Of a DNA stretch of 64,000 nucleotides, positions 1-64,000 are shown piece by piece; position 1 is the stretch's first letter; the number at the start of each line of letters is the position of its first letter. Below the pieces are notes generated by a model, which was not told where the DNA came from, did not search any database, and saw only the letters and a list, made by a program, of their open reading frames with translations. The stretch is from the IMG/VR virus record IMGVR_UViG_3300017903_002946, positions 16,570-80,569 of that record; one strand, given 5' to 3'. The stretch comes from a virus (taxonomy: Duplodnaviria > Caudoviricetes). The translations under genes and the position numbers were made by a program.

Positions 1-1802
1 GTGCTTGTGCTGTCGCCTGGCTTGTAACTTCCACTGTAACTTAACTCCTTACGTAAAAATTCTAATGATCGATATAAGAACCCTGTCATATCAAGGTTCG
101 GGTCAGATGCCAAAGGCATGTCTGGCATTTGTGGATGTGGTAATTGATAAAAACTACCAAGAAGACTAATAAAGCTGTTAATACTGCTTTGGGTTTGCTG
201 GACCATTCTGAACGGAAATCCGCTTAGCATTGCGGCTCTTTCTTCGTCAGTTTTTCCGGGGAAAAGATACTTAAGAGCTTCAATAGAATCAACTCCTAAT
301 TCTTGAAGGTTGCGGACGACAATACTGTTGTTCAGAATGTCTTCAGTGCTTTCTTCAAAGACTTCACCCATCCATCTCCAGCTAACTTTTGTTGAGCCGT
401 CTGGAATAAGTCCAGTGACACTAGGAGGTATCTCACCTGAATCTAGTTTAACACGCATCTCATCATCACGTTTTTCAACGAATTTGCGGTAGTCTTTTTT
501 ATATTTTTCAGCAGCTTTCTTGTATAGTTCTTCATTTTGATACTCTTCAGGAAGAGGAAGTATAGGCTCTTCTAATCCAATTGCTACAGCAAATGATTCT
601 CTGAAGTTACGCTCTTCAGCATAAATCATCATTGCAAATAGACGGCATAAACCATAAGTAAATAATGATCGCGCCTTCTTTTCTGCAGTTGCAGCAACAC
701 GTCCGTATAAGGTTTTAATCTCATATGCGGTTGCGGCAGTATTGATATCAATATCATCAACTCCACCAAGTGCTAAACGTATTTCAGATCGATACTGTTT
801 TACATATAAATTTTGATCTCCAGACACGCTATCAGGTGTCATATATCCAACACGATCTGTTGGTTCAAGGTTTGCAATTACACGAGGTACTTTGATCTGT
901 CCATCAAGCGATGCGCCACCAAAAGGCTGACTTACACGAGTACTAGACCGTGAAGACGCACCAATGGGTGCAAATCCAGCTTGAGAGCTAATAGTCGGTC
1001 GGAAAGAGCTCTCATCACCACTTTCAACGATGTCATGCTTGGGCCTGCTAGAAATAAGAGTTGGGTTGCCGAAGAACTTCATGTTCTTTCGGATATTTCT
1101 TACTAATTCATCGTGATATAGAATTTGATGTGCTAACCAATTAAACTCACCGTTACCAGTAGCTTCTCCGGTGCAGTCCATGTGATTAAATACTTCAACC
1201 GCAGGTATAAATCCAAGACTATTAGTTAATACCTCAGTTTGCCCAGGGCTGCCTATAGGCATTGCACCCATTTGATTTGAAAACTCAATTTTCTCATCAG
1301 AAATTGTCTGTTCAATTCGATCTTTATAAACTTTTAGTTGAATATATTTTTTCTTTCCAGATTTACCATTTGAAAACGGGTAATTATCAGCTAATCCGTT
1401 GCTTTGCTGAATATTAAAAGAATACGTCAGCACAACTGATTCAAGTTCACCAGTTTGATCACGATATGCTCTATAACTATCTTGAGGAAAGTACAAAATC
1501 TGATAACTTTCACCAGATGGTCTGAAATAAAACAGACCTTGACCATCACATAGAAAATAATCGACAATACTGTCGTATTTCATTTCTAGCATGTTTTCTT
1601 CAACAACACGCGCTAAAAAATCTCTACGTTTACCAAAAGAATCTTGCTCTGAGAAGAATTCAATACCTCTTCGCAGCATGAAAGTACGCATTTGGGCAAG
1701 ATGAGAAGACACAATCATTGTGTCTACTGACAAATCCCCTCTACGTTCTTTAGCAGCTAAGAGAATTTGTTGAAAATCACCTTTAACGGCAGTGTTTGCC
1801 AT
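1..1802 (-). CDS. Probable portal protein (partial, runs off left edge)
   Basis: Hand-translated open frame from ATG at 1802 (MANTAVKGDFQQILL...) to the window edge with no stop, about 600 aa. It lies just downstream of terL. The portal call is from position and size. Confidence 0.6.
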   Translation of the reverse strand, partial: MANTAVKGDFQQILLAAKERRGDLSVDTMIVSSHLAQMRTFMLRRGIEFFSEQDSFGKRRDFLARVVEENMLEMKYDSIVDYFLCDGQGLFYFRPSGESYQILYFPQDSYRAYRDQTGELESVVLTYSFNIQQSNGLADNYPFSNGKSGKKKYIQLKVYKDRIEQTISDEKIEFSNQMGAMPIGSPGQTEVLTNSLGFIPAVEVFNHMDCTGEATGNGEFNWLAHQILYHDELVRNIRKNMKFFGNPTLISSRPKHDIVESGDESSFRPTISSQAGFAPIGASSRSSTRVSQPFGGASLDGQIKVPRVIANLEPTDRVGYMTPDSVSGDQNLYVKQYRSEIRLALGGVDDIDINTAATAYEIKTLYGRVAATAEKKARSLFTYGLCRLFAMMIYAEERNFRESFAVAIGLEEPILPLPEEYQNEELYKKAAEKYKKDYRKFVEKRDDEMRVKLDSGEIPPSVTGLIPDGSTKVSWRWMGEVFEESTEDILNNSIVVRNLQELGVDSIEALKYLFPGKTDEERAAMLSGFPFRMVQQTQSSINSFISLLGSFYQLPHPQMPDMPLASDPNLDMTGFLYRSLEFLRKELSYSGSYKPGDSTS

Positions 1803-1828
1803 ATTATTACTATTTACTTATTTATAGT

Positions 1829-2776
1829 TTAAATCTTTTTGATTCGATCCATAGAATCTTCGAAAATTTCTTTAGTTTTGTCTTTTACCGGAGGTGGAAT
1901 TTCTGGTAATTCAAAATTACCCATAAATGGATTTATTCCAAATAGGTTTTGATTACGTTCCTTGGACCGATTACGTGATTCTGTAATAGAATTATTTAGG
2001 CTACTTTCTAATTGATACATTCTTTCAGGATCATTCGCACCAAAATCACTGATCTTGCGTCTGTCAAAGCTCTTTTGCATATCTCTTTGACCAAGCATAT
2101 TAGAATCAATATACATATCTATAAATCTAGCTGCAGCAGCAGGGCTATCATCAGTATCGTAGAAACCGCCCATGGTAGCTTTACTTACGGGAGAGTCATA
2201 TAAGCTGCTTTCTCCACTACCACCTTGATAGTTGAAAATGCGATTACTACCGCCATAATAACGACGATTATCAGATTGATCTCTATTATCAATACGTTGA
2301 CTAATTGAGTTGTCTTGATTAACTTGATTGTTATTTCCTTCAATATCAATAGGATTATTTTGAGAAATAGGTGAAACAATTCCGCTATCGCCACCTCTTA
2401 CATTTCCAGTTTGCTGACTATTAGTTGGAATCGGCTCTGGAGTTGGAGTTGCTACAGGTGTAGGTGTTGGTTCATCAGGATTATTTTTTGGACGATTATC
2501 TATCAAATCTCTTAAATTATCTAATGCTCCTTCAGCTTTACCTCCCATTTTAGTTTCATCTTTATTACGATCAGCATATTTAAGAACTTGTTTTGCTGCT
2601 CTATATTTATTTAATCCAAAATCTTTGGCAGCATCATGTGCATAACGAATATCTAAACCACTGAATCGATCAGCATCTTTACCGGATCCAGCCCCCCTAG
2701 CTGTTCTATCGTAGTTGTTTAAATATTCAACATAAGCGGCCAAATTGCCTTCTCCTGCTTTCCGTGATTTAGACAT
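1829..2776 (-). CDS. Hypothetical virion/internal protein with PT linker and Asn/Gln-rich segment
   Basis: 315 aa ORF between terL and portal; N-terminal RKAGE; shares two segments with 23581..24165. Confidence 0.7.
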   Translation of the reverse strand: MSKSRKAGEGNLAAYVEYLNNYDRTARGAGSGKDADRFSGLDIRYAHDAAKDFGLNKYRAAKQVLKYADRNKDETKMGGKAEGALDNLRDLIDNRPKNNPDEPTPTPVATPTPEPIPTNSQQTGNVRGGDSGIVSPISQNNPIDIEGNNNQVNQDNSISQRIDNRDQSDNRRYYGGSNRIFNYQGGSGESSLYDSPVSKATMGGFYDTDDSPAAAARFIDMYIDSNMLGQRDMQKSFDRRKISDFGANDPERMYQLESSLNNSITESRNRSKERNQNLFGINPFMGNFELPEIPPPVKDKTKEIFEDSMDRIKKI

Positions 2777-2783
2777 TTAATAT

Positions 2784-4322
2784 TTATAAATTAAAGCTTT
2801 CACTATTGTAATCGATTTGTAAGTTTCCTCTTCTTAATAATCCTCCTATTGTTAATACCATTGAATCCACAGCATCATCATGAGATGAATGTCCAAAATT
2901 TAATAGCTCATCTTCTAATACATTCCATTTTCTCCATTTATTCCAAACTACTTTTTTATTTTCATATAATCCAAGAACACCTCTTAACCTGGCTAATTTA
3001 TCGCCTTTAAATCCTTTTACGGGAGATACTGACAAATTATATAATGCTCGTTGTTCAATTATTATTCTTTTAAAATCTCCCTCAAATGAGTTCTGATAAG
3101 CAATTGCTTCAGGCCATATTAAACACGGCGAAAGTGTTGGAAAATATTGACCATCATCGTTCTCAGCAAGGATGTTCCAATCTGCAAGCATTTCGCAGAG
3201 GAGGTCCATCTTTTCGAGATTGCCCATGGTGCGGGCACGACGTTGATCAATCATGTATATTTTGCCTTCTTTAATTCCTCCTAATGTCATTACGGTCCAA
3301 TCATTTTTTTCTCTAAGGCCAGCACTTAAATCAATACCTACACCTAAGCAGTCATAATCTTCAGGTACTTGACCTTTGATAATTAATTCTGGTGAAATGC
3401 CAACATCTGTAGACCTTACTGCTGTATTTAAGTATTGATATGCAAAAGCAACTCGATCTTCTAACTTTCGTTCATTTAAATATTTCATAGACCAAAACTC
3501 TGGCCAATATGAACGTTGCTTGCCGTCTGCGTCTGTTATGACCGCTTTTTGTACGATTTGTTTCCAGTTATTTTTGGGTATAAATAGAGTTGCGTGTATA
3601 TCGTCAAAATGGAATCGGGTGCCCAAACAGATGGCCCGTGCACCTTGGAACATAGTAGGTGCAATGACATTGGACCATGTTTGTTCCATCTCCCTTCTAA
3701 TGTCCGGATTATTGATGGATGCAGCGGATTTAATAGGGTCATCGATAAGCACCAATTGCGATCTTTTTGATGTAATTGCTCCCTTTAGACCTCCACATGC
3801 AATGGTAAAAGCTTCTTCACCAGCTGTATCAATACCCGCAAATTCATAATCGATACTCCAATACTCATCACTTCGTTTAATTTTAGATAGCCTTACCATT
3901 GGGAAAACTTCACGGTATTTAGGGCTGGTTAAGATACCTTTGATCGTTGCTGATTTTGCTCTACTAATATCGACCATATATGCGATATATAGGATACGAA
4001 GCATCTTTTTTGCATTAGTATGTCGGCCAATCATCCATGCTGCAAATAAACCAAGCACTGTACTTTTAGCAGAACCACGAGGTGCAAGAATTGCAGTGTT
4101 TGCTCCACCAATTCCTAATAAACACTCACTATCTAAACCTGTGCATAATTCTGCATGCCATTCCAGCATATGTTTTGCTGGAGGTTTTCCCATAAATTTG
4201 CAAAAGGCTTGAAAACTTTCTCTTGCTTCGAGCACCTCTGTACTGGGCGCTTTAACAGTTACCTTAGTCGCTGTCATTAATGCTGATCGTTTATAAGCTA
4301 ATGCAGGACTAGGTATTGCCAT
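2784..4322 (-). CDS. terL: Terminase large subunit
   Basis: Walker A APRGSAKST, Walker B LVLIDDP, nuclease motifs GIDLS and HDDAVDS; 512 aa. Confidence 0.95.
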   Translation of the reverse strand: MAIPSPALAYKRSALMTATKVTVKAPSTEVLEARESFQAFCKFMGKPPAKHMLEWHAELCTGLDSECLLGIGGANTAILAPRGSAKSTVLGLFAAWMIGRHTNAKKMLRILYIAYMVDISRAKSATIKGILTSPKYREVFPMVRLSKIKRSDEYWSIDYEFAGIDTAGEEAFTIACGGLKGAITSKRSQLVLIDDPIKSAASINNPDIRREMEQTWSNVIAPTMFQGARAICLGTRFHFDDIHATLFIPKNNWKQIVQKAVITDADGKQRSYWPEFWSMKYLNERKLEDRVAFAYQYLNTAVRSTDVGISPELIIKGQVPEDYDCLGVGIDLSAGLREKNDWTVMTLGGIKEGKIYMIDQRRARTMGNLEKMDLLCEMLADWNILAENDDGQYFPTLSPCLIWPEAIAYQNSFEGDFKRIIIEQRALYNLSVSPVKGFKGDKLARLRGVLGLYENKKVVWNKWRKWNVLEDELLNFGHSSHDDAVDSMVLTIGGLLRRGNLQIDYNSESFNL

Positions 4323-4355
4323 AAGTTAGACTTTTACCCCAAGTCTAACTAATAA

Positions 4356-4637
4356 TTACCTACGTTTAAGACCAAAGTTTTTAGCTTTCTGTTCGTTTTG
4401 CCGATTCTTTATTCTACGGATAGCTTTACTACGTGCAGCCAGTGCTTTTGATTCTGCAAATGCAATACCCATATCTCTTTTGAACTCTGCATCAGCTATT
4501 TGACGTGCTGAAGTTTTAGAACCAGCCTCATCTAATGCAGGAAGTGCTTTAGGCAAAGTATTTGCTAAACGTATTCCCGATATACCAGTATCTACTATTG
4601 CGGGAAGTTCTTTTAATTTAATATTACTAGCAGTCAT
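4356..4637 (-). CDS. Hypothetical protein
   Basis: 93 aa ORF coupled to the upstream gene by stop/start overlap. Confidence 0.6.
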   Translation of the reverse strand: MTASNIKLKELPAIVDTGISGIRLANTLPKALPALDEAGSKTSARQIADAEFKRDMGIAFAESKALAARSKAIRRIKNRQNEQKAKNFGLKRR

Positions 4638-5170
4638 TAATTTAGCTCACTATATATTTTTGCCCATACTGCATTCATTGCATTATCGATAGGTTCAGCA
4701 AAGTGTGGATCATCTTTGAAAATAGCAGTCATTTCACGCATCACACGATCAGCGCCAGCCAAAATTAATCCACGTTTATCTGTTGTTTTATTCATTCGAT
4801 CAGACGTTTCAATGTGCGAGCGTAATTCTTTTTCCAACGATGCCAGACGAGCCGCACCATCCGAGCCTTTGATTTCACCCGAGGTAATCGCCATTCGTAA
4901 GTCTTGTATATCGGAGTGCAAAGCAGCAATTTCGCTATTAAGTATCTCACGACGATTAAGCTTTTTAAACTTCATTTTGACCCAACGGGCCATATCATTA
5001 AATGTACCTGGATATTTCAATATTCCTGCATATACCCAAATTTCAATAACCGATGGAGTTACCTCAGCAAATTCTCTGAAGCTTTCTGACTCAGCAGCTG
5101 GTAAATTATCAAGCCATTGATCAACGTAAGTAACGTATACTTTGCCTGTTTTAGATTGAGCAACTGTCAT
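4637..5170 (-). CDS. Helical protein, possible terminase small subunit
   Basis: 177 aa, coiled-coil middle, two genes upstream of terL. Function inferred from position only. Confidence 0.45.
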   Translation of the reverse strand: MTVAQSKTGKVYVTYVDQWLDNLPAAESESFREFAEVTPSVIEIWVYAGILKYPGTFNDMARWVKMKFKKLNRREILNSEIAALHSDIQDLRMAITSGEIKGSDGAARLASLEKELRSHIETSDRMNKTTDKRGLILAGADRVMREMTAIFKDDPHFAEPIDNAMNAVWAKIYSELN

Positions 5171-5970
5171 TAAAATCCTCTTGCAAGACTATTAGAACGA
5201 TCTTGTGCTCTTTGCTCTTTACGCGAATCAATTCGATCTTGGAAGTCATAAGTTTTGCGATCTTGATCACCACGTGCAGCCACTCCTAGTCGATCTTGTT
5301 CGCCTTGAGTAATAGTGCCCAGACGGCTCTCAACACCTTGTGCTCTGTAGTTCTTACGAGTCTGCTCACCAGCTGCCTGCATAGTACCTACGTTTCTACC
5401 AAACTCACGATTTTGAAATTCATTTTGTAGTTCGAACTGCTTGTCCATGGCCCTCATGCCATATCCAAACTCATCAGCACGAGCATCACGTTGATTTCTC
5501 AATTCTAAGTCGGCACCAAATTTTGCAGTGTCTTTAAACAACCCACCCTGAAATTCAGCCATATCTTTTGTCAACTCATTATCAAAGCCTTTACCAATAA
5601 AATCACCTATTAGACCATATTTAATATCACGTCCTAAGTTATCATCTTTATCTTGAGATGTACCCATAAATTTATCCATTATCTGTTGAAATATATTTAA
5701 TCCCTGCCCTGTTTTATTAATAGATTGCTCTGGCGTAGGCGTTTCTTTTTGATTGCCAGATTCATTAGAAGTGGGTGCATTTTCTCTAGATTCGTCACCT
5801 TCATCTCTATCGTCAATGCCATTTTTATTGATATCCCGAAAATCCGCCGTTCTGGCCATCCCGTCCTCTGGTCTTGAAAAATAACGGTAATCGGGGGAGT
5901 TAGGATTGTAGACGTCTTTGCCCATCATTCCACCACCTCTCATCATCCTTCCACCAAAGTATGAATTCAT
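5170..5970 (-). CDS. Putative DNA pilot/ejection protein
   Basis: 266 aa; Gln/Arg-rich helical C-terminus; Ca-loop-like DINKNGIDDRD. Confidence 0.5.
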   Translation of the reverse strand: MNSYFGGRMMRGGGMMGKDVYNPNSPDYRYFSRPEDGMARTADFRDINKNGIDDRDEGDESRENAPTSNESGNQKETPTPEQSINKTGQGLNIFQQIMDKFMGTSQDKDDNLGRDIKYGLIGDFIGKGFDNELTKDMAEFQGGLFKDTAKFGADLELRNQRDARADEFGYGMRAMDKQFELQNEFQNREFGRNVGTMQAAGEQTRKNYRAQGVESRLGTITQGEQDRLGVAARGDQDRKTYDFQDRIDSRKEQRAQDRSNSLARGF

Positions 5971-6038
5971 GAGCCTTTTATTTCACTAATATAAATATTG
6001 TATCTAACTACAATAGATATATTAGGCGTAAATGTGTC

Positions 6039-7085
6039 ATGCAATTTAATTCAGTAAAAAGCGGTAATTTTTTGGCTAATGCTAAATCAGTTAATGATAA
6101 CGCTACTGAAATTTATGACACTGCTCGTCGGACAGGTTTTCAAGTTGATCGAGTTATTAAACAATCTAATGCAAGTAATGCTGTTAAAAAAGTAGCCGCC
6201 GCTCGCCGTAATAAAGCTATTGTTAATCAAGCTTCTGAAATTATTGGAGATGCTAAGACTGAAGATATAAAAACTAAAAGTAAAAAAGCTGTTAAAGATA
6301 TTCTACGGCCTGCTGTCCGTATGGAAGGTATTAATCGTATGGCAGGCAGTATTGCTGCAGGTGCTTACATTATGGATGAGAGTAAAAAGCTGCAGAAGGA
6401 GCAGGCTGAATTGAAGAGGCAGCGGCAGCTGATAAATCAGTCGCTGATTGACTTAAATAAACAAAAGGCAGAACAAGCTAAAACAAATGCTGAGTTCAAT
6501 AAAAAACTGCTTGAGCAATATGAAAGGGAGGGTGGTATGTTGCCTGATGATGAGACCACAGATTCTTCTTCAAATCAGACTTCTTCTCAAAAAGTTAGTG
6601 CAACTGGTCAGCCTGAAATTACCGCTTTAAATAACTCTTCTTACACTGGCTCATTAAATTCTTTAAGTCCTGAAGATAAGAAGTGGATTGCATTTGGAGT
6701 ATCTGGTGAATCTAAACCTAATACCGATGATGATTTCGGTGTTGCTAGCGTTATCCTTACAAGAATGAAAAACCGTAATCAGTCTGCTTATGATGTAGTT
6801 CATGCGCCTGGTCAATTTGCTGCAGTAGTAGGTACTCCAGGAAAACATGGTCCTACAGCTAAGCATGTTCCTGGATTAGTAGATAGATTATTTAGTCCTG
6901 AAGGTATGGCCAAAATTGAAGAGGCCACTAAAAAATTAGATGGTCGTGCTTACTTTAAAGGGCAGGAACTGCTGCGTAATCGCTCTAGTAGGGGTAACAA
7001 AGACTACAACAAAGACGGAAAACCAGATATGGATCCAATGTTCCATCCCTTAGGTAACTTCTATCACTATGGGCATCAAAGTTAA
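6039..7085 (+). CDS. Coiled-coil protein with C-terminal SleB-like (Hydrolase_2) cell wall hydrolase domain
   Basis: IAFGVSGES...GVASVILTRMKN...YDVVHAPGQF matches the SleB pattern (catalytic Glu; V..VilNR; Vv.qp.QF). Confidence 0.7.
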   Translation: MQFNSVKSGNFLANAKSVNDNATEIYDTARRTGFQVDRVIKQSNASNAVKKVAAARRNKAIVNQASEIIGDAKTEDIKTKSKKAVKDILRPAVRMEGINRMAGSIAAGAYIMDESKKLQKEQAELKRQRQLINQSLIDLNKQKAEQAKTNAEFNKKLLEQYEREGGMLPDDETTDSSSNQTSSQKVSATGQPEITALNNSSYTGSLNSLSPEDKKWIAFGVSGESKPNTDDDFGVASVILTRMKNRNQSAYDVVHAPGQFAAVVGTPGKHGPTAKHVPGLVDRLFSPEGMAKIEEATKKLDGRAYFKGQELLRNRSSRGNKDYNKDGKPDMDPMFHPLGNFYHYGHQS

Positions 7086-7903
7086 TACGCAAATGCGTTA
7101 CCCATGGATCGCATGCCTTCAACGATTTGCATAATTGCTTTCTGGCGATCAAGGCGGAAGTTACGAGCCTCTTGCATGTCAAGTCTGCGGTTCTCTAGTC
7201 CAAGCTGCATCTGTTGGATTTGGAATTCCTGAGCACGGTTTGCTTCAGTTTGTGCATCACGCCGCATTTGTTCACGCAGTGTGTCAGCTCTTAATCGCGA
7301 TTCTTTTGCATCCTGTCTTGCCCAGATTTTTTCTCGATCTTTAAGTGCAAGCCTTCGATCTTCTGCTTCATCCTCTCTCTGTACTCTTCTTTTATCCTGA
7401 CTAATCTCATAGTCAATTTGCGCAGGGGACATCGTAACAAGAGTACTGACATCCATACCCCTTGCTTTTGCAAGCTTTAGCTTCTCAACTCTTGCAAGTT
7501 CAGCATCTCTTCTATATCCAGCCGCTTTGCTGCTTTCACCCTGAGTTTTGTTTGGGCCGTCTTTATACTCAAATACCGATTTTTCGGGGGGCTTTAAGCC
7601 TAATGTTATATAATCTTGCCTTACTTTGCCATAGTCAGCAAGTAAGTCTTTATTGATTGCATCAATTGCGTTTTGCCTGGCCTGCGCTCTTACCTTACTT
7701 ACAGGGACACCTGTAGCCCAAGAACGTGCATGATCGCCAAAATCATCTACGTATGCATCAGGGTTGTCTAAGTCAAATTCCTCACTCCTCGCAATCGCTT
7801 CAGGTGTGTAACCGATTGACTGCTTTAAACCAGGAATTAAATCAATACCAGCTTTGGTTAACAGCCCGCCACCAGTAAGAATTGCACCTCCAGTTAATAA
7901 CAT
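7082..7903 (-). CDS. Putative internal virion/ejection protein
   Basis: 273 aa; Gly-rich N-terminus, charged helical C-terminus. Confidence 0.6.
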   Translation of the reverse strand: MLLTGGAILTGGGLLTKAGIDLIPGLKQSIGYTPEAIARSEEFDLDNPDAYVDDFGDHARSWATGVPVSKVRAQARQNAIDAINKDLLADYGKVRQDYITLGLKPPEKSVFEYKDGPNKTQGESSKAAGYRRDAELARVEKLKLAKARGMDVSTLVTMSPAQIDYEISQDKRRVQREDEAEDRRLALKDREKIWARQDAKESRLRADTLREQMRRDAQTEANRAQEFQIQQMQLGLENRRLDMQEARNFRLDRQKAIMQIVEGMRSMGNAFAY

Positions 7904-8430
7904 CAGATTAACCCTCGCTGTTGTAATAATTTGACTGCTTCTTCTAGTTTACGTTGTTCGGCAGACTTACCTCCGCCAAAAACAAACTGTGTGGCATCAC
8001 TTGCCATCTTTCCTAAGCCTGCACCAGTTGCAATGGCCAATGGATTACCCAGACCCACAATTCCGCCAATAGTTCCACCGATACCCATTGCGCTTGCATC
8101 CATAGCTTTGTTAGCAAGGCTGTCAGGACCGGCAACAACATCAGCTGCATCAAGAGCAACTAATGCTGTACTTAATCCAGGTACGGCACGAAGAATGTTT
8201 CTAGCTGCTTTTCCTCCAGCAAAGCGTGCTAAAGGTCTTACTTTAACTATCCCAGATTTTGCTCCCTTTGCTGCAGACTTACCATCAAAAATAAGATGAT
8301 CTCTTATTTTTTCCTGAGCACTATCAGCAAAGTTTTCACCGCTCAGAAAACGTAGAACGTCATTAACGTTCGTAGCGCCAATCTTTTTGGCTAACTCTTC
8401 TAAGCTCATTTGAGTGTGTCCAGTAACCAT
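7903..8430 (-). CDS. Gly-zipper putative ejection protein
   Basis: GIGGTIGGIVGLG...GAGLG; 175 aa. Confidence 0.6.
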   Translation of the reverse strand: MVTGHTQMSLEELAKKIGATNVNDVLRFLSGENFADSAQEKIRDHLIFDGKSAAKGAKSGIVKVRPLARFAGGKAARNILRAVPGLSTALVALDAADVVAGPDSLANKAMDASAMGIGGTIGGIVGLGNPLAIATGAGLGKMASDATQFVFGGGKSAEQRKLEEAVKLLQQRGLI

Positions 8431-8435
8431 GATGT

Positions 8436-8870
8436 TTAACCAAATAGTCCTCCAAGACTTTGACCAAGACGACCACCAATCATGCCACCTATTGGTCCGC
8501 CAATTGCGGCTCCTCCAATTGTACCAACAGCGCCTAATGCTGAGCTAAACATTGATTTACTTGCGTCTTTTCTGGCTGCTGCTTTTATGGCATCAGCTTG
8601 TTTTTTTGCATCTTGTGCATCTGCAAAACCAGCCAGTCCTCCTATCCGTGCACCAAGTTCTGCATCCTTAATTGCATTAAAAATATTTGCCTGTGAGGCA
8701 GTATTTTGAGCAACAATTCCTGCAAAATCAGGTGCTGCAGCGCGATTAGCTTTAAAAATTCTTGCAACATTAACCGCATTTCCTGCGGTTCCGTAATTAC
8801 TGGTAGGTCCTCCAGTAATAGTTGGGGGTGTTAAATTTAAGCTAGATCCAGAAAGCGAGAAACTTGCCAT
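8436..8870 (-). CDS. Gly-zipper putative ejection protein
   Basis: C-terminal GAVGTIGGAAIGGPIGGMIGGRLG; 144 aa. Confidence 0.6.
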   Translation of the reverse strand: MASFSLSGSSLNLTPPTITGGPTSNYGTAGNAVNVARIFKANRAAAPDFAGIVAQNTASQANIFNAIKDAELGARIGGLAGFADAQDAKKQADAIKAAARKDASKSMFSSALGAVGTIGGAAIGGPIGGMIGGRLGQSLGGLFG

Positions 8871-8898
8871 AACAGCGTATCAGCCTTTGTATAGTGTA

Positions 8899-9327
8899 TC
8901 AATTAAATAATTGTGGCAGCATGAAATTATTTCCAGGCCCTGCTCCAGTTTCTATTCCTAAATCATTTATTTCTCCTTGACTTAAATCAACTCCATACGT
9001 TTTACCTCCAATTTCTGCTGTTGGGCCGCCACCAAATCCACCCAGTGCGGCACTACGTCCAATACCCCCTACCAAATCCATAACAGTACCAAACATACCA
9101 GCATTTTGTGTTTGTTGTTGTGCATAAGCACCCGCATCACGTAGAAGATCTTTGCGTTTAGATTCTCCAAACAAATCAAGCCCTTTTCCTGCCAGACGTC
9201 CAGCTCTTTTTGCAGCACTTCCTTTCATATATGCATTAGCTCTATTACGTGCATTTACAGCCATTCCTGTATCGAAAGAATCGCCCATAAAGCTTGTTAC
9301 ATCAATGCCTGAATTTAAAAAGCTCAT
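8899..9327 (-). CDS. Gly-rich putative internal virion protein
   Basis: 142 aa ORF in the tandem late cluster. Confidence 0.6.
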   Translation of the reverse strand: MSFLNSGIDVTSFMGDSFDTGMAVNARNRANAYMKGSAAKRAGRLAGKGLDLFGESKRKDLLRDAGAYAQQQTQNAGMFGTVMDLVGGIGRSAALGGFGGGPTAEIGGKTYGVDLSQGEINDLGIETGAGPGNNFMLPQLFN

Positions 9328-9331
9328 TGTT

Positions 9332-10570
9332 TTAACTCAAATACTGCTCTGCATTACCGCCTTCTAATTGATTGGCAATAGAGTTACGGCGGCGTCTTTC
9401 TGATTCAATTATATTACCTGTTACATTACCTACGGTTAATCCGGCAAGTCCTCCTGTTAACCCGCCAATTGCAGCACGTCCTGATCGTGAACCATACTTA
9501 GCTCCCGCAACTCCACCAGCTAAAGCTCCTAGGTAAGGAACTACGCCTGTTGTAATCGGTAGACCTCTACCAAGAAACTGAACTTCTGGTCCATGAATGC
9601 CTTCATCTGTAAATTTTAAAGCACCTGCGCCAATTGTTATATCACCATCTAAAGGATTGTAGTCCTCACGTTTGTCATATTTAAAAGCTTGATATCGATT
9701 GTATTCTTCACGGCTAACATCAGGTCTTACTTTTTTAAACTCATCGTAGGGAAGCAATTGCCCTGTTCTACCCATTAAATATTTAAGACCTATTTCACCA
9801 ATAACGTTTTTAGTTTTACTTGGATCATCTTCATCAGGTATTGCGGCTTTATATCCTTCAGCTCCACCAAACGGGCTCATAAGTCCCAAACCAGTATTGA
9901 TTGCAATACCAGTGGGAATAGCTAACGACTGAACCATGCCAGGGCTGTAGTTCCGTTTCTGCAGATCACCACTTTCGTCAAAACTATAACCACGTGCTGC
10001 TGTCAGACGATCGTCAATCTGCTTTGCATATCCTCTGCGGAGCATCTCACCAATGGCTTGCTCATCCGCTCTGTTCAAATAACGTGGCTGTTTCCCTTCA
10101 CCAGACTTCTTGGTGAACGGAGTATCGGTGCTCTGTACACGAGACTTCTCATACAGCTCTGGAACGATCCTGGATAGGGTCTGTTCGTTAATTACTTCAC
10201 CTGTTGCCTGCAGTGCATTCAGAAGCCAGTAGATGCCTCTGGTGGTGTCCTGCGTCAAGTCATTGGCAATGCTTCCGCCAAACTGTCCGATCTTATGTGC
10301 AGTGCTGCCTCTCAAGCTCATGTCGAGCTCTTGTAAGGCTTGTGTCTTTTCAGGGCTTAACTTCCCAAGTGCTTCCTGTATACGGAATGCAGCAGGGTGT
10401 GTTCCCATCAATGCATCAAACTTTGTGGACTCTTCTGTCTGTCCTTTTAGCTTTCGATCACGCAGGAATGCATTACGTCTGTCCTCGCGTCCAAGCTGAT
10501 AGTCTGCGGAAAACCCAGCACCTAAGTCGTTCAAGATGTTTTTGATTTGTTCTCGCCTACTCTCAGCCAT
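9332..10570 (-). CDS. Putative internal virion protein with C-terminal Gly zipper
   Basis: 412 aa; GALAGGVAG...AAIGGLTGGLAG. Confidence 0.65.
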   Translation of the reverse strand: MAESRREQIKNILNDLGAGFSADYQLGREDRRNAFLRDRKLKGQTEESTKFDALMGTHPAAFRIQEALGKLSPEKTQALQELDMSLRGSTAHKIGQFGGSIANDLTQDTTRGIYWLLNALQATGEVINEQTLSRIVPELYEKSRVQSTDTPFTKKSGEGKQPRYLNRADEQAIGEMLRRGYAKQIDDRLTAARGYSFDESGDLQKRNYSPGMVQSLAIPTGIAINTGLGLMSPFGGAEGYKAAIPDEDDPSKTKNVIGEIGLKYLMGRTGQLLPYDEFKKVRPDVSREEYNRYQAFKYDKREDYNPLDGDITIGAGALKFTDEGIHGPEVQFLGRGLPITTGVVPYLGALAGGVAGAKYGSRSGRAAIGGLTGGLAGLTVGNVTGNIIESERRRRNSIANQLEGGNAEQYLS

Positions 10571-10580
10571 TAGTTTTGCC

Positions 10581-11084
10581 TCAACTAATTAATGCACTTT
10601 GCGTCGAAGCAGGGAGCAATCCAAGCTCAGCAAGGATGCGTCCGGTTTGGTCTTCACGAATTAACTGTTCAAGCTTCTGACGATCTTGTTCATTTAATCT
10701 TTCATAAGCTGTAAGGCCTTTGCCTCCTAAAAGCTTATCTTTGCCACGCTGTATTTGATCACCAACAGATCGACCGGCAAAGTCACCCAGAATAGAACCA
10801 CCAATATCAAGTCCTGTGCCTAATACTTGATTTTTTCCTCCAAGCCTTCCTAAACCAAGTCCACCCAACGAACCGCCTACTGCAGTTGAAGTTCCTGCAA
10901 TAAGTTTGTCTCCTATGTCTCCTGGTGTCATCGCTCCTTCTAATCCACCAAACAATATGTCAGGTAACAGACGCAGCGTAAGTTCGTCAGCTTTCATGAA
11001 TTGGTTTGTGCCAGGAACTTTAAATAAACTTTTTAATGCTTCTCCGGCAAACCTGCCGCCTTTACTTAGTAATTTAACCGACAT
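10581..11084 (-). CDS. Gly-zipper putative ejection protein
   Basis: Likely start ATG at 11084 (MSVKLLSKGGRFAGE), which minimises overlap with the upstream gene. Confidence 0.6.
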   Translation of the reverse strand: MSVKLLSKGGRFAGEALKSLFKVPGTNQFMKADELTLRLLPDILFGGLEGAMTPGDIGDKLIAGTSTAVGGSLGGLGLGRLGGKNQVLGTGLDIGGSILGDFAGRSVGDQIQRGKDKLLGGKGLTAYERLNEQDRQKLEQLIREDQTGRILAELGLLPASTQSALIS

Positions 11085-11397
11085 TATTATTATCCTCTTG
11101 ATTAATAGGTTTAACCGGCTTGCCCATATTATATCTAGCTTGATACCACTCTTGACCTTGGTTTGACTTTTCAAATGCGATCATAAAATCGTCAGTCCAC
11201 TTTTTGTTTTCAGGATCATTCATATATCGCTGCACACGAGCACGAGCTTGTATTTGTTGTTCAGGTCTATCTAAATCGCTTGCTTGTTTAATTTTGGTGG
11301 CACTGTTTATTGTGCCAGTACTTAAAGGCTTACGTTGTGCTTCTTGTTGTGTATCGCGACCCTGTTGGGTATTGCGTCTTAAATATGTAAGTTTCAT
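11074..11397 (-). CDS. Hypothetical protein
   Basis: 107 aa ORF filling the gap in the late operon. Confidence 0.55.
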   Translation of the reverse strand: MKLTYLRRNTQQGRDTQQEAQRKPLSTGTINSATKIKQASDLDRPEQQIQARARVQRYMNDPENKKWTDDFMIAFEKSNQGQEWYQARYNMGKPVKPINQEDNNNVG

Positions 11398-11399
11398 GA

Positions 11400-13439
11400 T
11401 TAGCGGCTCCGAGGGAAGGACGAACGACGAGCAATGGGCGGCAATGAACTAATGATCGTACTCATTGCATCAGCGCGACGCGCAAGGTCTTTATCAGCTC
11501 TGCGTTGAACTGCTTGAGCACCAATGATGTTTGCTTCATTACGCTTACGACGGATTGCAGCATCAGCTTTAGATTCACCTTTTTTGGCACGACTTTCACT
11601 TAAGCGTTCTAATGTTGCGCGGATTGCATCTGGATTAGTTTGTCCAGTTCGATTGTAGACAGGCTCCTGAAGCAGGGTTGCTTCCATGGGACCACGAACT
11701 GTTGATTGTGTTGGTCTGTCAGCAGGCATACCGATAAACGGTTTTTGAGCAGCAGCTCCTCCACGCTGTGCATCAAGACCAGCCATAGCAGAACGGATGT
11801 CCTGTTTGATTGGCTTACCTTTAGAGTCAGTACCAACACGGATACTGGAGCCACCGCCTTGTTGAGCGATTGGAATGCTTCCAAACCCTTCAGGCGGTGC
11901 ATTAAAGATTACGTCTTTAGTTGGTTCTCCTGTACGAGACAAGTAGGTGCCGGTAGGATTTTGGTTTACAGAAGAACGCTTAGCTGCGTCTAGCTGGAAC
12001 ATTGCATTAGCTAGCCGTTCCTCATCTCCACTAGTCATGCCTAACTTCTGCATCAGGCCGCTGACGACCTGAGTACCAGCAGGGATGTTTTTAGTTCTAC
12101 TCGTTTCGTCTGGGTTACGAATCATCAGTGTGTCGCCACGTTTTTCTAGTTCTTTTTGGATGAATTTGGCTACTGTTTCTATTTCATCAATATTTCTGAC
12201 GTTGTCTGAAATAGTAGGAGTATTAGGCAGCTCCATGCCAGCAAGAACGTTACGCACTCTGTTGGAAAAGTCAGTCGTTTCTTTGCTGATATTTGCTTGG
12301 GGATAGCGGGGAGGAGTGCTTCCGGTGTCTTGCGTCATGGCAGGGAGGTTGCTAGCTGCCCACTCCCGAGCGGTTTGGGGGTTCTGAGGCGCGTTGATCA
12401 ACTGAGCAGTGTCAGGAGTGTTGGCTCCTTGAGTTGCAAGGCTGATACCGAGCTCAGGGTCTAGAGCAATGGGCACCTTGGTTGCTGGATCGGCATATCC
12501 AACGACACGTCCAGTACCATCAACAATTTCTTCGGCTTGAGGGAACTGACTGGGAGCACCTTGACGGATAACAAGAGATTGCTCCATTGGTCCTAAAGCA
12601 CCAGCAGCTCCCATTCGTCTCATTTCGCCTATACGTCCAATTGCTTCATCAGCAAATGCACCAGCACCGCCCGTTAAGAAGGCCGTGCGAGCAATATTCT
12701 GTGCTTCAGCATCTGCACGGAATTGATTGGCTTCACGGACCTCAGGATTAAATCTTCTGCTGTCTTTGCGTGCAATTACTCTACCTATCCGTGCATCAGC
12801 GACCTTTTCATTCTGCAAATACTGCTTAAGAGCGTCCATTGCAGTAGATGTTTCGCTATCGACGCCAGATCCTCCAAAAACACGAGCAATAGATCCGCCA
12901 ACACCGCTTTTTTGTCGTGCAGCAGAGCGTTCAAGGTCCTTTAAAGCGTCAGAAATAACAGATTTGGGGGCCATTTTGACTTCTTCGCCCCGAGTTTCAT
13001 CAAAAGTCTCTCTTCGAAGCAGGCCAGTCTCCTCATCAGTCGTAAATCCACGGTCATCAGCACGATATGTCTGCTCATCGTCCTGCATTTGCCCGAATGC
13101 AGCAGCGTATTCATCATCTTCTTGGAATTTCAGCCCATCGAGCTCTGCACGGCCTACTTCATTTGTAGTAGTTTTATTGGCTTGGGCAATTTGGCGTAGA
13201 TATTGTTTGGAATCAAAGCCGTCACCTTTACGCTGTTGACGTCTTTGCTGCCGAGACACCATTGCAAGTGTTTCTTCAGGCGACATACCAAGCGTTCTAC
13301 CAGCGGCTTGGAACTCGGCAGACTTAATAAGTTCAGCATTTATGTCATGCGGAGTTTGTTGAGGATCACCACTTGCAGAAAAACGGCTTAATGCAACTTT
13401 ATTTGTATTATGCCTTGCTTGATTAGTTTCTAAGTACAC
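11400..13439 (-). CDS. Large low-complexity putative internal virion protein
   Basis: 679 aa, Ala/Gly/Gln/Arg-rich; no enzymatic motif recognised. Confidence 0.7.
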   Translation of the reverse strand: MYLETNQARHNTNKVALSRFSASGDPQQTPHDINAELIKSAEFQAAGRTLGMSPEETLAMVSRQQRRQQRKGDGFDSKQYLRQIAQANKTTTNEVGRAELDGLKFQEDDEYAAAFGQMQDDEQTYRADDRGFTTDEETGLLRRETFDETRGEEVKMAPKSVISDALKDLERSAARQKSGVGGSIARVFGGSGVDSETSTAMDALKQYLQNEKVADARIGRVIARKDSRRFNPEVREANQFRADAEAQNIARTAFLTGGAGAFADEAIGRIGEMRRMGAAGALGPMEQSLVIRQGAPSQFPQAEEIVDGTGRVVGYADPATKVPIALDPELGISLATQGANTPDTAQLINAPQNPQTAREWAASNLPAMTQDTGSTPPRYPQANISKETTDFSNRVRNVLAGMELPNTPTISDNVRNIDEIETVAKFIQKELEKRGDTLMIRNPDETSRTKNIPAGTQVVSGLMQKLGMTSGDEERLANAMFQLDAAKRSSVNQNPTGTYLSRTGEPTKDVIFNAPPEGFGSIPIAQQGGGSSIRVGTDSKGKPIKQDIRSAMAGLDAQRGGAAAQKPFIGMPADRPTQSTVRGPMEATLLQEPVYNRTGQTNPDAIRATLERLSESRAKKGESKADAAIRRKRNEANIIGAQAVQRRADKDLARRADAMSTIISSLPPIARRSSFPRSR

Positions 13440-13478
13440 TATTTCTACTGCAAAAACCTACAACTATTGTAGATAATT

Positions 13479-15011
13479 TTACTTTGTTAAATATTGGCCA
13501 GTTGCAATAAAGTTTTTCAAAAACTCTTGTGCGTTTTCAGCCTCTTCAGATTTATCTAATACTTCATTTAAAGTATTAATAGGAATTGGATTCTGTAATG
13601 TTGATCCATTTATTGATTCAACAACGCCTGGTGCATCTGGCTTGTCAAACCCTTCTGCTGTTTTATCCAGAATTTTTGGAGTTCCGTCAGTATTAAACGC
13701 TTTTTTCAAATACTCTTTTTGCGCCAAAGCGGGGTTAGCTTCAGCCCATAATTGGAGTGCTGTTTTTCCTGTATTCTTATACTCTGGTCCATCAGCATAC
13801 ATTGCTTGGATCTGATCCATATTATTAATGCCCGCATTAAACGCGGTTTTGAATTGTTCAGTTGCGTTTGGATCTAATTTTGGTCCACTGTCCGTAGGAG
13901 TAGGAGTAGGAGTAGGAGTAGGAGTAGGAGGCGCAATATTTTGTGTATTTAAAGGTATGTAAGCAGGTGCTTTAGAATCAATTGATTGAGATTGAGCTGC
14001 GTTGCCGCCTCCTGCATATTGCTTTCTTAATGCTGCTATTTCTGCTGCATGATAGCCAGTGTCATATCGTTTTCCGTTTATTTCAATGACTGTGCCTGAC
14101 GCTTTAGGTCGTTGAGATGCTGGAGATTGATTTAAGGGTTTGCCAGTTTCTGCGGATTTACCGGTTCTTGTCTCGTAATCTTGCATTGCTCGTTCATAAG
14201 CCTCTGGACTTTTATATCCCAATCGTTTCCATTTTGTTGTTCTATCTTCAGAGCCAGTCAAATTCAGCGCTAGGCCTGTCAACACTGGAGCGGCTACATA
14301 GGAGGCGGCTTCTAATCTTTCACCTAGATGGGCACCTGGGCGCACAACATTGTAGATATTTAATGCTTTTATAGTATTGCCAAGTAAGTTTTTGCCTAAA
14401 GCTTTTGCTAATGGCGGTTTAGCCTTTGGTTTAGGTGTACTTACAATTGCTGATACGTTGTTTGGCTTAGGTGTGGCTCCTGGATTGCCGTAACCACCGG
14501 GATTACCTGGCGTAGGAATACCTCCTCTTTCAATGTTTACTCTGGCTCCGCCCGGACGAGCACCACTTCCGCCTTGATATCCTGGGTTTTTTGTCAATCC
14601 CCCGCCTTTACTGGCAGGATTGCCCGTGTTTGTAGACGTCGGGGCGCTCTGTCTCACCAGATCTCCACGACTGTTAGCCCGTGCTAATGCTGAACTACGG
14701 CTAGATGAACTGGGGGGTGGAGAAGCAGAGCTAGGTGTAACCTTAGGCGTTGACTGTGAGTTTTCGCTAATCAATTTTAAGAGATTGTTTCTTGATTGAG
14801 TTATACCTTTTGAAGAGCCTTTACCTATATAGCCGTAGCCCTTTTGCAGCTCGTTACGTGCAGCATCTGTGATTAAAGCATTAGTTCGCGTTACGTCTAC
14901 CTTTCCAGATTGAAGAATGCTTTTTAGTTGCTTTAATTGACTTTCATCTAATCCAAATTTACTGTATTGCCGCATCATAGTCTCGATGCGTTCCGGGCGG
15001 AAATTTGTCAT
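13479..15011 (-). CDS. Low-complexity putative internal virion protein
   Basis: 510 aa; Ser/Pro/Gly-rich tracts, (PT)n encoded by GGAGTA repeats near 13895-13930. Confidence 0.7.
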   Translation of the reverse strand: MTNFRPERIETMMRQYSKFGLDESQLKQLKSILQSGKVDVTRTNALITDAARNELQKGYGYIGKGSSKGITQSRNNLLKLISENSQSTPKVTPSSASPPPSSSSRSSALARANSRGDLVRQSAPTSTNTGNPASKGGGLTKNPGYQGGSGARPGGARVNIERGGIPTPGNPGGYGNPGATPKPNNVSAIVSTPKPKAKPPLAKALGKNLLGNTIKALNIYNVVRPGAHLGERLEAASYVAAPVLTGLALNLTGSEDRTTKWKRLGYKSPEAYERAMQDYETRTGKSAETGKPLNQSPASQRPKASGTVIEINGKRYDTGYHAAEIAALRKQYAGGGNAAQSQSIDSKAPAYIPLNTQNIAPPTPTPTPTPTPTDSGPKLDPNATEQFKTAFNAGINNMDQIQAMYADGPEYKNTGKTALQLWAEANPALAQKEYLKKAFNTDGTPKILDKTAEGFDKPDAPGVVESINGSTLQNPIPINTLNEVLDKSEEAENAQEFLKNFIATGQYLTK

Positions 15012-15050
15012 TACGAATTTACACTTTTTCTCATTTTATCGAAACTGCAA

Positions 15051-15172
15051 AAGCTACGCTAACTACGCTGCTTTCTAATATTGTTTATTTGAAAAAGATA
15101 GAGAAGCAGGTAGCGAGTGAATTAAAAAGTAGATATATCAAAAACTAGCGTATTTTGCGTAGTTTGTAGTTT
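15051..15172. repeat. Iteron/AT-rich element copy A
   Basis: AAGCTACGCTAACTACGCT...AT-rich core...TTTGCGTAGTTTGTAG; homologous to 24171..24311 and, inverted, to 52299..52418. Confidence 0.85.
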
Positions 15173-15740
15173 GATTCCAAATCAGCAGCACATTACTGCT
15201 TGTTTATTTTGTGTTAATTAACACAAACACAGCCATATATAGTATGTACCATAAAATATCGTAGATATACCCAAATATTTTGGGATACGAGTCGTTGTTT
15301 TTAGTAAGGCACAAAAAAACGCTCTATAGGTTCCTAAAAATGCTACAAAATTTTTGACACGTCTAATCCCTGTTGTACCCGCCTACCCGGTGGAACAAAA
15401 AAAATACACTGAAGTTTTACTTGTGATTTACTTTTGTTCTAACAACAGATTCAAACTCAAGTTTCAATTCATAAGTTTACTTAAGTGTTTCCACATGTTA
15501 GTTGCTTATGTTGTAACAGTTGAGTTTCTACACAAGTTGCAATCGTCTAACTCAAGTCTTACTTTCGTTTAGATCAGATGTTGCAACGTATGTGTAATCA
15601 TTGATGTCACATGTATCTTGCGCCTACTGCATCACTGATGCGTAACGTATACGTGTAGTCATCAATCATCAATTCAATTGTAGAACACACTTCACGTCTA
15701 TCGACGTGTTTAGTTAGTTGTGTTCTTTATATATTTCACT

Positions 15741-15911
15741 ATGTTCAATCCTTATGTCACGCAGATTGCTGCTCAAACTGGCATGACTGAATACGAAGTG
15801 AACCGTGTTGCACGCAGGTCTCCAATCACATTGGAATATGCACAATCACGTGGCTTCGATTCAGTTGCTGAGTACGAGGAAGCACTGCACGAGTTTCTCA
15901 ACTCAAACTGA
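15741..15911 (+). CDS. Early hypothetical protein
   Basis: 56 aa from the ATG after hairpin 1. Confidence 0.6.
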   Translation: MFNPYVTQIAAQTGMTEYEVNRVARRSPITLEYAQSRGFDSVAEYEEALHEFLNSN

Positions 15912-15970
15912 ACACATGAGAGCCCGCCTATCGGCGGGTTTAGTTCATTGTGCTCTTATTGCATAATCAC

Positions 15971-16096
15971 ATGCGTTTGCAAGTTTTGATTCAACAGCAT
16001 CGTGCTCCTAGAACTAGGTTCACTGTGAAGATCAATGATCAGCATCGTGCTTTTAATACTTTTGCTGAAGTGAAGGATTTCCTTCTGTCTCAGTAA
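15971..16096 (+). CDS. Early small protein (41 aa)
   Basis: Hand-translated MRLQVLIQQHRAPRTRF...; flanked by hairpins. Confidence 0.5.
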   Translation: MRLQVLIQQHRAPRTRFTVKINDQHRAFNTFAEVKDFLLSQ

Positions 16097-16156
16097 TAAA
16101 CACTGGAGCCCGTCTATCGACGGGTTTCATACTCCGTGTTCTTTATATACCTTCCA

Positions 16157-16384
16157 ATGATTCCAGGTATGTGTCGTGTCTGGTTCCGTTTACGTGAACC
16201 TGACCCTTCCAATGAATGGAGCAACTGTTGGCAAGATATGCCATATGCTCCACGTAGTTACAACGATTGTGAAGACCTCGTTGATTACTACCAAAGTGAG
16301 TGGGGTAACTTATACAGCTATTGCATTCGCAGTGCTGCATGGGGTGCTTCCCCTTCACCAACTATGCCAGGTTGTCCTGGCTGA
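16157..16384 (+). CDS. Early hypothetical protein
   Basis: ORF between hairpins 3 and 4. Confidence 0.55.
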   Translation: MIPGMCRVWFRLREPDPSNEWSNCWQDMPYAPRSYNDCEDLVDYYQSEWGNLYSYCIRSAAWGASPSPTMPGCPG

Positions 16385-16447
16385 ACACACAAGGGCGTCA
16401 ATCGACGCCTTTATTTGTTTGTGTTCTTTTGATACTTAAGTATCTAC

Positions 16448-16771
16448 ATGCGTAAACTCGCTACTCTTACCAAGATGACTGCCAAAGGTCTGTCAACTTG
16501 GACATTCGCTCAGTGCGATGGTGTATATCTCGCATACGGTGGTATTACCAACCGTTGCCGAGTATTCCGCTCATACGCACAGCTTCAGGACTGCATGGTG
16601 AACTATGCATCCTATGGTTACGATTTGGAGCGTCACACGGCTAAACGCCGTTGGGACAAACCAACTCCAAAACCTGTAAAGAGTGTTGCTTCTATCCAGC
16701 AGGAACTTCCCCTGTATGAAGACACTCAAGCACCACGTCCTGCTGAGGATACTGTGGTTGCTCTCTATTGA
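16448..16771 (+). CDS. Early hypothetical protein
   Basis: 107 aa, ends VVALY. Confidence 0.65.
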   Translation: MRKLATLTKMTAKGLSTWTFAQCDGVYLAYGGITNRCRVFRSYAQLQDCMVNYASYGYDLERHTAKRRWDKPTPKPVKSVASIQQELPLYEDTQAPRPAEDTVVALY

Positions 16772-16851
16772 ACATCTTGCGATACGGCGCTTATCAGCGC
16801 CTTTCTCGCTTTTTGCCCGATTAGGGCTTATTCATTTATTCGTAATTACTT

Positions 16852-17100
16852 ATGCGTTTCAAAGTCCCTGGTCAAGATATCAACGTTCGCCTCTTCGAGC
16901 GCGTTGAGACTGTTGACAATCAGTACGACATCTTTGATGTTGGCATTGAACAAGCAGATGGTTCTATCGACAGCATGGTTGTCGGTGGTTCCTTCTCTTA
17001 TGCCAAGTCCCTTGTCAAAGCTATGGACACTAAGGCTGAAGAAGCTAAGGCTGCAAAAGCAGCTGAAGCTAATGAGCCTGAACTATCTGCAGTTGCTTGA
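16852..17100 (+). CDS. Early hypothetical protein
   Basis: 82 aa; codon style typical of highly expressed genes. Confidence 0.65.
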   Translation: MRFKVPGQDINVRLFERVETVDNQYDIFDVGIEQADGSIDSMVVGGSFSYAKSLVKAMDTKAEEAKAAKAAEANEPELSAVA

Positions 17101-17138
17101 CGCCTATGCGCCCTATCGGGCGCTTTATTTTTCGTTTT

Positions 17139-17576
17139 CTATCTATAGAATGCAGGAACGTTTCCTGGCTTTACTCCTTCGAAAAAGTTAGGAAACTTAG
17201 CCTTACTGGCTTCCATGTTATAACCAGCGGGAGCTGGAATACCTCCTTGAACAGGTGGCATCATCCCACGTATTTGATTTTGTTCTACTTCATGAGTCAT
17301 TCCATAGTCTCGTCTGGGATCGCCAGGAGCCAATTCATTTCCGTAAAGTCCAATAGGCTGGATCGTTGCATCATCTGCAACTCCAGGAATATCCATTTGA
17401 ACCCTACGGTTCAAACCCTGTTTAGGACCTTCAAGTATTGGCATAAGAACATTGGCAGCAAGTTCTGGACCTTCAAGTATTGGCATACGAACATTGGCAC
17501 CAAGTTCTGGACCTTGTCCACTTGTTCCTAAGTTATTGGCCATGTATGCCTGAAGGAAGTCGTTTGCTTGCATCAT
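17139..17576 (-). CDS. Antisense-oriented late-type hypothetical protein with 14-aa tandem repeat
   Basis: GPELGANVRMPILE/GPELAANVLMPILE; upstream AGATACAAT motif. Confidence 0.6.
   Translation of the reverse strand: MMQANDFLQAYMANNLGTSGQGPELGANVRMPILEGPELAANVLMPILEGPKQGLNRRVQMDIPGVADDATIQPIGLYGNELAPGDPRRDYGMTHEVEQNQIRGMMPPVQGGIPAPAGYNMEASKAKFPNFFEGVKPGNVPAFYR
17425..17515. repeat. 42-bp tandem repeat (2 full copies plus a partial)
   Basis: GGACCTT recurs at 17425, 17467 and 17509. Confidence 0.9.
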
Positions 17577-17605
17577 TCTATATCGCAATATTTATATTGT
17601 ATCTA

Positions 17606-17986
17606 TCACCTAAGTAAGATCTGTCCAGGCTCTTGTTGATCTGCTGGACCACCAAAGCTTGCGGCTAGATCTATTAGTCCTTTACCTGCGAGGGTTACAC
17701 CTGCTGCGGGAAGGACGTACTTAGGCACAGCATTAGCTGCAGGAAGTGCATACTCCATAGCATTCCGTGCTCCCCTCTGCATCTTTGTCTCAGGACCATA
17801 AACAAGATGCTCTACTTCACCTTTACGTAAGGACGGGTGTCCGCCTCCTGCTATTACAGCAGCAGTTCTTACAGCTGGATTACTACCCTCGTACATTTTG
17901 TTGATACGAGCGGTGTACGCATCGTCTACTCCACGAGCTCTTTCAAGTAATCCGCTTAAGAATTCACCGGCCTTACGTTTATCCAT
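17606..17986 (-). CDS. Antisense-oriented late-type hypothetical protein
   Basis: 126 aa, starts MDKRKAGE; upstream TACAAT motif. Confidence 0.65.
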   Translation of the reverse strand: MDKRKAGEFLSGLLERARGVDDAYTARINKMYEGSNPAVRTAAVIAGGGHPSLRKGEVEHLVYGPETKMQRGARNAMEYALPAANAVPKYVLPAAGVTLAGKGLIDLAASFGGPADQQEPGQILLR

Positions 17987-18160
17987 AACTTACATTGTTT
18001 CTTTAACCACATTGTATCTACAATGGCGGGTTAAGAACTGGTAAAATTGAATTGATGCTATATACCTTTTATGGCAAATACCTACGTCATCTTTTTATCT
18101 ATGTGGGCTATAGCCTCACTTGGATTGTTATTCAAAGTATTGTATTTCTAACATAAACTT

Positions 18161-18313
18161 ATGACTAAAGCTCATAAATATACTCAACTGTTGCGAAAAG
18201 CTCAACTTGCGACTACTAGAGAAGATGCTATCAAGATACTCGAAAAAGCTTGTAAATTAGAGCTTATTGAGAACGAATATCAATTAAATGCATTTCAGAT
18301 AGCTTGTAAATAA
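18161..18313 (+). CDS. Small hypothetical protein (50 aa)
   Basis: Hand-translated MTKAHKYTQLLRKAQ... Confidence 0.5.
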   Translation: MTKAHKYTQLLRKAQLATTREDAIKILEKACKLELIENEYQLNAFQIACK

Positions 18314-18405
18314 TCGGCATTTACTACTACATTTACCGTATATACCGATTGCTCTATTAGATACTTACTTAGTAAATTAATAGGGCCGGTATATATAAAC
18401 GAGCA

Positions 18406-18639
18406 ATGAGCTTTTTAAATTTGTACGACATTCAATCCTCATTTGATCCTTGGATTAGATATCAACGTCCATCTGTATATGTCATCTCTGACTCTCAATT
18501 GGCCGCTTATAAACGTGAACAAACACAGTCAGAAATTAACGAACTGAACAAGTTAATTGATAGCCATAAAGCTTCAATTGAACGATTGGAAGCACATGTT
18601 TCTGATTTGCAGAAACAACTTGAGCCAACTAAAGATTAA
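18406..18639 (+). CDS. Coiled-coil small protein
   Basis: 77 aa, VYVISDSQL followed by heptads. Confidence 0.65.
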   Translation: MSFLNLYDIQSSFDPWIRYQRPSVYVISDSQLAAYKREQTQSEINELNKLIDSHKASIERLEAHVSDLQKQLEPTKD

Positions 18640-18695
18640 AGCAATGCCGCATAACTGCGGCTTTCTGAATATTTGAATTAATTCAGAAATCACAC

Positions 18696-18821
18696 ATGAT
18701 TGTCTTTGATCAACAAACTATCATTCTGGCTATCATCGGAATGATTGGTTTGCTTTCTACAGCCATCGTTTTATCTACTGCATTCAAGCGTAACCGTACT
18801 GGTTCCGGTAAATGGCAATAA
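18696..18821 (+). CDS. Single-TM small protein (41 aa)
   Basis: MIVFDQQTIILAIIGMIGLLSTAIVLSTAFKR... Confidence 0.5.
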   Translation: MIVFDQQTIILAIIGMIGLLSTAIVLSTAFKRNRTGSGKWQ

Positions 18822-18934
18822 CACCTAACTGGCAAAAGCACAGCAAGAAAGAGGTTAAGTGCAAACTTAAACCTCAAGCTTTGCGTGCACGTAAGGCTGC
18901 ATTGAAAGCATTTAAACGAAAGTATGCCGCTTAA
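18812..18934 (+). CDS. Small basic protein (40 aa)
   Basis: MAITPNWQKHSKKE...KPQALRARK; the stop codon sits in a hairpin loop. Confidence 0.55.
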   Translation: MAITPNWQKHSKKEVKCKLKPQALRARKAALKAFKRKYAA

Positions 18935-18971
18935 CAGCGGCTTTTTTTGTATTGTCCTTTGACTAATAGTC

Positions 18972-19214
18972 ATGACTTTAATTTCCACCAAAGACATTCT
19001 TGCTGAGATGCCTTTGCCAAAAGCTATCGAAAAGAACGTGGATAGCGACTTTAAGTCTTTTCCTCCTGTTGATGACACTATTGTCTGGATCAAGCAGGTG
19101 GATTGGAATGAAGTTGGTATGCGCTGCAAAGGTGGCCTCAATAATGTGGGGCTTGTCCTTGCTGTGACTGGTGAAAAACTCTATGACTTTGGTTGTTGGT
19201 TAGCCAAAGTTTGA
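18972..19214 (+). CDS. Hypothetical protein
   Basis: 80 aa ORF between hairpins. Confidence 0.6.
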   Translation: MTLISTKDILAEMPLPKAIEKNVDSDFKSFPPVDDTIVWIKQVDWNEVGMRCKGGLNNVGLVLAVTGEKLYDFGCWLAKV

Positions 19215-19266
19215 AACTTTAGGCGCTTAACAGCGCCTTTTCTTTCTTGTACTCTTTGAAGATTAC

Positions 19267-19785
19267 ATGAAAGGTATAGCTCAATCCCACTTTGTCGGTA
19301 TTCAGCGTGTACAACCGCACAAGTCGCGGATTGTGCATGCGTTTGACTTGGACGACACTATTACTCAAAAGCCTGATGGCTTTGATAACCGTGGTATGTC
19401 CAAAAATGATTTCTTTGATGCATCCAGAGCATTCGGTCCTGATGACCGCATTGTGGATTTATTACGGATGATGCATCAATGGGGTGATTCAATTGCCATC
19501 TGTACGGCTCGTCCGTCCGATAGGCTTACTGAATCCTACAACTGGCTTCGCAAGTGGAACATCCCATTTGATGTCATCCTTGTGTCTACTGGCGTAGATA
19601 GCAGCGGTAATACAAAGCAGCACATGCTGAAGTATCTCCGCAAAAGCTATCGGATGGTGGGTACTCTCATTGATGACAGTCCCTACAACATAGAAGGCGC
19701 TCGCCTACAACGGATTAAACGCATCCATGTACTCAAGAACTGCGAGTACTGGGATGCACATCCAGAAGTGGTGGTCAAGGTTTGA
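19267..19785 (+). CDS. HAD-family phosphatase (PseT 3'-phosphatase-like)
   Basis: Motif I FDLDDT, motif II ICTAR, motif IV IDDSPYN. Confidence 0.8.
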   Translation: MKGIAQSHFVGIQRVQPHKSRIVHAFDLDDTITQKPDGFDNRGMSKNDFFDASRAFGPDDRIVDLLRMMHQWGDSIAICTARPSDRLTESYNWLRKWNIPFDVILVSTGVDSSGNTKQHMLKYLRKSYRMVGTLIDDSPYNIEGARLQRIKRIHVLKNCEYWDAHPEVVVKV

Positions 19786-19910
19786 TGAAGCTACTTCTCT
19801 ATATATTCCTTGCTCTCTACTTCAATGCAGATGCAAGATCTATCGGCTTATGCCTTCTACCACCTTTGTCTAGTACAGAGACAACTGATATTTGCTTTGA
19901 TGAGCAATAG
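19785..19910 (+). CDS. Small exported/membrane peptide (41 aa)
   Basis: ATG overlaps the upstream TGA; hydrophobic N-terminus. Confidence 0.35.
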   Translation: MKLLLYIFLALYFNADARSIGLCLLPPLSSTETTDICFDEQ

Positions 19911-19956
19911 CCGCCGATTGGCGGCTTTAGTTTCTTGTGTCCAGTACATGATCACA

Positions 19957-20079
19957 ATGACAGACCTTCAAGTACGTGCAGCAAAGCGCACTCGCGAAGA
20001 GTATCTCCGTCAAACCAAAGAGATGATGAGAGATCTTCTTTACCTTCGTAAAGCAGGTAAAACAGCCGTGATTGGTTGA
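19957..20079 (+). CDS. Small hypothetical protein (40 aa)
   Basis: MTDLQVRAAKR...; between hairpins. Confidence 0.5.
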   Translation: MTDLQVRAAKRTREEYLRQTKEMMRDLLYLRKAGKTAVIG

Positions 20080-20139
20080 AAACACACAAGGGCGCTTAAC
20101 TGCGCCTTTCTTTTTTAATGTTCTTTTTCTGAATGCTTA

Positions 20140-20349
20140 ATGGCAATCACCTATGACTTCCAGATTGTTGCTAGCAACATTCCAGGACTTAAGAAGGTGG
20201 TTCCTCAGAACGAAGATGCGTTCTGCTATCTCGTAGATGAAACCGAATACACCATCTTCTCAGATGGTTCTACCGCTCTATTTAACGAGCGTATTGATGA
20301 CTTCATCTCCGATGCAGGCCACGCACATATGTGCTGCAATATCGCTTGA
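20140..20349 (+). CDS. Hypothetical protein
   Basis: 69 aa ORF between hairpins. Confidence 0.6.
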   Translation: MAITYDFQIVASNIPGLKKVVPQNEDAFCYLVDETEYTIFSDGSTALFNERIDDFISDAGHAHMCCNIA

Positions 20350-20408
20350 GTTAACCACTTTTCCCGCTTAGCAGCGGGTTTCGTTCTTTTTGTAAATTCG
20401 AGATCTAT

Positions 20409-20786
20409 ATGACTCAATCATTCAACATTCCCGACAGCATCTCACCGGAGGTGCTTCAAAAGCACCTTAAAAATGCAGTAGTCGATGAACCTATCAATGA
20501 TTTGCCTGAAGATCTTTTTGATCAAGCAGAGCATTGGGTACAGCAAGCTTCATCCAACTCGGACAACCCCATGATTGTCCATAAGTTGATGATTATTGCT
20601 ATCGTCGATCGCATGATTCAGTTCCACGAAGGTATTGCTGAACGTATGGATGAAAAGGGTGATGGGAGACAAGCTGGAGTTTGGCTCAAAGATGCTGGTA
20701 AGTTCCAGGCCATTATGAACATTCTTCAGACGATCGAATGTGGCCCTGATGACCCTATTTGTACTTCTTGTAGTGGTCACCACTAA
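20409..20786 (+). CDS. Hypothetical protein
   Basis: 125 aa ORF between hairpins. Confidence 0.65.
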   Translation: MTQSFNIPDSISPEVLQKHLKNAVVDEPINDLPEDLFDQAEHWVQQASSNSDNPMIVHKLMIIAIVDRMIQFHEGIAERMDEKGDGRQAGVWLKDAGKFQAIMNILQTIECGPDDPICTSCSGHH

Positions 20787-20843
20787 ACACTTTGCCGCTT
20801 AACAGCGGCTTTCTTTTTTTATGTTCTTTATCAAAGTTTCACT

Positions 20844-21326
20844 TTGACTAACACTCAAACTCGCTACGCTCAGTTCAACGCTCTCACCGTCACTGGACGT
20901 ATTTTCAACGCTGAGATCGTGACGCAAGCTGACGGCAGCCAGTTTTTGGCTGTATCCGTTATCAGCACTGCTACCACTGATGGCGCAGACTTGGTGTATA
21001 ACTTCACCAACAACAACGGCCTTATGGGCCTTCACGAGAAGGGCTATTTCGGTAAGGGCCGTCAGGTGACTATCACTGGTCACATCAAAAATGTCAGTGA
21101 GGTCTACACCGACAAGTCTGGCCAAGTGCGTATGCGCAAGCGTCCCGAGATCAGCCTCATTGGAGTGACTGTTCTTGACGGTGGCCTTGGACCTATGCCT
21201 AAAGTTGAGAACAACGTACGTTCTGTTGCAGGCTCTGTTGTCACTCAAGTTGGCACTCCTGCTATTGATGACACTCCTGACTACAGTTCAGAGGCAGAGC
21301 AACAGGAAGAGGTTGCTCTTTATTGA
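20844..21326 (+). CDS. SSB-like OB-fold protein
   Basis: LTVTGRI...GKGRQVTITGHI pattern and an acidic C-terminal tail. Confidence 0.6.
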   Translation: MTNTQTRYAQFNALTVTGRIFNAEIVTQADGSQFLAVSVISTATTDGADLVYNFTNNNGLMGLHEKGYFGKGRQVTITGHIKNVSEVYTDKSGQVRMRKRPEISLIGVTVLDGGLGPMPKVENNVRSVAGSVVTQVGTPAIDDTPDYSSEAEQQEEVALY

Positions 21327-21423
21327 ATAAATTCCTGGCCGTGTATCCCACGGCTGGGATTTTTCTTTTTTCAAACTATAAACATTAATCAGAACCACGC
21401 AGCAGGATTATAAGTAGCAAGCT

Positions 21424-22509
21424 TTAAGCAAATCTGTTGCTCATTAGCTTGTTATATGCAAGACCCAGCTTCTCCATAGCCTTTTCTGTACCTGGACGTC
21501 TGACAACAGTGACTATTCCAGTCTTATCCCGTCCTTGTAAACCTTGTTTAAACAGCTCACGTTCTTTTCGTGCAGCAGCATTACGTGCATCCATTGCTTC
21601 ACGGCTAGATCTGATTTGATCAGTACCAATAACATTGGCTGCTGCTTGAACAGCATTTGTTGTACCGTAAGCAGCATTTGTCGCTGCATTTACGTGAGAT
21701 GGGTTAGTTAACTTGTTATGCCATGCAGCAACGGTACTACCACGACCAGTCGGGTGGTACATCGTACTTTTCAAGTCTTTAGCACTGACATTAAGAGCAG
21801 CATCTGCTGACAATATTGTCGCTAACTCTTTTAAAAATGGTAGATCTACTTCACCTGCAAAACGAGACATTCGCAATTGCGGCGTTACTTGATCAACTAA
21901 CGAATGAATAGCATCAGCATTACTAGTCCCAGGCAAAATAATATGTGCACCATGAGCACCTTCACCTTTGAAGAACTGACGATTAATCGGATCAAAGTGG
22001 GCAATGTTATGAGCTGGCGCAGAAAGAGGTATCAATCCGCTGTATGCCTGACTAGTAATGGGCAATTCCTTGCCAGCACCATATAACGTGTCACCCCAGT
22101 TTTCATATGACTGATTACCTGTAATAGTAGCAACTGACCCAGCAGGCACACCATGATGAATTTCACCTCCATGCCAACCCCTAATCATATTCATCTCAGA
22201 TGCAGTCTTATTTAAAGGGCCACGAACCAAACTAAGTGCCGTCTCAAACGGTACGTCCTTTAATTCAGGATTCTCCTTATACAACTGCTGGACTTTATTT
22301 AACACAGGTTCAAACAAAGCAGTAGATTCAGCATTCAATAAGTTGTTTGCTCTACTAATATCTTGACGAATTCGTGGGTTTAATGACCTGCCATCAGACA
22401 TTAGCTTCGATGCAAGTACGTTGTACAACATCACCTTTGACTGATAGTTAGGGTCGTTTGTAATTAACTTGTGATTAATAGCCTTATTACCTTGCCAAAG
22501 TTTTCCCAC
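21424..22509 (-). CDS. Antisense-oriented protein with possible HNH-like nuclease motif
   Basis: 361 aa; EIHHGVP...LIPLSAPAHNIAH. Confidence 0.55.
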   Translation of the reverse strand: MGKLWQGNKAINHKLITNDPNYQSKVMLYNVLASKLMSDGRSLNPRIRQDISRANNLLNAESTALFEPVLNKVQQLYKENPELKDVPFETALSLVRGPLNKTASEMNMIRGWHGGEIHHGVPAGSVATITGNQSYENWGDTLYGAGKELPITSQAYSGLIPLSAPAHNIAHFDPINRQFFKGEGAHGAHIILPGTSNADAIHSLVDQVTPQLRMSRFAGEVDLPFLKELATILSADAALNVSAKDLKSTMYHPTGRGSTVAAWHNKLTNPSHVNAATNAAYGTTNAVQAAANVIGTDQIRSSREAMDARNAAARKERELFKQGLQGRDKTGIVTVVRRPGTEKAMEKLGLAYNKLMSNRFA

Positions 22510-22629
22510 TCATATACATACCTATGTTTATTTAATTCGCATAAGTATCAACATCTACTATTTGATTGTATAAACTTTTGGGACGCTAATTAGCGTCTCT
22601 CGTTATTAACGTCCTTTCAACTATTTCTT

Positions 22630-22857
22630 ATGGACACGCAAATGGTTTTGATTGCTAAATCACAAGTTGAACAACTTCTTGTGCAACTTCAACGAGCAGA
22701 AGGATATTGTTTGAAGGCTCGTCCTGTTAGTTTTCCTATGTCTCGTGAAGATTTATTTGCAGAACCAACTGAGTTTTACTCAGGTGCATCTGGATATGCT
22801 CGGTCTACAATGCGTCAGGTAATTGACACTCTTGAATCACATCTTCAAGATGTTTGA
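22630..22857 (+). CDS. Hypothetical protein
   Basis: 75 aa after the hairpin at 22582. Confidence 0.6.
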   Translation: MDTQMVLIAKSQVEQLLVQLQRAEGYCLKARPVSFPMSREDLFAEPTEFYSGASGYARSTMRQVIDTLESHLQDV

Positions 22858-22865
22858 GCTAGGGT

Positions 22866-22946
22866 AATTACAGGCAGGAAGAAGAACGACGTCACTGCCT
22901 ACCCGATCGGGTTACAGGCATTTTTGTCGTTTCTGTCTGTGTAATT
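22866..22946 (+). ncRNA. Candidate long nested stem-loop RNA upstream of the tRNA cluster
   Basis: Nested pairings AATTA/TAATT, CAGGCAG/CTGTCTG, AACGAC/GTCGTT, TGCCT/AGGCA, ACCCGA/TCGGGT. Confidence 0.4.
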
Positions 22947-22981
22947 GAAAAGGCTGCCTCGTGGTGGCCTTTCCCCCAAAT

Positions 22982-23065
22982 GCCTAGGTGGCGGAATAGG
23001 TAGACGCATCGGACTTAAAATCCGCTGACATTTATGTCGTGCGAGTTCAAGTCTCGCTCTAGGTA
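22982..23065 (+). tRNA. tRNA-Leu(UAA)
   Basis: Cloverleaf GCCTAGG/TCTAGGT, anticodon loop CT-TAA-AA, long variable arm, GTTCAAG T-loop; no encoded CCA. Confidence 0.95.
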
Positions 23066-23104
23066 TTATTTAGTTAAAGTAATTATGTTGAAAGAAATAT
23101 ATAT

Positions 23105-23395
23105 GTGCCGTACAAAAATCCGTGCAAACGTAAACAAGCACGTAAAAAACATCGTCAACATATTAAAGATGAAATAAACAAACGCCTTACTCCATGTGCA
23201 CACTGCGGCGCTTTTGATGTAGCTTTTATGGATTGGCACCATACAGATCCATCTACTAAAGTAGCCTCAGTTAATAGGTTAAAACGTGATTCAACACTTG
23301 AAGCAGCATTAGCTGAATTAGAAAAGTGTATATGTCTTTGTTCTAATTGCCATCGTAAACTTCACTATTACGAGCAATCAAACAAGGTTCCGTAG
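23105..23395 (+). CDS. HNH endonuclease within tRNA cluster
   Basis: CAHC...DWHH...CICLCSNCHRKLH. Confidence 0.8.
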   Translation: MPYKNPCKRKQARKKHRQHIKDEINKRLTPCAHCGAFDVAFMDWHHTDPSTKVASVNRLKRDSTLEAALAELEKCICLCSNCHRKLHYYEQSNKVP

Positions 23396-23459
23396 CTCAG
23401 TTGGATAGAGCATCGCTCTTCTAAAGCGTCGGTCGTTGGTTCGAATCCAACCGGAATCG
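23386..23459 (+). tRNA. tRNA-Arg(UCU)
   Basis: GGTTCCG/CGGAATC acceptor stem, anticodon CT-TCT-AA, TTCGAAT T-loop. Confidence 0.93.
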
Positions 23460-23461
23460 TT

Positions 23462-23534
23462 GCTTCGTTAGCAATCTGGTGAATGCAGCAAACTCATAAT
23501 TTGCCTAAGGCTGGTTCAATCCCAGCACGAAGCA
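23462..23534 (+). tRNA. tRNA with CAU anticodon (Met or Ile2)
   Basis: GCTTCGT/ACGAAGC acceptor stem, GCAAA-CTCATAA-TTTGC anticodon arm. Confidence 0.9.
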
Positions 23535-23580
23535 TATGTATGTTCTATGTACAATTGATAAAGAATCAATTTATCAATAA

Positions 23581-24165
23581 ATGTCTTATCATCAATCTGA
23601 TCACTATAACCCACGTTTTGGTTTTGGTAGACTTGGACGTGTAAATAAAGATGATTTTAGTATTGACGGAAAATCTTGGGAATATCGAAATCCTACAAAC
23701 TATAATGATGATGATGACGGATGGTCTAACTATAACTACAAATACAATAACAATGCCAGTGCAGTAACAAATCCTTTATACGACTATGATTATGGAACTG
23801 TTCGAGATGCTGCAAAAAAACTTGGCATTGGCAACGTTGATGAAAAAGCAGAAGTAGATCAATTACTAAAATATATTCAAGAAGGACCTGAAAAAGAGAC
23901 CAAAGTTAAACAATCTAAAAAAGATAAAAATAAGCCAAAAGCGCAAGAATTTAAAGACGAATACGTAGATAAAATAATTAAAGAAACTAAACCTGAATTA
24001 AGCCAAACTGTTGGTGACGTGACAGGTGGAGATAACAGTATTGTTTCTCCTATAAATCAAGCAAATCCTATTTCAATTAAAGGAGATAGCAATACTGTCT
24101 CACAAGATAGCTCTATTAAGCAAATGATGGACAATTTGACGCAATCCTTACGGTTAGCTTATTAA
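23581..24165 (+). CDS. Hypothetical protein, partial paralog of 1829..2776
   Basis: Shared DAAK..G...Q.LKY and G.V.GGD..IVSPI.Q.NPI.I.G..N.V.QD.SI.Q segments. Confidence 0.7.
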   Translation: MSYHQSDHYNPRFGFGRLGRVNKDDFSIDGKSWEYRNPTNYNDDDDGWSNYNYKYNNNASAVTNPLYDYDYGTVRDAAKKLGIGNVDEKAEVDQLLKYIQEGPEKETKVKQSKKDKNKPKAQEFKDEYVDKIIKETKPELSQTVGDVTGGDNSIVSPINQANPISIKGDSNTVSQDSSIKQMMDNLTQSLRLAY

Positions 24166-24170
24166 AAAGT

Positions 24171-24311
24171 TACGATAAGCTACGATAAGCTACGCTAACT
24201 ACGCTAGCTTCTATATACTGTTTTTAAAAATAAGAGAAGAGAATAATGAGCAGTTCTAATAAAAAAAGACATATATAAAGAACTACTGTAGTTTGCGTAG
24301 TTTTTTGTAGC
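24171..24311. repeat. Iteron/AT-rich element copy B
   Basis: TACGATAAGC x2 then TACGCTAAC TACGCTAGC; 19 nt identical to copy A; inverted CGTAG repeats at the right end. Confidence 0.85.
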
Positions 24312-24489
24312 TTTTAATGTACCCCAATAATTGTTGAAAGCCAGTAAATACAGGCATATTCGAGCAAAAAACCGCTTGTAAAACTTGCTACCCGTAAAAC
24401 AGTAAAACTGTAGATCCACAAAACTATATGACCACAAGTAGCAAGACGTAAACCACTGGTATTATTTATCACCATCTTACAGCGGTCAC

Positions 24490-24630
24490 ATGAAACGAGT
24501 AACAGTTGTGTTTCCGCCTGATCTACACAAGCTTCTCAAGCTCAAGAGTGTCAACGAAGATAGAACAATGAACGACCTCATACTTACAGCTGTACGTAAG
24601 TACATCAGTAAATCTAGTTCAGATATATAA
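24490..24630 (+). CDS. Ribbon-helix-helix (CopG/ParG-like) regulator, 46 aa
   Basis: Hand-translated MKRVTVVFPPDLHKLLKLKSVNEDRTMNDLILTAVRKYI; classic RHH pattern. Confidence 0.75.
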   Translation: MKRVTVVFPPDLHKLLKLKSVNEDRTMNDLILTAVRKYISKSSSDI

Positions 24631-24720
24631 ATATTCCTGCTGAGTTGAACTAGGCGAAATAGGTTTGATGGGCCGCTTACCAGCGGCTTTCACAACGAGT
24701 GTCCAATATATGCATTCAAA

Positions 24721-25662
24721 ATGCCCGCAAATTTCACATCTGGCTGGCTCGGCAACGGCGAACGTGCTTGGCACGGAATGGGTGTCGTCACTGACGGAAC
24801 CTTGCCAGCGCGAGAAGCGTTTGAAACAGCAGACGCACTCTTTACTGTCGAGAAGCGACCACTTTTCTACAACTGCGCAGACGAAGCAGACGGAGTACTT
24901 GAATCGGACGCATTTGCTGTCGTCCGTACCGATTCCGAACGCTTGCTCGGTGTTGTCTCCCGTCAATACGAGATCGTGCAGAACGATTCGCTCCTTCGGA
25001 TGGCCGAGTTCATCCGAGAAGAGGTTGACATGGACTGCGTCATCGTTTTATCGGATGGTGCCAAGGTCTGTTTTACCGCCACACTCCGTGGTGCGGCGAC
25101 GGACATCGTCCCTGGTGACACAGTAAAGCGTCGCATTGTTGGCTACCTCGGTCACGACGGCAAGACTGGCTGTGGCGCTAAGTTCACCAACATCCGTGTT
25201 GTCTGTCAAAACACACTGACTGCAGCACTCGGTGAATCTGGTGCACACAGCAGCATCACTCACAAGAACGGTGCTAACAACAACTTCGATGCTCTTATCA
25301 ATAGCATTGATGTAGCACGTCAGGACTTTGTTACTGAGTGTGAGCTGATGCGTGAGTTCTCGCAGTTTGCTATTACTAGCGCTCAGTTCAATGACTTTGT
25401 TGACCAGGTCTACAATATTGATGAAGGTCAAGTGTTCCGTAAGCGTGACAAAATCACTGCTGCTATGAACCGTGGCTATGGGGTTGAGTACAACCCTGGC
25501 ACTCTGTGGACTGCAGTTAATGCAATCACACAGATCGAGACAAGCACTCGTGGCACTACTGCTGCTAAGGGTCGTGCTCAGTTTGCACGTGGCACCTTCG
25601 GTGTCGGCGCTCAAATCAGCAAGAAAGCATTTGCTGTTGCACGTGAATTAGTATCTGCATAA
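24721..25662 (+). CDS. DUF932 / TIGR03299 phage-plasmid protein
   Basis: AWHGMG...TVEKRP...YEIVQN...TNIRVVCQNTL...GTLWTAVNA. Confidence 0.85.
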   Translation: MPANFTSGWLGNGERAWHGMGVVTDGTLPAREAFETADALFTVEKRPLFYNCADEADGVLESDAFAVVRTDSERLLGVVSRQYEIVQNDSLLRMAEFIREEVDMDCVIVLSDGAKVCFTATLRGAATDIVPGDTVKRRIVGYLGHDGKTGCGAKFTNIRVVCQNTLTAALGESGAHSSITHKNGANNNFDALINSIDVARQDFVTECELMREFSQFAITSAQFNDFVDQVYNIDEGQVFRKRDKITAAMNRGYGVEYNPGTLWTAVNAITQIETSTRGTTAAKGRAQFARGTFGVGAQISKKAFAVARELVSA

Positions 25663-25820
25663 TGACTTGTAAAGAAGCGTTGAATGCTCGTTATAGCGTT
25701 CGAGGTACAAAATCAAATGGTATTAGCGAGTATGCGGTTTCATTGAATTTCTTTGAAGCACAACGCTTCTTTAATTCATTAGTTAGGCGTGGATTTAAAG
25801 CTATTGCTACTCCTCACTAA
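25662..25820 (+). CDS. Small hypothetical protein (52 aa)
   Basis: TAATG coupling to DUF932. Confidence 0.45.
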   Translation: MTCKEALNARYSVRGTKSNGISEYAVSLNFFEAQRFFNSLVRRGFKAIATPH

Positions 25821-25863
25821 TTATTACTTTTGTTATACATTAGTAACTGTTAATTATGAATAA

Positions 25864-26205
25864 ATGCTTAAGCGTATTATTAGCAGTGTCTTTATTGCTG
25901 CTGCCTGTTTCAACACAAGCGCATCCAGTGCAGGAACAATGTTGGCTTCCTGGTATGGTCCGTATTTCCACGGAAGGCTCACAGCCAACGGCGAAATTTA
26001 CAATATGTACGGAATTACCGCCGCACATAAGACCTTACCTTTCGGTACAAAATTACGTGTTTGCTACCAAGGATGCGTGGATGTACGTATCAATGATCGC
26101 GGCCCTTACATTGGGCAGCGTGAGCTTGATTTATCTTACGGGGCAGCAAAAGCCATCGGCTTGATTGAGCCTGGTGTAGCAACTGTCGAGATTACATATA
26201 TTTAA
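25864..26205 (+). CDS. rlpA: RlpA-like lytic transglycosylase (DPBB) with signal peptide
   Basis: ASWYG...TANGE...TAAHKTLPFGT...RINDRGPY...DLSYGAA. Confidence 0.9.
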   Translation: MLKRIISSVFIAAACFNTSASSAGTMLASWYGPYFHGRLTANGEIYNMYGITAAHKTLPFGTKLRVCYQGCVDVRINDRGPYIGQRELDLSYGAAKAIGLIEPGVATVEITYI

Positions 26206-26300
26206 TAACCAGGGCACACAATTGTGTTAAGTCCCTGATATATTAAGAACAAGTTAGGAGTAAACCTAACGCTCCTAACTGTTGTTACTAGGAGATTGAA

Positions 26301-26453
26301 ATGAGTAAAACTATTCGAAACGAAAAGACGCGTGGCTATCTTGATAAGTTGCAAAAGCAACGCGAAACACGCAAGCAAATTCGTGACCTTAAATCATTTG
26401 ATTGGTTGGCTGATATTTTTCCTGACGAACAGCTGATTACAGCTGAAATTTGA
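26301..26453 (+). CDS. Small hypothetical protein (50 aa)
   Basis: GGAG RBS upstream; MSKTIRNEK... Confidence 0.5.
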   Translation: MSKTIRNEKTRGYLDKLQKQRETRKQIRDLKSFDWLADIFPDEQLITAEI

Positions 26454-26549
26454 GCAAATATACCCTGCCTTTGTCAGGGTTTTCTAATTTACAATACTTA
26501 ATGTAGGCTTAACCGCCGAGTAATAACCCGAAACATCGTCTTTTTTAAA

Positions 26550-27635
26550 ATGGCAACTAGCATCATTTCGGGTGCCCAGTCCCGCAAAACAAACTGGGAA
26601 TATTTTTGTGAATGGGTCACTAGTACAAACAATCGCCTCTATGTAGGTTGGTTTGGCGTACTAATGATTCCTACTCTTCTCGCAGCAACTATTTGTTTTA
26701 TTACTGCGTTTGTAGCAGCACCACCTGTCGATATTGATGGAATTCGTGAACCTGTAGCTGGATCTCTGCTTTATGGAAACAACATTATCTCCGGTGCCGT
26801 TGTACCATCCAGCAATGCAATCGGCTTACACTTTTATCCGATCTGGGAAGCAGCAACACTCGACGAGTGGCTGTATAACGGGGGACCTTTCCAACTCACG
26901 GTCTTTCACTTCCTTATCGGTATCTACGCTTACTTGGGACGAGAGTGGGAACTTAGTTACCGACTAGGAATGCGTCCTTGGATTTTCGTAGCATACAGCG
27001 CACCTGTTGCTGCAGCTTCTGCTGTTTTTCTTGTATATCCATTTGGCCAAGGATCTTTCTCTGATGCAATGCCCCTCGGCATCTCCGGAACATTCAACTA
27101 TATGTTTGTCTTCCAGGCTGAACACAATATCCTCATGCATCCCTTCCATATGCTCGGCGTTGCTGGGGTATTTGGTGGCAGTTTGTTTAGTGCTATGCAC
27201 GGAAGTCTGGTTACTTCTTCTCTTATTAGAGAAACGACTGAAGAAGTGAGCCAAAACTATGGCTATAAGTTTGGCCAAGAGGAAGAGACCTACAACATCG
27301 TGGCTGCCCATGGTTACTTTGGTCGCTTGATCTTCCAATACGCCTCCTTCAACAACAGCCGTAGCCTCCACTTCTTCTTGGCTGCCTGGCCTGTTATTGG
27401 CATTTGGTTTACCGCCTTGGGAGTGTCAACCATGGCCTTTAACTTGAACGGTTTCAACTTTAATCAGTCTATTCAATCATCTAAAGGACATGTTATTGAT
27501 ACATGGGCTGATATTTTGAATCGTGCAAGCCTTGGCATGGAAGTAATGCATGAGCGAAATGCTCATAACTTCCCTCTTGATCTTGCTACTGCAGATATTA
27601 CTCCTGTTGCGCTAATTGCACCATCTATTGGTTAA
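26550..27635 (+). CDS. psbA: Photosystem II D1 protein
   Basis: Full-length D1 with the Mn-cluster ligand region intact ([27 protein letters not shown]); RETTEEVSQ fits the viral-type PEST motif. Confidence 0.99.
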
Positions 27636-27658
27636 TCATAATGATTAAATTATTTATT

Positions 27659-27685
27659 GCCTCGCTTTCCTGCGGGGCTTTTTTA
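27659..27685 (+). terminator. Probable intrinsic terminator after psbA
   Basis: GCCTCGC-TTTCCT-GCGGGGC followed by TTTTT. Confidence 0.6.
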
Positions 27686-27879
27686 TTAACATCCTGCACT
27701 TTTACATTAAATTCTAATGAGCTTATTACCAGTTGCATCGCTGGGTTTGTTGAGACTTCGTCAGGTAAGGGTACGCTTGATTTCTTCACGTTCACTAAAT
27801 TCTCGCCTAAGATTCATAGTCTTGAAAACGTTAGCATCAAAACAGCAAAAACAATTACTAAACAAATAGGTGTTTGTTA

Positions 27880-28131
27880 ATGAATGAGCTAAATAGAGAG
27901 CAACTTAGAGATTTGATGCATGCTGTAAGACATTATCAATATCACCACATAAGCATTAATAATCCTCGTTATGACGAGTTTTCACATATATTAAATGTAT
28001 TAGAACAAAATTTACCTAATGAAGATATTTCTAGACACAGCAAACACTTCAACAGTGAAGAGATTGTTTTCGACAGGTCTGATAGACGGAGTTACAACGA
28101 ATCCATCATTGATCCGGAAATCTGGAGCTAA
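27880..28131 (+). CDS. Hypothetical protein overlapping the talC start
   Basis: 83 aa ORF overlapping talC by 113 nt in another frame. Confidence 0.4.
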   Translation: MNELNREQLRDLMHAVRHYQYHHISINNPRYDEFSHILNVLEQNLPNEDISRHSKHFNSEEIVFDRSDRRSYNESIIDPEIWS

Positions 28132-28672
28132 TCCACTTGATGTGTATGCTGAAATGCAATCTTTTGGAGTACCTGATATTAGTATGGAAGTTTCTGGTAC
28201 TGCAGATGAAATGTATGATGAAGCTCAAAGTTTATCTAGTCAATTTGGGGATGTAGCGACGATTAAACTTCCAATGACAGTTGATGGGTTAAATGTTACT
28301 CGTCAATTAAGCCAACAAAATATTCGCACTAATGTTACTTTAGTTTTTACTATTCCTCAAGCAATTCTTGCGGCAAAAGCAGGTGCTACGTATGTATCTC
28401 CTTTTGTTGGACGTTTAGATGATCAACAAATTGCAGGCCTTGAAGTTGTTCGAGGTATTGCAAGTCTTTATCAAATGAAAAACGTTCGCACTAAAGTATT
28501 AGCAGCATCTATTCGAGATGTACATCGTGCTGTACGTTCTTTTTACAATGGAGCTGATGTAGTTACTATGCCTCCAACTGTATTTGAAAGAATGTCAGAT
28601 CATATTCTTACTGATGCAGGATTAGAAATTTTTAATGCAGATATTGCCGCAATAGCTCAAAATAATCACTAA
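28019..28672 (+). CDS. talC: Transaldolase (TalC family)
   Basis: MKIFLDTA, GVTTNPSL, IKLP (Schiff-base Lys), NVTLVF, YVSPFVGRLDD. Confidence 0.97.
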   Translation: MKIFLDTANTSTVKRLFSTGLIDGVTTNPSLIRKSGANPLDVYAEMQSFGVPDISMEVSGTADEMYDEAQSLSSQFGDVATIKLPMTVDGLNVTRQLSQQNIRTNVTLVFTIPQAILAAKAGATYVSPFVGRLDDQQIAGLEVVRGIASLYQMKNVRTKVLAASIRDVHRAVRSFYNGADVVTMPPTVFERMSDHILTDAGLEIFNADIAAIAQNNH

Positions 28673-28697
28673 ACTTAATAAAGTTATTATATTTACT

Positions 28698-28889
28698 ATG
28701 ACTGTTACTAATGAAGATGGCGGACGCCAAAACGTATTCGCTAAAGAACCAAAAATGAATGTGATGGATGTCACTGTTACGCATAACGAAAAAGCAGAAA
28801 TGTTAAATGGAAGGCTCGCAATGCTTGGCATTATTGCTGCCCTTGGTGCTTACGCAACTACTGGACAAGTCATCCCCGGTATTTTTTAA
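28698..28889 (+). CDS. hli: High-light inducible protein
   Basis: AEMLNGRLAMLG chlorophyll-binding motif, TGQVIPGIF C-terminus. Confidence 0.95.
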   Translation: MTVTNEDGGRQNVFAKEPKMNVMDVTVTHNEKAEMLNGRLAMLGIIAALGAYATTGQVIPGIF

Positions 28890-29004
28890 TTGGAGTAATG
28901 GATTTTATTCAGGACCTTCAATAATGATTAAAGTTGCAAAATGGTAATACTCAACTAAAGAGTTATATAGTTATGATTAAAGCAACGTTATTCGATACTA
29001 AATT

Positions 29005-29157
29005 ATGTCTTTAGGAGATGAAGCTGCAGCTGCCTCAACACGATATACTCGTCGCCCTATTGTAGGCAATTCACCAGCAAAAGTAGAAGAAACTCCAGTT
29101 GTAGAAGAAACTGTAGTAGAAACTCCTGTTGAAACTGCTAATACTGACCAACAATAA
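29005..29157 (+). CDS. Small acidic protein (50 aa)
   Basis: Hand-translated MSLGDEAAAAS...VEETPVVEETVVETPVET. Confidence 0.5.
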   Translation: MSLGDEAAAASTRYTRRPIVGNSPAKVEETPVVEETVVETPVETANTDQQ

Positions 29158-29205
29158 ATACCACAAACATTGTTAAACTAAAGACATATTTGCATTTAAT
29201 CAACT

Positions 29206-30009
29206 ATGTCTGCTGCCGAAGAAAACACTCGTAAAAGTGGTAGCCGAATGGCTGCTAAACGAGGCACACGAATTAACAATACTAATAAAGTAGATTTTAG
29301 CGGCGCTAAAATTGGTGCTTTTAATTCGGGCAACAGTACATCTACTTCTAAATCTACTTCTAATTCCTCTGCTGGAATGAGCAGTAGCAGTTCTAGTAAA
29401 CCAGGTAAAAAACCATTTACACAGCCAGGTAGTTCTAGTAAAAATCAAAAAAAAGCAGATCGTGAAAAACGCGCCGAAAAGCGCATGATGCGAATCAAAT
29501 CTTTGCGTATGCAAAGAAGGAAAGCAAGGCAAAGCGGTGATAAAAAGCTTGCTAAGAAACTTTCTATGCGAATTATGAGAATTCGTAGAATGTCTTCACA
29601 ACAGGCTCAAAGACGCATGATGCGAATCAAATCTTTGCGTAATCAAAGAAAGGCAGCAAAGCAAAGCGGTAATACAAAGCTTGCTAAGAAACTTTCTATG
29701 CGAATTATGAGAATTCGTAGAAAGTCTTCGCAACAGACTAAAAAGCGCACTAATAATAGACTTACTAAGCGAATTATGAGAATTCGTAGAAAGTCTTCAC
29801 AACGGGCTCAAAGACGCATGATGCGAATCAAATCTTTGCGTAATCAAAGAAAGGCAGCAAAGCAAAGCGGTAATAAAAAGCTTGTTATGAAACTTTCTAT
29901 GCGAATTATGAGAATTCGTAGAAAGTCTTCACAACAGGCTCAAAGACGCATGATGCGAATCAAATCTTTGCGTAATCGAAAAAAAAAACTAAAGAGCGCA
30001 AGAAAGTAA
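29206..30009 (+). CDS. Protamine/histone-like Arg-Lys-Met-rich repeat protein, part 1
   Basis: 44-aa (132-bp) repeat units starting at 29482, 29614, 29815 and 29947; almost no acidic residues. Confidence 0.75.
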   Translation: MSAAEENTRKSGSRMAAKRGTRINNTNKVDFSGAKIGAFNSGNSTSTSKSTSNSSAGMSSSSSSKPGKKPFTQPGSSSKNQKKADREKRAEKRMMRIKSLRMQRRKARQSGDKKLAKKLSMRIMRIRRMSSQQAQRRMMRIKSLRNQRKAAKQSGNTKLAKKLSMRIMRIRRKSSQQTKKRTNNRLTKRIMRIRRKSSQRAQRRMMRIKSLRNQRKAAKQSGNKKLVMKLSMRIMRIRRKSSQQAQRRMMRIKSLRNRKKKLKSARK

Positions 30010-30017
30010 TCAGCTCT

Positions 30018-30344
30018 TTGCGTAATCAAAGAAAGAAAGCAAGGCAAACCGGTAATAAAAAGCTTGCTAAGAAGCTTTCTATGCGAATTATGAAAGTTCG
30101 TATGAAGGATAGACCACGTCCGATGAGATCTATTCGTCAGGTTATGAGAGCTAAGCGTCAAGCTATGAGAGCTATTCGTCAGGCTATGAAGCTTAGGCGT
30201 CGAGCTATGAGGCTTAGGCGTCAGGCTATGGGATCTACGCCTCGGGTTATGAGAGCTATTCGTCAAGCTATCAGAGCTAAGCGTCGAGCTATAAGAGCTA
30301 AGCGTCGGGCTATGAGACTTCGACGTCGGGCTATGAGACGCTAG
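30018..30344 (+). CDS. Basic repeat protein, part 2 (probably fused to part 1 by a -1 shift at A10, 29979-29988)
   Basis: Continues the same repeat, then 7-aa RAIRQAM-type heptads; its frame is open back into the A run. Confidence 0.65.
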   Translation: MRNQRKKARQTGNKKLAKKLSMRIMKVRMKDRPRPMRSIRQVMRAKRQAMRAIRQAMKLRRRAMRLRRQAMGSTPRVMRAIRQAIRAKRRAIRAKRRAMRLRRRAMRR

Positions 30345-30407
30345 AAGTAGAGTTAACCGTAAAAAAAGAAAGTAAACTTTCTTAAGTGTCACTAATAAAC
30401 TAACCAT

Positions 30408-30425
30408 AGCCGCCAAAAGGCGGCT
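30408..30425 (+). terminator. Hairpin downstream of the basic protein
   Basis: AGCCGCC-AAAA-GGCGGCT. Confidence 0.5.
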
Positions 30426-30471
30426 ATATTTATGTCATGGGTTAATCGCCCATGTTTTAAATTTGCAACGA

Positions 30472-30642
30472 ATGCATATATCAAATCAACAATCCAAAGA
30501 ACTCACTGAGATTATTGAAGATACAATTGAATATTTTTGCGATAAAGAAAAAGTGTCTGGGCAACTAGCTTGGACCTGTATTGAATGTTTAGCAACTTCA
30601 AAACTTGCTGAATTAAATGGTGAACTTACATCTTTTGTGTAA
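30472..30642 (+). CDS. Small hypothetical protein (56 aa)
   Basis: Hand-translated MHISNQQSKELTEIIEDTIEYFC... Confidence 0.5.
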   Translation: MHISNQQSKELTEIIEDTIEYFCDKEKVSGQLAWTCIECLATSKLAELNGELTSFV

Positions 30643-30806
30643 TGGTATATACATCCAAAAAAATTGCACAGGCATGTGTAGACTATGTCGTTCCCATGTG
30701 CAATACTCACCATACAAATCGACTTGAAGTTCTTGAAACTATGGCAGTTTTAATTGCTAAAGAGATTTCACATCTTAAAAGCATAGATCCTGTTAGAAAT
30801 CGATAA
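30642..30806 (+). CDS. Small hypothetical protein (54 aa)
   Basis: TAATG coupling to the upstream ORF. Confidence 0.45.
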   Translation: MVYTSKKIAQACVDYVVPMCNTHHTNRLEVLETMAVLIAKEISHLKSIDPVRNR

Positions 30807-30876
30807 AATAAATGCCGCTTAACAGCGGCTTTAGTTCTTAATGCCTTTAAGGCATCTGTCAAACAAATACATTTCC

Positions 30877-31527
30877 ATGACTATTCTCCAAGACAACACA
30901 GCTATTGTTTCAGATTTGATTGCTGGTGGTCAGCAATCTGATGTCAGCATGATGATTGGTGTCGGTGTCAATAAAGATAGCGATGCAGTATTTTTCATGT
31001 ATCGCGGTGATGATCAAGAGCCAGTTGCACTTACTATTCCAACTTCGGGTAAACCTTTGACTCGCCTTGGCAATGTCAAAGTGACTGGTATCAATATTGC
31101 TGAAGATATTGGCTCATTTAAGTCCACCAAGCTCAATCTTTTTTTGACTACTAACACAGGTACAGTTATTCTTGTTACTTCTGGATTGACAACTCTCTGG
31201 TCCCAATGTGTCTTGACTGGCTTAATGGGAGCATTCAATACTGGCAATCTTGAATTTGCTTTGACTTTGGATACCTGGAAAGGTAATTCCAAAATGAAGC
31301 CATGCTTTGCCGCTATCCGTTCTGGCGATCTTAAAATGTCTGATACTGATTTGTATGAGCAACTTAAAGAAGCCCGATCTGATCGTGATAATAAAAAAGT
31401 AGAAACTATTTTGCGTGATTGTGTTTCAATTCTCAGTCATTCAATCTCACCTTCAGACGAAAAAGATCTTAAAGTATTGAATGTGAATATTCACCATAAC
31501 AACGACAATAACGAGGAGCTTTTCTGA
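30877..31527 (+). CDS. Hypothetical protein
   Basis: Likely start MTILQDN after the hairpin at 30814. Confidence 0.7.
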   Translation: MTILQDNTAIVSDLIAGGQQSDVSMMIGVGVNKDSDAVFFMYRGDDQEPVALTIPTSGKPLTRLGNVKVTGINIAEDIGSFKSTKLNLFLTTNTGTVILVTSGLTTLWSQCVLTGLMGAFNTGNLEFALTLDTWKGNSKMKPCFAAIRSGDLKMSDTDLYEQLKEARSDRDNKKVETILRDCVSILSHSISPSDEKDLKVLNVNIHHNNDNNEELF

Positions 31528-32060
31528 TGGGTTCACAGTCTGAACGCCGTAATCTCTATTACGAAGAAAATGATCAATATGATCCTTTGATTTCAGTAGA
31601 TATCAACGAATATCTTATTGAAAGTTGGCCTACTTTAACATTAAAACAACGTACTTCTGTTTGGACTCTTTGTCAAAATGATGAAGAATTTGATTACACC
31701 AGTATTTACGATCAGATTGATGATTATGTATATAAACTTGCTGAAAGTGATTCTGAAGTATATTTGGGTGATGATTCTTCTGATTATGAAGAATATGATG
31801 ACGATGAAAATGACGATGACACTGATGATGAAGACGAAAGTCTTGATGGTTATCTAATTGTCGATGTTGTCACTTATTTGTCAGATAAATATCCAAATAT
31901 TACTGAAGAACAACTTTTTGAAATTTCAGACCATATGAATAGCGACGAAGCATTTAGCTGGGATGCTCTTTATACCTATATGGATTTTTACGTCAAGCAA
32001 TATGCATGCGAAGTAGATAATACTATTAATTTAGAAGAATCTTCAGATGAAGCTGAATGA
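31527..32060 (+). CDS. Very acidic two-repeat protein
   Basis: 177 aa; two similar ~55-aa halves joined by a D/E tract. Confidence 0.7.
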   Translation: MGSQSERRNLYYEENDQYDPLISVDINEYLIESWPTLTLKQRTSVWTLCQNDEEFDYTSIYDQIDDYVYKLAESDSEVYLGDDSSDYEEYDDDENDDDTDDEDESLDGYLIVDVVTYLSDKYPNITEEQLFEISDHMNSDEAFSWDALYTYMDFYVKQYACEVDNTINLEESSDEAE

Positions 32061-33593
32061 GTATTGACTCAATTGCTGAACTTCAAACTACACGTAGATA
32101 TTTAACTTCTATTTTGTTAAATCTACCAATACAAACAAATGATATAAGTGTGGCAAGCCTTCTTGTCATGCTTGATCATTTTGTAGCCAATCCAAAAGAT
32201 TATCTTGAACTTATTAAATGTCAAGAACAGTAATTATCAATGACTACGATGCACTCGATGTCGTATTGCTGTGTCACGCAGCACTGGCCCAGGACTCACC
32301 AGAAACTCCTACGTTCTATTTCAACCAAATACTCAATCTTATGTTTGGTTATCTCAATACTGCTCAACGAAAAGAAGTCGAAGAGTATCTTGCTGAGAAG
32401 AAGTATCTGCCTGAGGTAAAAATCGAACTAAGTAAATGAAACTAACCAAAGAAAATCAGGAGTTTCTTGACACACTGTTTGACAATTTAATGAAACATAC
32501 AGACAGTAACATGATTGATTTGCACGATGATGACTCGTGTTGTGACCACATTGAATTCGAAAAGCTAGTTGACAATGATTGATTACGATATTAAATACAT
32601 TGATAAAGAAGGTGACCAGCAAGACTTTGTAATCACTTCAATTGATGCAAGGACGGCAATGAACAATTTGTTTGAGCTGTGTCCAGATGCTAAGCGAATT
32701 GTTCGCTGCACACCCAAACCAATGTTTGAGGACTAATGGAATTAAATTCTGAAGCTATTGAACATTTCAAAGACTACCTTGTTGAATCAATGAATGATGA
32801 TGTTTATTATCAACTAAAAGATTGGCTTAATCAAGTACTTGGTGAAGATCAGGATTTTGATGAAGCAATCAATTTCTTTGTGGATAATCTCCATGGCTCA
32901 CTTCAATGGATTGACTAATGTTCAAAACACAAACTGAAATGGAAGCTATTGCAGTTTCCAAGCCAACAATCCGGACTGTGTTTAATCCACAAACGCTAAA
33001 CGAAGATGAGCATCTTGGTTATGACGCAGAGGTGCAATACAAACGCAAAGAAAATACTGTGCGTTTGATTATATGTAGCCAGCTAGATACAGTACGAGTT
33101 GGTGAACCTGTGATGATTTCATATCATTCAGGAATGAGATGTTATCAACATAGCCGCCACGTTGTAACATCTAATGAGGAGAATTGCATTGGCGGTTTCT
33201 ACTTTACTGACGGTAAAAAAGCATGAATGATTTAGACATACTCACAGCTCGTGAGCAATTGATGGAAGACATTGATTCTATCATTGAGACAACATTTAAT
33301 GAGGTGTTCCCACATACAAAAGAATATAAGGAACTACAAGATGATCTCGTTATAACCTTATGTGACGCTGTCTGTACAAACTTATCTGCTAACCACAGTA
33401 CAAAAGCATGAATCAACTTGTTTTTGATTATTTATGTGATCTTGCAAACAATAAAACTGTTGACGGCTTAGTTGACGACAACGTCTGGGAAGCAAGTACA
33501 TATATTATTGAAAATTTTAATTATCAAGATATCTACAATCAAATAGATAATCTTCTTGAAAATTATTTAGTGCAACACAGCACAGAAGATTGA
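32057..33593 (+). other. Cluster of about eight short, mostly acidic ORFs
   Basis: Includes 32057..32233, 32218..32439, 32736..32918, 32918..33226, 33223..33411 and 33408..33593, mostly with overlapping start/stop codons. Confidence 0.6.
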
Positions 33594-33662
33594 ACACTTT
33601 ACAAAACAGCAAATCATTGGAGATAAAGAGCATATGGACTACGAACCCATTGACGTAATTTA

Positions 33663-34010
33663 ATGATGAAACATTACAAACTCTATGTTTTTACCCAAGA
33701 CGCTTGTCCTCCTTGCGCACGGCTCAAGAACTATGTCGAAACTCTCTCAGAAGATGAAAGGGCTGAGCTTGATTTTGTCCCACTTAAGACGGCCTCTGGT
33801 CAGCGTACGGCGCTTGCAGAGGAGCTTGCGGTGGATCTTACACCAACACTCGTTGTCTGCCACGAGACTATCTCTTGTGAGATTGCTAGTGACGACGAAG
33901 AATACTGCGAGTTGGAAGAAGAATCTGTAGAGCGCTTTGTTGGTGCTGCTGCAATTATTGAAAACCTCGACAGTCTACTTGACGCATATACATACGCACA
34001 TCCTGAATGA
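33663..34010 (+). CDS. Thioredoxin/glutaredoxin-like protein
   Basis: CPPC redox motif and LTPTLVV cis-Pro loop. Confidence 0.8.
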   Translation: MMKHYKLYVFTQDACPPCARLKNYVETLSEDERAELDFVPLKTASGQRTALAEELAVDLTPTLVVCHETISCEIASDDEEYCELEEESVERFVGAAAIIENLDSLLDAYTYAHPE

Positions 34011-34015
34011 TTTAA

Positions 34016-34243
34016 ATGTCGAAGAAAAGTAACATAATTGAAGCGAAAGGCACTATTTTTAAAGAAAGTGGCAACGGATATTTCAACGTAGAACTTGAAG
34101 AACCTAAAGGTCATAATTGTCTGTGCCGTGCCTCAGGTCGCTTGATCACTCGCAAGATTCAATTGCTTGTGGGTGATCGAGTTACTGTTGAATTGTCACC
34201 ATATGATCTTGATCGTGGACGTATAACACTCCGCGAAAAATGA
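34016..34243 (+). CDS. infA: Translation initiation factor IF-1 homolog
   Basis: IEAKGTI...FNVELE...SG...I.LLVGDRVTVELSPYDLDRGRIT; 75 aa. Confidence 0.88.
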   Translation: MSKKSNIIEAKGTIFKESGNGYFNVELEEPKGHNCLCRASGRLITRKIQLLVGDRVTVELSPYDLDRGRITLREK

Positions 34244-34725
34244 ACAAAACAACTATAAACTGGTATAACGCAATTAAAAAACAAATGACATTAGGAGATC
34301 AAGCACGAGTATTTCGCAAAACGTTTAATCAAGAAATACTTGATAATATTTCCCGCTACGGTTTCGTTAAGAAGCAATTGTGGGACATGCAAGTGGGACT
34401 TATTAACGAAGAATCTTGTGAGTTTCTTGAAGCTGCTGAGGAACTATATGCAGATCCTGAAGATCAAGACCTTCGTCAATCACTTGTTAAAGAGTTAAGT
34501 GATTTAGTCTTTGTCTGCTATCAATTTGCAGCTGCTTTTAATATTGATTTAGACAGGGCAATGACCCTTATTTTTGAATCTAATATGAGTAAACTAGATG
34601 CACAAGGCATGCCAATCTATCGAGAAGATGGCAAGGTTTTAAAGGGTCCTAACTATAAAGCTCCAGATCTTTCTTCGTGTTTGCCATTGCCCCTACTTTC
34701 TTATGACGAATCCCATGGAAAATAA
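34240..34725 (+). CDS. MazG-like/all-alpha NTP pyrophosphohydrolase
   Basis: LINEESCEF...KELSDL...ESNMSKL...REDGKVLKGPNY. Confidence 0.85.
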   Translation: MNKTTINWYNAIKKQMTLGDQARVFRKTFNQEILDNISRYGFVKKQLWDMQVGLINEESCEFLEAAEELYADPEDQDLRQSLVKELSDLVFVCYQFAAAFNIDLDRAMTLIFESNMSKLDAQGMPIYREDGKVLKGPNYKAPDLSSCLPLPLLSYDESHGK

Positions 34726-36142
34726 TCAAATGATTGCTCGTACTGGTCGAGTTCAATCCTGGATGGATGATCAAACCAGTCGGTTGCCTGTGTCGTGCAC
34801 AGTCTTTGTTGTTGATGACTCGATGGAAGGTCCTAATGGTATCGAAGCAAGCTGGCGTTTTGTCTCTCATGCACTTCGTAATGGCGCTGGAGTCGCGGTC
34901 CACCTTTCAAAACTACGCGCTAGAGGAAGCGATAATGGCAAGGGACTTGTTGCATCTGGTCCTTGCTCGTTTGGACAAATATATTCAATGCTCAACCAAA
35001 CTCTCAGACGAGGAGGTATCTATAAAAACGGAGCAGTAGTTCTTCATCTAGATATCAATCATCCTGATATCCTAGAATTTGTTCAAATGCAGCGTAACGA
35101 AATTCCTTGGGCTAAACGTTGCGTTAATGTCACAACTACATTTTGGAATGAAGCTACACGTGAAGTTAAAGATGCAATCATTGCTGGCATCAAACGTGGA
35201 GACATCTGGCTTGCAAAAATGCGCACTGATCAATACGGTCGGCGTATCTATGCAAACGTTTGTCTAGAAGTCTTTTTACGCTCACGTGGCACTTGTTTGT
35301 TGGAACACATTAACTTGGGTGCATGCACACCTGAAGAAATTCCTCAAGCTTTTGTAGATGGCATGGAAGAACTTATTGAATTGCACTCCAAAACTGGTGT
35401 AGAAAATACTGGTGAGTATTTAACCCAAGATGAAGATCGACAAGTTGGTCTTGGAATGCTTGGATTAGCTAATTTGTTGGCACTTGAAAAAGTTACTTAT
35501 GCACAATTTGCTGAAGCTTTAGAAGAATGCCTTTGGCCTGAAAGAAGCTATATCGTGACTCCTCCTGCCCGTAAAATTGTAAAAGCACTTAAGCGAGGCA
35601 TTGATGCCGCAGCAGCTGTAGCACGCCTGTCCAACATGGATCGTGCGTTTGCAATTGCTCCAACTGCATCATGCAGCTATCGCTACACTGATCGAGCAGG
35701 CTATACAACGGCCCCTGAATTGGCTCCGCCAATCGGGCGCACAGTTGATAGGGACAGCTCTACATTTGGGGTTCAATCCTTTGACTACGGTCTAGTTGAA
35801 ACAGCTGAAGAAGTCGGCTGGAATGACTACAAACGTACTGTTGATGGAATTATGGAACTTCTTAACCGCACTGGCCTTGCACACGGTTATAGTTTTAATT
35901 CTTGGAGTGATGTCGTAATTTACGACGATCAGTTTATTGATTCGTGGCTTGCATCTCCACAAACAAGTTTGTATTATTCATTGCAAGTCATGCAGAATAC
36001 CCAAGATAAAACTGATGCAATGGCTGCATTAGGCGGCAATTTCGAATCTATTTTTGGATTTGATGAATTAGATGCTGATGACAACGATGTGTCATTGACA
36101 ATGTTCAATGATCCTGCAGCCTGTGTAGGTTGCGCAGAATAA
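34703..36142 (+). CDS. nrdA: Ribonucleotide reductase alpha subunit, cyanophage P60/P-SSP7 type
   Basis: PVSCTV, NVCLEV, RQVGLGMLGL, AIAPTASCSY. Confidence 0.9.
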   Translation: MTNPMENNQMIARTGRVQSWMDDQTSRLPVSCTVFVVDDSMEGPNGIEASWRFVSHALRNGAGVAVHLSKLRARGSDNGKGLVASGPCSFGQIYSMLNQTLRRGGIYKNGAVVLHLDINHPDILEFVQMQRNEIPWAKRCVNVTTTFWNEATREVKDAIIAGIKRGDIWLAKMRTDQYGRRIYANVCLEVFLRSRGTCLLEHINLGACTPEEIPQAFVDGMEELIELHSKTGVENTGEYLTQDEDRQVGLGMLGLANLLALEKVTYAQFAEALEECLWPERSYIVTPPARKIVKALKRGIDAAAAVARLSNMDRAFAIAPTASCSYRYTDRAGYTTAPELAPPIGRTVDRDSSTFGVQSFDYGLVETAEEVGWNDYKRTVDGIMELLNRTGLAHGYSFNSWSDVVIYDDQFIDSWLASPQTSLYYSLQVMQNTQDKTDAMAALGGNFESIFGFDELDADDNDVSLTMFNDPAACVGCAE

Positions 36143-36201
36143 CCAAGCCTTTAATAAGAAAATCTCTTATTAAAAGAAACCAACTAACCTTTAATAAGAT
36201 A

Positions 36202-36933
36202 ATGAAAGCAGAAACTCCTTACATCCAACTTCATCAGCGTAAACGTACATGGACACCTGTTCAAGTATCGTCTGGCCAACTTCTCGAAGGAGGCGAAGAA
36301 GTCATTCAACGTGCCCTTTCTTTGCGTTGCTTAGAAATTCCAGTTGGTGATTTTATTCAAGATGCTATGAAAGGTGACTTGCCTGATGTCAAAGGCTGCA
36401 AAGAACTTCTTGAAAGTAATGTACAAGACGAAATTAAACACGATATTGCACTCAACTATGCAGCTAAAGTCCATAAAATTCCTAAACAATTTGAAAAAGA
36501 AGCTGCGCATATTTGTAAAACATGGCTTGAACTTGATCGACATCCAGTCCTTAAAGCCGTTGTATTGGAAAGATCCGTCTTCTTTGTTCTCTTACCAATC
36601 TTTCGATTCCTTGGAGACACGGGATTGCGCACGACAAGTGCCGACATCTCACGAGATGAACAGACCCATGTTGCTGCCAACACGCTTGTCTGTGAGGCGC
36701 TTGGACTTACCTCTGACAAAACCCTCAACAATCTCCGCCGCGCTACGATCGCATGGTGCCTTCAATCCCTCCAAGGCAAATCTGATCACAAACATCTCTC
36801 GGCAAACTTCTGGCTTACAAGTTCAGATTCTTTGTATTCAAGAGGCAAAGCGGAAGGGTTGATGGAAACAAGAGCTTCACGTATGCCGGCTTTCTTTGAA
36901 ACTAGCAGTGTTAATCTTCCTCAATATGCTTAA
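36202..36933 (+). CDS. nrdB: Ribonucleotide reductase beta subunit (ferritin-like)
   Basis: Carboxylate/His motifs LEIP, DEIKH, LERS, DEQTH; directly downstream of alpha. Confidence 0.8.
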   Translation: MKAETPYIQLHQRKRTWTPVQVSSGQLLEGGEEVIQRALSLRCLEIPVGDFIQDAMKGDLPDVKGCKELLESNVQDEIKHDIALNYAAKVHKIPKQFEKEAAHICKTWLELDRHPVLKAVVLERSVFFVLLPIFRFLGDTGLRTTSADISRDEQTHVAANTLVCEALGLTSDKTLNNLRRATIAWCLQSLQGKSDHKHLSANFWLTSSDSLYSRGKAEGLMETRASRMPAFFETSSVNLPQYA

Positions 36934-36942
36934 TTAATTTAT

Positions 36943-37200
36943 ATGCCTTCCAAAATTGAAGTTGTTGCTGAAAAAATTTGTCTAGATACATTTGATGATC
37001 ATTCACTACCAACTGATGTCCATGTAATTACTTTTACAAAAGATGGTGAACGTCAGTTTGATGCTGTTCGAGCTTATTCTAAGGTTGATATTTTTAATGA
37101 GTATTATGACAAATTAGGCAAAGATAATCCAATTCATTCTATTGAATCTGGATATGGACGAATCAAACCTCGAATATACGGTAAAATTTCTGGAGATTAA
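36943..37200 (+). CDS. Hypothetical protein
   Basis: 85 aa ORF. Confidence 0.6.
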   Translation: MPSKIEVVAEKICLDTFDDHSLPTDVHVITFTKDGERQFDAVRAYSKVDIFNEYYDKLGKDNPIHSIESGYGRIKPRIYGKISGD

Positions 37201-37201
37201 T

Positions 37202-37402
37202 ATGAATAGTGAATATGGTTCTGTTGAACACTATGCTCAACAGTTTTCTGATTGGTTAGCTGATATTCAGGCTGATGAACCACATTATGGAGATAATCTA
37301 ATTGCTGGTCTTAAGCTTGCATTAGCTGATTGGAAAAATTATTATCAAAAACAAGTTGCTGAATGTGATCGTATCGAAAAATTATTTGATGAAGAAATCT
37401 GA
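37202..37402 (+). CDS. Hypothetical protein
   Basis: 66 aa from MNSEYG. Confidence 0.55.
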   Translation: MNSEYGSVEHYAQQFSDWLADIQADEPHYGDNLIAGLKLALADWKNYYQKQVAECDRIEKLFDEEI

Positions 37403-37485
37403 TTATCAGCAGCAGCTTTTATTGCTTGTTAAAAAGTATACCCAACAACTTACTATTAAGCAACTTAAACAATTAATTGCTAAAC

Positions 37486-38109
37486 ATGCATAATGCTAAA
37501 CTTGTTTGGATAACTCCAGACGCAGAAAAACTTATTGGCAAAATTGCAAGAGTTTCAAATCCTAAAAACGAAGACAATCCTAATGTCGAAAAACTCATCC
37601 GATATCTTATCAAACACAAACACTGGAGCCCATTTGAAATGGCGTCCATGTGCGTCGAGATTAAGACTACACGCGCTATTGCTCCGCAAATATTACGCCA
37701 CAGATCCTTCTCATTTCAAGAGTTCAGTCAACGCTATGCAATCCCAACTGAATTAGTTGTTCCTGATCTTCGTCGTCAAGATTTGAAAAATAGACAAAAT
37801 AGTATTGATGATTTACCTAAAGAAACAGTCGAATTGCTTCAACACCAAATCAATAATCATTATCGAAGCTCTTTAGATATTTATAATAGTATGTTGGACT
37901 ATGGTGTAGCTAAAGAGTGTGCGCGTTCTGTTCTCCCTCTTAATACAGCAACACGTTTATATATGTCCGGTACTATTAGAAGTTGGCTTCATTATGTTGA
38001 TCTTCGAGCTGATAATGGCACACAACATGAGCACATGATAATTGCCAGATCAATTGGAGAATTACTTGCCGATCAAGTTCCTACTATTGCTCGCGCAATG
38101 TGGGACTGA
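37486..38109 (+). CDS. thyX: FAD-dependent thymidylate synthase
   Basis: HWSPFE, QILRHRSFSFQEFSQRY. Confidence 0.95.
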   Translation: MHNAKLVWITPDAEKLIGKIARVSNPKNEDNPNVEKLIRYLIKHKHWSPFEMASMCVEIKTTRAIAPQILRHRSFSFQEFSQRYAIPTELVVPDLRRQDLKNRQNSIDDLPKETVELLQHQINNHYRSSLDIYNSMLDYGVAKECARSVLPLNTATRLYMSGTIRSWLHYVDLRADNGTQHEHMIIARSIGELLADQVPTIARAMWD

Positions 38110-38145
38110 CCTTTAATATAAAGACTGAAAAACTAAACAGTCATA

Positions 38146-38805
38146 ATGAATTTTATTGCTGCAACAATTGAATTACGATCCTTTATTTCAGATCCGATCA
38201 ATGCTTATGGTCTTGATTATCGTGGCGCTGATGCTGTTGTGCCCAGTGGTAGTGGCGCTTCAGAGGTTAAACTTAGAGTCCTCTGTTATGACCGTGAAGG
38301 GCCGAAGCTTTCTCTTTTTAAAGAATGGAAGCCAAATACAAGAGCTTTGATTACTGGTAATCTTGTTTTTTCTGATGATACAAGTAAACCACTTGATCTC
38401 ATTGTTACAACAATTGAACCGGGTATTCCTGATTCTGTGTATTGCAATCAAGTTGTATTAGGCAATGCTTTCTTCGGCGCAGATGAAATTAAAGAACGTA
38501 AAAATAATCAAGTAGCAGTGAAAATTGGTACGTCTCTCGACAACTCTGACATTGTGACTTGGCTTTTCCTAGAAACTCATGAATCAAGAAAGAAAAAACT
38601 TACAGATCGAATCCGCAAAGGACGGCCTATCTGCGTTCAAGGCTACCTCCGCGAATATCGCAAGGATGACAGTGACAGCCCTTATCGTGCCATTGTTGCA
38701 TCTGACTTCACGACTCGAAAAGATCGAGAAAAATCTAGCAGGAATCCACAAACGAATGGTTCAGCAGCGGGTTACACAGAAGTTGATCCAACGCCGGATT
38801 ATTGA
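38146..38805 (+). CDS. Tandem OB-fold SSB-like protein
   Basis: RIRKGRPICVQGYL pattern; acidic/aromatic tail EVDPTPDY. Confidence 0.55.
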   Translation: MNFIAATIELRSFISDPINAYGLDYRGADAVVPSGSGASEVKLRVLCYDREGPKLSLFKEWKPNTRALITGNLVFSDDTSKPLDLIVTTIEPGIPDSVYCNQVVLGNAFFGADEIKERKNNQVAVKIGTSLDNSDIVTWLFLETHESRKKKLTDRIRKGRPICVQGYLREYRKDDSDSPYRAIVASDFTTRKDREKSSRNPQTNGSAAGYTEVDPTPDY

Positions 38806-38849
38806 ACGTAAGATTCACCTAGCTCGAAATCTTTCGGGCTGGGATTATC

Positions 38850-39311
38850 CTATTTACCAATATTTCCAATAGGATACATTTTATTCATGCGTTTAATTTC
38901 CTCAGGTGTAAAATCTCCAAAAGTTGGATTATAGTTTCCATCGAAATCAGCAATACCATGAGTCATGCCGTGGTTATAGCCTTTATGGTAAGGCTGCAAG
39001 GATCTTTCATTGAACGGTAAATCTTTATCTTCAGGATAATATGGCATTTGCATATATCCACCATCACCTTGCCCAGGATAGTAAGGCATTTTTTTCACAC
39101 CAGATTTATCTCCGGGTCTTAAAAGAAAGTCAGTTAAACCCCCATCTAATCCTGACGTTTTCATTCCTGTAATTGCACCAAGCAATCCACCATCAGTAAG
39201 GTTTACTCCTGTAGCTGAACCAACTAATCCACCTTTCATAACCATATCAGTAAGGTCAATGCCAGTTAAAGCACCAACTAAACCTTTACCAAAGACATCT
39301 GCAAAACGCAT
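38850..39311 (-). CDS. Antisense-oriented Gly-rich late-type protein
   Basis: Repeats GL.GA.TG..LTD x3 and MPYYP x2; upstream TACAAT. Confidence 0.6.
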   Translation of the reverse strand: MRFADVFGKGLVGALTGIDLTDMVMKGGLVGSATGVNLTDGGLLGAITGMKTSGLDGGLTDFLLRPGDKSGVKKMPYYPGQGDGGYMQMPYYPEDKDLPFNERSLQPYHKGYNHGMTHGIADFDGNYNPTFGDFTPEEIKRMNKMYPIGNIGK

Positions 39312-39374
39312 AATACATAACCTCACATTTTAATATTGTACAACTTATAGTTGTTATGTCTTAGATATTTAGAT

Positions 39375-40112
39375 ATGACACTGCAAGTTTTACCACCTGA
39401 ATTACTCGAACAAAGTCAAGAAAAAATTGAAACTAAAGAACCTCAACCTTATTGGAAACCAAGCAGTCTTAAAGATGGAGAAAGCGAAGAATTTCGACTT
39501 CTGGGCTGTTATGAAACAGGTCATGCAATCATGGGTTGGCAGTACGCTTCCGAAGCAGCAGGTCCAGACGGTGAACTCAAATTCAATGGGTACATTGTTA
39601 CTCGCACTCACCCTGGTACTCCTAGCGATCTTGCTCGTGAAACTGACTGGTCCAAACCAGATCGACCAAAAATTGATGGCTCCTACGTCAAACCACGTAG
39701 GTTTTTAGCTTGGGTAGGTACATCAGCTACTCGTGGTCGTCTTGAAGTACTGTTTATTGAACAAAAATCTTTACGCGATCAACTTACTGAAATTCTGCAA
39801 GAAGTTGAAGATTACACATGGACTGAAGATGGCCTTGCTAATTTTTCGATTAAGATCTCTCGTAAGGGAGCTGGTTTGGAAACTTCATACAGCATCTTAC
39901 CGAAGGTGCGAAAAGTTCCACAGAAAATTGTTGATCAATGGGCATCTAACAAAGATTCAATCTGGCTTCCTAACTTCTTTGAAGGGAAAGATCCTTTTGA
40001 TGGAAAGCAAGTTGACCAAAAAGGTTTACCTGCTGGTGGAATAGACAAACGAGGCAGCACTGTGCTTACTACAAAAGCTGCTAAAAATAACGAACCTGAA
40101 ACTGAATTTTAA
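39375..40112 (+). CDS. gp32-like ssDNA-binding protein
   Basis: YWKPSSL...FRLLG...FIEQKSL...SIKISRKGAGLETSYSILP. Confidence 0.55.
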   Translation: MTLQVLPPELLEQSQEKIETKEPQPYWKPSSLKDGESEEFRLLGCYETGHAIMGWQYASEAAGPDGELKFNGYIVTRTHPGTPSDLARETDWSKPDRPKIDGSYVKPRRFLAWVGTSATRGRLEVLFIEQKSLRDQLTEILQEVEDYTWTEDGLANFSIKISRKGAGLETSYSILPKVRKVPQKIVDQWASNKDSIWLPNFFEGKDPFDGKQVDQKGLPAGGIDKRGSTVLTTKAAKNNEPETEF

Positions 40113-40414
40113 TGACTAACTCACTTCAAAATTTGCCTCCTGAAATGCAAGAGCGCATTAATCAACTTATTACAGGAGCTAAAACTGCTCAAGCACCTGC
40201 TCCTATTACACGACCGCCTTCGCTAATGGATCATACTATTGCACTTCGCCAGGAAGTTGCACAGTTGTCTAATCAAGTAGTAGCGATGGGTCAAGTAATG
40301 GAGGGTGTAGGTCAACTAGTTGGAGAGCTATACCAACTTTTTCAGACGCAAACCGCAACTACAGATTACAGCTCAACTTATCAAGAGAACCAGGAACTAG
40401 AGAGTGACTACTGA
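40112..40414 (+). CDS. Hypothetical coiled-coil protein
   Basis: 100 aa, translationally coupled. Confidence 0.6.
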   Translation: MTNSLQNLPPEMQERINQLITGAKTAQAPAPITRPPSLMDHTIALRQEVAQLSNQVVAMGQVMEGVGQLVGELYQLFQTQTATTDYSSTYQENQELESDY

Positions 40415-41174
40415 TAAACCTTATAGAATTCAAACTTCTGCCGGACATAGAAAATATCTATGCTCCGGCATTTATATGCCAAGTGTAACCACTGTATTAT
40501 CTGCCACTGAATCAGAAAAATCTAAAGCAGGTTTACGTACATGGCAAAAGAATAATCCGGGTGCGCTAGAGGAGGCATCTACTCGCGGCTCTGCTATTCA
40601 TCTTGGTTGTGAAAACTATATTCGTGGATTGGATCCCAATATTCCTGATGAATTTCAAGAATTTTGGAATGGTATTTCGACATACCTAGATTGGTTTGAT
40701 ACAATTCATTGGTCAGAGCGTCCTTTACGTCCTGATTGGAATCACCTTAGAAGTGATGACAAAGAAGTTGCTTACGTTTGGAGTACAGAACATCGATATG
40801 CTGGTTGTCCAGATTTAATCGGTGAAATTGGCGGTGTACGAGTTATTGCTGATTTTAAAACAAGCAATACTCCTTACTGCTCAACTTTTCCTGAACGTGG
40901 TGACCGTATGGGTTTTGGCGGTTATCGCAAATATACTAAGTGTGCTCAACAAATGGCTGCTTATCGGTATGCCTTAAATGAGCGGACAGGGTTTCTTTGT
41001 GATGTTGCCCTTATCATTGTTTCTACACCGGAAACAACACAAGGAATATTTATTGATGGAGATCAACTAGCTCTTCACGAATCGCGTTTTTTAAAACGTT
41101 GTCAACAATTTCATGAGATAGATAATGAAACTAAGGATTGCAGTCAACAAGAATTGCAAGAACAAACTAACTAA
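40404..41174 (+). CDS. PD-(D/E)xK exonuclease
   Basis: PSVTTVL, RGSAIH, AGCPDL, ADFKTS, QMAAY. Confidence 0.88.
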   Translation: MTTDKPYRIQTSAGHRKYLCSGIYMPSVTTVLSATESEKSKAGLRTWQKNNPGALEEASTRGSAIHLGCENYIRGLDPNIPDEFQEFWNGISTYLDWFDTIHWSERPLRPDWNHLRSDDKEVAYVWSTEHRYAGCPDLIGEIGGVRVIADFKTSNTPYCSTFPERGDRMGFGGYRKYTKCAQQMAAYRYALNERTGFLCDVALIIVSTPETTQGIFIDGDQLALHESRFLKRCQQFHEIDNETKDCSQQELQEQTN

Positions 41175-43347
41175 ACCTGCACATGATTGGCAAAATATTA
41201 ACGAAGATATTGAATGGTTACTTGGTTGGGTTCAGCAAGGTTATGGCTGGTGCGCAACTCATTTTCATAACAGGCATCGTAAATCTGATAATTCAGTAGG
41301 TTCAAATGTCATTGTTATTGATTTTGATGGAGATACTTCGCTTGCACGTTTTTGGTCAACTGACACTGCTCGACATTGGTGTGCTGCTACTTATACGTCT
41401 GCAAGCCACAGTGAACAAGAACATCGGTTTCGAGCTCTTTTTCCACTAGCTCGATTGCTTAATAGCTCTGCAGAACATCGTGGTGCCTACTGGCTTATTG
41501 TTAATCGATTACTTGCTGAGTTAGAGCTTGAAGGGCTCGCTGACAATTGCGGTCAAAAACCTGAACGGCTTTGGTTTGGAAATTCAAATACTGAAATTCA
41601 ATCAAATAAAGAATGTGAACCTGTACCTGAGTTCTTGCTAGAAGATATTGCTTATGAAGAAGCCTCAAACTTTAATAGTTCAGACATTACTGATATAGAT
41701 ATTAAACGCTGTCAGTGGCTTCTAGAATCCTTTTTACGCCCTTCTGAAGATGGTGAGTATGAAACCTATTATGTGCCTGTCATGGCTGCTTGTGCAGGCA
41801 TTGGTGAACCTATGTTCGATTCATGGGTTACATGGGTATTAAATGGCCATCACGGAGAAAAGCAAGAAAATATTCAACCATTTAAGTGGCGAGGTCTCGG
41901 TAATTATTCAGGTCATACTACACTTTATTCGCTTGCTAAAAAGCAAGATCCAGATTGGGCTAAAAAACTTCCTGTTAATCTAAGATTTGGTGCTCTTGGA
42001 GCTGCCGGAGGTTATACCGAGTTTGATCCTATTCATAACTTTGATAAGTACATAAATACAATGGAATTAAGCGCACAACAAAATGACATTGACATCGAAC
42101 CAATTCCTGATTCACAGCAAGTAAAACGTAGAGGGCGTCCAAAAAAATCATCTGATGATCTTGCAAAAGAACGTGAAAGCGATGTTACTAAGGTAAAAGA
42201 TATTCTTCACGATTTACGTAAAAATGAACTAACAAGTGCAATTGAGTACACTGACAACCAAGGTCAAACTATTGCTTTGCAAGGTAACGACCTTGATCTA
42301 ATGACTGTTAAAGTTGCATGTGAAAATGGTATTTTTATTCCAGAAGCACGTATTAAAAGCGCGATTCAATATGCAGCATCTAAAAATTTATACTGCCCAA
42401 TCAAAAAGTATCTAGAGAAGTGTGCTGCAACTTGTGCACCACATACTGATTGGAATCGTGTAGGAAAAATATTTCTTGGCAACAGTTATGCAATTGCTAC
42501 AACTGCAATGCAACGCATGATGATTGGTGCTGTAGCACGTGCATTTAATCCTGGATGTTCTATGTCTTGGCTTCCGATTTTAGTAGGTCCTCAAGGAGCT
42601 GGTAAATCTATGTTTGCTCGGTGCCTTGTACCCCAAAACCTTTTTTCAGAAATTACTACACCACTAGAAACTCTGATGAAAGAGCAATATCGATTGCATG
42701 TTGCATGGCTTTTAGAGCTTCCTGAAATTGATAACTATTTTAATTCACGTAACATTGAAAACTTTAAAAATCTTGTTACTACAAGAGTAGATGAAGTTAG
42801 ATTTCCTTATGCATCTTTACCAAGCAAATTGGCTCGTAGGTTTGTTCTGATTGGAACGACTAATAGAAATCAATTTTTGGTTGATAGTACTGGCAATAGA
42901 CGCTTTGTACCACTTGAAATTGGTCCTAACTTTCAAATCCCTTGGAAGGAGCTTAATATTCAACGAGATTATCTTTGGTCAGCAGCTGTTCACGCATATA
43001 GAAATGGAGAAGGTTACGAATTTAATAGTGGCGAAATTGCTGCTATTGCTGATTACATCCAAGAGTTTGGTGATCCAGATCCTTGGCTTGACAAAGTTGC
43101 ATCTTATGTAGCTATTCGTGATGAAGTAAGTGCTGCGGAAGTTTTAACTAACGCACTAGAGCTTGATCCTCGCAGTCAAGGCAGAAGAGAAGGACGAAGA
43201 GTTGCAGATATTCTCCAGTCAATGGGATGGAGACGTCTTGTCACTTCACGAAAAGATCCACTTACAAACAAATCAAAATCTGTTCGTATTTGGCAGCGTC
43301 CTAGCAATGATCCTCTTATTGAAGATCACATATTGAACGACTTTTAA
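41125..43347 (+). CDS. AEP-type primase fused to VirE/VapE-family helicase-ATPase
   Basis: N-terminal VIDFDG and YTSASH...RFRALF; C-terminal GPQGAGKS, LELPEID, GTTN...TGNRRF. Confidence 0.88.
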   Translation: MKLRIAVNKNCKNKLTKPAHDWQNINEDIEWLLGWVQQGYGWCATHFHNRHRKSDNSVGSNVIVIDFDGDTSLARFWSTDTARHWCAATYTSASHSEQEHRFRALFPLARLLNSSAEHRGAYWLIVNRLLAELELEGLADNCGQKPERLWFGNSNTEIQSNKECEPVPEFLLEDIAYEEASNFNSSDITDIDIKRCQWLLESFLRPSEDGEYETYYVPVMAACAGIGEPMFDSWVTWVLNGHHGEKQENIQPFKWRGLGNYSGHTTLYSLAKKQDPDWAKKLPVNLRFGALGAAGGYTEFDPIHNFDKYINTMELSAQQNDIDIEPIPDSQQVKRRGRPKKSSDDLAKERESDVTKVKDILHDLRKNELTSAIEYTDNQGQTIALQGNDLDLMTVKVACENGIFIPEARIKSAIQYAASKNLYCPIKKYLEKCAATCAPHTDWNRVGKIFLGNSYAIATTAMQRMMIGAVARAFNPGCSMSWLPILVGPQGAGKSMFARCLVPQNLFSEITTPLETLMKEQYRLHVAWLLELPEIDNYFNSRNIENFKNLVTTRVDEVRFPYASLPSKLARRFVLIGTTNRNQFLVDSTGNRRFVPLEIGPNFQIPWKELNIQRDYLWSAAVHAYRNGEGYEFNSGEIAAIADYIQEFGDPDPWLDKVASYVAIRDEVSAAEVLTNALELDPRSQGRREGRRVADILQSMGWRRLVTSRKDPLTNKSKSVRIWQRPSNDPLIEDHILNDF

Positions 43348-43386
43348 TTACACTAAAGTTACTAAAACATATATTATTCAGATACA

Positions 43387-43623
43387 ATGAAAGCCAAAGA
43401 TATTAAAATCGGACAACGTGTTGTTACTTCTCCAGGAGAACGTATTGCACTTGTAGTTGGTAAACCTGAATTTTATACTCCACGTGCCCAACTCGTAAGA
43501 ATTAAGTACGAAAATAGCACTCGTTACGAGTATAAAATGAATCATCAGCTAGAGCTTCTTCCTATTGAACAACAATATGAAGTACATGGTGGTCATCATA
43601 TTAAACCTGATAGTGATTTTTGA
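43387..43623 (+). CDS. Small beta-rich (SH3/KOW-like) protein
   Basis: 78 aa; DIKIGQRVV...LVRIKY. Confidence 0.55.
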   Translation: MKAKDIKIGQRVVTSPGERIALVVGKPEFYTPRAQLVRIKYENSTRYEYKMNHQLELLPIEQQYEVHGGHHIKPDSDF

Positions 43624-44417
43624 TGTCTGAATCAACTCCTAATCGTAAAGTTGGTGGTCATGCTTACGGTAGACGCAACTTAAACCTTTCAAATACTGCA
43701 GAAGAAGGAACATTATGTATTTACAGCGGCCATTCTATTGGCCGTTTTAGTGCTACTTCAATGCGTTTTGATAGTCATCAAGCGTGTGTTCGATGTGTGG
43801 CTGCAGCAAGAGAAGGTAGAATGTCTTTTGACATTAATCGACTGCTTAAGAAAGAACGCAAACGTGCTCTTAAGTTTTGGTCTAAAGTTGATATTGATCA
43901 ACCTGACGAATGCTGGGAGTGGCAGGGTTATAAAGCTCCTGGCAATGGAATGCCGCAGTTTCCTTGGAGACGGCCTGGAATTAGCAGTAGCACTCAACAT
44001 CATCCTCAGCGCGTAGCTATGTGGTATACGTGGGGAGATCTTGGTTATACCGGTGTAAAAACTACTTGCGGTAATAAATATTGCTGCAATCCATTTCATT
44101 TAATTCCTCAAAAAATTGGTGTTTTTGTTGATCAAGATTCTTATCTTGAAAGCTTTGAACTTGCCTGTGAACTGCATACACTTAAGCAGCAAGTAGCTGA
44201 ATATGCTGTTGAACAAGCTTTAAAAGAGCAAGAAATGATTACTAATGCTCAAGAACTTGACGACCGTGCAAATCTAACGTTTGCTCCAAATTCTGAATTT
44301 GCTGACCGTTGGGAAGCAGTTGTAGAAGATATTATTAATGGTAGACACTCTAGTCAATTCAATTCGTCTCAACTAAATAGTGAGGATGAAGAAAATAATA
44401 CCACAAATAATGAATAA
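43623..44417 (+). CDS. HNH-derived protein with apparent loss of the catalytic His
   Basis: FWSKVD...CWEWQG...QRVAMW...VKTTCGNKYCCNPFHL; canonical V.H.CDN has T in place of H. Confidence 0.65.
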   Translation: MSESTPNRKVGGHAYGRRNLNLSNTAEEGTLCIYSGHSIGRFSATSMRFDSHQACVRCVAAAREGRMSFDINRLLKKERKRALKFWSKVDIDQPDECWEWQGYKAPGNGMPQFPWRRPGISSSTQHHPQRVAMWYTWGDLGYTGVKTTCGNKYCCNPFHLIPQKIGVFVDQDSYLESFELACELHTLKQQVAEYAVEQALKEQEMITNAQELDDRANLTFAPNSEFADRWEAVVEDIINGRHSSQFNSSQLNSEDEENNTTNNE

Positions 44418-44449
44418 TTAATTTATCCTAAATAGAGAGTCATTCTATT

Positions 44450-44869
44450 ATGTCTAGACGCAACGATCTGATTCAGCAATTAATTGCTTCAGAAAAATTT
44501 GGTCCTGAAAAAGAACAAGAGCAGAAGTTTCTCATGGCTACTGCAGAATTGATCCTTTCAGATCTTATTAATATTGCTCTTAACGGCGTAGAAAAGCATG
44601 GTCCAGGTTCACTTGTGATTAACTTATTGAATGATTCAACTACTTTCATGTGGGCAGAATCAATTGAAATTGATCTTCAAATTTCTGAACGTGAAAACGA
44701 TACAGATGTGAACGAGTTTTTACGAAAACTTTTACAGGAGATTAATGAAAATGATTGGTCGCAAAACGTGCTTATTACATTAATTAGTGATGCTGGAACA
44801 AGAACATTTGCAGTCGAAGCAGGTCGGAGCCAAGAAAGCTTTAGAGCGCTCGCAGAAGAATTTATCTGA
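44450..44869 (+). CDS. Hypothetical protein
   Basis: 139 aa ORF. Confidence 0.65.
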   Translation: MSRRNDLIQQLIASEKFGPEKEQEQKFLMATAELILSDLINIALNGVEKHGPGSLVINLLNDSTTFMWAESIEIDLQISERENDTDVNEFLRKLLQEINENDWSQNVLITLISDAGTRTFAVEAGRSQESFRALAEEFI

Positions 44870-45458
44870 TAAACTTGCTTCTAAAGGTTTAAAGCTTCCT
44901 CTCTATCCAACGCCTCAACTCATTGATAGAGCAAGGCAAGTCATGGGTAGCATTGACTTTGACCCAACATCTGATCCTGTGCAGCAAGTACTTGTTGAAG
45001 CTACTTCAGTTCCTACTATTGATGTTAATCCACTTCAAGAACATTGGCATGGTAACGTTTGGATTGCACCTAAAGGTGCTGTAAAAAACTGCCGTATTTG
45101 GCTAAACAAAACTATTAATGAATATCGCAATGGTCATATTAATAGTTTTATTTTTTTTAGTAGTGCTTCTGAATTACTACGTGCTGCACCAATTGTGTGG
45201 GATTATCCCATTTGTATTCCTTTCAAAAGAGTTAAACAACTCCGAGCAACGTCAACAGGATTTGAATCTGTATGTCCATCTACATGGAATTTAATTGTCT
45301 ATGGTCCTCCTATTCATCAAGCATTAACTGATATTGATAAAGTTTCTTTGTTTTATAACAACTTTAGAGATATTGGTCGTGTTATTTATAGCGAATATGC
45401 AGGTGATGGGTGGCAAAAGGATCTTGAGTATTACGAAGAAAATAAAGGTAATATCTAA
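44787..45458 (+). CDS. DNA N6-adenine methyltransferase-like protein with degenerate motif IV
   Basis: LYPTPQ...GSIDFDPTS...WHGNVWIAPKG; NPPY is replaced by APKG. Confidence 0.65.
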   Translation: MMLEQEHLQSKQVGAKKALERSQKNLSDKLASKGLKLPLYPTPQLIDRARQVMGSIDFDPTSDPVQQVLVEATSVPTIDVNPLQEHWHGNVWIAPKGAVKNCRIWLNKTINEYRNGHINSFIFFSSASELLRAAPIVWDYPICIPFKRVKQLRATSTGFESVCPSTWNLIVYGPPIHQALTDIDKVSLFYNNFRDIGRVIYSEYAGDGWQKDLEYYEENKGNI

Positions 45459-45871
45459 TGAGTAAACATATTGCTCAAGATTATTTTTATGTGCTTCCTT
45501 CCGAGAGCAAAGTCCATCCTTGCCGTCTCATTACAAAAGATGGAACTTTAATGTGGAAGCACGCTTTGCTTTATCAAAACTCTCAATTATTTTTACCCAT
45601 TTCTGAGGCTCACGAACAACACATAATAAAAACTGCTCAGCGCTTAGAAGAGCTGAACAGTTGGGTGTCACAAGGACTTGAGCCTTGGGAATGTTTTTCA
45701 ATTAAAGCGTGGTATCAACCTAACGAATCTGAGTTATCTGAAGGTATCTCTGCTTACTTCACTCATACAACTCATGACCTTACTTTTACTTATACAAACT
45801 TATTGCCACACATCCAAGATCATGAGAATTTTGAACTACGTGACAAATATCTATTCTTTCGTCGCTGTTGA
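45458..45871 (+). CDS. Possible peptidase M15-derived protein lacking Zn ligands
   Basis: TAQRLEEL...SIKAWYQP...SELSEGISAY against M15 LA..LE.vR...ITSwYR...SxH..GxAxD. Confidence 0.4.
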   Translation: MSKHIAQDYFYVLPSESKVHPCRLITKDGTLMWKHALLYQNSQLFLPISEAHEQHIIKTAQRLEELNSWVSQGLEPWECFSIKAWYQPNESELSEGISAYFTHTTHDLTFTYTNLLPHIQDHENFELRDKYLFFRRC

Positions 45872-45898
45872 CAACAAGGCCGCATATCTGCGGCTTTA

Positions 45899-46186
45899 TT
45901 AGTCTAGCGAATTAATTAATCTAGTAAGATACCATTGCGCTTTTTCAGCATCTTCTTTACTTTTCTTTTTATGCCAAAGTCTAATCATATATTTTAAAAC
46001 TTGGCCTTGAAGAAAACCTAGCATTGGAGATGGCGCACTATTGATTGAATCTTCAATTACATCTATAGCTTCTACACGTCCTTGTGTGTAATGTTTAGGA
46101 TTGTGCACCATACTATAATTAACGTCATTACTTTCAAACAACTTTTTATTTTCTGAATTCATTATTCTCACATCTAAATCAGTCAC
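45899..46186 (-). CDS. DUF3310 (T7 gp1.7-like) protein
   Basis: VHNPKHY...EAIDVI...GQVLKY..R...K...ED.EKA.WYL. Confidence 0.85.
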   Translation of the reverse strand: MTDLDVRIMNSENKKLFESNDVNYSMVHNPKHYTQGRVEAIDVIEDSINSAPSPMLGFLQGQVLKYMIRLWHKKKSKEDAEKAQWYLTRLINSLD

Positions 46187-46216
46187 TTCCTAATATAGAG
46201 TCAATGAATTACTGAT

Positions 46217-46768
46217 GTGGATATGCCCAGCCCTAAAGGTGACCCAACTTTTATTAAAAATAAAGAGAAATATTTTATAAATGTTGCACAAACTATTGCA
46301 CAAGCCTCAACACATCCAAAATCTCCTGGAGGATGTATTATTGTGCGTGATCGAGAAATTATTGGAAATGGCAGAAGTTTATTAACTGACAGTAAAGTTG
46401 AAGTTGATTGCATTTCATATGCAGTAGCTGCTGCTGCTAAAGCTGGTACTCCAGCTATTGGCGCAGTTATATACAGCACTAGATATCCATTTTCTATATC
46501 TATTTTTCAAGCACATATGATGGGTATTCGTAAAATTGTGATACTTGCTCATGAGTGGGAGCCGTATTATCGAGAAGAATTTAGACGTGCCGGTCGTTTA
46601 GCAAGAGAATTACAAGTAGCAATTGAACCTATATTTCTAGATGAAGACCCAAGATTTACACAAAATACAAATGACAGAAACATTGATCCAGTTCTCTTCC
46701 CAGAAGCGAACCCGTTCACGCCAGATGAATATGATCCAGATAATGCAAAAGACACCTTCGATGAATGA
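46217..46768 (+). CDS. dCMP-deaminase-fold protein lacking HAE and PCxxC
   Basis: YFINVAQ..A..S...GCIIV.D..IIGNG; VDC and YPFSIS occupy the Zn-site positions. Confidence 0.65.
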   Translation: MDMPSPKGDPTFIKNKEKYFINVAQTIAQASTHPKSPGGCIIVRDREIIGNGRSLLTDSKVEVDCISYAVAAAAKAGTPAIGAVIYSTRYPFSISIFQAHMMGIRKIVILAHEWEPYYREEFRRAGRLARELQVAIEPIFLDEDPRFTQNTNDRNIDPVLFPEANPFTPDEYDPDNAKDTFDE

Positions 46769-47285
46769 ACAAATTATTTTTGACCTTGAATCCACTGGTT
46801 TATTACGACAAGGATCCCGTATTCACTGCATTGTTATGCGAAACGGTAACGATGGCGGCACTTCTGTGTTTGACCATCGTCCTGAGCAATCAATCATACA
46901 AGGAGTAAAAGAACTAGAACAGGCGGATGTATTGATTGGCCATAACATTATTGGCTATGACATCCCATTGATCAAAGAGCAGTTTCCTGAATTCAAGCCT
47001 CAAGGCCAGGCCATTGATACTCTTGTTCTGAGCCGTCTTTTTTATCCACATATTGCAGATAGAGACTACGAACGTCGTCCACACGGAATGCCACAAAGGC
47101 TGTACGGACGACATAGCCTTGAGGCCTGGGGTTATCGCCTTAAGTGCTTTAAAGGTGACTTTGGCAAGCACGAAGGCAACTGGTCTGTTTATACACCTGA
47201 GATGCTTGACTACTGCATCCAAGACACCGAAGTAACGCTCAAACTTTGGGCACTAATGAAACGTCGTATGGAAGATTACTCATGA
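46761..47285 (+). CDS. 3'-5' exonuclease half of a split family A DNA polymerase
   Basis: ExoI FDLES, ExoII GHNIIGYD, ExoIII YCIQD. Confidence 0.9.
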   Translation: MNEQIIFDLESTGLLRQGSRIHCIVMRNGNDGGTSVFDHRPEQSIIQGVKELEQADVLIGHNIIGYDIPLIKEQFPEFKPQGQAIDTLVLSRLFYPHIADRDYERRPHGMPQRLYGRHSLEAWGYRLKCFKGDFGKHEGNWSVYTPEMLDYCIQDTEVTLKLWALMKRRMEDYS

Positions 47286-48589
47286 CTATGAATGATTGTG
47301 TCTTGCTTGAAATGCAGATGGCAGAAATCATGTCACAACAAGAAGCCAGTGGCTTCCGTTTTGATGTAGCTGCTGCAGAGAGAGTGCGTGGTGAACTCCA
47401 AGAAGAAGTTACCCAACTTGAGCAATCAATTCAATCACGTTATATTTATGTACCAGGAAAAGTTTATACACCTAAACGGGCAAACAAGACTAAGGGATAT
47501 GTAGCCGGTGCTCCTTTGACGAAGCTGTTGGACTTCAACCCAACATCACGTCAACATATTGCCTGGGCATTGCAGAACTTCCGTGGAGCTCGCTTCACCA
47601 AAGTCACAGACACCGGTAAGCCCAAGGTTGATGAAGCAACCCTTTCTGAGATGCGTGACCTCGCTTTGTCTCAAGGCAACAAGCTCCTGCATGAGGAGTG
47701 TGAAATGTTCATCCGTCTGTTGACCTTACAGAAATGGTTGGGCCAGCTGTCTGAGGGGACAAATTCCTGGTTTAACACAATTGAAGATGACGGGTGTATT
47801 CACCACAGCTGCACTCTTGCGACCCAAACCGGGCGTAATGCGCACCGTGGTCCCAACCTTGGACAAGTGGTGTCCGCACCTTGGGCACGTCAGTTGTTTG
47901 TTCCACATCCTGGTCATGTCATGGTCGGGGCTGACTTGGAAGGCTTAGAGCTCAGATGCCTAGGACATTATCTATCTGTTTATGATGAAGGCTCATTTGC
48001 TGACGTTGTACTGAATGGTGATATTCACCAGCAGAATGCTGACCGTGTTGGTTGCAGTCGTAAAGAAGTAAAAACTATTACCTATGCATTCATCTATGGG
48101 GCGGGCGACCAGAAGCTCGGTCATAGCTTGCATCCTGAGCTTAGCGATGCTCAAAAAAAGCAACTAGGCAGCGAACTACGCCGTAAATTTCTTGATGCAA
48201 TTCCTGGATTGGAGCCACTTATTGATGCAGTTAAACATAAGGTTCGTGGAAGCGGTCGTCTTAGGGGGCTTGATGGGCGTCCTATATTCTGCCGTGCTGA
48301 GCACGCCGCCCTCAACTACTTACTTCAATCAGCAGGAGCCGTTTTATCAAAGCGATGGGTGGTAATTTCTCAGCAAATGCTTGATAGCGCAGGTCTTACC
48401 TACAACATTGACTACACCCGTTGTGCATACGTGCACGATGAACAGCAGCTCTCGGTTGTACCCCAAGAAGTTGATAGGATCAAAATGTTGCTAGAAAATT
48501 CGGCACCTGAAGCAGGACGTTACTATAACTTTCGTGTTCCAATCACTGCTTCTGCAGATCATGGAGAAAATTGGGCAAATACTCATTAA
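47282..48589 (+). CDS. polA: Family A DNA polymerase, polymerase half (T7 gp5-like)
   Basis: Motif A ADLEGLELR, motif B RKEVKTITYAFIYG (Tyr at the E. coli 762 position), motif C YVHDE. Confidence 0.93.
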   Translation: MTMNDCVLLEMQMAEIMSQQEASGFRFDVAAAERVRGELQEEVTQLEQSIQSRYIYVPGKVYTPKRANKTKGYVAGAPLTKLLDFNPTSRQHIAWALQNFRGARFTKVTDTGKPKVDEATLSEMRDLALSQGNKLLHEECEMFIRLLTLQKWLGQLSEGTNSWFNTIEDDGCIHHSCTLATQTGRNAHRGPNLGQVVSAPWARQLFVPHPGHVMVGADLEGLELRCLGHYLSVYDEGSFADVVLNGDIHQQNADRVGCSRKEVKTITYAFIYGAGDQKLGHSLHPELSDAQKKQLGSELRRKFLDAIPGLEPLIDAVKHKVRGSGRLRGLDGRPIFCRAEHAALNYLLQSAGAVLSKRWVVISQQMLDSAGLTYNIDYTRCAYVHDEQQLSVVPQEVDRIKMLLENSAPEAGRYYNFRVPITASADHGENWANTH

Positions 48590-48607
48590 TGTTCGCCGTA
48601 AACAACA

Positions 48608-48622
48608 GTATTTATTTATACT
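48608..48622 (+). promoter_or_regulatory. NtcA-like box overlapping a -10 hexamer
   Basis: GTA-TTTATTTA-TAC at 48608-48621; TATACT at 48617-48622. Confidence 0.5.
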
Positions 48623-48633
48623 AAAAGTAAGTG

Positions 48634-48683
48634 CGTTGAAAGTCTTTGACTTCGCAAGTAAGCCTTGAGGGCTGAAGCAACGG
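48634..48683 (+). ncRNA. Glutamine-I (glnA) riboswitch
   Basis: CGTTG/CAACG P1, AAGTC/GACTT P2, CGCAAGTA...GAAG E-loop, AGCC/GGCT P3; matches the glnA motif architecture. Confidence 0.88.
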
Positions 48684-48712
48684 AAATTCATTCACACTTA
48701 TTGGAGTACATT

Positions 48713-48883
48713 ATGTCTAACCTGACTGTACAGGGCTTACTTTCTGCCCGCCGTAAAGAGCTGCGCAATCAAGCTGAGCGTCAGCATCACATCAACAACG
48801 AACTGCAAACTATGACTTGGACTAAACAAGACAAGTCTGGAAAGTGCTACACCTATCGTGGTGTGCAGTACTGCTACAACTGA
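48713..48883 (+). CDS. Small DUF4278-like protein (56 aa)
   Basis: YTYRGVQY motif; directly downstream of the riboswitch. Confidence 0.75.
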   Translation: MSNLTVQGLLSARRKELRNQAERQHHINNELQTMTWTKQDKSGKCYTYRGVQYCYN

Positions 48884-48895
48884 ATAATATTTAAG

Positions 48896-48920
48896 GCCCG
48901 CATTATGCGGGTCTTTTTTT
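48896..48920 (+). terminator. Intrinsic terminator
   Basis: GCCCGCA-TTA-TGCGGGT followed by C and T7. Confidence 0.75.
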
Positions 48921-48961
48921 GTAATTTCCTACAATAGATAGATGGTAAATATATTAAATAG

Positions 48962-49642
48962 ATGCGTAAAGCTGGTGAACTTATCGCGCAATATTTAAGA
49001 GAAGGAAAGCTTGCAGCAAATCGCAGTGATCCAATTGGATCTGGTGGCAATGCTGTTGTCTTCGCTTCTGATATTCCTGGAAATGTAATGAAGCAATTGA
49101 GCTATCCAGATCAAGGAAAGTTTGGATTGCCGGGAGATGCTCCAAAGGTCATTGAAGAGGCCGATTTGCAAGCTGTGGCAGCTGAGATTGGACTTGCTCC
49201 CAAAGTTGCTGGTGTAGAGACGTTTCGCGGCGGTATAGGTAATCGCATTGAAATGCAAGATGTACGACCTAACTTTGAAACTCATGGTCGACGTGCTCGT
49301 GAATTCCCTTCTGGTAGAGATGCTGTACGAGTTAATCAACAGCTTGGGCAGCTTGCGTTAAAAGGCATTCGTCTAGAAGACAGGCATAATGCCAACGTTT
49401 TGTATAACAAAATGACCGGCCGTCCTATGCAGCTTGACTTTGGTATTGCCGATAAAGTTGAAGGTTCTGAACAAGTAGCAACTCTTGCTATGGCTACAGC
49501 AGAAGGCTTTGAGGCTGCTGGCTTAGATGATATTGCAAGTATTTATCGATCTACGGTTATGGACTTATTAGAGGGTGGCGATGTAGCTGAAGCTATGGAT
49601 GTAGCTAAGCAAGGCTTCAGTCGTTTACAGAAGATTAAATAA
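48962..49642 (+). CDS. Protein kinase-like protein
   Basis: GSGGNAVV loop, VMKQ Lys, EEADLQ, catalytic EDRHNAN, DFG. Confidence 0.8.
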   Translation: MRKAGELIAQYLREGKLAANRSDPIGSGGNAVVFASDIPGNVMKQLSYPDQGKFGLPGDAPKVIEEADLQAVAAEIGLAPKVAGVETFRGGIGNRIEMQDVRPNFETHGRRAREFPSGRDAVRVNQQLGQLALKGIRLEDRHNANVLYNKMTGRPMQLDFGIADKVEGSEQVATLAMATAEGFEAAGLDDIASIYRSTVMDLLEGGDVAEAMDVAKQGFSRLQKIK

Positions 49643-49644
49643 AT

Positions 49645-49935
49645 CTAGTCTTGCTGGTTAGCAGTTCGAATTTTGTTTAAAATACTTGCTTGAATCTCAG
49701 TTTCAGGTCTCAATGATTCAGCTCGTTCACGATCATATTGTTTTTGATAATTACGCATAATTTGAGTTTCAAGCCCAGACCCAAATCCACCCGTACCTGG
49801 TGCTCTTTCTGTTCTAAATGGCTCTGCTTGCCTTCTATATCTATAAGCAGCAGCCCGTTGTTTTGCTAAAGCAGGGCCACGAAAGTTTGGCGTATATGAA
49901 TCTCCTTTCCGTAATCGGCGTCGATCTACAGCCAC
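49645..49935 (-). CDS. Basic hypothetical protein
   Basis: 96 aa, convergent with the kinase. Confidence 0.55.
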   Translation of the reverse strand: MAVDRRRLRKGDSYTPNFRGPALAKQRAAAYRYRRQAEPFRTERAPGTGGFGSGLETQIMRNYQKQYDRERAESLRPETEIQASILNKIRTANQQD

Positions 49936-49955
49936 TATAAATTCCTTATCTTTAC

Positions 49956-50138
49956 TTATATATTATAAATCGCTGTTTGAGGATTAGATTCATTTTCAGC
50001 TTCAAAACAAATTATCCAATCAGCATTTTTGTCTAATAGCTCTGGATCAATGGCATCTTGTAGCATATTAACTGCAGCAATATGATGTGGTGAATTTGAA
50101 AATGCTTTGAAAAATCTAAGTAAATTCACCTTTGCCAT
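49956..50138 (-). CDS. Stand-alone homolog of the endolysin N-terminal domain
   Basis: FFKAF..SPHHIAAV.MLQ..I.PELL...ADW resembles the first ~50 aa of 55797..56546. Confidence 0.6.
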   Translation of the reverse strand: MAKVNLLRFFKAFSNSPHHIAAVNMLQDAIDPELLDKNADWIICFEAENESNPQTAIYNI

Positions 50139-50362
50139 TACAATCCAACTTGCTGATTCAACGTCTTCACTGCTTTGGCTAATGGAATGACAGTAGTCAT
50201 TACTTTTTTAGGCAGCTCTGCTTCTCGTAATTCAATATCTTTTTTTACAAGTTCAATTTCTTGATAAGTACTAGATATACGTTCTTCTAACTTCTTTGCT
50301 TTCCAATTTGTAAACTTTAATGCCAATAATAAACTAATTATTGGTGCTGCAATATATTCCAT
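50138..50362 (-). CDS. Membrane-anchored coiled-coil protein
   Basis: 74 aa, hydrophobic N-terminus. Confidence 0.55.
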   Translation of the reverse strand: MEYIAAPIISLLLALKFTNWKAKKLEERISSTYQEIELVKKDIELREAELPKKVMTTVIPLAKAVKTLNQQVGL

Positions 50363-50396
50363 GTGTATGTTTTAGTTACACAAAGTCTAACTCCAT

Positions 50397-50732
50397 TTAT
50401 ACAAAGGTGAGACCATCGTCTTCTAAATCATCATCTTCCCATCCTTCATCCATGATGTCAGTGGGTAATTCTTCAGAGTTTTCAACATTTAATTCAAGCA
50501 ATTCACAAAATGTTTCTTCAGAAATTATTTCAGGAAGCCCACTTTGCTGCTCATCAATTTTAAAAATGATGCCATTAGACATTAGTGTTTCTTGAACACC
50601 ATTTTTTTGTTCCATTCTTGATTTAAGCAGCCGTAAAGCTGTCTTCTCTAACGCTGGTCGGCTCATTCTCATAACTTCGTATCTCGCTCTCGTAAGAGCA
50701 AAACGTTGCTCGATTGTTAACTGTGCATTCAT
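50397..50732 (-). CDS. nblA: NblA-like protein with acidic C-terminal extension
   Basis: LTIEQRF...V..MS...L...QETL aligns without gaps to the NblA pattern LSLEQQF...V..MS...L...QELL (recalled). Confidence 0.6.
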   Translation of the reverse strand: MNAQLTIEQRFALTRARYEVMRMSRPALEKTALRLLKSRMEQKNGVQETLMSNGIIFKIDEQQSGLPEIISEETFCELLELNVENSEELPTDIMDEGWEDDDLEDDGLTFV

Positions 50733-51075
50733 CTAGTTCTTCCTCAATAAATCTTTTGTTTAAAATCCATTCTTCAATTAATTCTTTGGCAGTTTCGTTG
50801 TAAAACACTTGCCGTTCAAACCATATTAACCATGATTCTGAACCTTTTGAGTGGTTGCATGTTTGACAGCAAGGAATAAGGTTGCTTCTAAGACTGCTAC
50901 CCCCTTTTGATTTTGGTTTTATGTGATCCAGTGTTGTTGCTCGATTAGAGCGACAATATGCACATAAGCCGCCCCAGCCGTATTTAATTGACTTGCGGAA
51001 CTTACGCTTAGCAGAGCCTTTAGAAAGGCAATCTAGGTTGAACATTAAGTCAGCCCAGTCTTCAGCGATACCCAT
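50623..51075 (-). CDS. HNH endonuclease
   Basis: CAYC...LDHIKPKSKGG...NLIPCCQTCNHSK. Confidence 0.88.
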   Translation of the reverse strand: MGIAEDWADLMFNLDCLSKGSAKRKFRKSIKYGWGGLCAYCRSNRATTLDHIKPKSKGGSSLRSNLIPCCQTCNHSKGSESWLIWFERQVFYNETAKELIEEWILNKRFIEEELDECTVNNRATFCSYESEIRSYENEPTSVREDSFTAA

Positions 51076-51146
51076 TCGTTCTTATTTAAGGAACTTACTA
51101 AGAATGTAACGTAGCTCCGTTCTTTTTATGTACTTAAGTAATATTT

Positions 51147-51383
51147 TTAGCGAGTCTGACTTATAACAAGTTCATCTAATTTTTCTTCAATTCGAATCAT
51201 ATGACCTTCTACACGCTCTAGTGTTTTTTCAAAATCATTTTTTGTCACATAATTTTGTGCCATGCTTAATTCAACTCCATCAATTCTTTTGTCTAAATTA
51301 TCTAATTTAGAGCTTAGTTTTGATGTAAGCACAAAACCACCAGTAACTACAGCTATAGTAGCACTAATAATCGACTCAATCAT
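51147..51383 (-). CDS. TM plus coiled-coil protein (possible lysis accessory)
   Basis: 78 aa. Confidence 0.55.
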   Translation of the reverse strand: MIESIISATIAVVTGGFVLTSKLSSKLDNLDKRIDGVELSMAQNYVTKNDFEKTLERVEGHMIRIEEKLDELVISQTR

Positions 51384-51470
51384 GATTTAAATGAATATGA
51401 GGCCTTTTCTTAATTGTATCTCATATAAATACTTATTTTTTTCTAGAATACTTTCAAAGCAATCTTATTC

Positions 51471-51872
51471 ATGAATTTAGAACTTGACGAGCTATATTGT
51501 CATCCCGCTCTTTATATTGCTAGATCTGATACACATCGTTGGGGTGTGTTTACATCTGACGATATTGAAATGCATGATGTTTTACAAGAATCTCCTTACT
51601 GTACGTTTCCGTACAAAGAGCTTTCTAAAAAATCAGATATACTTGTCCGCTATACATACGATTCAGCTGATAATAACCAGACTGACGAATCAATATTAGG
51701 TTTCGGATTCGCTGGATTATACAATCACTCAGTTGATTATAATGCAGCTTACGAACTTGATACAGTCAATGAAGTCATGCGTCATTATGCAACAGAAGAT
51801 ATTCCTGCTGGATCTGAAATTTTTATTAATTATGGATATGAAGAAGATGAAGAAGACTTTGGTGACTACTGA
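51471..51872 (+). CDS. SET-domain protein-lysine methyltransferase
   Basis: WGVF...I...QESP, GLYNHS..YN, ATEDIPAGSEIFINYG. Confidence 0.88.
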   Translation: MNLELDELYCHPALYIARSDTHRWGVFTSDDIEMHDVLQESPYCTFPYKELSKKSDILVRYTYDSADNNQTDESILGFGFAGLYNHSVDYNAAYELDTVNEVMRHYATEDIPAGSEIFINYGYEEDEEDFGDY

Positions 51873-52116
51873 TCTTTTTTGACTGATTTATGGCGGTATG
51901 AGATAGTCCATCCATCTTCACCAAATATGCCTGTTTCTTTCGATTCCCAAGGATCCTCAGAAACTAATTGTGCATCGAGCCACTCTTGTTCTGCTCTGTC
52001 TAGTTTACTAGGCAAGGTTGCATAAAACTTTTGCTCATTTATTGCACGACGAAGTTTTTCGGTTGGACTTCTAGTGTCAAACCGATAAATCCATTTACCG
52101 TCATGCGGTATGTTGC

Positions 52117-52260
52117 TTAAGCCTTTTTTCCAGGCTTAATTGCATTGATTGCAGAAAGCACCAACTGAACAACACTGTTTGACTTCAAAGGAGTTAAAGC
52201 AATAATTTCAGAAGCTGCTGCAACTACAATCCAAAAAATTGGAGATTCGATAATACCCAT
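52117..52260 (-). CDS. Small membrane protein, possible holin (47 aa)
   Basis: Hand-translated MGIIESPIFWIVVAAASEIIALTPLKSNSVVQLVL... Confidence 0.5.
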   Translation of the reverse strand: MGIIESPIFWIVVAAASEIIALTPLKSNSVVQLVLSAINAIKPGKKA

Positions 52261-52298
52261 TTCTCTATTTATAGGTTTGTCATTATTCTAACTACTTT

Positions 52299-52418
52299 GC
52301 TACACAAACTACGCCTATATTTTATATATCTAGTTATTTATTAGCTACTACTGCCTATATACATTTTTAGAAAACAGTATATAAGCAGTAACGTAGTTAG
52401 CGTAGTTTCTGTAGTTGC
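52299..52418. repeat. Iteron/AT-rich element copy C (inverted), overlapping the recombinase stop codon
   Basis: Reverse complement reads CTACGCTAACTACG...TATATACTGTTTT...CTAATAAA...ATATATAAA...GCGTAGTTTGTGTAGC. Confidence 0.85.
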
Positions 52419-53164
52419 TTTGCGATATCTTCAAGTAGCACATCGCCGTAGCTTGCTGTCATACCAGATGGTTTGTGTCCTACTACAGCCATTGCAATAC
52501 TGTATTCAATCCCTGCTTGCCGCATACGAGTGATAAACGAGTGTCGAATACCATGAGCTGATATACCTGTGTGTTTTTTTAGCTTGCGACTGAAGTAGTC
52601 ACCTGCGTTGGGATTCGTTGTAAAAGGGAATTTTTCAATATATTTAAAATACTCAGGGTGTATTGGCACCTTCCTCTGCGTGTATTCGTTTTTACATTTA
52701 CGAATATGATTGTGCTCAATGTTGATATACGGTTGTTCAGCATCTGTCACAAAGTCTTCAGGCAACAAGCATGCCACTTCACTGATCCTGAAGCCGTGTA
52801 ACCACACCGCCATAAACAATGGATCATCATGGAACTGGTGGAAGTGATCAAACTTTTTATGTGGATACTTTTTCTTAGAACGACCTAATCCCTTGAGCAT
52901 TCCACGCCAGGGATTCCATTTAAGAATTCCCATTTCTACCCCGCGTTCCCACATCGAACCGAGGTAACCAAGCTGTGTTCGAACATAACCTTCTGTGTAG
53001 TCACACTCAAGGAGTTCGCACCTGTGATCAACGCAGAACTCCCTATCAATTTTGGAAGTGTCTACATTCTCAAAATGCCTTGAAGAGTGCCTCCATCCGT
53101 ATTGGGTTGACTCCGACAAACGCTTGAATGACAGCGTCCGTTTACAAAGTTTTGAAACCAACAT
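52397..53164 (-). CDS. Compact tyrosine recombinase
   Basis: HGFRISE (R), KCK (K), HGIRH (HxxR), VGH, ASYG (Y); 255 aa, no arm-binding domain evident. Confidence 0.9.
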   Translation of the reverse strand: MLVSKLCKRTLSFKRLSESTQYGWRHSSRHFENVDTSKIDREFCVDHRCELLECDYTEGYVRTQLGYLGSMWERGVEMGILKWNPWRGMLKGLGRSKKKYPHKKFDHFHQFHDDPLFMAVWLHGFRISEVACLLPEDFVTDAEQPYINIEHNHIRKCKNEYTQRKVPIHPEYFKYIEKFPFTTNPNAGDYFSRKLKKHTGISAHGIRHSFITRMRQAGIEYSIAMAVVGHKPSGMTASYGDVLLEDIAKQLQKLR

Positions 53165-53321
53165 TGATTTGATATAAGCATCGCCAATGCAAATCTACCG
53201 TTGACAAACGAACCGTGTGGGCTCTACCTTATGGGATGGCCCATGCGGGTGTTGTGTAATGGTAAGACCACTGCACTGGCGTGGATGCTCAGTATATCAA
53301 GCCTCAAGCCTTATCACACAC

Positions 53322-53699
53322 TTAGCTGACTGCTGTAATAGCTGCTCCACGCAAAGGTACTTGATAATCAGTACCAGTCTTTAAAGACGCATCAGTTGTT
53401 ACAAAGATCCGAGTTACGTACTTTCGTTTCTTATCTCCGTCAAACGTATAAGCAGATCCATTCCATTCGACTTTTAGGTGTGGGTTATTTTCAGTACAAG
53501 CGATATAAATTTGATCATTGTTGTCACTATTATTTAAGCGAACACAGCCTTCATAAACTGTGTTATCGCCATTCCACCACCAACGTGGCACCCACCAGTA
53601 GTTCACAGGCCGATCAGTTAAATCAGGGCTAACTAATGTTAGATCTCCTGATTGATCTTTGAATGTTTCAAGTCCTGTAATTGTAATCGAACCAGCCAT
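53322..53699 (-). CDS. Hypothetical (probably structural) protein
   Basis: 125 aa, beta-rich. Confidence 0.6.
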   Translation of the reverse strand: MAGSITITGLETFKDQSGDLTLVSPDLTDRPVNYWWVPRWWWNGDNTVYEGCVRLNNSDNNDQIYIACTENNPHLKVEWNGSAYTFDGDKKRKYVTRIFVTTDASLKTGTDYQVPLRGAAITAVS

Positions 53700-53848
53700 C
53701 AGCCACGTCTCCGCTGCATGACCTCACTCATTTTTTTATCTTTGAATTTTTGAGCTTCTGGTTCTTGAGCAGCTTCTTTCATTGGCTCTTGTTTGTCGCC
53801 ATCACCATCTATATCAAGGAAGTCAGGCTTCATGTTATGTCCAGGCAT
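53699..53848 (-). CDS. Small protein with DxDxDG Ca-loop (49 aa)
   Basis: Hand-translated MPGHNMKPDFLDIDGDGDKQEPMK... Confidence 0.6.
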   Translation of the reverse strand: MPGHNMKPDFLDIDGDGDKQEPMKEAAQEPEAQKFKDKKMSEVMQRRRG

Positions 53849-54084
53849 TAGTCTTTATTGATAATGTTTTTATAGAAGGTAGCCTTCTTCTTCATTTTAG
53901 ACGATGCATCTGGATCTTTTAAAACTGCATTCGCATATGACTTACGACCTTCAGGTGTGTCGGGATAACCAGCTTTTGTCGCTGCTGCGGTAAAGGTTCC
54001 TTTTGTTCCACCTTTCTTACGATGCGACATTTTTTGAAATGCCTTAGCTAAACTTTTAGCTTTAGAGCGTTTTGCTTTAGACAT
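53848..54084 (-). CDS. Small basic protein
   Basis: 78 aa, Lys-rich; KKGGTKGTFTAAA. Confidence 0.65.
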   Translation of the reverse strand: MSKAKRSKAKSLAKAFQKMSHRKKGGTKGTFTAAATKAGYPDTPEGRKSYANAVLKDPDASSKMKKKATFYKNIINKD

Positions 54085-54338
54085 TATTTACGATAGCGAG
54101 CTGTTTTTGATGCAACGTCTTTAGGCTGTTTACTAAATTGCTGACCTTTACGAGCAGCGGCGCGTTTTTTAGCTGTAGAGCGAGCGTACTCTTCATCAGT
54201 CAAAGCCTCACGTGCTTTGCGAGGCAGGTAACGCTCACCAGTAGCGTTTTTACCTTGAGTCGAGTTCTTACCAGACTTGGTGCCCCACTCTTCTTTGGTC
54301 CAACTGTCTAAGGACTTTTGTGATTCTTTCTTAGGCAT
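54084..54338 (-). CDS. Small basic protein
   Basis: 84 aa; SLDSWTKEEW...GERYLP...KQFSKQP-like. Confidence 0.7.
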   Translation of the reverse strand: MPKKESQKSLDSWTKEEWGTKSGKNSTQGKNATGERYLPRKAREALTDEEYARSTAKKRAAARKGQQFSKQPKDVASKTARYRK

Positions 54339-54802
54339 TAACGCATACCACTTACTGAACCTGGCATAAATGTGCCTGAGACTCCTGCATCCATCTGAGC
54401 TTTCTGCCTTGTTAAAAATGCTTCTGTTTCAGGATCTGTTACAAAAGGAGTTAATTGATTCTCAATAGCGTCAGCATCTGGCTTATACAAATGATATTTG
54501 TAAGTTTTAGGTGCATCGGTTTCTACTAATGAAGGAGCTGCTTTATAGCCGTGCTTTTCAGTTACCCCTTTAAGAGTCCCATCTGCCATTGCCTGGGGGA
54601 AAATTAATTCTGAAAGAAGTAGACTTAGAGGATTTCCTTGAAGTATCGCTCCGGCCTTTCGAACATCTCCTAAAACTTCTCGTCCAACAGGATTACTAAC
54701 TGCACCTCCTAAAACTTCTCGTCCAATAGGACTGTTAACAAATGAACGAGCTGGATTAAGAATGTCTGGACCGCGTTGTGTAACTGAAATTAAATTAGGC
54801 AT
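54338..54802 (-). CDS. Hypothetical late protein
   Basis: 154 aa; internal duplication P.GREVLG x2; RKAGA. Confidence 0.6.
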   Translation of the reverse strand: MPNLISVTQRGPDILNPARSFVNSPIGREVLGGAVSNPVGREVLGDVRKAGAILQGNPLSLLLSELIFPQAMADGTLKGVTEKHGYKAAPSLVETDAPKTYKYHLYKPDADAIENQLTPFVTDPETEAFLTRQKAQMDAGVSGTFMPGSVSGMR

Positions 54803-55011
54803 TAGTCTTTGTAACCTCCTCCTTTTGCTTTGTATTCTTTAGCCATCATCTGAGCTTTACGCGCAGACCACTGACCAGGCTTACCACCTTTACTGCCAGC
54901 CTTGATACGCTCAAAGATGCGTTTACGTAAACCTGGCTTTGTATAGTTACCAGCTTCATTGACACGAGATTTGGCTTTATCTTTAGCTTTACTACGAGAT
55001 TCTTGTGACAT
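54802..55011 (-). CDS. Small basic protein
   Basis: YTKPGLRKRIF...GGKPGQWSARKAQ...YK..GGGY. Confidence 0.7.
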   Translation of the reverse strand: MSQESRSKAKDKAKSRVNEAGNYTKPGLRKRIFERIKAGSKGGKPGQWSARKAQMMAKEYKAKGGGYKD

Positions 55012-55013
55012 GA

Positions 55014-55310
55014 TCAGCAATTCCAACGTTTACGGGCAGCGAGGCCACGTTCACTCTTCCAGCCGCGTGAACGAGCGCAAAAAGATTTGCGGCGGGCTGC
55101 ATCCTTTTTAGTTTTTGGATTAGGAGCAGGCGCTTGTAAATTAGAACCAGTCTCACGATTAATTTTATCGCGACCTTTTTTGGATAAGCCGCCACCTTGA
55201 GCAACAGAAAGTTTACCGCCACTTTTAACAGTGACTCCTTTCATTGCTCCTTTTTTCTTACTTTTTTTGTAAGTTTGCGCTTTTGATTTTGCACTTGATC
55301 TGTTTGCCAT
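55014..55310 (-). CDS. Small basic protein
   Basis: GGLSKKGR...GSNLQAP...RRKSFCARS...KRWNC. Confidence 0.7.
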   Translation of the reverse strand: MANRSSAKSKAQTYKKSKKKGAMKGVTVKSGGKLSVAQGGGLSKKGRDKINRETGSNLQAPAPNPKTKKDAARRKSFCARSRGWKSERGLAARKRWNC

Positions 55311-55331
55311 ACACTATCAAAAGCACTAATA

Positions 55332-55469
55332 TTATTCTAACGATTCTAATGGATCTCGTTTTCCATCAACAATTGCACAGGCACGCTTGTAAAACATATT
55401 GTCAGTAGTGCCTTTTTCTTCCATGACATCTTTGATTTTTTGCCAATTGGCTTTCTCGTCTTTAGTCAT
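55332..55469 (-). CDS. Small hypothetical protein (45 aa)
   Basis: Hand-translated MTKDEKANWQKIK...FYKRA. Confidence 0.55.
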   Translation of the reverse strand: MTKDEKANWQKIKDVMEEKGTTDNMFYKRACAIVDGKRDPLESLE

Positions 55470-55738
55470 TGATTCGTAGCTAAATGGTTCATTTCTGCAT
55501 GCATAAGATCGCTTAAGTTAGCTACCTGAGCACAGCAATTCATAATTAATCCACGTTGATTTGGAGTTAAATTATCTGCATCAATAGCATCTTCTGAAAG
55601 AACAACTGCAACATCACCTAATGCCATAACAATGGCAGGCATGCCCCACTTTTCAACAAGTCCAGACATTACAGAAAGCAGAGGATTATCACCACTTTCA
55701 ACCATATTCCAAAATTGTTGACGTTCTTCTGTAGTCAT
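55466..55738 (-). CDS. Hypothetical protein
   Basis: Likely start MTTEERQ. Confidence 0.55.
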   Translation of the reverse strand: MTTEERQQFWNMVESGDNPLLSVMSGLVEKWGMPAIVMALGDVAVVLSEDAIDADNLTPNQRGLIMNCCAQVANLSDLMHAEMNHLATNQ

Positions 55739-55796
55739 AATAAAAGCACTAAGTACTTCTATTCTAGATAGAATATTGCTAAATATATCTGATATT

Positions 55797-56546
55797 ATGG
55801 CACAGTTAACCGTAGAACAGTTCAAAAACTTTTTTAAGTATTACAAACCAGAAGATCATCAAGAATTAGCTATTGAGCTTCTTTACGATAATTTGCCTCA
55901 AGATTTATTGAATGATAATACTAATTGGATCCGTCAATATCGCAATCAAGCTTTAAAACAAAAGGAAGAGACAAAGCAGTGGCCCATCACTAAAGAGCAA
56001 ATGGGTTTAATCATGAATTGTTCTACTGAAAGCATTTCTGATTCTTTGATGGATGATTTTGCTCATTGTTGTGAATTATTTGAATTTGATCAAATAAATA
56101 TTGCTTATTTTTTAGGTCAGTGCGGACATGAATCAGCAGGACTTCGTTATCCTGTTGAAATTCACGATGGATCTAATTATGAGTTTAGAAAAGACTTAAA
56201 TAATATTTATCCAGGTGATGGTGTTAAATTTGCTGGTACTGGTTGGATTCAAGTGACTGGACGTGCAAATCATCAGTCTTTTTCTGATTACTTGCAAAAG
56301 AAAGGTCAATATGATCCTAAAGTTATGGAAGTAGGTAAGACCTATTCAAGCGAAAAATATCCTTGGTCAATTTCAGGTTTTTGGTGGATGAACCGTGGCA
56401 TGATTAGCCACTGTCAAAAACGTCCAGGTGTTGATGACGTTGGCGCTAAAGTAAATGGACGTTATCTTCCTAATGGATATGAAGACCGCAGACATTACTC
56501 ACGTAAAGCTTTTGATGTCTTAGGTCTTCCTTATCCAGGCAATTAG
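55797..56546 (+). CDS. GH19-family endolysin
   Basis: AYFLGQCGHES...DG.KF.GTGWIQVTGR.N...NG..DR..Y. Confidence 0.9.
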   Translation: MAQLTVEQFKNFFKYYKPEDHQELAIELLYDNLPQDLLNDNTNWIRQYRNQALKQKEETKQWPITKEQMGLIMNCSTESISDSLMDDFAHCCELFEFDQINIAYFLGQCGHESAGLRYPVEIHDGSNYEFRKDLNNIYPGDGVKFAGTGWIQVTGRANHQSFSDYLQKKGQYDPKVMEVGKTYSSEKYPWSISGFWWMNRGMISHCQKRPGVDDVGAKVNGRYLPNGYEDRRHYSRKAFDVLGLPYPGN

Positions 56547-57170
56547 TTATTCAAAGCTTAAAGTATCTTCACCGGCAGATCCAATAATGCCATCATTAAA
56601 GGTAATACCAGCTGAAGCAGTGCCACCACTTAAGATTATAGTATCTTGACTTTCTCCATCATCAATAGTTTCAGGTGCAGGAAGAGTTACAGGAACTTCA
56701 GGGACTGCTTCAAAACTTCCGTAATCAGCGGAAGTAATATAAGCAGCTAACTCATCTGTAGTGGTCGTTGCTTCAATAGCTTGTTCGTACTCATTACAGT
56801 AGCTACGGATTTCACTTCTACGTTCAAGTACATCAGCAGGGACTTCAACTCCAGTTTCACTGTTCCGTACGATGTACCAATCAGTAGGAGCAAGTAGAGT
56901 ACCTGCAGAATATTTGGTATTAGAAATCCACAAAGTTTTTAGACCAGTTGTGGTGTTGCCTTCTTCATCAGTAATATCCTCAAGCTGCTTAGGATTATCA
57001 ACACCCCAGTAAAAACGCTGATCGTAATACGGAGGGTTAGGAACCTCAGTAATACCAATAGCAGACTTTTCTTCCCATGAAGATAATCTTAGCCAGTTGG
57101 CGGGATATTGAATTCCTTCGTGTGTAAAAGCGCGGTCATAAGAGAGTGGCTTACCGTCTAACAAAAGCAT
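56547..57170 (-). CDS. Tail fibre assembly/accessory protein
   Basis: QYPANWLRL...DQRFYW...LLAPTDWY; follows the tail fibres. Confidence 0.65.
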   Translation of the reverse strand: MLLLDGKPLSYDRAFTHEGIQYPANWLRLSSWEEKSAIGITEVPNPPYYDQRFYWGVDNPKQLEDITDEEGNTTTGLKTLWISNTKYSAGTLLAPTDWYIVRNSETGVEVPADVLERRSEIRSYCNEYEQAIEATTTTDELAAYITSADYGSFEAVPEVPVTLPAPETIDDGESQDTIILSGGTASAGITFNDGIIGSAGEDTLSFE

Positions 57171-57202
57171 GATTTTCTTGTCTTAATACTATAATTTTAG
57201 CG

Positions 57203-60200
57203 TTATCTAGCACGAGCGGTTTTGAAAGGATTTTCAGCAAAGGCGGCATATATATAAGTTTGACTACTTACTCCGTTCACCTCTGTACCGTTATATCTAA
57301 TCTTAAAACCGTTTGAAAGAATATCTAACCATGTTCCAGCAGTTCCAGATCCCACACCGCGAGTACCTTCAATACTAGCCTTATTTGCAAATAAACCTGC
57401 ATCAGACACGTTGTAAGTATCTCTTTCGGAGTCAACTATCAACCAAGAAGCATATGTCATATCGCCAGCGTTAGACGAGGCTTTAATCATAATAAATTTA
57501 GGGCGCATACCAGTAAACACAAACGGACCATCTGCGCTGCCGTTGGCGGTGTAGCTGCCGAAACTAGAGTACCCATCTACTGGGGCAAAGCAGTAATAAA
57601 TTACGTCGGCGTTAGTGTTTGCATGTAAATACCCAGGGTCAGCACTTATGACTAAAGAAGTAGGCTCAGAAACATTCCAAGTGTTGTCAGTTGCTTTTGC
57701 ATTGGTTCCATTTAAGCGAAGGTAACTGCCGCTCATGTCACCCAGCCCGGAATGATGCACATACCAAGGCGATGCAGCACTTATATTTTTTTCAATGATC
57801 ATTTCTGGCTTAGCATTCAGCCCATGACCTACGGTATCTCCGTCTGCGTCAGCATCTGCGGTTACAGAAACAATTGAAAACCCAGCAGCCGGATTGGCGC
57901 GGACGGTTGAAGCGATTGACGGGACATTTGGTACAGTTGTCCCTGTGTCAACAAGAGTTTGATTGCCAATTTGAACTCTGACTGGTAGATAGTCGCCTGT
58001 AATTTCTACACTCGCAACACTTGAACTCCAGTTGAATCCAGTATCCTGCATTTCCTGCCCATTGCCTGTCCAAGGAAGACTGAATGTTCCAAGAGTTGTC
58101 CCGTAGGAATCCTTAAAGGTGATTCCAAGAGTAAGGGTCGTATTGTTGGCTAAATAAACGCGACCTGACAAGTTTGAATAGGCCGCGTCAGTAGTTGTCC
58201 AAGTGCAAGTGCCTGTGTAAGAACCATAGCCGTAGGTCCAGTCAAACATCTTGCCCTGGTTGGCAAGGCTAGTTGCCGACAGGTCACTACTCCAGGTTCT
58301 GCTTGAAGCGTAAATAGAGCTATTCAGGCTGCCAGCAGTAATCGTCGTGGTGGCATTACCTGCGTCCCAGGCCCAGGCGACATAAGTTTTGGAGGACTCA
58401 TCAAACCAAAGGCGGCCGCTTCCGCTTTGCTCCCAAGTAATAGAAGAAGCTGCGGTGCTCTTTATACGACCAGCATCTGAGGTTCCTAAATAGTCTGTAA
58501 TTAAAGCATTGGATGCACCGAATCCTCTTACACTGTCAAAGAGAATATTATGATAGGCGTGGTTTCTAGTTTTTGACCAAACCAAATCAGGCGCATCAGA
58601 GAGATTTAGACCAGTAATTGTTTTATCTCCAGAGCCACCAGCACCGGACCACGTAACTATATCAAACGCCGTCGAACCATCGGCAATCGTTGGGTCCGAT
58701 AAATTCGTTGTGCAGAGTGCTTTGTAACCGCTGGGGGCGGTGTAGGTGAAGGGACGTTGTCCAAAGTTGTAAGAATCAGCACCTATTTGGTTGTACAGCC
58801 AGTGTGTTGGACTTATATTTTTACCTGTTAGACCAGAAGTAGCTTGCCCAAGGCTTGTACCATCCTTGTAAAAAGTAAGCGTCCCATTATCCATGTCGAG
58901 AGCAACACCAATAACTGATCCAGACGCAGACGTGTCTCCATTCGTGTAAGAAATTGTGTTACTAGCGTTGTAGACCTTTCCGTCATAAGGATAAAAGCCG
59001 ACGAATTCATCACTATTACTCGCCCAGTTATTGCTACCACTTGCCATCTGATACACATCTGTGCAAATGCCAATCGTTGAGTATTCATCATTCCCAAGGG
59101 TGACTTCCCAATACCATTTACCAGAAGACACAAACATTGTGCTTCGGTACATAGCCCACGCAGAAGGGGTTTGCTTAATATCTAAGTTGCCATTAGAAAG
59201 CTCTCCATTGCTCGATTGACGGTCAAGCGGGTTTAACGTCGCATAGTTACCACGTACTTCACCACCCGCGCCAGTGTCATTGCCGTAGTTCGTCGGCGTG
59301 TCTACAAGGCTGTCGTTGTCAGAAATGTAAACAATCTGACCATCTACTTCTATTGCTGAGACGCCAAACGCACCAAAGCTATTTGTTGTACGAGTCCAGT
59401 CAATTCTTGTAAAGGGGGATCCTATGCTTGTGAAGTCATACCATCCCGTATATGTAGCAAACGTAGGAGTTACATTCGTCGTACCCCCCGTGAAACGAAA
59501 GACGGTCCCACCAAATCTATCCATGTCCGCATGAGTCGTTATATAGCACCTAAGAGAAGACGTAAAAGGTATTGAAAATATGGCAGCGCAGCTTTGGCCG
59601 TTTTGGCACGTTGCAAATGTAGATGTATCGTTGTCAAACAACTGTGAAGCCGGTGTGTTGAATGATCCTGTAGTGGAGTAACTTGGGCCAACTACTGTTG
59701 TGATGCCAAAGTTATTAACAGTCCAATCATTCCCATTCCCACTAGTGTCCGTCCCTAATGCGGCGATGGTGCTGTTATCGCTGAAAGGAAGGTGGAAGCC
59801 ATTTACGCCTGCAGTATTCGTCGAATCAACTAAAACACTTCCATCAACCTCAATTGCATAAATAGCAGCCATATAGCCAGCACCAATTCCATTCAGTGAA
59901 ATTGAAGATAGTGTTCCACTGCCAGACAACACGGTGTACCATTTTTTGTTAGTGCTACCAAGACCTACATTATCTGTGACTCCAGTGATACTTGTGTTGT
60001 TTGCTTTAATGTCAGGATTTGGTGTAGAACGCGTGTCAAAATCAGCGTAAATTCTTACCGAGTTAGAATAAGAAATAGGATTTGCAAACGTGTAAACACT
60101 ATACACTGCGTTGGCTCCACCTGCGAGTGTAGCATTACTTAGAGATGCGCTGGAGCCATAAACCCCATCGAACATACCTGTGGTCGGATAGGAGGAGTTT

Positions 60201-60898
60201 TCGTTTGTTATTGTCTGGTTAGAGTAAACTGTACCTGCAGTTGTGTTATAGTTTCCAGTAAACTTCTTCGGTTGCCATACATTGTTATCGTCAAACTCAC
60301 CGAAGCTGGTGGGGTCTAACGCTTGACCGTCGATGAAGTGAACGTCGGCTAGATAGCCGTCAAAATAGGCTGTGAAATTAGGACTGTAGGAAATACCATG
60401 TGCTTCTGTTGAGTTAATACGAAAGTCAAAATTTTGAGAAGGGTAAGTTGCTGTTCCAAAAGAATCTAATTGTTGTCCATTTACGTATAACTTTACTCGA
60501 TCAGATGAAGTGCTTTGTGTGCTATCGACACTCAGAACAATATGATACCAAGCTGAAATGTCTCGAAAAACAGCACTCGATATTAAATTAAATTGAACGG
60601 AAGAAGAACCATTATTTCCTTGAAATATCAAATTATCGCTAGTACCAAAAAATAAACTTGCATAATTATCTCCAGCAACATTAGAAGTAGCAAATAAGTA
60701 TTGATTAGTGCTATTGCCGGGCTTGCTCCGCTTGCACCAACCTGACCAAGTGAAAGTCCGGCGATTACCTACAGACGACGGAGTTCTACTTAGATATGCA
60801 CTGTCAGCGCTATTAAAACGCAAGCTGCGTTCAATTTCGTAACCGGCACCTCCTTGTCCAGAAGCGCCTGCGAGAATATTACTTCCTACGAAACTCAT
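57203..60898 (-). CDS. Tail fibre with LamG/ConA-like and SPRY-like domains
   Basis: 1231 aa; SLRFNSADSAYL...WYHIV; SSGKWYWE...IGVALDMD. Confidence 0.85.
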   Translation of the reverse strand: MSFVGSNILAGASGQGGAGYEIERSLRFNSADSAYLSRTPSSVGNRRTFTWSGWCKRSKPGNSTNQYLFATSNVAGDNYASLFFGTSDNLIFQGNNGSSSVQFNLISSAVFRDISAWYHIVLSVDSTQSTSSDRVKLYVNGQQLDSFGTATYPSQNFDFRINSTEAHGISYSPNFTAYFDGYLADVHFIDGQALDPTSFGEFDDNNVWQPKKFTGNYNTTAGTVYSNQTITNENSSYPTTGMFDGVYGSSASLSNATLAGGANAVYSVYTFANPISYSNSVRIYADFDTRSTPNPDIKANNTSITGVTDNVGLGSTNKKWYTVLSGSGTLSSISLNGIGAGYMAAIYAIEVDGSVLVDSTNTAGVNGFHLPFSDNSTIAALGTDTSGNGNDWTVNNFGITTVVGPSYSTTGSFNTPASQLFDNDTSTFATCQNGQSCAAIFSIPFTSSLRCYITTHADMDRFGGTVFRFTGGTTNVTPTFATYTGWYDFTSIGSPFTRIDWTRTTNSFGAFGVSAIEVDGQIVYISDNDSLVDTPTNYGNDTGAGGEVRGNYATLNPLDRQSSNGELSNGNLDIKQTPSAWAMYRSTMFVSSGKWYWEVTLGNDEYSTIGICTDVYQMASGSNNWASNSDEFVGFYPYDGKVYNASNTISYTNGDTSASGSVIGVALDMDNGTLTFYKDGTSLGQATSGLTGKNISPTHWLYNQIGADSYNFGQRPFTYTAPSGYKALCTTNLSDPTIADGSTAFDIVTWSGAGGSGDKTITGLNLSDAPDLVWSKTRNHAYHNILFDSVRGFGASNALITDYLGTSDAGRIKSTAASSITWEQSGSGRLWFDESSKTYVAWAWDAGNATTTITAGSLNSSIYASSRTWSSDLSATSLANQGKMFDWTYGYGSYTGTCTWTTTDAAYSNLSGRVYLANNTTLTLGITFKDSYGTTLGTFSLPWTGNGQEMQDTGFNWSSSVASVEITGDYLPVRVQIGNQTLVDTGTTVPNVPSIASTVRANPAAGFSIVSVTADADADGDTVGHGLNAKPEMIIEKNISAASPWYVHHSGLGDMSGSYLRLNGTNAKATDNTWNVSEPTSLVISADPGYLHANTNADVIYYCFAPVDGYSSFGSYTANGSADGPFVFTGMRPKFIMIKASSNAGDMTYASWLIVDSERDTYNVSDAGLFANKASIEGTRGVGSGTAGTWLDILSNGFKIRYNGTEVNGVSSQTYIYAAFAENPFKTARAR

Positions 60899-61602
60899 GA
60901 GTAGTTTAGGGTAGCGACTGCGTGAATAGATGTAGCACTACGAACGACATAGTCGATCCGATCAATTTGACTAGCACCCGTGGATAAAACTGGTGCGCTT
61001 CCGCTTACCCAGTCCCAATAAGACCCCCAATTCAAGGTTCTTGAACCAGAACTATCTTGCGAAATAAAAATAGAGCCTGATTGACCAGCAGTAATATTGC
61101 TGGGATTTGCAATTGTTCTATTACCTCCCAATGTTACAGAAAAATTATTTGAATCATTTAAATCTGGAGTAATAGTAGCTCCATCAGTTAAAACTGTAAT
61201 TTCAGCCCGTTGGCCTGCAGTCCAAGTGTTTGCAACTGAAAGAGAAACTCCGCCAGATGGGCTGCTCCACGATAAAACACCACTGCCATTAGTCGTTAGA
61301 AACTGATTATTAGTACCTGTATTATTTGGCAGAGTTAATGTATATGTAGCACCTGCACTATGTGGAGGACCTTTGATTTTTACTCCGTGAGAATTATTCT
61401 CACAATTTAGAGTTAGTTCGCCTGATCCATTGGTTGTATCACCTTTAACAACAACAGCTCCATCAAAGTTAACATCACCTGTAAAGGTCGCACCAGTAAG
61501 CTGCGCATAACCTGTGAGGCTAAGTGAATTTACTGCTAGTTCAACATCACTTCCGCTATTGTCATAAACCAAAGTATCGACTTTAATTTTCCCGTAAGCC
61601 AT
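60895..61602 (-). CDS. Tail fibre/tail accessory protein
   Basis: 235 aa; ends with the TIANPSN...SGSIF..QD..GSRTL.W module. Confidence 0.7.
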   Translation of the reverse strand: MAYGKIKVDTLVYDNSGSDVELAVNSLSLTGYAQLTGATFTGDVNFDGAVVVKGDTTNGSGELTLNCENNSHGVKIKGPPHSAGATYTLTLPNNTGTNNQFLTTNGSGVLSWSSPSGGVSLSVANTWTAGQRAEITVLTDGATITPDLNDSNNFSVTLGGNRTIANPSNITAGQSGSIFISQDSSGSRTLNWGSYWDWVSGSAPVLSTGASQIDRIDYVVRSATSIHAVATLNYS

Positions 61603-61671
61603 AATCAGTTACTAGGCATCAATCTCTAGATCTATTGTAGTGGATATTAATTGTATGATGTAATTTAAATG

Positions 61672-64000
61672 TTACCGCGCACGGGCGTTGCTGGCGAAGG
61701 GATGTTCAGCGAATGCGGCGTAAACGACTGTTCCTGAGCTTGGGTTGATGTTGGGATTTGAACCGCCTGCAGCACGCACTTTGAATCCATTTGAAAGAAT
61801 ATCAATCTTGTTGTTTGGCTCTGCTGTGTCTCCGTTAGCTAAACCAGGATATAACGCTGTTTCCGCAGCGTTATAGGTGGACCGAGCAGTGTCATGAATC
61901 ATGAAATACGTTCCTCCGGTGCTTTTTAATAAAATCCACCTCGGCCTAAACCCGGTATACACGAACGGACCATCTGCGCTGCCGTTGGCGGTGTAGCTGC
62001 CGAAGGCGCTGTAGCCCTCTACTGGGGCAAAGCAGTAGGCGACGTAAGTAGCTCCAGATATGTTTGATCCGCTGATGTACGGAGTAGAAAACACTGTGCT
62101 TGTTGGTGCAACCATCGTGCCACCACCGCTTCCTGAGATATTGCTTGCAGCATTAGTTGTGTTTAGGCGCAACCAATTCCCGGTGCCGGCAGAAGCGTGC
62201 CAAACAAACCAGTTACCAGTATCAATACCTCCGTTATCCCTTGACTTTCCAATAACAAGCTGCGGAGCGACACCCAAACCGTGGCCAACGGTAGGCAATG
62301 GAGATGGAGGTGAACCTGAAATCGTGCCGGAATAGCTAACCACACTAAACCCCGCACTAGGATTCGCCCTAACCGTAGAAGTGATGCTGCCATCTGTGTT
62401 GGTGACTGTTGATGACCCTGCGTCCCAGGTCCAGGCGACGTAGGCGGCCCCACTCCCGTTAGTTGTATAGTAAGTTGTACCATCAACACCAAAACCGTCG
62501 GAATTAAAGCTAGTCAAGTAATTATTTGTTATCTCACTATTAGTCCCATCGCTAAACAAGGTTTTATTTAGGCCACGAACAGTATCTTGGAGTATGTGTG
62601 AGGTCACGGCGGGGTTGGCCGTGCGCTGTTTAATCCAAACAAAATCAGGACTGAAGTCAAGCCCGCTAATGGTCTGGGTTGAACCATTACCCGTATAAGT
62701 CACAACATCCATCGCCGTCGAACCGTCGGCAATCGTTGGGTCGGGGAGATTGGCTGTACAGAGTGCTTTGTAGCCGCTGGGGGCGGTGTATGCAAAGGGG
62801 CGTTGGCCTGCGTTTAATCTCATCTGTTTAGTGCCCGTACCTCCCCCATTAATGCTAGGAAAAACACCACTTCTCAGGTCTTCCCAATTTGAATAATTGA
62901 GAGCAATACTATACTGCTGAACTCCATTCTTGTAGAACTTAACATTATTGCCGTCAATGTCAAGCGCAACGCCTATGGTATCACTATAGGAAAAAGAGGC
63001 TCCCCCTGATAGGGAGCCGCCTACACCAGAGTAAATAGGACCAGCACTCCAGTAACCATAGGAATCTGACCCGGAACCACTTATAGAGCCGGTATAGCCA
63101 ACGCCGTCCATTCCTGTAATTCCTACATATGCACTAGAATTAACTTCCCAATACCACTTGCCTGAAGACAAGAATATAGTTGCAACTAAGTTTCCGGCAT
63201 TATTGGTAGTTACATCCAAATTGCCGTTGGACAACGTGTGGGCACTTGTCTTTGTCAACGGGTTCCACGTCGCATAATTCCCCCGCACCTCACCACCAGC
63301 ACCAGTGTCTGTCTGCGTGCCATTAGTGGGGGAGTCTACGACGGAGTCGTTACCAGCTAGGTTCTGATATATCTTAAAAGTACCTACCCCTAAATAGTCA
63401 TTAGTAGGTAGCCTAATTCTTATGTATTGATAACTAGTACCTACAGTAAACTCTTGATTACTTGTCGTATTTGTGCATGTTCCAATTGAAGTGTAGGCCG
63501 AATCATCGTTAGATCCTTCAACAATTGCTCCATTGATATATCTAGCATCCCAGGTTCCATCCGCGATACCACTGTCGCCATATCCCACAACAACAGAGGC
63601 TACATGTAGAGAGCTTCCTAAATTATTTTTTATGAACGCATTTAAATTTTGATCTGTTCCCACGCCTGTATTAGGATCGTTGTCATGAAAATTACTATCA
63701 TTAGCCGCACCAGAACCTGCATAAAGAGTTGATGTTGTATAAGAACCACCAGTAACTAATACTGGGTCGAAAATTCCAATGTTATTAACCGTCCAATCAT
63801 TTCCATTCCCACTAGTGTCCGTCCCAGGCCCGGCGGCGGTGCTGGTATCGGAGAAGTCGAGGTGGAAACTATTGCTAGAAACGCTTGCGCCGTTATCAAC
63901 AAGTCGCTTCCCGTCAATCTCAAATCCATAGATAAGCATTCCCGAAGCATCACTTGATGTTTTAGTGATGACTATGGAAGTAACCGTGCCACTAAAAGAA
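61672..64000 (-). CDS. Second tail fibre paralog (partial, runs off right edge)
   Basis: Frame is open from the window end; SPRY-like domain and C-terminal YAAFAE.PF..ARAR shared with 57203..60898. Confidence 0.85.
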   Translation of the reverse strand, partial: SFSGTVTSIVITKTSSDASGMLIYGFEIDGKRLVDNGASVSSNSFHLDFSDTSTAAGPGTDTSGNGNDWTVNNIGIFDPVLVTGGSYTTSTLYAGSGAANDSNFHDNDPNTGVGTDQNLNAFIKNNLGSSLHVASVVVGYGDSGIADGTWDARYINGAIVEGSNDDSAYTSIGTCTNTTSNQEFTVGTSYQYIRIRLPTNDYLGVGTFKIYQNLAGNDSVVDSPTNGTQTDTGAGGEVRGNYATWNPLTKTSAHTLSNGNLDVTTNNAGNLVATIFLSSGKWYWEVNSSAYVGITGMDGVGYTGSISGSGSDSYGYWSAGPIYSGVGGSLSGGASFSYSDTIGVALDIDGNNVKFYKNGVQQYSIALNYSNWEDLRSGVFPSINGGGTGTKQMRLNAGQRPFAYTAPSGYKALCTANLPDPTIADGSTAMDVVTYTGNGSTQTISGLDFSPDFVWIKQRTANPAVTSHILQDTVRGLNKTLFSDGTNSEITNNYLTSFNSDGFGVDGTTYYTTNGSGAAYVAWTWDAGSSTVTNTDGSITSTVRANPSAGFSVVSYSGTISGSPPSPLPTVGHGLGVAPQLVIGKSRDNGGIDTGNWFVWHASAGTGNWLRLNTTNAASNISGSGGGTMVAPTSTVFSTPYISGSNISGATYVAYCFAPVEGYSAFGSYTANGSADGPFVYTGFRPRWILLKSTGGTYFMIHDTARSTYNAAETALYPGLANGDTAEPNNKIDILSNGFKVRAAGGSNPNINPSSGTVVYAAFAEHPFASNARAR

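What the first reader, a model, noticed from the sequence alone, without database searches (positions are those of the whole stretch)
15051..52418. Three homologous ~120-140 bp iteron/AT-rich elements, one overlapping the end of a tyrosine recombinase
Seen: A (15051..15172) and B (24171..24311) are direct copies sharing an identical 19-mer. C (52299..52418) is inverted and includes the recombinase stop codon (CTA CAG AAA CTA CGC TAA). Each copy has tandem CTACG repeats at one end, inverted CGTAG repeats at the other and a colinear AT-rich core. A lies at the divergence point of the two transcription blocks and C near their convergence. Known: PICI/P4-type origins are iterons around an AT-rich core bound by a primase/helicase, and a VirE-type primase-helicase is encoded here; Cre/Xer-type recombinases lack arm-binding domains, as this one appears to. 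Inference: either a multi-origin replication system, or a recombination system able to excise the ~9 kb early/tRNA segment (A x B) and invert 28-37 kb (A or B x C).
Basis: partly seen in the sequence, partly recalled or inferred. Interest (0 to 1): 0.85.

Follow-up and report, generated by a model that had tools for sequence, protein, structure and literature searches.

The report
Three iteron origin-like elements in cyanophage
An uncultured marine cyanophage carries three copies of a ~130-bp element built like the replication origins of staphylococcal satellite elements, so they are most likely loading sites for the phage's own primase-helicase and not recombination sites.

Summary
A, B and C are the only three copies in the complete 80.6-kb genome. 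Each has 2-4 CTAC(G/A) iterons at a 9-bp period, a 70-90-bp AT-rich core (23-27% GC against 41%) and an inverted iteron array.

The phage belongs to the uncultured marine S-EIV1-like cyanophage lineage (psbA, talC, RNR, split PolA, integrase). I found 173 copies in relatives, in only four fixed genomic contexts. The arms are almost invariant while the flanking proteins fall to 30-80% identity.

Best reading (about 0.5): SaPI/P4-type origins or loading sites for the 740-aa primase + VapE/SF3 helicase + winged-helix-like protein. That protein is homologous to SaPI Rep1. Published SaPI5 iterons are 7-mers with 2-nt spacers (9-bp period), three tandem plus one inverted, in opposed sets around a ~100-bp AT-rich region. 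This is the same geometry.

The recombination reading is not supported:
- There is no lox/dif-type core site.
- The five complete genomes are collinear.
- Relatives without the recombinase keep the elements.

Two things remain unexplained. C occurs in both orientations across lineages but never among close relatives. A and B have a fixed orientation and sit at the heads of transcription units, which keeps a promoter/operator reading alive (about 0.25).

The parts
15043..15169 (+). Element A. Left iteron arm 15043-15067, AT-rich core (27% GC) with a GATATATC box at 15132-15139, right inverted arm 15149-15169. The left arm is about 35 bp from the start codon (15011) of the first minus-strand late gene. 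The right arm faces the early genes.
   Evidence: (I2, D11). The same context and orientation occur in all five complete genomes.
24170..24310 (+). Element B. Left arm with four iterons (TTACG, CTACG x3; 24170-24203), core (23% GC) with an ATATATA box at 24271-24277, and right arm 24281-24310 that includes the palindrome AACTAC-T-GTAGTT.
   Evidence: (I1, D11). In relatives B always points towards the RHH/DUF932 genes (37/37). In 16 of 32 relatives it is preceded by an intrinsic terminator.
52292..52416 (-). Element C, inverted relative to A and B. Left arm 52416-52392, which contains the recombinase stop codon 52399-52397. Core (23% GC) with an ATATATA box at 52329-52323. Right arm 52313-52292, about 30 bp upstream of a 47-aa membrane-protein ORF.
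   Evidence: (I1, I2). In relatives C is found in both orientations between the same flanking genes (47 same, 41 opposite).
41125..43347 (+). 740-aa primase-helicase, the candidate iteron-binding initiator. It has an N-terminal primase-like domain (residues 21-163), a VapE/SF3 ATPase domain (about 410-640) and a conserved C-terminal domain (about 650-740) with a helix-helix-beta-hairpin pattern.
   Evidence: Pfam VapE-like_dom E 5e-48. PHROG DNA primase/helicase families. SaPI1 Rep1 (PDB 7PDS) E 4.9e-17 as a single sequence and 6.5e-22 as a profile. CTD 74-90% identical in the 120 listed homologues (386 hits). AF2 model pLDDT 54. All top structural matches are winged helices, the best being the ORC2 WH domain at Z 7.3, which is not decisive.
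52397..53164 (-). 255-aa tyrosine recombinase adjacent to C. Candidate catalytic residues, assigned by reading the sequence: R (GFR), K, HxxR (HGIRH), H (VGH), Y (ASYG). It has no arm-binding domain. It is probably not the iteron binder.
   Evidence: Pfam Phage_integrase E 3e-9. phrog_1 integrase, profile positions 168-447 of 611. Sequence. Absent next to C in six related loci.
24490..24630 (+). 46-aa ribbon-helix-helix protein, the first gene downstream of B. Relatives carry other RHH types at this position. It is a possible local regulator but an unlikely iteron binder, because the beta-strand residues differ between lineages while the iterons do not.
   Evidence: Pfam RHH_5 E 9e-4, below the curated cut-off.

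Best explanation
The three elements are SaPI/P4-type replication origins, or origin-like loading or enhancer sites, for the phage's own self-loading primase-helicase (window 41125-43347).

Proposed mechanism:
1. The C-terminal winged-helix domains of a helicase hexamer bind the 7-nt iterons ((A/G)(A/G)CTAC(G/A), 2-nt spacers, 9-bp period) of one arm.
2. A second hexamer binds the opposed arm.
3. The 70-90-bp AT-rich core with its TATATA boxes is melted.
4. The fused primase starts synthesis.

Three dispersed copies would give several initiation sites on an 80-kb genome, as in T4 or SPP1. Alternatively there is one true origin plus cis-acting enhancers, like P4 ori and crr (the T4, SPP1 and P4 comparisons are from my own knowledge).

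What is shown: the architecture, the conservation, the synteny, and the homology of the helicase to SaPI Rep1.

What is inferred: that this protein binds the iterons, and that replication starts there.
For: (1) Architecture. Each element has 2-4 direct iterons, a core of 70-90 bp at 23-31% GC, and 2-3 inverted iterons. The 9-bp spacing was seen 200 times in left arms and 155 times in right arms.

Published SaPI origins have 6-12 penta/hexanucleotide iterons, half on each side of a central AT-rich region and pointing in opposite directions. They are bound by the winged helix of the Rep CTD (PMC9371898). In SaPI5 the iteron TGCAACC is separated by AA (9-bp period). Four CTDs of one hexamer bind three tandem iterons plus one inverted iteron, around a 102-bp AT-rich region (bioRxiv 10.64898/2026.10.17.759575). 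In 54% of the elements here the right arm likewise has three tandem plus one inverted iteron.

(2) The genome encodes a primase + VapE/SF3 helicase + CTD protein of PriRep/P4-alpha architecture. It is homologous to SaPI1 Rep1.

(3) The CTD is 74-90% identical across the lineage, with Arg/Lys residues invariant in the predicted beta-hairpin. This parallels the near-invariant iterons. Its low-confidence model matches only winged-helix domains, with the ORC2 WH domain best.

(4) The sites look like protein-binding sites, not hairpins. In B of G001 and G003 the spacers between iterons are not complementary between the two arms, yet the CTAC cores are kept. No Rfam family matches.

(5) Strong purifying selection. 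There are 173 copies in only four syntenic contexts, with the arms kept while neighbouring proteins fall to 30-80% identity.

(6) The freshwater relative S-EIV1 has a different primase-helicase (Prim-Pol/D5-type) and no such element.
Against: - None of the three copies is adjacent to the primase-helicase gene. SaPI origins lie immediately downstream of rep.
- Three copies per genome are unusual for this origin type.
- A, B and the extra copy X in G004 have a fixed orientation relative to their neighbouring genes (B 37/37). They sit exactly at the heads of transcription units, and half of the B copies have a terminator just upstream. A symmetric origin does not require this, and it fits a promoter/operator.
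- The right half of the core is better conserved than the left.
- Cumulative GC skew gives no origin signal.
- The CTD fold assignment rests on a poor model (pLDDT 54, Z at most 7.3).
- No binding, melting or replication data exist.
Confidence: 0.5

Rival explanations
1. Promoter/operator modules. Each element would carry outward (or inward) promoters centred on the TATATA boxes. The iterons would be operators for one conserved phage or host regulator, so that A drives the early (rightward) and late (leftward) units, B drives the middle unit, and C drives a small late unit. If the phage is temperate, this could be the set of sites for a master repressor.
For: - A lies at the divergence of the late and early blocks, with its left arm 32-40 bp from the first late start codon in all five genomes, even though that first gene is not homologous between them.
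- B is always co-oriented with the downstream RHH/DUF932 genes (37/37). In 16 of 32 cases an intrinsic terminator ends about 20 nt before its left arm, so a new transcript must start at or after B.
- C sits 10-45 bp upstream of a conserved 47-aa ORF.
- The extra copy in G004 lies exactly between a stop codon and the next ATG, co-oriented with the operon.
- No other sigma-70-like promoter is seen between B and the next gene.
Against: - The TATATA box lacks the T at the sixth (-7) position of the TAnnnT -10 hexamer (own knowledge of the consensus), and there is no -35 box.
- The phage's apparent host-type promoters look different (CTACAATAGAT, that is TACAAT, three exact copies 20-30 nt upstream of start codons).
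- The TATATAG motif is not used elsewhere in the genomes.
- C occurs in both orientations in front of the same genes.
- No regulator with conserved specificity was found. The RHH proteins next to B differ in their DNA-reading strand between lineages, and no HTH repressor was detected among the early genes.
Confidence: 0.25
2. Recombination sites of the adjacent tyrosine recombinase: A x B excision, A/B x C inversion, or flipping of the core of C as an invertible switch.
For: - The recombinase gene abuts C in every recombinase clade of the lineage, and its stop codon often lies in the outer iterons.
- The candidate catalytic residues are all present, judged by reading the sequence printed.
- C is found in both orientations between the same flanking genes (47:41). 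On the recombinase tree the orientation needs at least 5 changes.
Against: - The five complete genomes are collinear. There is no deletion of the A-B segment and no inversion of the 28-37-kb segments.
- There is no lox/dif/FRT-like core, meaning two inverted binding elements around a 6-8-bp spacer.
- The arms are identical although the recombinases are only 31-35% identical.
- Six loci, including the complete genome G001, lack the recombinase next to C and keep the element.
- Among C-C pairs whose two flanks are both at least 80% identical, 27 are concordant and 0 are inverted, so flipping is rare and not phase variation.
- The recombinase tree and the element-plus-downstream flank are mosaic relative to each other, which explains the scatter on the tree.
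- The opposite-orientation class is internally coherent (67% core identity), suggesting one old event.
- A and B, with the same arms, never flip.
Confidence: 0.06
3. A selfish miniature inverted-repeat element (MITE-like), or a repeat kept alike by gene conversion, without a function for the phage.
For: - The terminal arms are near-perfect 14-bp inverted repeats.
- One sub-lineage (G004 and relatives) has gained a fourth copy exactly between two coupled structural genes, possibly with a TA duplication.
- The cores show partial concerted evolution between copies.
Against: - There are only four contexts among 173 copies, and all are syntenic across genomes whose proteins have diverged to 30-80% identity.
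- The copies within one genome are only 53-60% identical in the core, while the arms and TATATA boxes are kept. That is selection on defined sub-motifs, not recent transposition.
- No transposase was found among the genes I scanned.
- The target-site duplication is not significant.
Confidence: 0.05

Closest known systems
Replication origins of staphylococcal pathogenicity islands (SaPI1, SaPIbov1, SaPI5), bound by self-loading Rep/PriRep helicases (PMC9371898; bioRxiv 10.64898/2026.10.17.759575)
   Same: - Short iterons (5-7 nt) in two opposed sets around a central AT-rich region of about 80-100 bp.
- In SaPI5, 7-mers with 2-nt spacers (9-bp period), three tandem plus one inverted.
- An initiator that is a (primase-)SF3 helicase with a C-terminal winged helix. 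The phage protein is homologous to Rep1 in the ATPase domain (E 5e-17).
   Different: - There are three dispersed copies per genome, none next to the helicase gene. The SaPI ori is single and lies immediately downstream of rep.
- The element is shorter (about 130 bp against about 300 bp).
- It carries conserved TATATA boxes and an asymmetric core.
- It sits in a full-size cyanophage, not a satellite.
- Binding is untested.
Satellite phage P4 ori plus crr, bound by the alpha primase-helicase (own knowledge, not read here)
   Same: One multifunctional primase-helicase with a C-terminal DNA-binding domain recognises short iterons, in both orientations, at more than one locus of the same genome. 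The second locus acts in cis as a replication enhancer.
   Different: - P4 iterons (TGTTCACC type) and their arrangement differ.
- P4 has two loci 4.5 kb apart, not three homologous dyad elements 9 and 28 kb apart.
Phages with several origins: SPP1 oriL/oriR bound by G38P, and the T4 and T7 promoter-linked origins (own knowledge)
   Same: Repeated initiator-binding boxes next to an AT-rich unwinding region occur at two or more distant places in one phage genome. In T4 and T7 the origins coincide with promoters, which would reconcile the two leading readings here.
   Different: The initiator families are different. No evidence exists yet that any of the three elements fires.
Invertible promoter switches with an adjacent tyrosine recombinase (E. 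coli fimS with FimB/FimE; Bacteroides invertons) (own knowledge)
   Same: An AT-rich segment flanked by inverted repeats lies directly next to a small tyrosine recombinase that lacks an arm-binding domain. C exists in both orientations in nature.
   Different: - The segment is only about 80 bp.
- The arms are iteron arrays, not recombinase core sites.
- No orientation differences are seen among close relatives.
- Identical elements far from the recombinase never flip.
- The element persists without the recombinase.

Membership tests
SaPI/PICI-type origin of a self-loading Rep helicase | 6-12 short (penta- to heptanucleotide) iterons | tested here: met
   Each element has 2-4 CTAC units in the left arm and 2-3 GTAG units in the right arm. 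54% of elements carry a further inverted unit. The period is 9 bp.
SaPI/PICI-type origin of a self-loading Rep helicase | Iterons split into two sets, on either side of a central AT-rich region, pointing in opposite directions | tested here: met
   All 152 unique copies have this layout. The core is 70-90 bp. Core GC is 31% on average across relatives and 23-27% in this genome, against 41% for the window.
SaPI/PICI-type origin of a self-loading Rep helicase | Located immediately downstream of the rep (or pri-rep) gene, single copy | tested here: not met
   There are three copies. From the primase-helicase gene (41125-43347) they lie 26 kb (A) and 17 kb (B) upstream and 9 kb (C) downstream. The layout is the same in all five complete genomes.
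SaPI/PICI-type origin of a self-loading Rep helicase | A cognate SF3 or MCM helicase with a C-terminal winged helix is encoded by the same genome | tested here: inconclusive
   Helicase homology to Rep1 (7PDS) is clear (E 4.9e-17 and 6.5e-22), and the primase domain is present. The CTD model has pLDDT 54. The top structural matches are all winged helices, but with Z at most 7.3.
SaPI/PICI-type origin of a self-loading Rep helicase | The Rep CTD binds the iterons, melts the AT-rich region and supports replication | not testable with these tools
   This needs EMSA or footprinting, permanganate probing and a replication assay.
Core site of a simple tyrosine recombinase (lox/dif/FRT type) | Two inverted 11-13-bp binding elements around a 6-8-bp crossover spacer | tested here: not met
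   The left arm consists of direct repeats only. The only inverted pair (AACTAC-n-GTAGTT) has a 1-nt spacer. The arms themselves are 70-90 bp apart.
Core site of a simple tyrosine recombinase (lox/dif/FRT type) | Recombination products (deletion or inversion between sites) occur among relatives, and the sites are lost when the recombinase is lost | tested here: not met
   The five genomes are collinear. The elements are kept in six loci without a recombinase, including the complete genome G001.
Invertible promoter switch (inverton) | Both orientations coexist within closely related genomes or within one population | tested here: inconclusive
   C is 47 same to 41 opposite across the lineage. 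Among C-C pairs with both flanks at least 80% identical, 27 are concordant and 0 inverted. Reads within a single population were not available.
MITE | Terminal inverted repeats with a target-site duplication, and many copies at unrelated sites | tested here: not met
   Inverted arms are present. But only four syntenic contexts occur among 173 copies, and the only new insertion has at most an ambiguous TA duplication.
Sigma-70 (SigA) promoter | A -10 hexamer TAnnnT, with or without a -35 TTGnnn at 16-18 nt | tested here: not met
   The consensus scans find no promoter-like site inside any of the three elements or in B of G001. The conserved box is TATATA, with A at the last position.

The most novel reading that the evidence does not exclude
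The elements are dual replication-transcription switches. Loading of the primase-helicase on the arms opens the TATATA-flanked core, and this opening (or the bound initiator) is also what lets host RNA polymerase start the early, middle and late units. Gene expression would then be coupled to origin firing.

This reading would explain four things together:
- the absence of sigma-70 boxes;
- the fixed orientation of A and B;
- the terminators just upstream of B;
- the placement of the elements exactly at the heads of the transcription units in a globally distributed cyanophage lineage.
Probability: 0.12. Interest if true: 0.8.

Novelty: new variant of a known kind. Interest (0 to 1): 0.5.

Why it matters
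The lineage is a widespread, still uncultured group of marine cyanophages. Nothing is known about its replication or gene control. The paper that described the lineage does not mention these repeats.

If the elements are origins, this would move the SaPI-type 'self-loading helicase plus opposed iterons' design from satellites into a full-size phage, and it would show it in three dispersed copies. It would also give a simple, testable cis/trans pair: about 130 bp of DNA and one protein domain. That pair could be used to build replicons for marine Synechococcus or Prochlorococcus, and to read phage replication activity from metagenomic coverage.

If instead they are operators, they mark all the main transcription starts of the phage.

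In both cases the finding removes the more dramatic idea of programmed 9-kb excision or 28-37-kb inversion.

Tried and rejected
- **Read mapping.** I therefore made no read-level test for junction isoforms, for the orientation of C within one population, or for coverage peaks. I did not try to get around this.
- **Cumulative GC skew.** Profiles of five genomes aligned on A show a general decline with no minimum or maximum at the elements. They are uninformative.
- **RNA or hairpin/cruciform reading.** There is no Rfam match. The spacers between iterons are not complementary between the arms in several copies. Rejected.
- **TATATAG or TATAGGGG as a phage-wide promoter motif.** Neither is enriched outside the elements.
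- **RHH protein as the iteron binder.** The beta-strand residues differ between lineages (RVTVV, KLQVQ, RIDVK, RVNFN) while the iterons do not. Unlikely.
- **HTH repressor among the early genes.** None was detected by Pfam.
- **Copy in a host genome.** The strict dyad pattern hit no cyanobacterial genome in 185,579 species genomes. Of the four stretches matched, one carries a real element, on a 2.6-kb contig binned as a Flavobacteriales MAG that is probably phage DNA. The other three carry none. This does not exclude prophage copies with variant arms.
- **S-EIV1, the closest isolate (TerL 56% identical).** No element was found, either with the profile or with a generic search for dyad iteron arrays.
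- **Co-variation test with distant VapE homologues.** Both searches returned only the same lineage (CTD at least 74% identical), so no lineage with altered iterons was available.
- **Gene conversion from A as the source of the opposite-orientation C.** This was suggested by two genomes but is only weakly supported in the large set.
- **Foldseek on the CTD model.** No match at E <= 0.001.

Full report
**What the window is.** The window is bases 16570-80569 of an 80,569-bp IMG/VR virus record with a 141-bp terminal overlap, so the genome is complete.

It encodes psbA, transaldolase, class II RNR, ThyX, a split family-A DNA polymerase, an exonuclease, three tRNAs, a tyrosine recombinase and a VapE-type primase-helicase. 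Its terminase is 56% identical to that of Synechococcus phage S-EIV1, the closest isolate.

This is the uncultured marine cyanophage lineage described by Flores-Uribe et al. (bioRxiv 10.1101/325100). That paper does not mention the repeats.

**The observation.** A (15043-15169, +), B (24170-24310, +) and C (52292-52416, -) are real and homologous, with 72% mean column identity.

- The 14-mer CTACGCTAACTACG occurs exactly three times in the whole genome, once per element. A profile of the three copies finds no further copy.
- A and B share an identical 19-mer.
- The recombinase stop codon lies in the left arm of C.

**Anatomy.** I collected 16 copies from five complete genomes and 173 copies (152 unique) from IMG/VR and metagenome contigs. 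The consensus layout, left to right, is:

1. Two to four iterons (A/G)(A/G)CTAC(G/A), with 2-nt spacers and a strict 9-bp period.
2. About 8 nt of spacer.
3. CTATATAC.
4. An A/T tract.
5. A variable 20-30 bp stretch.
6. ATTAAAAA..AG(G/A)TATATAG.
7. AAAA.
8. Often one inverted iteron (AACTAC-n-GTAGTT).
9. Two or three iterons in the inverted orientation.

The cores are 70-90 bp long. Their GC content is 23-27% here and 31% on average, against 41% for the genome.

The two halves mirror each other out to the TATATA box, but the right half is the better conserved. In some copies the spacers between iterons are not complementary between the arms (for example CTAA against CAAAC) while the CTAC cores are kept. 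So the selection acts on protein-binding sites, not on a hairpin. Rfam finds nothing.

**Distribution.** Every complete genome of the lineage has copies in the same three contexts:

- **A** lies between the first late gene and the early genes. The left arm is 32-40 bp from the late start codon, even though that first gene is not homologous between genomes.
- **B** lies upstream of one or two ribbon-helix-helix genes and, usually, DUF932 and psbA.
- **C** lies between the recombinase and a 47-aa membrane-protein ORF.

One sub-lineage (G004) has a fourth copy, placed exactly between the stop codon and the start codon of two structural genes that overlap in the other genomes.

The arms are almost invariant, whereas neighbouring proteins are 30-80% identical. 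S-EIV1 has no such element and uses a different primase-helicase (Prim-Pol/D5-type).

**Testing the recombination reading.**

- The five genomes are collinear after rotation, with no strand-discordant blocks. There is no A x B deletion and no 28-37-kb inversion. The only rearrangement is a relocated psbA/talC module in G004.
- The arms contain no lox/dif-type core.
- The recombinase has its candidate catalytic residues intact but varies down to 31% identity between genomes whose arms are identical.
- It is missing next to C in six loci, including the complete genome G001, which keeps all three elements.

One unexpected fact points the other way. C is found in both orientations between the same flanking genes (47 same, 41 opposite), whereas B is 37/37 in one orientation and A is also fixed. 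On the recombinase tree the orientation needs at least five changes.

However, three further results weaken that point:

- The recombinase gene and the element-plus-downstream region are mosaic relative to each other.
- Among C-C pairs whose two flanks are both at least 80% identical there are 27 concordant pairs and no inverted pair.
- The opposite-orientation class is internally coherent, at 67% core identity.

So this looks like an old dimorphism spread by homologous exchange, not like phase variation. I could not look at reads.

**Testing the origin reading.** The 740-aa protein has three parts:

- An N-terminal primase-like domain (phrog_2135).
- A VapE/SF3 ATPase domain that matches SaPI1 Rep1 (PDB 7PDS) at E 4.9e-17, and at 6.5e-22 with a profile.
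- A C-terminal ~100 residues that are 74-90% identical throughout the lineage, with invariant basic residues in a predicted beta-hairpin.

A shallow-alignment AlphaFold model of this CTD is poor (pLDDT 54). It shows a helix-helix-beta-hairpin arrangement. Its structural neighbours are uniformly winged-helix DNA-binding domains, with the ORC2 winged helix on top (Z 7.3, rmsd 3.2 A, 78 residues). That score is in the range the tool calls middling.

The literature on SaPI Reps states the following (PMC9371898):

- The origin has 6-12 penta/hexanucleotide iterons.
- Half of them lie on each side of a central AT-rich region, pointing in opposite directions.
- They are bound by the winged helix of the Rep CTD.
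- One hexamer is thought to load on each side.

The 2026 PriRep5-ori structures add detail (bioRxiv 10.64898/2026.10.17.759575). The SaPI5 iterons are TGCAACC separated by AA, which is a 9-bp period. Four CTDs of one ring contact three tandem iterons and one inverted iteron. The central AT-rich region is 102 bp.

The cyanophage elements reproduce this geometry almost point for point. What does not fit the family definition is position and number. There are three dispersed copies, and none is next to the helicase gene.

**The promoter/operator rival.** Several facts are what a promoter module would look like:

- The elements sit at the heads of transcription units.
- Half of the B copies have an intrinsic terminator ending about 20 nt before the left arm.
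- The orientation of A, B and the extra copy is fixed.

Against it:

- The conserved box is TATATA, without the -7 T, and there is no -35 box.
- The phage's evident host-type promoters are of a different form, CTACAATAGAT.
- C works in either orientation.
- I found no regulator with conserved specificity.

The two readings are not exclusive, because the T4 and T7 origins are promoters.

**Verdict.** The recombination interpretation is not supported.

The most likely function is origin-type loading of the phage's self-loading primase-helicase (about 0.5). A promoter/operator role is the main rival (about 0.25), and a combined role is the most interesting open possibility.

The element is undescribed as far as the searched literature shows. 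It is a new variant of a known kind of system, not a new kind.

Noticed in passing
window 15322-15407: A ~90-nt non-coding block about 150 bp downstream of A is very strongly conserved across the lineage (consensus CCCTATAGGGGGCTAAAAATGCTACAAAATTTTTGACA..TAATACCCTCTGTACCCG..GGTGGAACAAAAAAAATAA). It is far better conserved than the surrounding early region. It contains a TTGACA, but I recognised no matching -10 box. A consensus fold gives only weak structure.
   Followed up: partly
window 24311-24490 and the corresponding regions of L126, L129, L137 and L141: Between B and the RHH gene, all five genomes carry the motif GTACCCCAA. It reads in one direction in the genomes with the 46-50-aa RHH and in the opposite direction (TTGGGGTAC) in the genomes with two RHH + Cys-rich paralogues. 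It is a possible RHH operator.
   Followed up: no
window 6008-6018 (+), 48929-48939 (+), 61630-61640 (-): There are three exact copies of CTACAATAGAT, each 20-30 nt upstream of a start codon. A one-mismatch copy lies at 13462-13472 (-). The motif contains a good TACAAT -10 hexamer and is probably the phage's host-type promoter.
   Followed up: partly
window 15690-30840: A family of GC-stem hairpins with a TTAACA-type loop followed by TTT (for example GCCGCTTAACAGCGGCTTT) separates the small early genes. Nine or more copies were picked up by the repeat finder. They look like terminators or RNA-processing sites.
   Followed up: no
G002 (L130), genome positions about 23209-25450: In this relative the primase-helicase gene is read in two frames: a 555-aa ORF, then the conserved C-terminal part in another frame. 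This is either an assembly frameshift or a genuine split.
   Followed up: no
G004 (L139-L142): In this relative the DUF932/psbA/talC module lies at the end of the replication block, just before C, instead of right after B. The genome also has the fourth element copy, at 5841-5952.
   Followed up: partly
window 52397-52420 and the homologous ends in relatives: Recombinases that are only about 35% identical end with the same peptide, (Q)LQKLR*. The last codons are the outer iterons of C, in either orientation of the element.
   Followed up: partly
window 48632-48686: A glutamine (glnA-type) riboswitch aptamer scores above the Rfam gathering threshold (39.5 bits). It lies just after the DNA polymerase gene.
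   Followed up: no
window 57203-60898 and 61672-63939: Two large minus-strand ORFs (1231 and 755 aa) share several segments that are 79-87% identical at the DNA level. They are probably paralogous tail-fibre genes.
   Followed up: no
window 29421-30352: Nested tandem repeats lie inside two adjacent plus-strand ORFs. One has units of about 132/201 nt and the other has nine 21-nt units. They encode a highly repetitive basic protein.
   Followed up: no

Follow-up and report, generated by a model that had tools for sequence, protein, structure and literature searches.

A family of very basic repeat-containing proteins in the photosynthesis-gene island of uncultured marine cyanophages

We identified a family of very basic proteins encoded next to the photosynthesis genes of uncultured marine cyanophages, and the comparative evidence indicates that this family is genuine, that its members are translated and that it had not been described before. 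Among the members recovered, the one encoded in the window, the stretch of 64,000 nucleotides of phage DNA analysed here, is both the longest and the most charged. We tentatively propose, with a probability of roughly 0.45, that the protein is a tethered polycation, i.e., a conserved docking peptide joined to a tail that would bind a polyanion, probably nucleic acid, inside the infected cell. The uncultured marine cyanophages of the S-EIV1-like (BAC21E04) group occur widely in the oceans, and almost none of their genes has been assigned. To our knowledge, tailed phages have not been described to encode proteins this basic (net charge up to +128) and this long (up to 379 aa). Should the protein prove to coat or compact nucleic acid, cyanophages would have a new way to handle host or phage DNA or RNA. 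The N-terminal peptide of the protein is also a handy marker of the lineage in metagenomes. An earlier note on this DNA had pointed out the basic repeats. It overlooked the N-terminal module, the existence of a family whose synteny is fixed, the lineage of the phage, and the fact that the repeats were amplified specifically in this genome.

One gene in two reading frames

The basic gene is encoded on the plus strand, in two reading frames that meet at a run of ten adenines (A10). Its features are the following:

29206..30009, plus strand: ORF A, 267 aa, frame 1
29206..29334, plus strand: conserved N-terminal module, codons 1-43, starting with the conserved nonapeptide; candidate docking peptide
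29335..29481, plus strand: low-complexity linker rich in Ser, Thr, Gly and Lys, approximately residues 44-92, model pLDDT below 50
29482..29978, plus strand: basic helical repeats of frame 1, with three full and two partial copies of the module
29482-29601, 29614-29733 and 29815-29934, plus strand: the full 40-aa helix-Gly-Asn-helix modules of frame 1, delimited by the module HMM
29976 to the stop codon at 30342-30344, plus strand: frame-0 continuation, open for 122 codons
29979-29988, plus strand: A10 run at the frame change, joining frame 1 to frame 0 if one A is added or if there is a -1 slip
29988..30344, plus strand: frame-0 piece past the A10 run, residues 262-379 and the stop codon
29997-30116, plus strand: fourth full helix-Gly-Asn-helix module, frame 0, i-E-value 1e-25 in the fused protein
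30123-30343, plus strand: Arg/Ala/Met heptad tail, ending in an Arg-rich C-terminus

The overlap between the two frames is confined to 29976-30009. It contains the A10 run, which is the longest homopolymer of the window. A fused protein of 379 aa results if the DNA or the mRNA has one A more, or if the ribosome slips by -1. We regard ORF A and the frame-0 continuation (ORF B) as the two halves of a single gene, because the continuation holds a full copy of the module found in frame 1, because it closes with the Arg-rich C-terminus typical of the family, because all 28 distinct complete relatives are uninterrupted ORFs (179-310 aa), and because no homologue of ORF B was found as a stand-alone protein. 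We discarded the reverse-strand ORF at 29940..30416 as a by-product of the repeat composition, since conservation and synteny track the forward frame.

The fused protein has a net charge of +128 and a pI of about 12. It contains 21% Arg, 15% Lys, 11.6% Ser and 8.7% Met, and is devoid of Cys, His, Trp and Tyr. The earlier description of about 380 residues over two frames, nearly free of acidic ones, is accurate: only nine of the 379 residues are acidic (2.4% Asp and Glu). No other ORF of the 80.6-kb genome is as basic as the two pieces of this gene. Tandem Repeats Finder also retrieved the succession of 44-aa repeats and 7-aa heptads that had been noticed before, as a 132-nt (44-aa) unit at 29477-29749 and a 21/42-nt (7/14-aa) array of 10.5 copies at 30123-30343, and revealed a further period of 201 nt at 29559-29944. 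Our HMM of the 40-aa module matched four full and two partial copies, with i-E-values of 4e-25 to 7e-27 for the full copies of frame 1. In the heptad tail the positions of Ala, Met and Arg are fixed and the helical hydrophobic moment reaches 0.92, i.e., the tail is predicted to form a strongly amphipathic cationic helix. We found no membrane-spanning segment (the highest Kyte-Doolittle mean over 19 residues was -0.12).

We modelled ORF A alone with AlphaFold2. Residues 1-77 were disordered, and residues 78-265 formed long helices with a pLDDT above 90. The packing of these helices is uncertain because the pTM of the model was only 0.43. The N-terminal module modelled alone, from an alignment of 14 sequences, was disordered (pLDDT 58, pTM 0.12), which would suit a peptide that folds only on its partner. 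Foldseek found nothing in the PDB below an E-value of 0.001. The search of PDB sequences matched only designed helical repeat proteins (e.g., 9dze and 5cwh, E-values from 3e-4 to 0.5), which also consist of idealised helix-turn-helix repeats of around 40-45 aa. Those proteins are artificial, and the likeness concerns the regularity of the repeats and a helix-favouring composition, not descent or function.

A small family in one lineage of marine cyanophages

The virus contig to which the window belongs is 80,569 bp long and has direct terminal repeats. The matches to PHROGs for the large terminase (TerL), virion proteins and tail fibres support its being a tailed phage. In the phage collection, the only close match of its TerL was that of Synechococcus phage S-EIV1, at 56% identity. 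We thus class the phage as a marine relative of S-EIV1, in the uncultured BAC21E04 lineage. The window also encodes an HNH nuclease, a class II-like RNR, a primase-helicase, a piece of DNA polymerase A, and an integrase of the tyrosine-recombinase type (52397-53164, Phage_integrase, E-value 3e-9). This gene content fits the uncultured marine BAC21E04-related lineage of Flores-Uribe et al. (bioRxiv 10.1101/325100), in which an integrase of this type was reported and the basic gene is not mentioned.

We recovered 44 loci related to the basic gene, including the 28 distinct complete relatives, in scans of IMG/VR contigs, one BATS contig, and JGI metagenome contigs. Six relatives came from a word-based search. 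An exhaustive phmmer search of 1.84 billion representatives with the first 46 residues returned six matches, all of which were members of the family and three of which were new. The relatives have net charges of +37 to +94, 2.5-7% of acidic residues and almost no aromatic ones. Their Met content ranges from 3.6 to 15% (median 10.3%), with poly-Met runs of up to eight residues and runs of Gly-Met dipeptides.

The members of the family share the same plan: an N-terminal module of around 43 aa, of which there are two or three subtypes, a linker, a basic helical stretch, and an Arg-rich repeat tail. The initial nonapeptide is shared, without change, by almost all of the members that we recovered. 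The linker is rich in Ser, Gly, Thr and Asn and very variable in length, and the poly-Met runs are sometimes found there. The basic helical stretch often contains a single helix-Gly-Asn-helix module. The tails are made of Arg-Pro-Met, Arg-Gly-Gly, Ser-Arg or Arg-Ala-Met repeats, and at least three of the last five residues are Arg or Lys in 24 of the 28 relatives. The window gene shows the three features of the family: the N-terminal module, the basic low-complexity tail, and the position in the locus.

Searching for homologues therefore uncovered a family, but no protein of known function. The basic protein had no significant match in Pfam, PHROGs or NCBIfam, and no usable match in the ESM Atlas. 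The phage records had no match for the region (blastn), nor for the N-terminus or ORF A (protein searches). The gene is also not seen in hosts or prophage relics, since we found zero copies in a scan of 185,579 prokaryote genomes. S-EIV1, the closest isolate, lacks both a copy and any very basic long ORF of this kind. The family thus appears to be small and undescribed, and we found it only in one lineage of uncultured marine cyanophages.

A conserved N-terminal module and a fast-changing tail

The N-terminal module has a pN/pS of 0.04 in nine distinct sequences (pN 0.021, pS 0.55), and its synonymous sites are near saturation. This low ratio indicates that the frame is translated, which answers a doubt raised in the earlier note, and that the peptide is strongly constrained. 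We found no paralogue of the module in the 80.6-kb genome. One of the most conserved peptides of the region is thus joined to one of its fastest-changing sequences: the tails cannot be aligned between subtypes. This pattern suggests a conserved contact and a second part that is either in an arms race or constrained by charge only. The tail seems to be selected for its composition, not for its sequence.

The repeats of the window gene illustrate this turnover. The four full units are 81-97% identical in DNA among themselves. Their ungapped identity to the unit of L007 or L008, two relatives with one unit each, is only about 48%. Hence, their amplification is recent and local. The differences between the units are almost all nonsynonymous, which would fit relaxed or diversifying selection with the charge kept, and is also compatible with a lack of constraint. 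As for the suspicion that the repeats are an artefact of collapsed assembly, repeats of this type are present in many independent assemblies; it retains some force for the exact number of copies and the length of the A run, which could be assembly errors.

A fixed place in the photosynthesis-gene island

The basic gene is a fixed part of the photosynthesis-gene island of this lineage. The order of the genes is constant: hli, a small ORF of 36-50 aa, the basic gene, a terminator, and a conserved ORF of 59 aa. Directly upstream in the window are psbA (Photo_RC, E-value 1e-86), talC (TAL_FSA, E-value 8e-49) and an hli-type gene (21.8 bits with Chloroa_b-bind, just below the cut-off of 22.3), exactly the island after which the gene had been placed before. 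The basic gene shares the plus strand with psbA, talC, the RNR, the primase-helicase and the DNA polymerase, and the minus strand encodes TerL and the virion proteins. We delimited the following elements around it:

29005..29157, plus strand: small companion ORF (50 aa), whose N-terminus is conserved and whose variable tail is mildly acidic
29168..29182, plus strand: conserved upstream non-coding element of 15 nt, with the extended -10-like sequence TGTTAAACT; candidate promoter
30406..30427, plus strand: intrinsic terminator from the terminator scan, with a 9-bp stem including six G-C pairs, followed by a T-rich tail

The upstream element lies around 24 nt before the start codon and occurs once in the window. 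Its sequence hardly differs between four loci in which the surrounding spacer and the synonymous sites vary. It is a candidate promoter, although a simple sigma-70 scan did not call it. The stem of the terminator is invariant across seven loci of different subtypes. Because both the upstream element and the terminator are conserved, the basic gene resembles a self-contained unit in which the ends are conserved and the middle can be replaced. In the BATS contig (L005) the cassette is duplicated in tandem together with the upstream element (1520-2059 and 2132-2502), and the N-terminal module is the same in both copies whereas their tails are unrelated. The structure of the 5' leader was no better than that of shuffled sequence, and we found no known RNA family in the region.

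The motif scan found the companion ORF upstream of the basic gene in 30 of the 44 loci, most of the others having too little upstream DNA, and always at a distance of 40-59 nt. The alignment of the companion ORF has 12 invariant columns, and it has no match in Pfam or PHROGs. We considered that it might be an acidic chaperone of the basic protein and set this idea aside, since its net charge is just -6 to +1. The N-terminus of the companion ORF resembles that of the basic gene: Met, Ser or Thr, two residues, an acidic pair, and later Thr-Arg. Only these two ORFs of the genome show such a pattern, and they may be distant paralogues or carry a common signal. We did not retain the motif as a general signal of the phage, because outside the basic gene only this adjacent small ORF has it.

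Other elements of the locus deserve mention. A second hairpin lies directly 3' of the terminator (30436-30454). In more distant relatives the sequence of its stem has changed and the pairing is kept, so that its structure may be conserved by compensatory changes. The non-coding sequence between the stop codon and the terminator includes a stretch of 15 nt (30376-30390) that is conserved in several relatives. A conserved protein of 177 aa without a family match, encoded 1.2 kb downstream (31527-32060), has a long Asp/Glu tract whose length varies between relatives, making it an extremely acidic counterpart of the basic protein.

A putative tethered polycation

The reading that we favour, the tethered polycation, combines these observations as follows. 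The N-terminal peptide of around 43 aa, disordered when alone, would dock onto a conserved partner. The flexible Ser/Gly-rich linker would separate it from the binding end, made of helix-Gly-Asn-helix hairpins followed by the amphipathic Arg/Ala/Met heptad helix and its Arg-rich end. This basic helical region would bind a polyanion, most likely DNA or RNA, by charge and not by a specific fold. If only charge and composition matter, the tail can turn over fast by gain and loss of repeats, and in this genome a recent amplification would have turned one module into four full copies and two partial ones. The 379-aa form would be made through an extra A or a -1 slip, and otherwise a 267-aa form without the heptad tail. 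The gene would be its own transcription unit within the photosynthesis and replication block, and it is this location that makes an action inside the infected cell probable. Our data establish that this is one gene of a family, together with its architecture, composition and synteny and the selection on its N-terminus; we infer that it binds a polyanion, docks through its N-terminus, has a promoter in the upstream element, acts inside the cell and is expressed by slippage. The case for nucleic acid comes from the composition of the protein, since it has no homology to proteins of known function. This functional reading seems plausible in kind.

The earlier note had called the protein protamine-like. 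This stands for the composition, which is that of a polycation binding polyanions, dominated by Arg with almost no acidic residues, and is kept in the 28 relatives. The condensing of DNA and the sequestration of the host nucleoid, which the note had deduced from it, are hypothetical. It does not stand for homology to protamines or other DNA condensers: we found no match to a protamine or viral basic core-protein family in Pfam, PHROGs or NCBIfam at E-values up to 1. Very high Arg and few acidic residues are shared with protamines, baculovirus P6.9 and adenovirus proteins VII and mu, and so are the conservation of composition over sequence and, in some members, the Ser-Arg repeats. The protein described here differs from such condensers by being much longer, predicted to be helical over large parts, and rich in Lys and Met, as well as by its conserved, non-basic N-terminal module and its long Ser/Gly linker.

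The chlamydial Hc2/HctB and the AlgP of Pseudomonas are also polycations built of short basic repeats. They bind the nucleoid of prokaryotes, and the number of their repeats varies between strains. They differ from our protein in being Lys/Ala-rich cellular proteins, and we know of no description of Met enrichment or of an N-terminal docking module in them. The linker-histone and H1-like repeat models of Pfam and NCBIfam did not match our protein.

The protein could alternatively be an internal protein of the phage head, with the N-terminal peptide as a capsid-targeting signal and the polycationic tail neutralising the packaged DNA and being co-injected with it, perhaps as a shield against host nucleases, in the way of the internal proteins of phage T4. 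We regard this as unlikely. The loci of the internal proteins of phage T4 (IPI, IPII and IPIII) combine a conserved leader with a highly variable basic body and are prone to duplication and replacement; by analogy, the conserved leader and hypervariable basic body described here, and the tandem cassette of L005, would reproduce this pattern. The extreme charge of the protein and the rapid turnover of the tail, as expected in an arms race, also speak for it. However, the neighbours of the gene are photosynthesis and replication genes, TerL and the virion proteins are encoded on the other strand, and this location in a non-structural block argues, if weakly, against the putative packaging in the virion. 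The leader is not shared by several proteins as in T4: the N-terminal module is in no other ORF of the genome, with just its first few residues recurring in the adjacent small ORF, and is therefore not a general targeting signal. We found neither a cleavage site nor a link to a prohead protease, and the leader of around 43 aa is without known cleavage. Furthermore, there is no sequence similarity with the T4 proteins, and the body is built of repeats, of low complexity and far more charged.

The frame change at the A10 run

The frame change may be an error of sequencing or assembly, a hypermutable variant of the population, or a fixed A10 run that is bypassed during expression. The run contains the slippery A_AAA_AAA in the zero frame, and the -1 frame stays open between 29976 and 30344. 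We nevertheless conclude that the run is not a conserved recoding site of the family, because the A runs of the 44 relatives do not exceed eight and because there is no stimulatory structure downstream (the hairpin there is no better than those of shuffled sequence, z -0.9). Runs of 10 or 11 A can be bypassed by slippage of the RNA polymerase. If the A10 run is real, both the 267-aa and the 379-aa forms are likely to be made, since runs this long make the bacterial RNA polymerase slip. An analogous case is tssM1 of Citrobacter rodentium, where transcriptional slippage at a run of 11 A restores the frame in 20-25% of the products and results in two functional length variants (PMC4256274). In both genes a run of 10-11 A shortly precedes a premature stop, and one added A gives a long C-terminal extension, so that a short and a long form would result. 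Unlike in tssM1, the use of slippage here is our deduction and the run is not a feature of the family.

These data bear on the alternative that the gene is broken in this genome, either by a real inactivating frameshift at the A10 run or by the mis-assembly of near-identical repeats, and that a 267-aa remnant or nothing useful is made. The window gene is the only split member among 29, and its A run falls where a truncated copy of the repeat meets a full one in an irregular junction. The repeat units are 92-97% identical over 120 nt, which is hard for short-read assemblers, and we found no second copy of the exact sequence with which to check the length of the run, either by a pattern scan of viral contigs or by look-ups of the exact protein. 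However, the frame downstream is intact for 122 codons, with the module and the heptads in register, and it ends with a C-terminus of the family type just 5' of the conserved terminator. Runs of 10-11 A can also be bypassed by slippage of the RNA polymerase (PMC4256274). We think that a broken gene is decidedly unlikely.

Membranes, methionine and condensates

The targets of an amphipathic cationic helix could be membranes or acidic proteins instead of nucleic acids. The protein would then be membrane-active or directed to the thylakoids, where such helices would bind anionic lipids or acidic photosynthetic complexes. The constant adjacency to hli and the high hydrophobic moment of the heptad tail, with its face of Ala, Met and Ile, are in line with this. 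On the other hand, this face is made of small or flexible residues, the overall hydrophobicity is very low, and there is no transmembrane segment. Amphipathicity is also not a trait of the family, because the Arg-Gly-Gly, Ser-Arg and Arg-Pro-Met tails of many relatives cannot form such helices. We consider this reading improbable.

Binding by charge, as in the tethered polycation, does not account for the enrichment in Met. The earlier note had suggested the scavenging of oxidants under high light, and Met could be functional as a sacrificial oxidant sink, in a redox-sensitive low-complexity domain, or as a ligand of Cu(I). The enrichment across the family would be explained in this way, selection for Met is suggested by the runs of poly-Met and Gly-Met that the linkers of the relatives contain, and the gene adjoins high-light genes. 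Yet Met falls to 3.6-4.5% in several members that keep their charge, and the His or Cys partners that metal sites typically have are absent. Some enrichment may be expected in a fast-evolving sequence rich in Lys and Arg, given that ATG is one step from AAG and AGG. We thus find a primary role of Met highly improbable. A light- or redox-responsive condensate, in which the Arg-rich tail and the Met-rich segments would gather host or phage nucleic acid and the oxidation of Met would shift its state, is just as doubtful: it would involve expression alongside psbA and hli, an A10 run setting the ratio of the short and long forms and, in one variant, a poly-Arg C-terminus mimicking the Arg-rich tail of the cyanobacterial RNase E to capture its partners, and we regard phase separation, like the scavenging of oxidants, as speculation.

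The codon usage of the basic gene can be set beside the three tRNAs of the window. AGA is its most used Arg codon (25 of 81). The genes of tRNA-Arg(TCT) and tRNA-Met(CAT) are adjacent at 23386-23535, and that of tRNA-Leu(TAA) is at 22981-23066. The match of the first two to the AGA and Met usage of the gene may be a coincidence, as both tRNAs are common in phages.

Follow-up and report, generated by a model that had tools for sequence, protein, structure and literature searches.

In phages of the S-EIV1 type, hardly any gene of the replication region has an assigned function. The locus described here raises the question of whether a run of genes that resemble enzymes without their catalytic residues encodes decaying remnants, enzymes of altered chemistry or proteins kept for another role. 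The 64-kb window (the whole stretch of DNA that was analysed) is part of a complete 80.5-kb marine cyanophage genome carrying psbA, and the phage is a distant relative of Synechococcus phage S-EIV1 that is widespread in marine settings. A preliminary description had proposed an island of four apparent pseudoenzymes between the primase-helicase and polymerase genes. The reading that we hold to be probable is that four proteins of this interval are former enzymes (a nuclease of the I-PpoI/HNH type, an adenine methylase of the PF05869 Dam family, a peptidase M15A and a dCMP deaminase) which have lost the residues of their ancestral catalysis and yet are maintained under strong purifying selection; since the residues needed for enzyme activity appear to be absent from all four, they are most likely non-catalytic binders or subunits.

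Between the two flanking genes, which were as first described, lie five plus-strand genes (O1 to O5, the 78-aa gene ahead of O1 counted apart) and one minus-strand gene for a DUF3310 protein (Table 1). The count of four stands for the pseudoenzymes, and O2 and the DUF3310 gene had gone unmentioned. The frames are full-length and tightly packed, as had been stated: the stop of the 78-aa gene and the ATG of O1 overlap in TGATG (43621-43625), O2 and O3 overlap by 80 nt, O3 and O4 by 1 nt at 45458, and the O5 stop overlaps the likely start (ATG 46761) of the exonuclease ORF, which together with the polymerase ORF (47246-48589) makes up the split polymerase. The picture of a single island holds only in part, since comparison resolves it into separate conserved units that lie apart in sister lineages, namely the 78-aa gene with O1, the O2-O3-O4 set, and O5, which is coupled to the polymerase.

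Table 1. Features of the interval from the primase-helicase gene to the polymerase gene (positions in the window).
Feature	Coordinates	Strand	Evidence
Primase-helicase (VapE/D5-like), upstream border	41125..43347	+	PF05272, 5e-48; PHROG DNA helicase/primase families
78-aa protein, conserved partner ahead of O1	43387..43623	+	Sister-locus homologues; weak SH3_18 match, E 0.03
O1, His-Me finger/HNH-derived	43623..44417	+	PHROG HNH, E 2.6e-11; alignments with annotated HNH endonucleases and sister homologues
O2, 139 aa, fold without assignment	44450..44869	+	Homologues 5' of Dam-like gene, in S-EIV1 as well as sister lineages
O3, PF05869 Dam-derived	44790..45458	+	hhalign, 99.9%; start and overlap read from DNA
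O4, predicted peptidase M15A/LAS (hedgehog, DD-peptidase) fold	45458..45871	+	AF2 model, pLDDT 85.5; fold searches
GC-rich terminator-like hairpin between convergent O4 and DUF3310 genes	45879..45894	.	
DUF3310 protein, opposite strand, breaks plus-strand run	45899..46186	-	PF11753, 2e-17
O5, dCMP-deaminase-fold protein	46217..46768	+	PF00383, profile and AF2-model matches
Split family-A DNA polymerase, downstream border	46641..48589	+	PHROG DNA polymerase families, PF00476

O1 had been described as an HNH fold with Thr in place of the general-base His, and both the PHROG match and the alignments bear this out. It was compared with the HNH_3/I-PpoI-type His-Me finger homing endonucleases StAB gp46 (Corynebacterium phage) and Schomber gp120 (Gordonia phage), with which it has in common an E-C-W...C-x-N-x-x-C-x-N-P-x-H-L core at 37-38% identity over about 75-100 residues. 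In the alignment the annotated HNH endonucleases read H-x-C-D-N...C-x-N-P-x-H-L...G-T..D-N, whereas O1 reads K-T-T-C-G-N...C-N-P-F-H-L. The general-base position, which in HNH_3 and I-PpoI-like proteins is the His two residues ahead of the first core Cys, is Thr148 in O1 (265-aa numbering) and invariant within the lineage. The structural Cys and His of the core C-x-N-x-x-C-x-N-P-x-H-L are retained, with C150, N152, C155, N157, P158 and H160 invariant against the annotated endonucleases, while the metal-binding Asn segment G-T-x-x-D-N after H-L is missing from O1 and all of its homologues. O1 also differs from these endonucleases by the lack of GYGQF, by an N-terminal C..H..C..C element and by an acidic C-terminal tail, and it has nothing that matches the C-terminal segment of StAB gp46, HVTV-1 and Schomber gp120. 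Across the sister lineages and S-EIV1 the general-base position is T, A, M, H or R with the structural Cys and His unchanged, a pattern that fits release from catalytic constraint. In sister loci L092, L096, L087 and L090, a homologue of the 78-aa protein, possibly a small SH3-like barrel judging by its sequence, sits immediately 5' of that of O1; in L101 the ORF list places one extra ORF between the two. The 78-aa gene and O1 are a second conserved pair in marine sister lineages, newly recognised here. O1 would keep a zinc-structured DNA-binding scaffold and may act with its 78-aa partner as a DNA-binding factor.

O3 by itself falls below the PF05869 threshold and has no match in Pfam. Its relatives, 2538 in an exhaustive search, connect it to that family: 27 of the 41 sampled match PF05869 Dam, and hhalign against NPPY-bearing members gave a probability of 99.9% (E 7e-37, about 164 columns). 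The assignment as an N6-adenine methyltransferase fold with APKG for NPPY is thereby upheld, with A93-P94-K95-G96 aligned to motif IV; the catalytic (D/N)-P-P-(Y/F/W) loop is absent. O3 shares G-x-I-D-x-D-P-x-S, W-x-G and P-x-C-x-P-x-x-R with the Dam N6-adenine methyltransferases, and retains every family-wide motif other than motif IV (IDxDPxS, W..G and C..P..R among them). Unlike these enzymes, it has A-P-K-G for N-P-P-Y/F and always an O2-like gene ahead of it. The I-D-x-D-P-x-S motif (IDFDPTS in O3), probably cofactor-binding on the assumption of a SAM role, is conserved across a clade of motif-less Dam proteins. In the tree these proteins form one clade (SH-aLRT 98), which joins an NPPGG clade (99) and is separate from the proteins with NPPY. 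O3 is a member of this monophyletic motif-less clade next to the NPPGG clade; both are recognised here for the first time. The motif-less clade, O3 included, carries a C-terminal extension, and its motif IV differs from lineage to lineage (APKG, GAPT, GVPV, FPPN and others). Profile searches of PDB sequences with O3 and with its active Dam relatives returned nothing, and literature searches on NPPGG and on phage pseudo-methyltransferases returned nothing relevant. O3 would keep its probable cofactor motif and be unable to flip and methylate adenine. A counterpoint to this dead-enzyme reading is that O3 retains all other family motifs and that none of 81 lineage members departs from P-K-G-A, which could mean changed chemistry and not a dead site.

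METTL14, DNMT3L and ciliate MTA9 are pseudo-methyltransferase subunits that pair with an active paralogue. O3 resembles them in its methyltransferase fold and degenerate catalytic loop under selection, and by analogy may likewise be a non-catalytic subunit. Its setting differs in that the phage encodes no DNA methylase recognisable as active; a genome-wide search found no further PF00383, PF05869, PF01555, PF02086 or PF00145 match. In place of an active paralogue, its conserved neighbours are O2 and a seemingly dead M15-fold protein.

Homologues of O2 lie always directly 5' of the Dam-like gene in the sister lineages and in S-EIV1, where the pair is kept, and every fetched sister locus (L092-L104) has the order O2, Dam-like, O4-like. 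O2-O3-O4 is a conserved three-gene module of marine sister lineages, also new here. For O2 itself, searches of Pfam, PHROG, PDB profiles and the Atlas gave no lead, the PDB rows being designed proteins that were discounted. A programmed frameshift fusion of O2 and O3, considered on account of their overlap, was rejected because in the sister lineages the two genes stand apart with essentially no overlap. ORFs of 261-266 aa after the Dam-like gene in L102 and L104 look spurious; the real O4-like frame at that place spans 8465-9172.

The AF2 model of O4 has a peptidase M15A/hedgehog (LAS) fold at TM 0.75. Its M15 fold had been the weakest proposal of the preliminary description, and LAS/M15 now ranked first in four independent libraries: PDB by Foldseek, PDB by VIA, BFVD and the ESM Atlas, the last with TM 0.74-0.76 over 124-125 of 137 residues (rmsd 2.4-2.8) in clusters that are 100% PF08291. 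Searches of Pfam, PHROG and PDB sequences gave no match, with nothing relevant in the PDB profile search, and O4 shows no sequence similarity to the hedgehog N-terminal domain or to peptidase M15A (PF08291). It differs from them also in being a single 137-aa domain without a cell-wall-binding domain, and from peptidase M15A in that its gene lies in the replication region and not in the lysis region. In the register set by secondary structure, not by coordinates, S91-x-L93-x-x-G96-x-S98-x-Y100 stands against S-x-H-x-x-G-x-A-x-D, which in LAS metallopeptidases is joined by a C-terminal His, so that the His, Asp and His zinc ligands would be Leu, Tyr and Phe/Arg, and O4 appears to lack all three. 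O4 is homologous to the gene that follows the Dam-like one in sister lineages (hhalign, 92%, E 5e-7), and the two families have no conserved His, Asp or Glu in common. A counterpoint to the loss of activity is that five His of O4 are invariant in its lineage and could form a different metal site, although the sister family does not conserve them.

O2, O3 and O4 may work jointly as one unit. A more specific proposal, which we put forward tentatively and regard as rather unlikely in this form, is that O2, motif-less O3 and zinc-less O4 are a dedicated complex of S-EIV1-type cyanophages. Such a complex might recognise DNA or SAM without catalysis, as a METTL14-like scaffold without an active paralogue that could, for example, hijack or block a host methylase or defence system, or it might carry out a new SAM-dependent modification of DNA or nucleotides in place of adenine methylation.

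O5 had been called a dCMP deaminase fold without HAE and PCxxC. It scored 23.7-25 bits against Pfam PF00383 (cut-off 25), its profile matched RibD at E 1.3e-5, and its AF2 model matched dCMP deaminases in Foldseek at E 8e-11 to 1e-8 with TM by target of 0.76-0.80. It has the CDA fold in common with the dCMP deaminases compared, PBCV-1 bi-DCD (7fh4), cyanophage S-TIM5 (4p9c) and T4 Cd (1vq2). It departs from them in three respects: it has no His/Cys/Cys zinc site, it has an acidic tail, and its translation is probably coupled to that of the polymerase exonuclease. Residues 55-70 contain no His in whichever alignment register, PCxxC is replaced by P91-F92-S93-I94-S95 (P91 and F92 invariant), and no possible zinc ligand set was found in the protein. 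The tail, about 40 residues (~145-183), is conserved, acidic and disordered; the real start of O5 may be the ATG at 46223. The profile of O5 matched intact deaminases of sister cyanophages (hhalign, 94.5%), which have HAE and C..C; their retention in the sister lineages is a further new result. They were found by direct hmmsearch of six-frame translations, which shows that the blank of an earlier genome search with the O5 profile was a limit of sensitivity. Against GenBank phages, O5 had no tblastn match. E62 is invariant and, as a counterpoint to the dead-enzyme reading, corresponds to the HAE Glu in BLASTP and HMMER alignments; hhalign shifts it by one residue, and another HMMER alignment leaves HAE in a gap. 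The genome encodes ThyX and no recognisable active dC-to-dU deaminase, a gap that an active O5 would fill. ADAT3/Tad3 are pseudo-deaminase subunits, and O5 differs from them in having no active partner deaminase in the phage genome. O5 would be a deaminase shell that lacks zinc and carries the conserved acidic tail, and it may be a nucleotide-binding or replisome-associated accessory.

The preliminary description had held the four to be retained dead enzymes and had suggested examining the conservation of the substitutions and dN/dS among relatives. No stop codon was found in O1, O3, O4 or O5 among 40-81 relatives, the motif substitutions are fixed across the lineage, and dN/dS of the four is 0.05-0.15 (O1 0.08, O3 0.05, O5 0.09), beside 0.06 for the polymerase and 0.07 for the primase-helicase. 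This is purifying selection and not neutral decay. Pseudogenisation, with the genes as decaying remnants of once-active ones, would account for the loss of the canonical catalytic residues, but it is a most improbable explanation given frames that stay intact at a near-saturated dS of 1.1-2.0 and homologues of 25-35% identity that persist in sister lineages. Those lineages share the losses in O1 and O3 and the probable one in O4, and S-EIV1 shares the ones in O1 and O3. The O1 and O3 losses would be older than the split from S-EIV1 and the O4 loss older than the split from the marine sister lineages, and the O5 loss is probably confined to this lineage.

There is a smaller but appreciable chance that at least one of the proteins is still an enzyme of non-canonical chemistry, for example O3 as a SAM-dependent transferase whose target is not DNA adenine N6, acting on a nucleotide or protein or moving a group other than methyl, or O5 in metal-independent nucleotide processing. 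The motifs that O3 retains, the invariance of its replacement tetrapeptide within the lineage, the invariant Glu of O5 and the presence of ThyX with no other deaminase all lean this way, and one sampled NPPGG-clade member adjoins a nucleoside deoxyribosyltransferase, a dNMP-kinase-like gene and a DNA polymerase, neighbours that hint at nucleotide-level roles. However, each lineage of the clade has a motif IV of its own, which would not be expected if they had a new active site in common, the general-base position of O1 varies freely, and deamination in the CDA fold requires a zinc-bound water, for which O5 has no ligands. It is also conceivable, and in our estimate improbable, that the fold calls are partly wrong, chiefly for O4, whose likeness to M15/LAS would then be a common alpha/beta arrangement without enzyme ancestry and leave three pseudoenzymes only; the agreement of the four libraries argues against it.

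On the preferred reading, that of non-catalytic binders or subunits, several "hypothetical" proteins would have arisen by ancient exaptation of enzyme folds; they occur in linked sets that are conserved (78-aa with O1; O2-O3-O4), and this yields concrete, testable hypotheses. A whole Dam-derived clade without motif IV is defined together with its NPPGG sister clade, and annotation pipelines would miss these proteins or miscall them as methyltransferases. If O2-O3-O4 do form a complex, phages would offer a case of a pseudo-methyltransferase scaffold without an active partner. Relatives of S-EIV1 (gOTU G238, which need not include this lineage) have an estimated share of about 3% in the abundance of marine cyanophages (PMC5332604).

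O2, the 3' end of O4, the DUF3310 gene and O5 have 95-99% matches to short contigs from three marine metatranscriptome studies, which are not proof of transcription because contigs of RNA libraries can come from DNA; stretches without such a match carry no information. Short contigs from RNA libraries terminate at 45894, the end of the hairpin, a weak indication.

Between the primase-helicase gene and the split gene of family-A DNA polymerase (PolA) lie, among others, the plus-strand genes here called O1 to O5. Four of them (O1, O3, O4 and O5) represent known families in new forms that have degenerated catalytically: the canonical catalytic residues are absent from the enzyme-derived proteins O1, O3 and O5 and, judging from a structural model, probably from O4. 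The preliminary description, which had noted four enzyme folds without their motifs, is borne out in this respect, and its interpretation finds partial support. No description of the conserved gene arrangement was found in the literature searched.

Features of the interval and of the upstream region (window positions)
Feature	Position	Strand	Remark
DUF932 protein	24721-25662	same	upstream
psbA	26550-27635	same	upstream
MazG-like protein and ribonucleotide reductase	34240-36142	same	upstream
ThyX	37477-38109	same	upstream
Primase-helicase	41125-43347	+	upstream border
78-aa gene	43387-43623	+	O1 partner
O1	43623-44417	+	start overlaps 78-aa gene stop (TGATG)
O2	44450-44869	+	fold unassigned
O3	44790-45458	+	80-nt overlap with O2
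O4	45458-45871	+	shares 1 nt with O3
Hairpin	45879-45894		GC-rich, terminator-like, between convergent O4 and DUF3310 genes
DUF3310 gene	45899-46186	-	opposite strand to neighbours
O5	46217-46768	+	stop overlaps likely exonuclease start at 46761
Split PolA	to 48589	+	downstream border

The source record is complete (80,569 bp, with direct terminal repeats; IMG/VR). Its genes include psbA and those for a large terminase, ribonucleotide reductase, ThyX and a MazG-like protein, which identifies the phage as a cyanophage. Viral contigs contain at least 177 close relatives (O3 identity 78-100%), and parts of the window are present in libraries of reads that carry the label marine metagenome or seawater metagenome. 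Among cultured phages, the only relative found is S-EIV1 (KJ410740), a Synechococcus phage from polar freshwater, whose counterparts of O1 and O3 are 24-25% identical in protein sequence; its marine relatives are estimated at ~3% of cyanophage abundance (PMC5332604).

Decay of the interval genes is excluded: no stop codon interrupts their frames across 40-81 relatives, and all have a dN/dS of 0.05-0.15 at dS near saturation (1.1-2.0). All four proteins are under selection. The earlier reading of these frames as full-length and non-decaying therefore stands, but that of a single four-gene island holds only in part. The genes are contiguous in the window and belong to conserved linked sets; O2-like, Dam-like (O3 counterpart) and O4-like genes are adjacent in 13 of 13 sister-lineage loci examined, and S-EIV1 retains the O2-like/Dam-like pair. 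In the sister lineages this triad follows ThyX, apart from O1, and the "island" thus comprises several independent conserved units.

O3 itself has no match in Pfam or PHROG. An exhaustive representative search returned 2538 relatives, PF05869 being present in 27 of the 41 sampled, and a comparison of profiles between the O3 clade and members that carry NPPY (probability 99.9%, E 7e-37, 164 columns) bears out the proposed N6-adenine methyltransferase fold. Motif IV reads A-P-K-G against N-P-P-Y/F in relatives, while every other family motif is retained. A tree of 129 Dam-like representatives separates an NPPY group, an assemblage of NPPGG proteins and, as its third part, a motif-less clade including O3 (SH-aLRT 98). 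The NPPGG assemblage groups with the motif-less clade without forming one supported clade (support 7), and the two are jointly set apart from NPPY (support 99). Within the motif-less clade the tetrapeptide differs by lineage (APKG, GAPT, GVPV; FPPN in S-EIV1), and the loss is ancient, being common to S-EIV1. The constraint on O3 equals that on the polymerase (dN/dS 0.05 vs 0.06), and no other DNA methylase is recognisable in the whole genome. O3 may bind cofactor and/or DNA, jointly with O2 and O4; altered chemistry is also possible, since its cofactor-type motif is intact. The first 30 residues of O3 are conserved, which may stem from constraint on O2, as the overlapping 44790-44869 is read in different frames; the sister-lineage counterparts of O2 and O3 abut or share at most a few bases. 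The large NPPGG group of PF05869 proteins (e.g. P0172, P0181, P0265), on which no literature was found, reads N-P-P-G-G and hence lacks the motif IV aromatic residue; one member (locus L109) is flanked by a nucleoside deoxyribosyltransferase, a dNMP-kinase-like gene and a family-A DNA polymerase.

O1 matches PHROG HNH families (E 2.6e-11 to 5e-4) and, by tblastn, annotated HNH endonucleases (37-38% identity across the core). Their core, V-x-H-x-C-D-N-x-x-C-x-N-P-x-H-L-x-x-G-T-x-x-D-N, aligns with V-K-T-T-C-G-N-K-Y-C-C-N-P-F-H-L-I-P-Q-K in O1, which confirms the reported Thr at the general-base His, invariant in 63 lineage members; the Asn-bearing segment (G-T-x-x-D-N) is missing. Sister lineages and S-EIV1, which share this ancient loss, carry A, M, H, T or R at that position and keep the structural Cys/His, a sequence pattern indicative of a site freed from catalysis while the scaffold stays needed. 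The marine lineages also conserve a C..H..C..C element at the N-terminus. O1 may act as a DNA binder. In L092, L096, L087 and L090 the 78-aa homologue immediately precedes the O1 homologue; the ORF list places one extra ORF between them in L101. In L090, a gene (994-1413) with an Acb2/Tad1-hairpin Pfam match (anti-CBASS/Thoeris sponge family) adjoins an intact dCMP deaminase upstream of the 78-aa/O1-like pair.

The M15 peptidase call for O4, the most tentative of the four, is supported at fold level. Its AF2 model is confident (pLDDT 85.5, pTM 0.80); Foldseek ranks hedgehog N-domains top in PDB (prob up to 0.98, E about 0.07), while phage M15A peptidases come up in BFVD and cyanobacterial PF08291 clusters in ESM Atlas (TM 0.74-0.76, 124-125 residues, rmsd 2.4-2.8). 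By the model's strand/helix order, S-x-H-x-x-G-x-A-x-D would map to S91-E-L93-S-E-G96-I-S98-A-Y100 and the C-terminal f-v-H-v-D strand to L-F-F-R-R. H20, H52, H55, H118 and H122 are invariant in the lineage; the homologous sister family (hhalign 92%, E 5e-7) does not conserve them, so there is no sign of a metal site shared across the family. The probable loss is ancient, common to the marine sister lineages.

O5 scores around the PF00383 cut-off (23.7-25 bits), and its family profile finds a RibD deaminase domain (E 1.3e-5) and a dCMP deaminase (1e-3). Its AF2 model (pLDDT 73; core 80-93) matches dCMP deaminases of PBCV-1, human, S-TIM5, S. mutans and T4 (E 8e-11 to 8e-8); together with the alignments, this verifies a dCMP deaminase fold without HAE and PCxxC. 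P-F-S-I-S replaces P-C-x-x-C, and the HAE segment, falling on K-V-E, V-E-V or D-C-I by alignment, has no His in any register; E62 and D64 are invariant. In sister lineages a homologous deaminase, encoded at another position, keeps both HAE and C-x-x-C, so the loss is specific to the window's lineage; it is recent, fixed and under selection (dN/dS 0.09). In two of these intact deaminases (L092:3275-3781, L101:3964-4503) an unusual P-L-M-T-C-S-Q-C spacing replaces P-C-x-x-C. The whole genome of the window phage carries ThyX and ribonucleotide reductase, and no active dCMP or dCTP deaminase was recognisable in it, nor any other deaminase, including one like the dCTP deaminase of S-EIV1. Residues ~145-183 (46640-46768) are acidic, conserved and predicted to be disordered (N-P-F-x-P-D-E-Y-D-P...T-F-D-E). 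The acidic C-terminal tails of T7 gp2.5 and gp4 bind polymerase, and the tail of O5, a gene whose stop overlaps the exonuclease gene start, resembles them. O5 may bind nucleotides, or the replisome through this tail, and all four proteins would act by binding.

Short RNA-library contigs match parts of O2, O4, the DUF3310 gene and O5, a weak hint of their expression. The deepest such contigs (depth 30-44) terminate exactly at 45894, the hairpin end.

Follow-up and report, generated by a model that had tools for sequence, protein, structure and literature searches.

The genome of a marine Synechococcus phage carries a compact one-gene unit in which a putative NtcA operator, a glutamine riboswitch, the gene for a 56-aa protein and an intrinsic terminator follow one another. 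This unit represents a known host module in a variant form that is carried by a phage. The reading favoured on balance is that it copies the nitrogen-status module of the host, with repression by NtcA, a glutamine ON riboswitch and a protein that would act on a nitrogen-assimilation target. Judging by the literature searched, the protein family, the conservation of the box at a repressor position, the hybrid aptamer and the presence of the cassette in this lineage are new.

Layout of the unit

The record is a complete virus genome of 80,569 bp with direct terminal repeats. The window, i.e. the whole stretch of 64,000 nt that was analysed, comprises its bases 16570-80569, and positions are numbered within it. 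The unit sits 3′ of the gene for a family A DNA polymerase (47246-48589) and contains the following elements:

48589-48603, plus strand: upstream motif ATGTTCGCCGTAAAC, family consensus aTGTTCGCCgTGAAC, near-invariant in the leader alignment and spanning about -38 to -26
48608-48621, plus strand: NtcA-type box GTA-N8-TAC over the -10, putative repressor operator, from sequence and conserved position
48617-48622, plus strand: -10 hexamer TATACT, with TAnnnT invariant in 15/15 aligned loci
48632-48686, plus strand: glutamine riboswitch aptamer of type 1 (glnA) topology, from the RF01739 match and covariation
48629-48699, plus strand: leader-trailer helix AAGUG (48629-33) : CACUU (48695-99), candidate expression platform, from predicted folds
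48703-48706, plus strand: Shine-Dalgarno sequence GGAG, 6 nt 5′ of the ATG, from sequence
48713-48883, plus strand: ORF of the 56-aa protein, ATG at 48713 and TGA at 48881-48883, from the ORF and its homologues
48893-48922, plus strand: intrinsic terminator, stem-loop 48893-48915 followed by a T run

An earlier reading of the letters alone (the sequence-only reading) had described several of these elements, and all that it claimed are found where it placed them. The box overlaps TATACT, P1 of the aptamer begins at 48634, 12 nt past TAC, the ORF encodes 56 aa with a YRG motif, and the unit has a strong terminator of its own.

The terminator stem has 10 pairs, 6 of them G-C, with a 3-nt loop, and a comparable terminator lies within 70 nt of the peptide stop codon in 37 of 52 related loci. 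The terminator is predicted to close a one-gene unit. The next gene (48962-49642, 226 aa), which has faint kinase-like Pfam matches (ABC1, PI3_PI4_kinase; E ~0.04-0.07), is placed outside the unit because it is located past the terminator. The cassette terminators of many related loci have TAAC or TATC tetraloops in place of the 3-nt loop found in the window.

Phage lineage and host

The phage origin proposed for the window is upheld. The DNA polymerase is nearest to the polymerases of T7-like cyanopodoviruses (45-46% identity) and is split, as in T7-like cyanophages, into an exonuclease ORF (46641-47285) and a polymerase ORF (47246-48589), which share 40 nt but are read in different frames. 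The window also holds an integrase, an HNH gene, a SET gene and a sub-threshold NblA match. In these traits the genome agrees with the uncultured lineage of marine cyanophages that Flores-Uribe et al. described (bioRxiv 10.1101/325100); riboswitch, glutamine and NtcA are absent from the text describing that lineage. A tblastn search with a sister peptide returns 292 cultured-phage records, every one a Synechococcus phage or cyanophage. Judged from these sequences, the window phage infects marine Synechococcus.

A non-cyanobacterial host, as for OM43 and SAR11 phages, would make the logic of NtcA and glutamine synthetase (GS) inactivating factors inapplicable. OM43 phage Melnitz and pelagiphages do carry glutamine riboswitches of the RF01739 type, as the window does (PMC9004378), and a tail-fibre protein has relatives in pelagiphages. 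However, the aptamer in Melnitz and pelagiphages is linked to a tmRNA gene in phages whose hosts lack NtcA and GS, and no YRG peptide is described there (PMC9004378). With peptide-family matches in cultured phages that are exclusively cyanophages, an NblA-like gene, a polymerase that groups with cyanopodoviruses and a genome that suits the published cyanophage lineage, a host of this other kind is highly improbable.

The riboswitch aptamer

The sequence-only reading had suggested an Infernal search with the Rfam glnA model, and this search confirms the riboswitch. RF01739 matches 48632-48686 (+) over the full model (1-53) with 39.5 bits, above the gathering score of 35 bits, with E = 4.4e-5 for the window and 1.3e-8 for the genome, and this is the one copy in the whole genome. 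The three helices are P1 (48634-38 with 48678-82), P2 (48640-44 with 48648-52) and P3 (48661-64 with 48670-73). All three are recovered by RNAalifold from 12 homologous phage leaders, with compensatory changes in 8 of 12 consensus pairs. The segments CGCAAGTA and GAAG.AACGG, which hold the core bases of the three-way junction (AAGUA / GAAG), are unchanged in 15/15 aligned leaders. A match to RF01739 above the cut-off also lies directly 5′ of the peptide gene in 9 of 14 IMG/VR loci. By score and by covariation in homologues, the riboswitch is far beyond chance, and the phage leader probably binds glutamine, as predicted from its type 1 aptamer class.

Orientation of the long-range pair

According to Ren et al., as reported by Klähn et al. 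(PMC6212724), G23-C60 is a critical long-range pair of the aptamer. The window core reads CGCAAGUA...CAACGG, whereas the Rfam consensus is CGGAAGUA...GAACGC (also written CGGAAGUA...GGAACGC), and the long-range pair is C48655-G48683 in place of the consensus G/C. When mapped by way of the consensus, G23 and C60 would correspond to the two columns that differ. For evidence on this pair, viral contigs were scanned for all four pair combinations, and matches were filtered for a matching P1 5′ strand together with the P2 and P3 hairpins. The structural filter is needed because raw pattern counts are uninformative: mismatched control patterns also matched, 45 and at least 118 times, so unfiltered counts were rejected as pair evidence. 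The filter is passed by 75 C..G and 55 G..C matches, as against 0/121 for G..G and 0/45 for C..C. Since only complementary combinations pass, the long-range pair covaries, and the C..G swap is common in viruses.

The swap that the sequence-only reading had noticed is thus real, whereas its apparent peculiarity to this locus is not: C..G is widespread in phages and is also the standard orientation in the Rfam glutamine-II family (RF01704), to which the riboswitches of marine picocyanobacteria belong, with the consensus ...CGCAGUU...GGAACGG.... All 29 readable type 1 copies in 151 cyanobacterial genomes are G..C, in contrast to the window. The phage aptamer joins a type 1 fold to the orientation that this pair has in the type 2 class of its host, and by having both it bridges the two glutamine riboswitch classes. 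No type 2 riboswitch is present in five small 'cyanobacterial' genomes.

An initial view of the C..G type 1 variant as phage-only was softened, given that C..G is standard in type 2 and is also seen, in a permuted form, in MAGs of marine gammaproteobacteria. Among the at least 120 cellular C..G matches listed, those that pass the filter are two phage-like contigs. The gammaproteobacterial MAGs (L418:4932-5063, L439, L468) carry an apparently circularly permuted glutamine aptamer with C..G orientation, in which P1 is closed by a loop and P2 is open, and which occurs in tandem in L418. Some contigs binned as cellular hold the phage-type cassette, i.e. L491 (4.7 kb, from a 'Methanobacteriota archaeon' MAG) and L502/L539; these are probably mis-binned phage DNA or prophage.

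Among cultured phages, the WH7803 myovirus ACG-2014f (isolate Syn7803C90) has a cassette in which a TTGACA-17-TATAAT promoter precedes a C..G aptamer, followed by the gene of a 55-aa peptide that carries the annotation hypothetical, and then by a terminator. Its aptamer (L602:285-376) is apparently nested or in tandem, with a second CGTTC...GGAACGG unit within P3, and the stretch matches both RF01739 (41.1 bits) and RF01704 (32.1 bits).

Promoter and NtcA-type box

Within the window alone, the box is not beyond chance. GTA-N8-TAC occurs 17 times as compared with 11.3 expected, and 17 copies are reached in 5 of 100 shuffles. The box is significant only because its position is conserved among related loci. 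Of the unique C..G riboswitch loci whose upstream sequence is long enough, 69 in all, 34 have a perfect box, every one 23-28 nt before P1 with a mode of 26 nt, which is also the offset in the window; the background is 1.6% per 80-nt window. Across related loci GTA and TAC are fixed while the N8 sequence is unconstrained. A second motif, GTTCGCCgTGAAC (13 nt), ends exactly 13 nt before the -10 hexamer in 27/27 viral relatives, with a background of 0.4% per 62-nt window, and the 69 loci divide into 27 with both motif and box, 28 with neither and 14 with only one. In the hexamer TATACT, TAC lies two bases later, and GTA shifts along with it so that N8 is kept. Because GTA follows TAC while GTTCGCCgTGAAC stays fixed to the hexamer, the N8 spacing is under selection of its own.

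The window promoter has no canonical -35, and a simple promoter scan makes no call at the site. The transcript start is predicted at ~48629-48630. About half of the phage loci are without the box and the upstream motif and have TAGAAT or TACAAT there, often adjoining TATAAATA. In boxless cassettes of this kind (L016, L020, L042, L054, L064, L101, L110, L129), TAGAAT/TACAAT is followed by TATAAATA abutting P1. This is the T4-late-promoter word, and a late transcript from there would be without the P1 5′ strand.

The host modules provide the comparison for the function of the box. A perfect box is found in 27 of 28 host glutamine-II loci, where it ends 1-4 nt (mostly 1-2) before the riboswitch, just past the -10 and across the predicted transcription start. 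Klähn et al. (2018, PMC6212724) state that NtcA represses when its site is at or close to the -10, and they describe a site of this kind for the IF17-like gene of Prochlorococcus MED4; the location of the host box agrees with the repressor position noted there. The phage box differs in overlapping the -10, whereas that of the picocyanobacterial modules lies between the -10 and the riboswitch. The box was also considered as an NtcA activator site, which was rejected since the -41.5 geometry would place the -10 within the aptamer; given that activator geometry is impossible, NtcA, if bound to the box, represses. The hosts also have an upstream motif, tGTATCgnnnTGAAC (GTA-N8-AAC; loci L570-L601), ~23 nt 5′ of the -10, which resembles the phage GTTCGCCgTGAAC and is located at NtcA activator-site distance.

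An unlikely alternative is that the box forms part of a conserved promoter, which RNA polymerase or some other factor would recognize jointly with the GTTCGCC...GAAC motif, so that control would be by glutamine only. Such a promoter would explain why TAC belongs to the invariant TAnnnT of the -10, why the box is not enriched in the window by itself and is always accompanied by a second motif at a fixed distance, and why about half of the relatives, including the cultured myovirus with TTGACA-17-TATAAT, are without it. It leaves unexplained that the distance of 8 nt to GTA is kept where TAC has moved within the hexamer, that N8 is free to vary between a fixed GTA and a fixed TAC, and that nearly all host modules hold a perfect box. 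On this evidence GTA-N8-TAC over the -10 is likely to be an NtcA repressor operator, and the NtcA-like box of the sequence-only reading gains a repressor position that is conserved in phage relatives and host modules alike.

Expression platform

In 31 of 42 unique related leaders, a helix of 6-9 bp pairs the long-range-pair G and downstream bases with the Shine-Dalgarno (SD) sequence and spacer. Typically, the pair G and the next 5-8 bases (GGAAAUUUC) form one strand, and the SD and spacer just 5′ of the AUG (GGAGUUUCC) form the other. Compensatory variants of this anti-RBS helix exist, e.g. GGAUUAUU:AGUAAUCC. The SD of the relatives is an aligned GGAG, GAGG or a weaker GAG-containing purine run, and modelled RBS accessibility in relatives climbs when the pairing bases are withheld, e.g. 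from 0.24 to 0.39. As the pair G is shared with the SD helix, ligand binding and RBS occlusion are mutually exclusive in most relatives. Type 1 and type 2 glutamine riboswitches have been published as ON switches (PMC6212724, PMC6698751), and the modelled anti-RBS helix of the relatives fits these proposals.

The subclade of the window is built differently. It lacks the anti-RBS helix, with pairing there of 4 bp at most, and the modelled accessibility does not change (0.52 vs 0.51). Present instead are an invariant trailer, GGAAUUCAUUCACACUU (entered as GGAAAUUCAUUCACACUU in the list of parts), and the leader-trailer helix AAGUG:CACUU, which in predicted folds encloses aptamer and trailer. The sequence of this helix is invariant in the subclade and hence has no covariation, while P2 and P3 there covary. 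The 17-nt trailer is invariant though the coding sequences are only ~50% identical. Two other candidate platforms, a hairpin around the start codon (48706-48733) and pairing of a P2 strand with the SD, were rejected because neither is conserved, the former as judged in relatives.

These features bear on whether the aptamer of the window subclade is a relic that no longer switches, with an early or middle promoter driving the peptide constitutively. An RF01739 score near the cut-off (39.5 vs 35) and the missing anti-RBS helix and accessibility change would suit a relic. Yet the core junction nucleotides are invariant in 15 loci and the trailer has outlasted the divergence of the coding sequence; taken with the compensated changes in P2 and P3, this invariance argues for continued selection on the RNA, and a relic is considered improbable.

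The encoded protein and its family

Homologues of the 56-aa peptide number 20 in a large protein collection and 14 loci in IMG/VR, with G8, R18, E22, G43, Y46, Y48, R49, G50, Y53 and Y55 invariant. As far as its sequences indicate, the family is clearly under selection. An AF2 model (pLDDT 72.8) consists of a basic helix (residues 2-41) and a C-terminal hairpin, CYTY-RG-VQYC. Two nearly invariant cysteines, C45 and C54 (window 48845-48874), flank the YRG hairpin only in the subfamily of the window; the two-YRG family has H-G-T-F. The proteins of the related cassettes have 48-66 aa, a basic N-terminal helix and one or two YRG hairpin motifs, and are encoded directly behind a C..G aptamer. YRG is present in 64 of the 69 ORFs behind C..G aptamers, twice in most. 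The window family and the two-YRG phage family align well in hhalign (98.2%, E 3e-14). A whole-library profile search gives 16 matches, mostly to the same family. Peptide searches of PDB (by profile), NCBIfam and the ESM Atlas, and tblastn of cultured phages with the window peptide, give no usable result.

The sequence-only reading had called the peptide DUF4278/GifB-like, which holds in one respect, the YRG repeat that it has in common with the glutamine synthetase inactivating factor IF17. The DUF4278 assignment does not hold: the window peptide and 28 family members have no match to PF14105 in Pfam at E<=10, and the two-YRG phage family reaches 13.9-19.9 bits in 4 of 6 members, below the cut-off of 25.3 bits, with no match in the other 2. 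When compared by hhalign with IF17, by way of an IF17/IF7 reference alignment made up of cyanobacterial sequences, the peptide aligns over its 11-residue YRG unit only (74.5%, E 2.7e-5, 64% identity to repeat 1). In this alignment no counterpart of the arginine-rich, IF7-like C-terminal segment is detected in the peptide. The N-terminal helix was compared with the IF7 region as a possible IF7-like GS-binding helix and was rejected (probability <1%). In IF17 the literature assigns GS binding to the IF7-like segment, and the DUF4278 part is reported to be dispensable for GS inactivation and to promote stability (PMC6316151). Because only the YRG unit aligns and the helix is dissimilar to IF7, the peptide is IF17-like only loosely, and GS inhibition by it is hypothetical.

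A link to the host is provided by one picocyanobacterial genome (L597), in which a type 2 riboswitch and an NtcA box precede the gene for a homologue (93.2%) that matches the two-YRG phage family over its full length. In L597 (1046-1117 and 1305-1581) this homologue lies ~380 nt from a tRNA gene, and a genomic island is possible.

The window protein would most likely bind some protein of nitrogen assimilation in the host. The foremost candidate for this target is glutamine synthetase, at a probability well short of even. A serious contender, itself rated somewhat under an even chance, keeps the nitrogen gating and gives the peptide another role, either at a non-GS target such as PII/PipX-type signalling, a transporter or a protease adaptor, or in the phage programme, e.g. 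in lysis-lysogeny. The undetected IF7-like segment, the dispensability of the DUF4278 part for inhibition (PMC6316151) and the integrase and NblA of the lineage are in keeping with such a role. By contrast, the only characterised YRG-repeat relatives behind glutamine riboswitches are GS inactivating factors, and the basic helix would suit the electrostatic binding mode of these factors (PMC6316151), both of which point by analogy to GS. IF-type control of GS in marine picocyanobacteria has been argued against by earlier work (PMC6316151).

Proposed mechanism

The preferred reading of the unit as a copy of the host's nitrogen-status module can be set out as a series of steps. The host RNA polymerase would use the promoter with the -10 TATACT and start the transcript a few bases before the aptamer. 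In a nitrogen-poor cell, NtcA with 2-oxoglutarate would occupy the box across the -10 and block transcription. In a transcript that is made, glutamine binding by the leader would turn translation on, by analogy with gifB and the picocyanobacterial modules. In most relatives, the glutamine-bound aptamer would free the SD and spacer from the pair-G helix. The leader-trailer helix appears to replace the anti-RBS helix in the window subclade, and because of this replacement the step from glutamine to translation is there proposed by inference only. Since the phage carries a nitrogen-sensing module of host type, the 56-aa protein, with its basic helix and YRG hairpin, would probably be made only in a nitrogen-rich, i.e. 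nitrogen-replete, cell. The protein belongs to a family that occurs in cyanophages as well as in picocyanobacteria and has a distant tie to IF17-like proteins.

Comparison with known systems

The picocyanobacterial glutamine-II (DP, RF01704) modules with IF17-like DUF4278 small proteins, e.g. PMM1846 of Prochlorococcus MED4 (PMC6212724, PMC6316151), have the same three-part logic: GTA-N8-TAC at a repressor position, a C..G aptamer and a small YRG-repeat protein of ~33-60 aa. The phage aptamer is a type 1 three-way junction with a P3 hairpin, whereas that of the host is a type 2 pseudoknot. A long N-terminal helix and a single YRG unit set the window peptide apart from the picocyanobacterial small proteins, as does its failure in the DUF4278 model. 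The gifB gene (IF17) of Synechocystis resembles the phage unit in its type 1 aptamer (RF01739) and in the combination of NtcA repression with a glutamine ON switch, which in the phage would be analogous. The YRG repeat of the window is almost identical to repeat 1 of Synechocystis IF17, although IF17, at ~150 aa, has three such repeats and, at its C-terminus, an IF7-like region for GS binding that is missing from the phage peptide.

Among phages, glnA RNA motifs are already on record for the genomes of T4-like cyanophages (Rfam; S-CREM1 paper, PMC9964418). These phages share the riboswitch family with the window, and a cassette of this kind is found in cultured myoviruses of Synechococcus. The literature found on the glnA RNA of T4-like cyanophages (PMC9964418) does not name the downstream gene family, the box or the pair orientation, and the window copy belongs to a different, 80-kb lineage with integrase and NblA. 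NtcA sites in cyanophages are known, and NtcA-activated phage promoters have been proposed (PMC3037559). The gating suggested here would have the opposite sign to these promoters.

Significance

The module has been captured by several phage lineages, including WH7803 myoviruses and the 80-kb lineage with integrase and NblA. Because the cassette is kept under selection, its small protein is argued to be useful during infection. The phage gene would be gated by two host nitrogen signals, 2-oxoglutarate via NtcA and glutamine via the RNA. Whether and how marine picocyanobacteria control GS via small IF17-like proteins is an open question (PMC6316151), for which the phage YRG family may serve as a compact test system. 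A tentative extension is that Synechococcus phages widely carry 'viral inactivating factors', i.e. helix-plus-YRG mini-proteins made under nitrogen-replete conditions from an NtcA operator and a hybrid riboswitch, which would retune or shut GS or another nitrogen hub. If true, such viral inactivating factors would be the first functional handle on the IF17-like proteins of picocyanobacteria.
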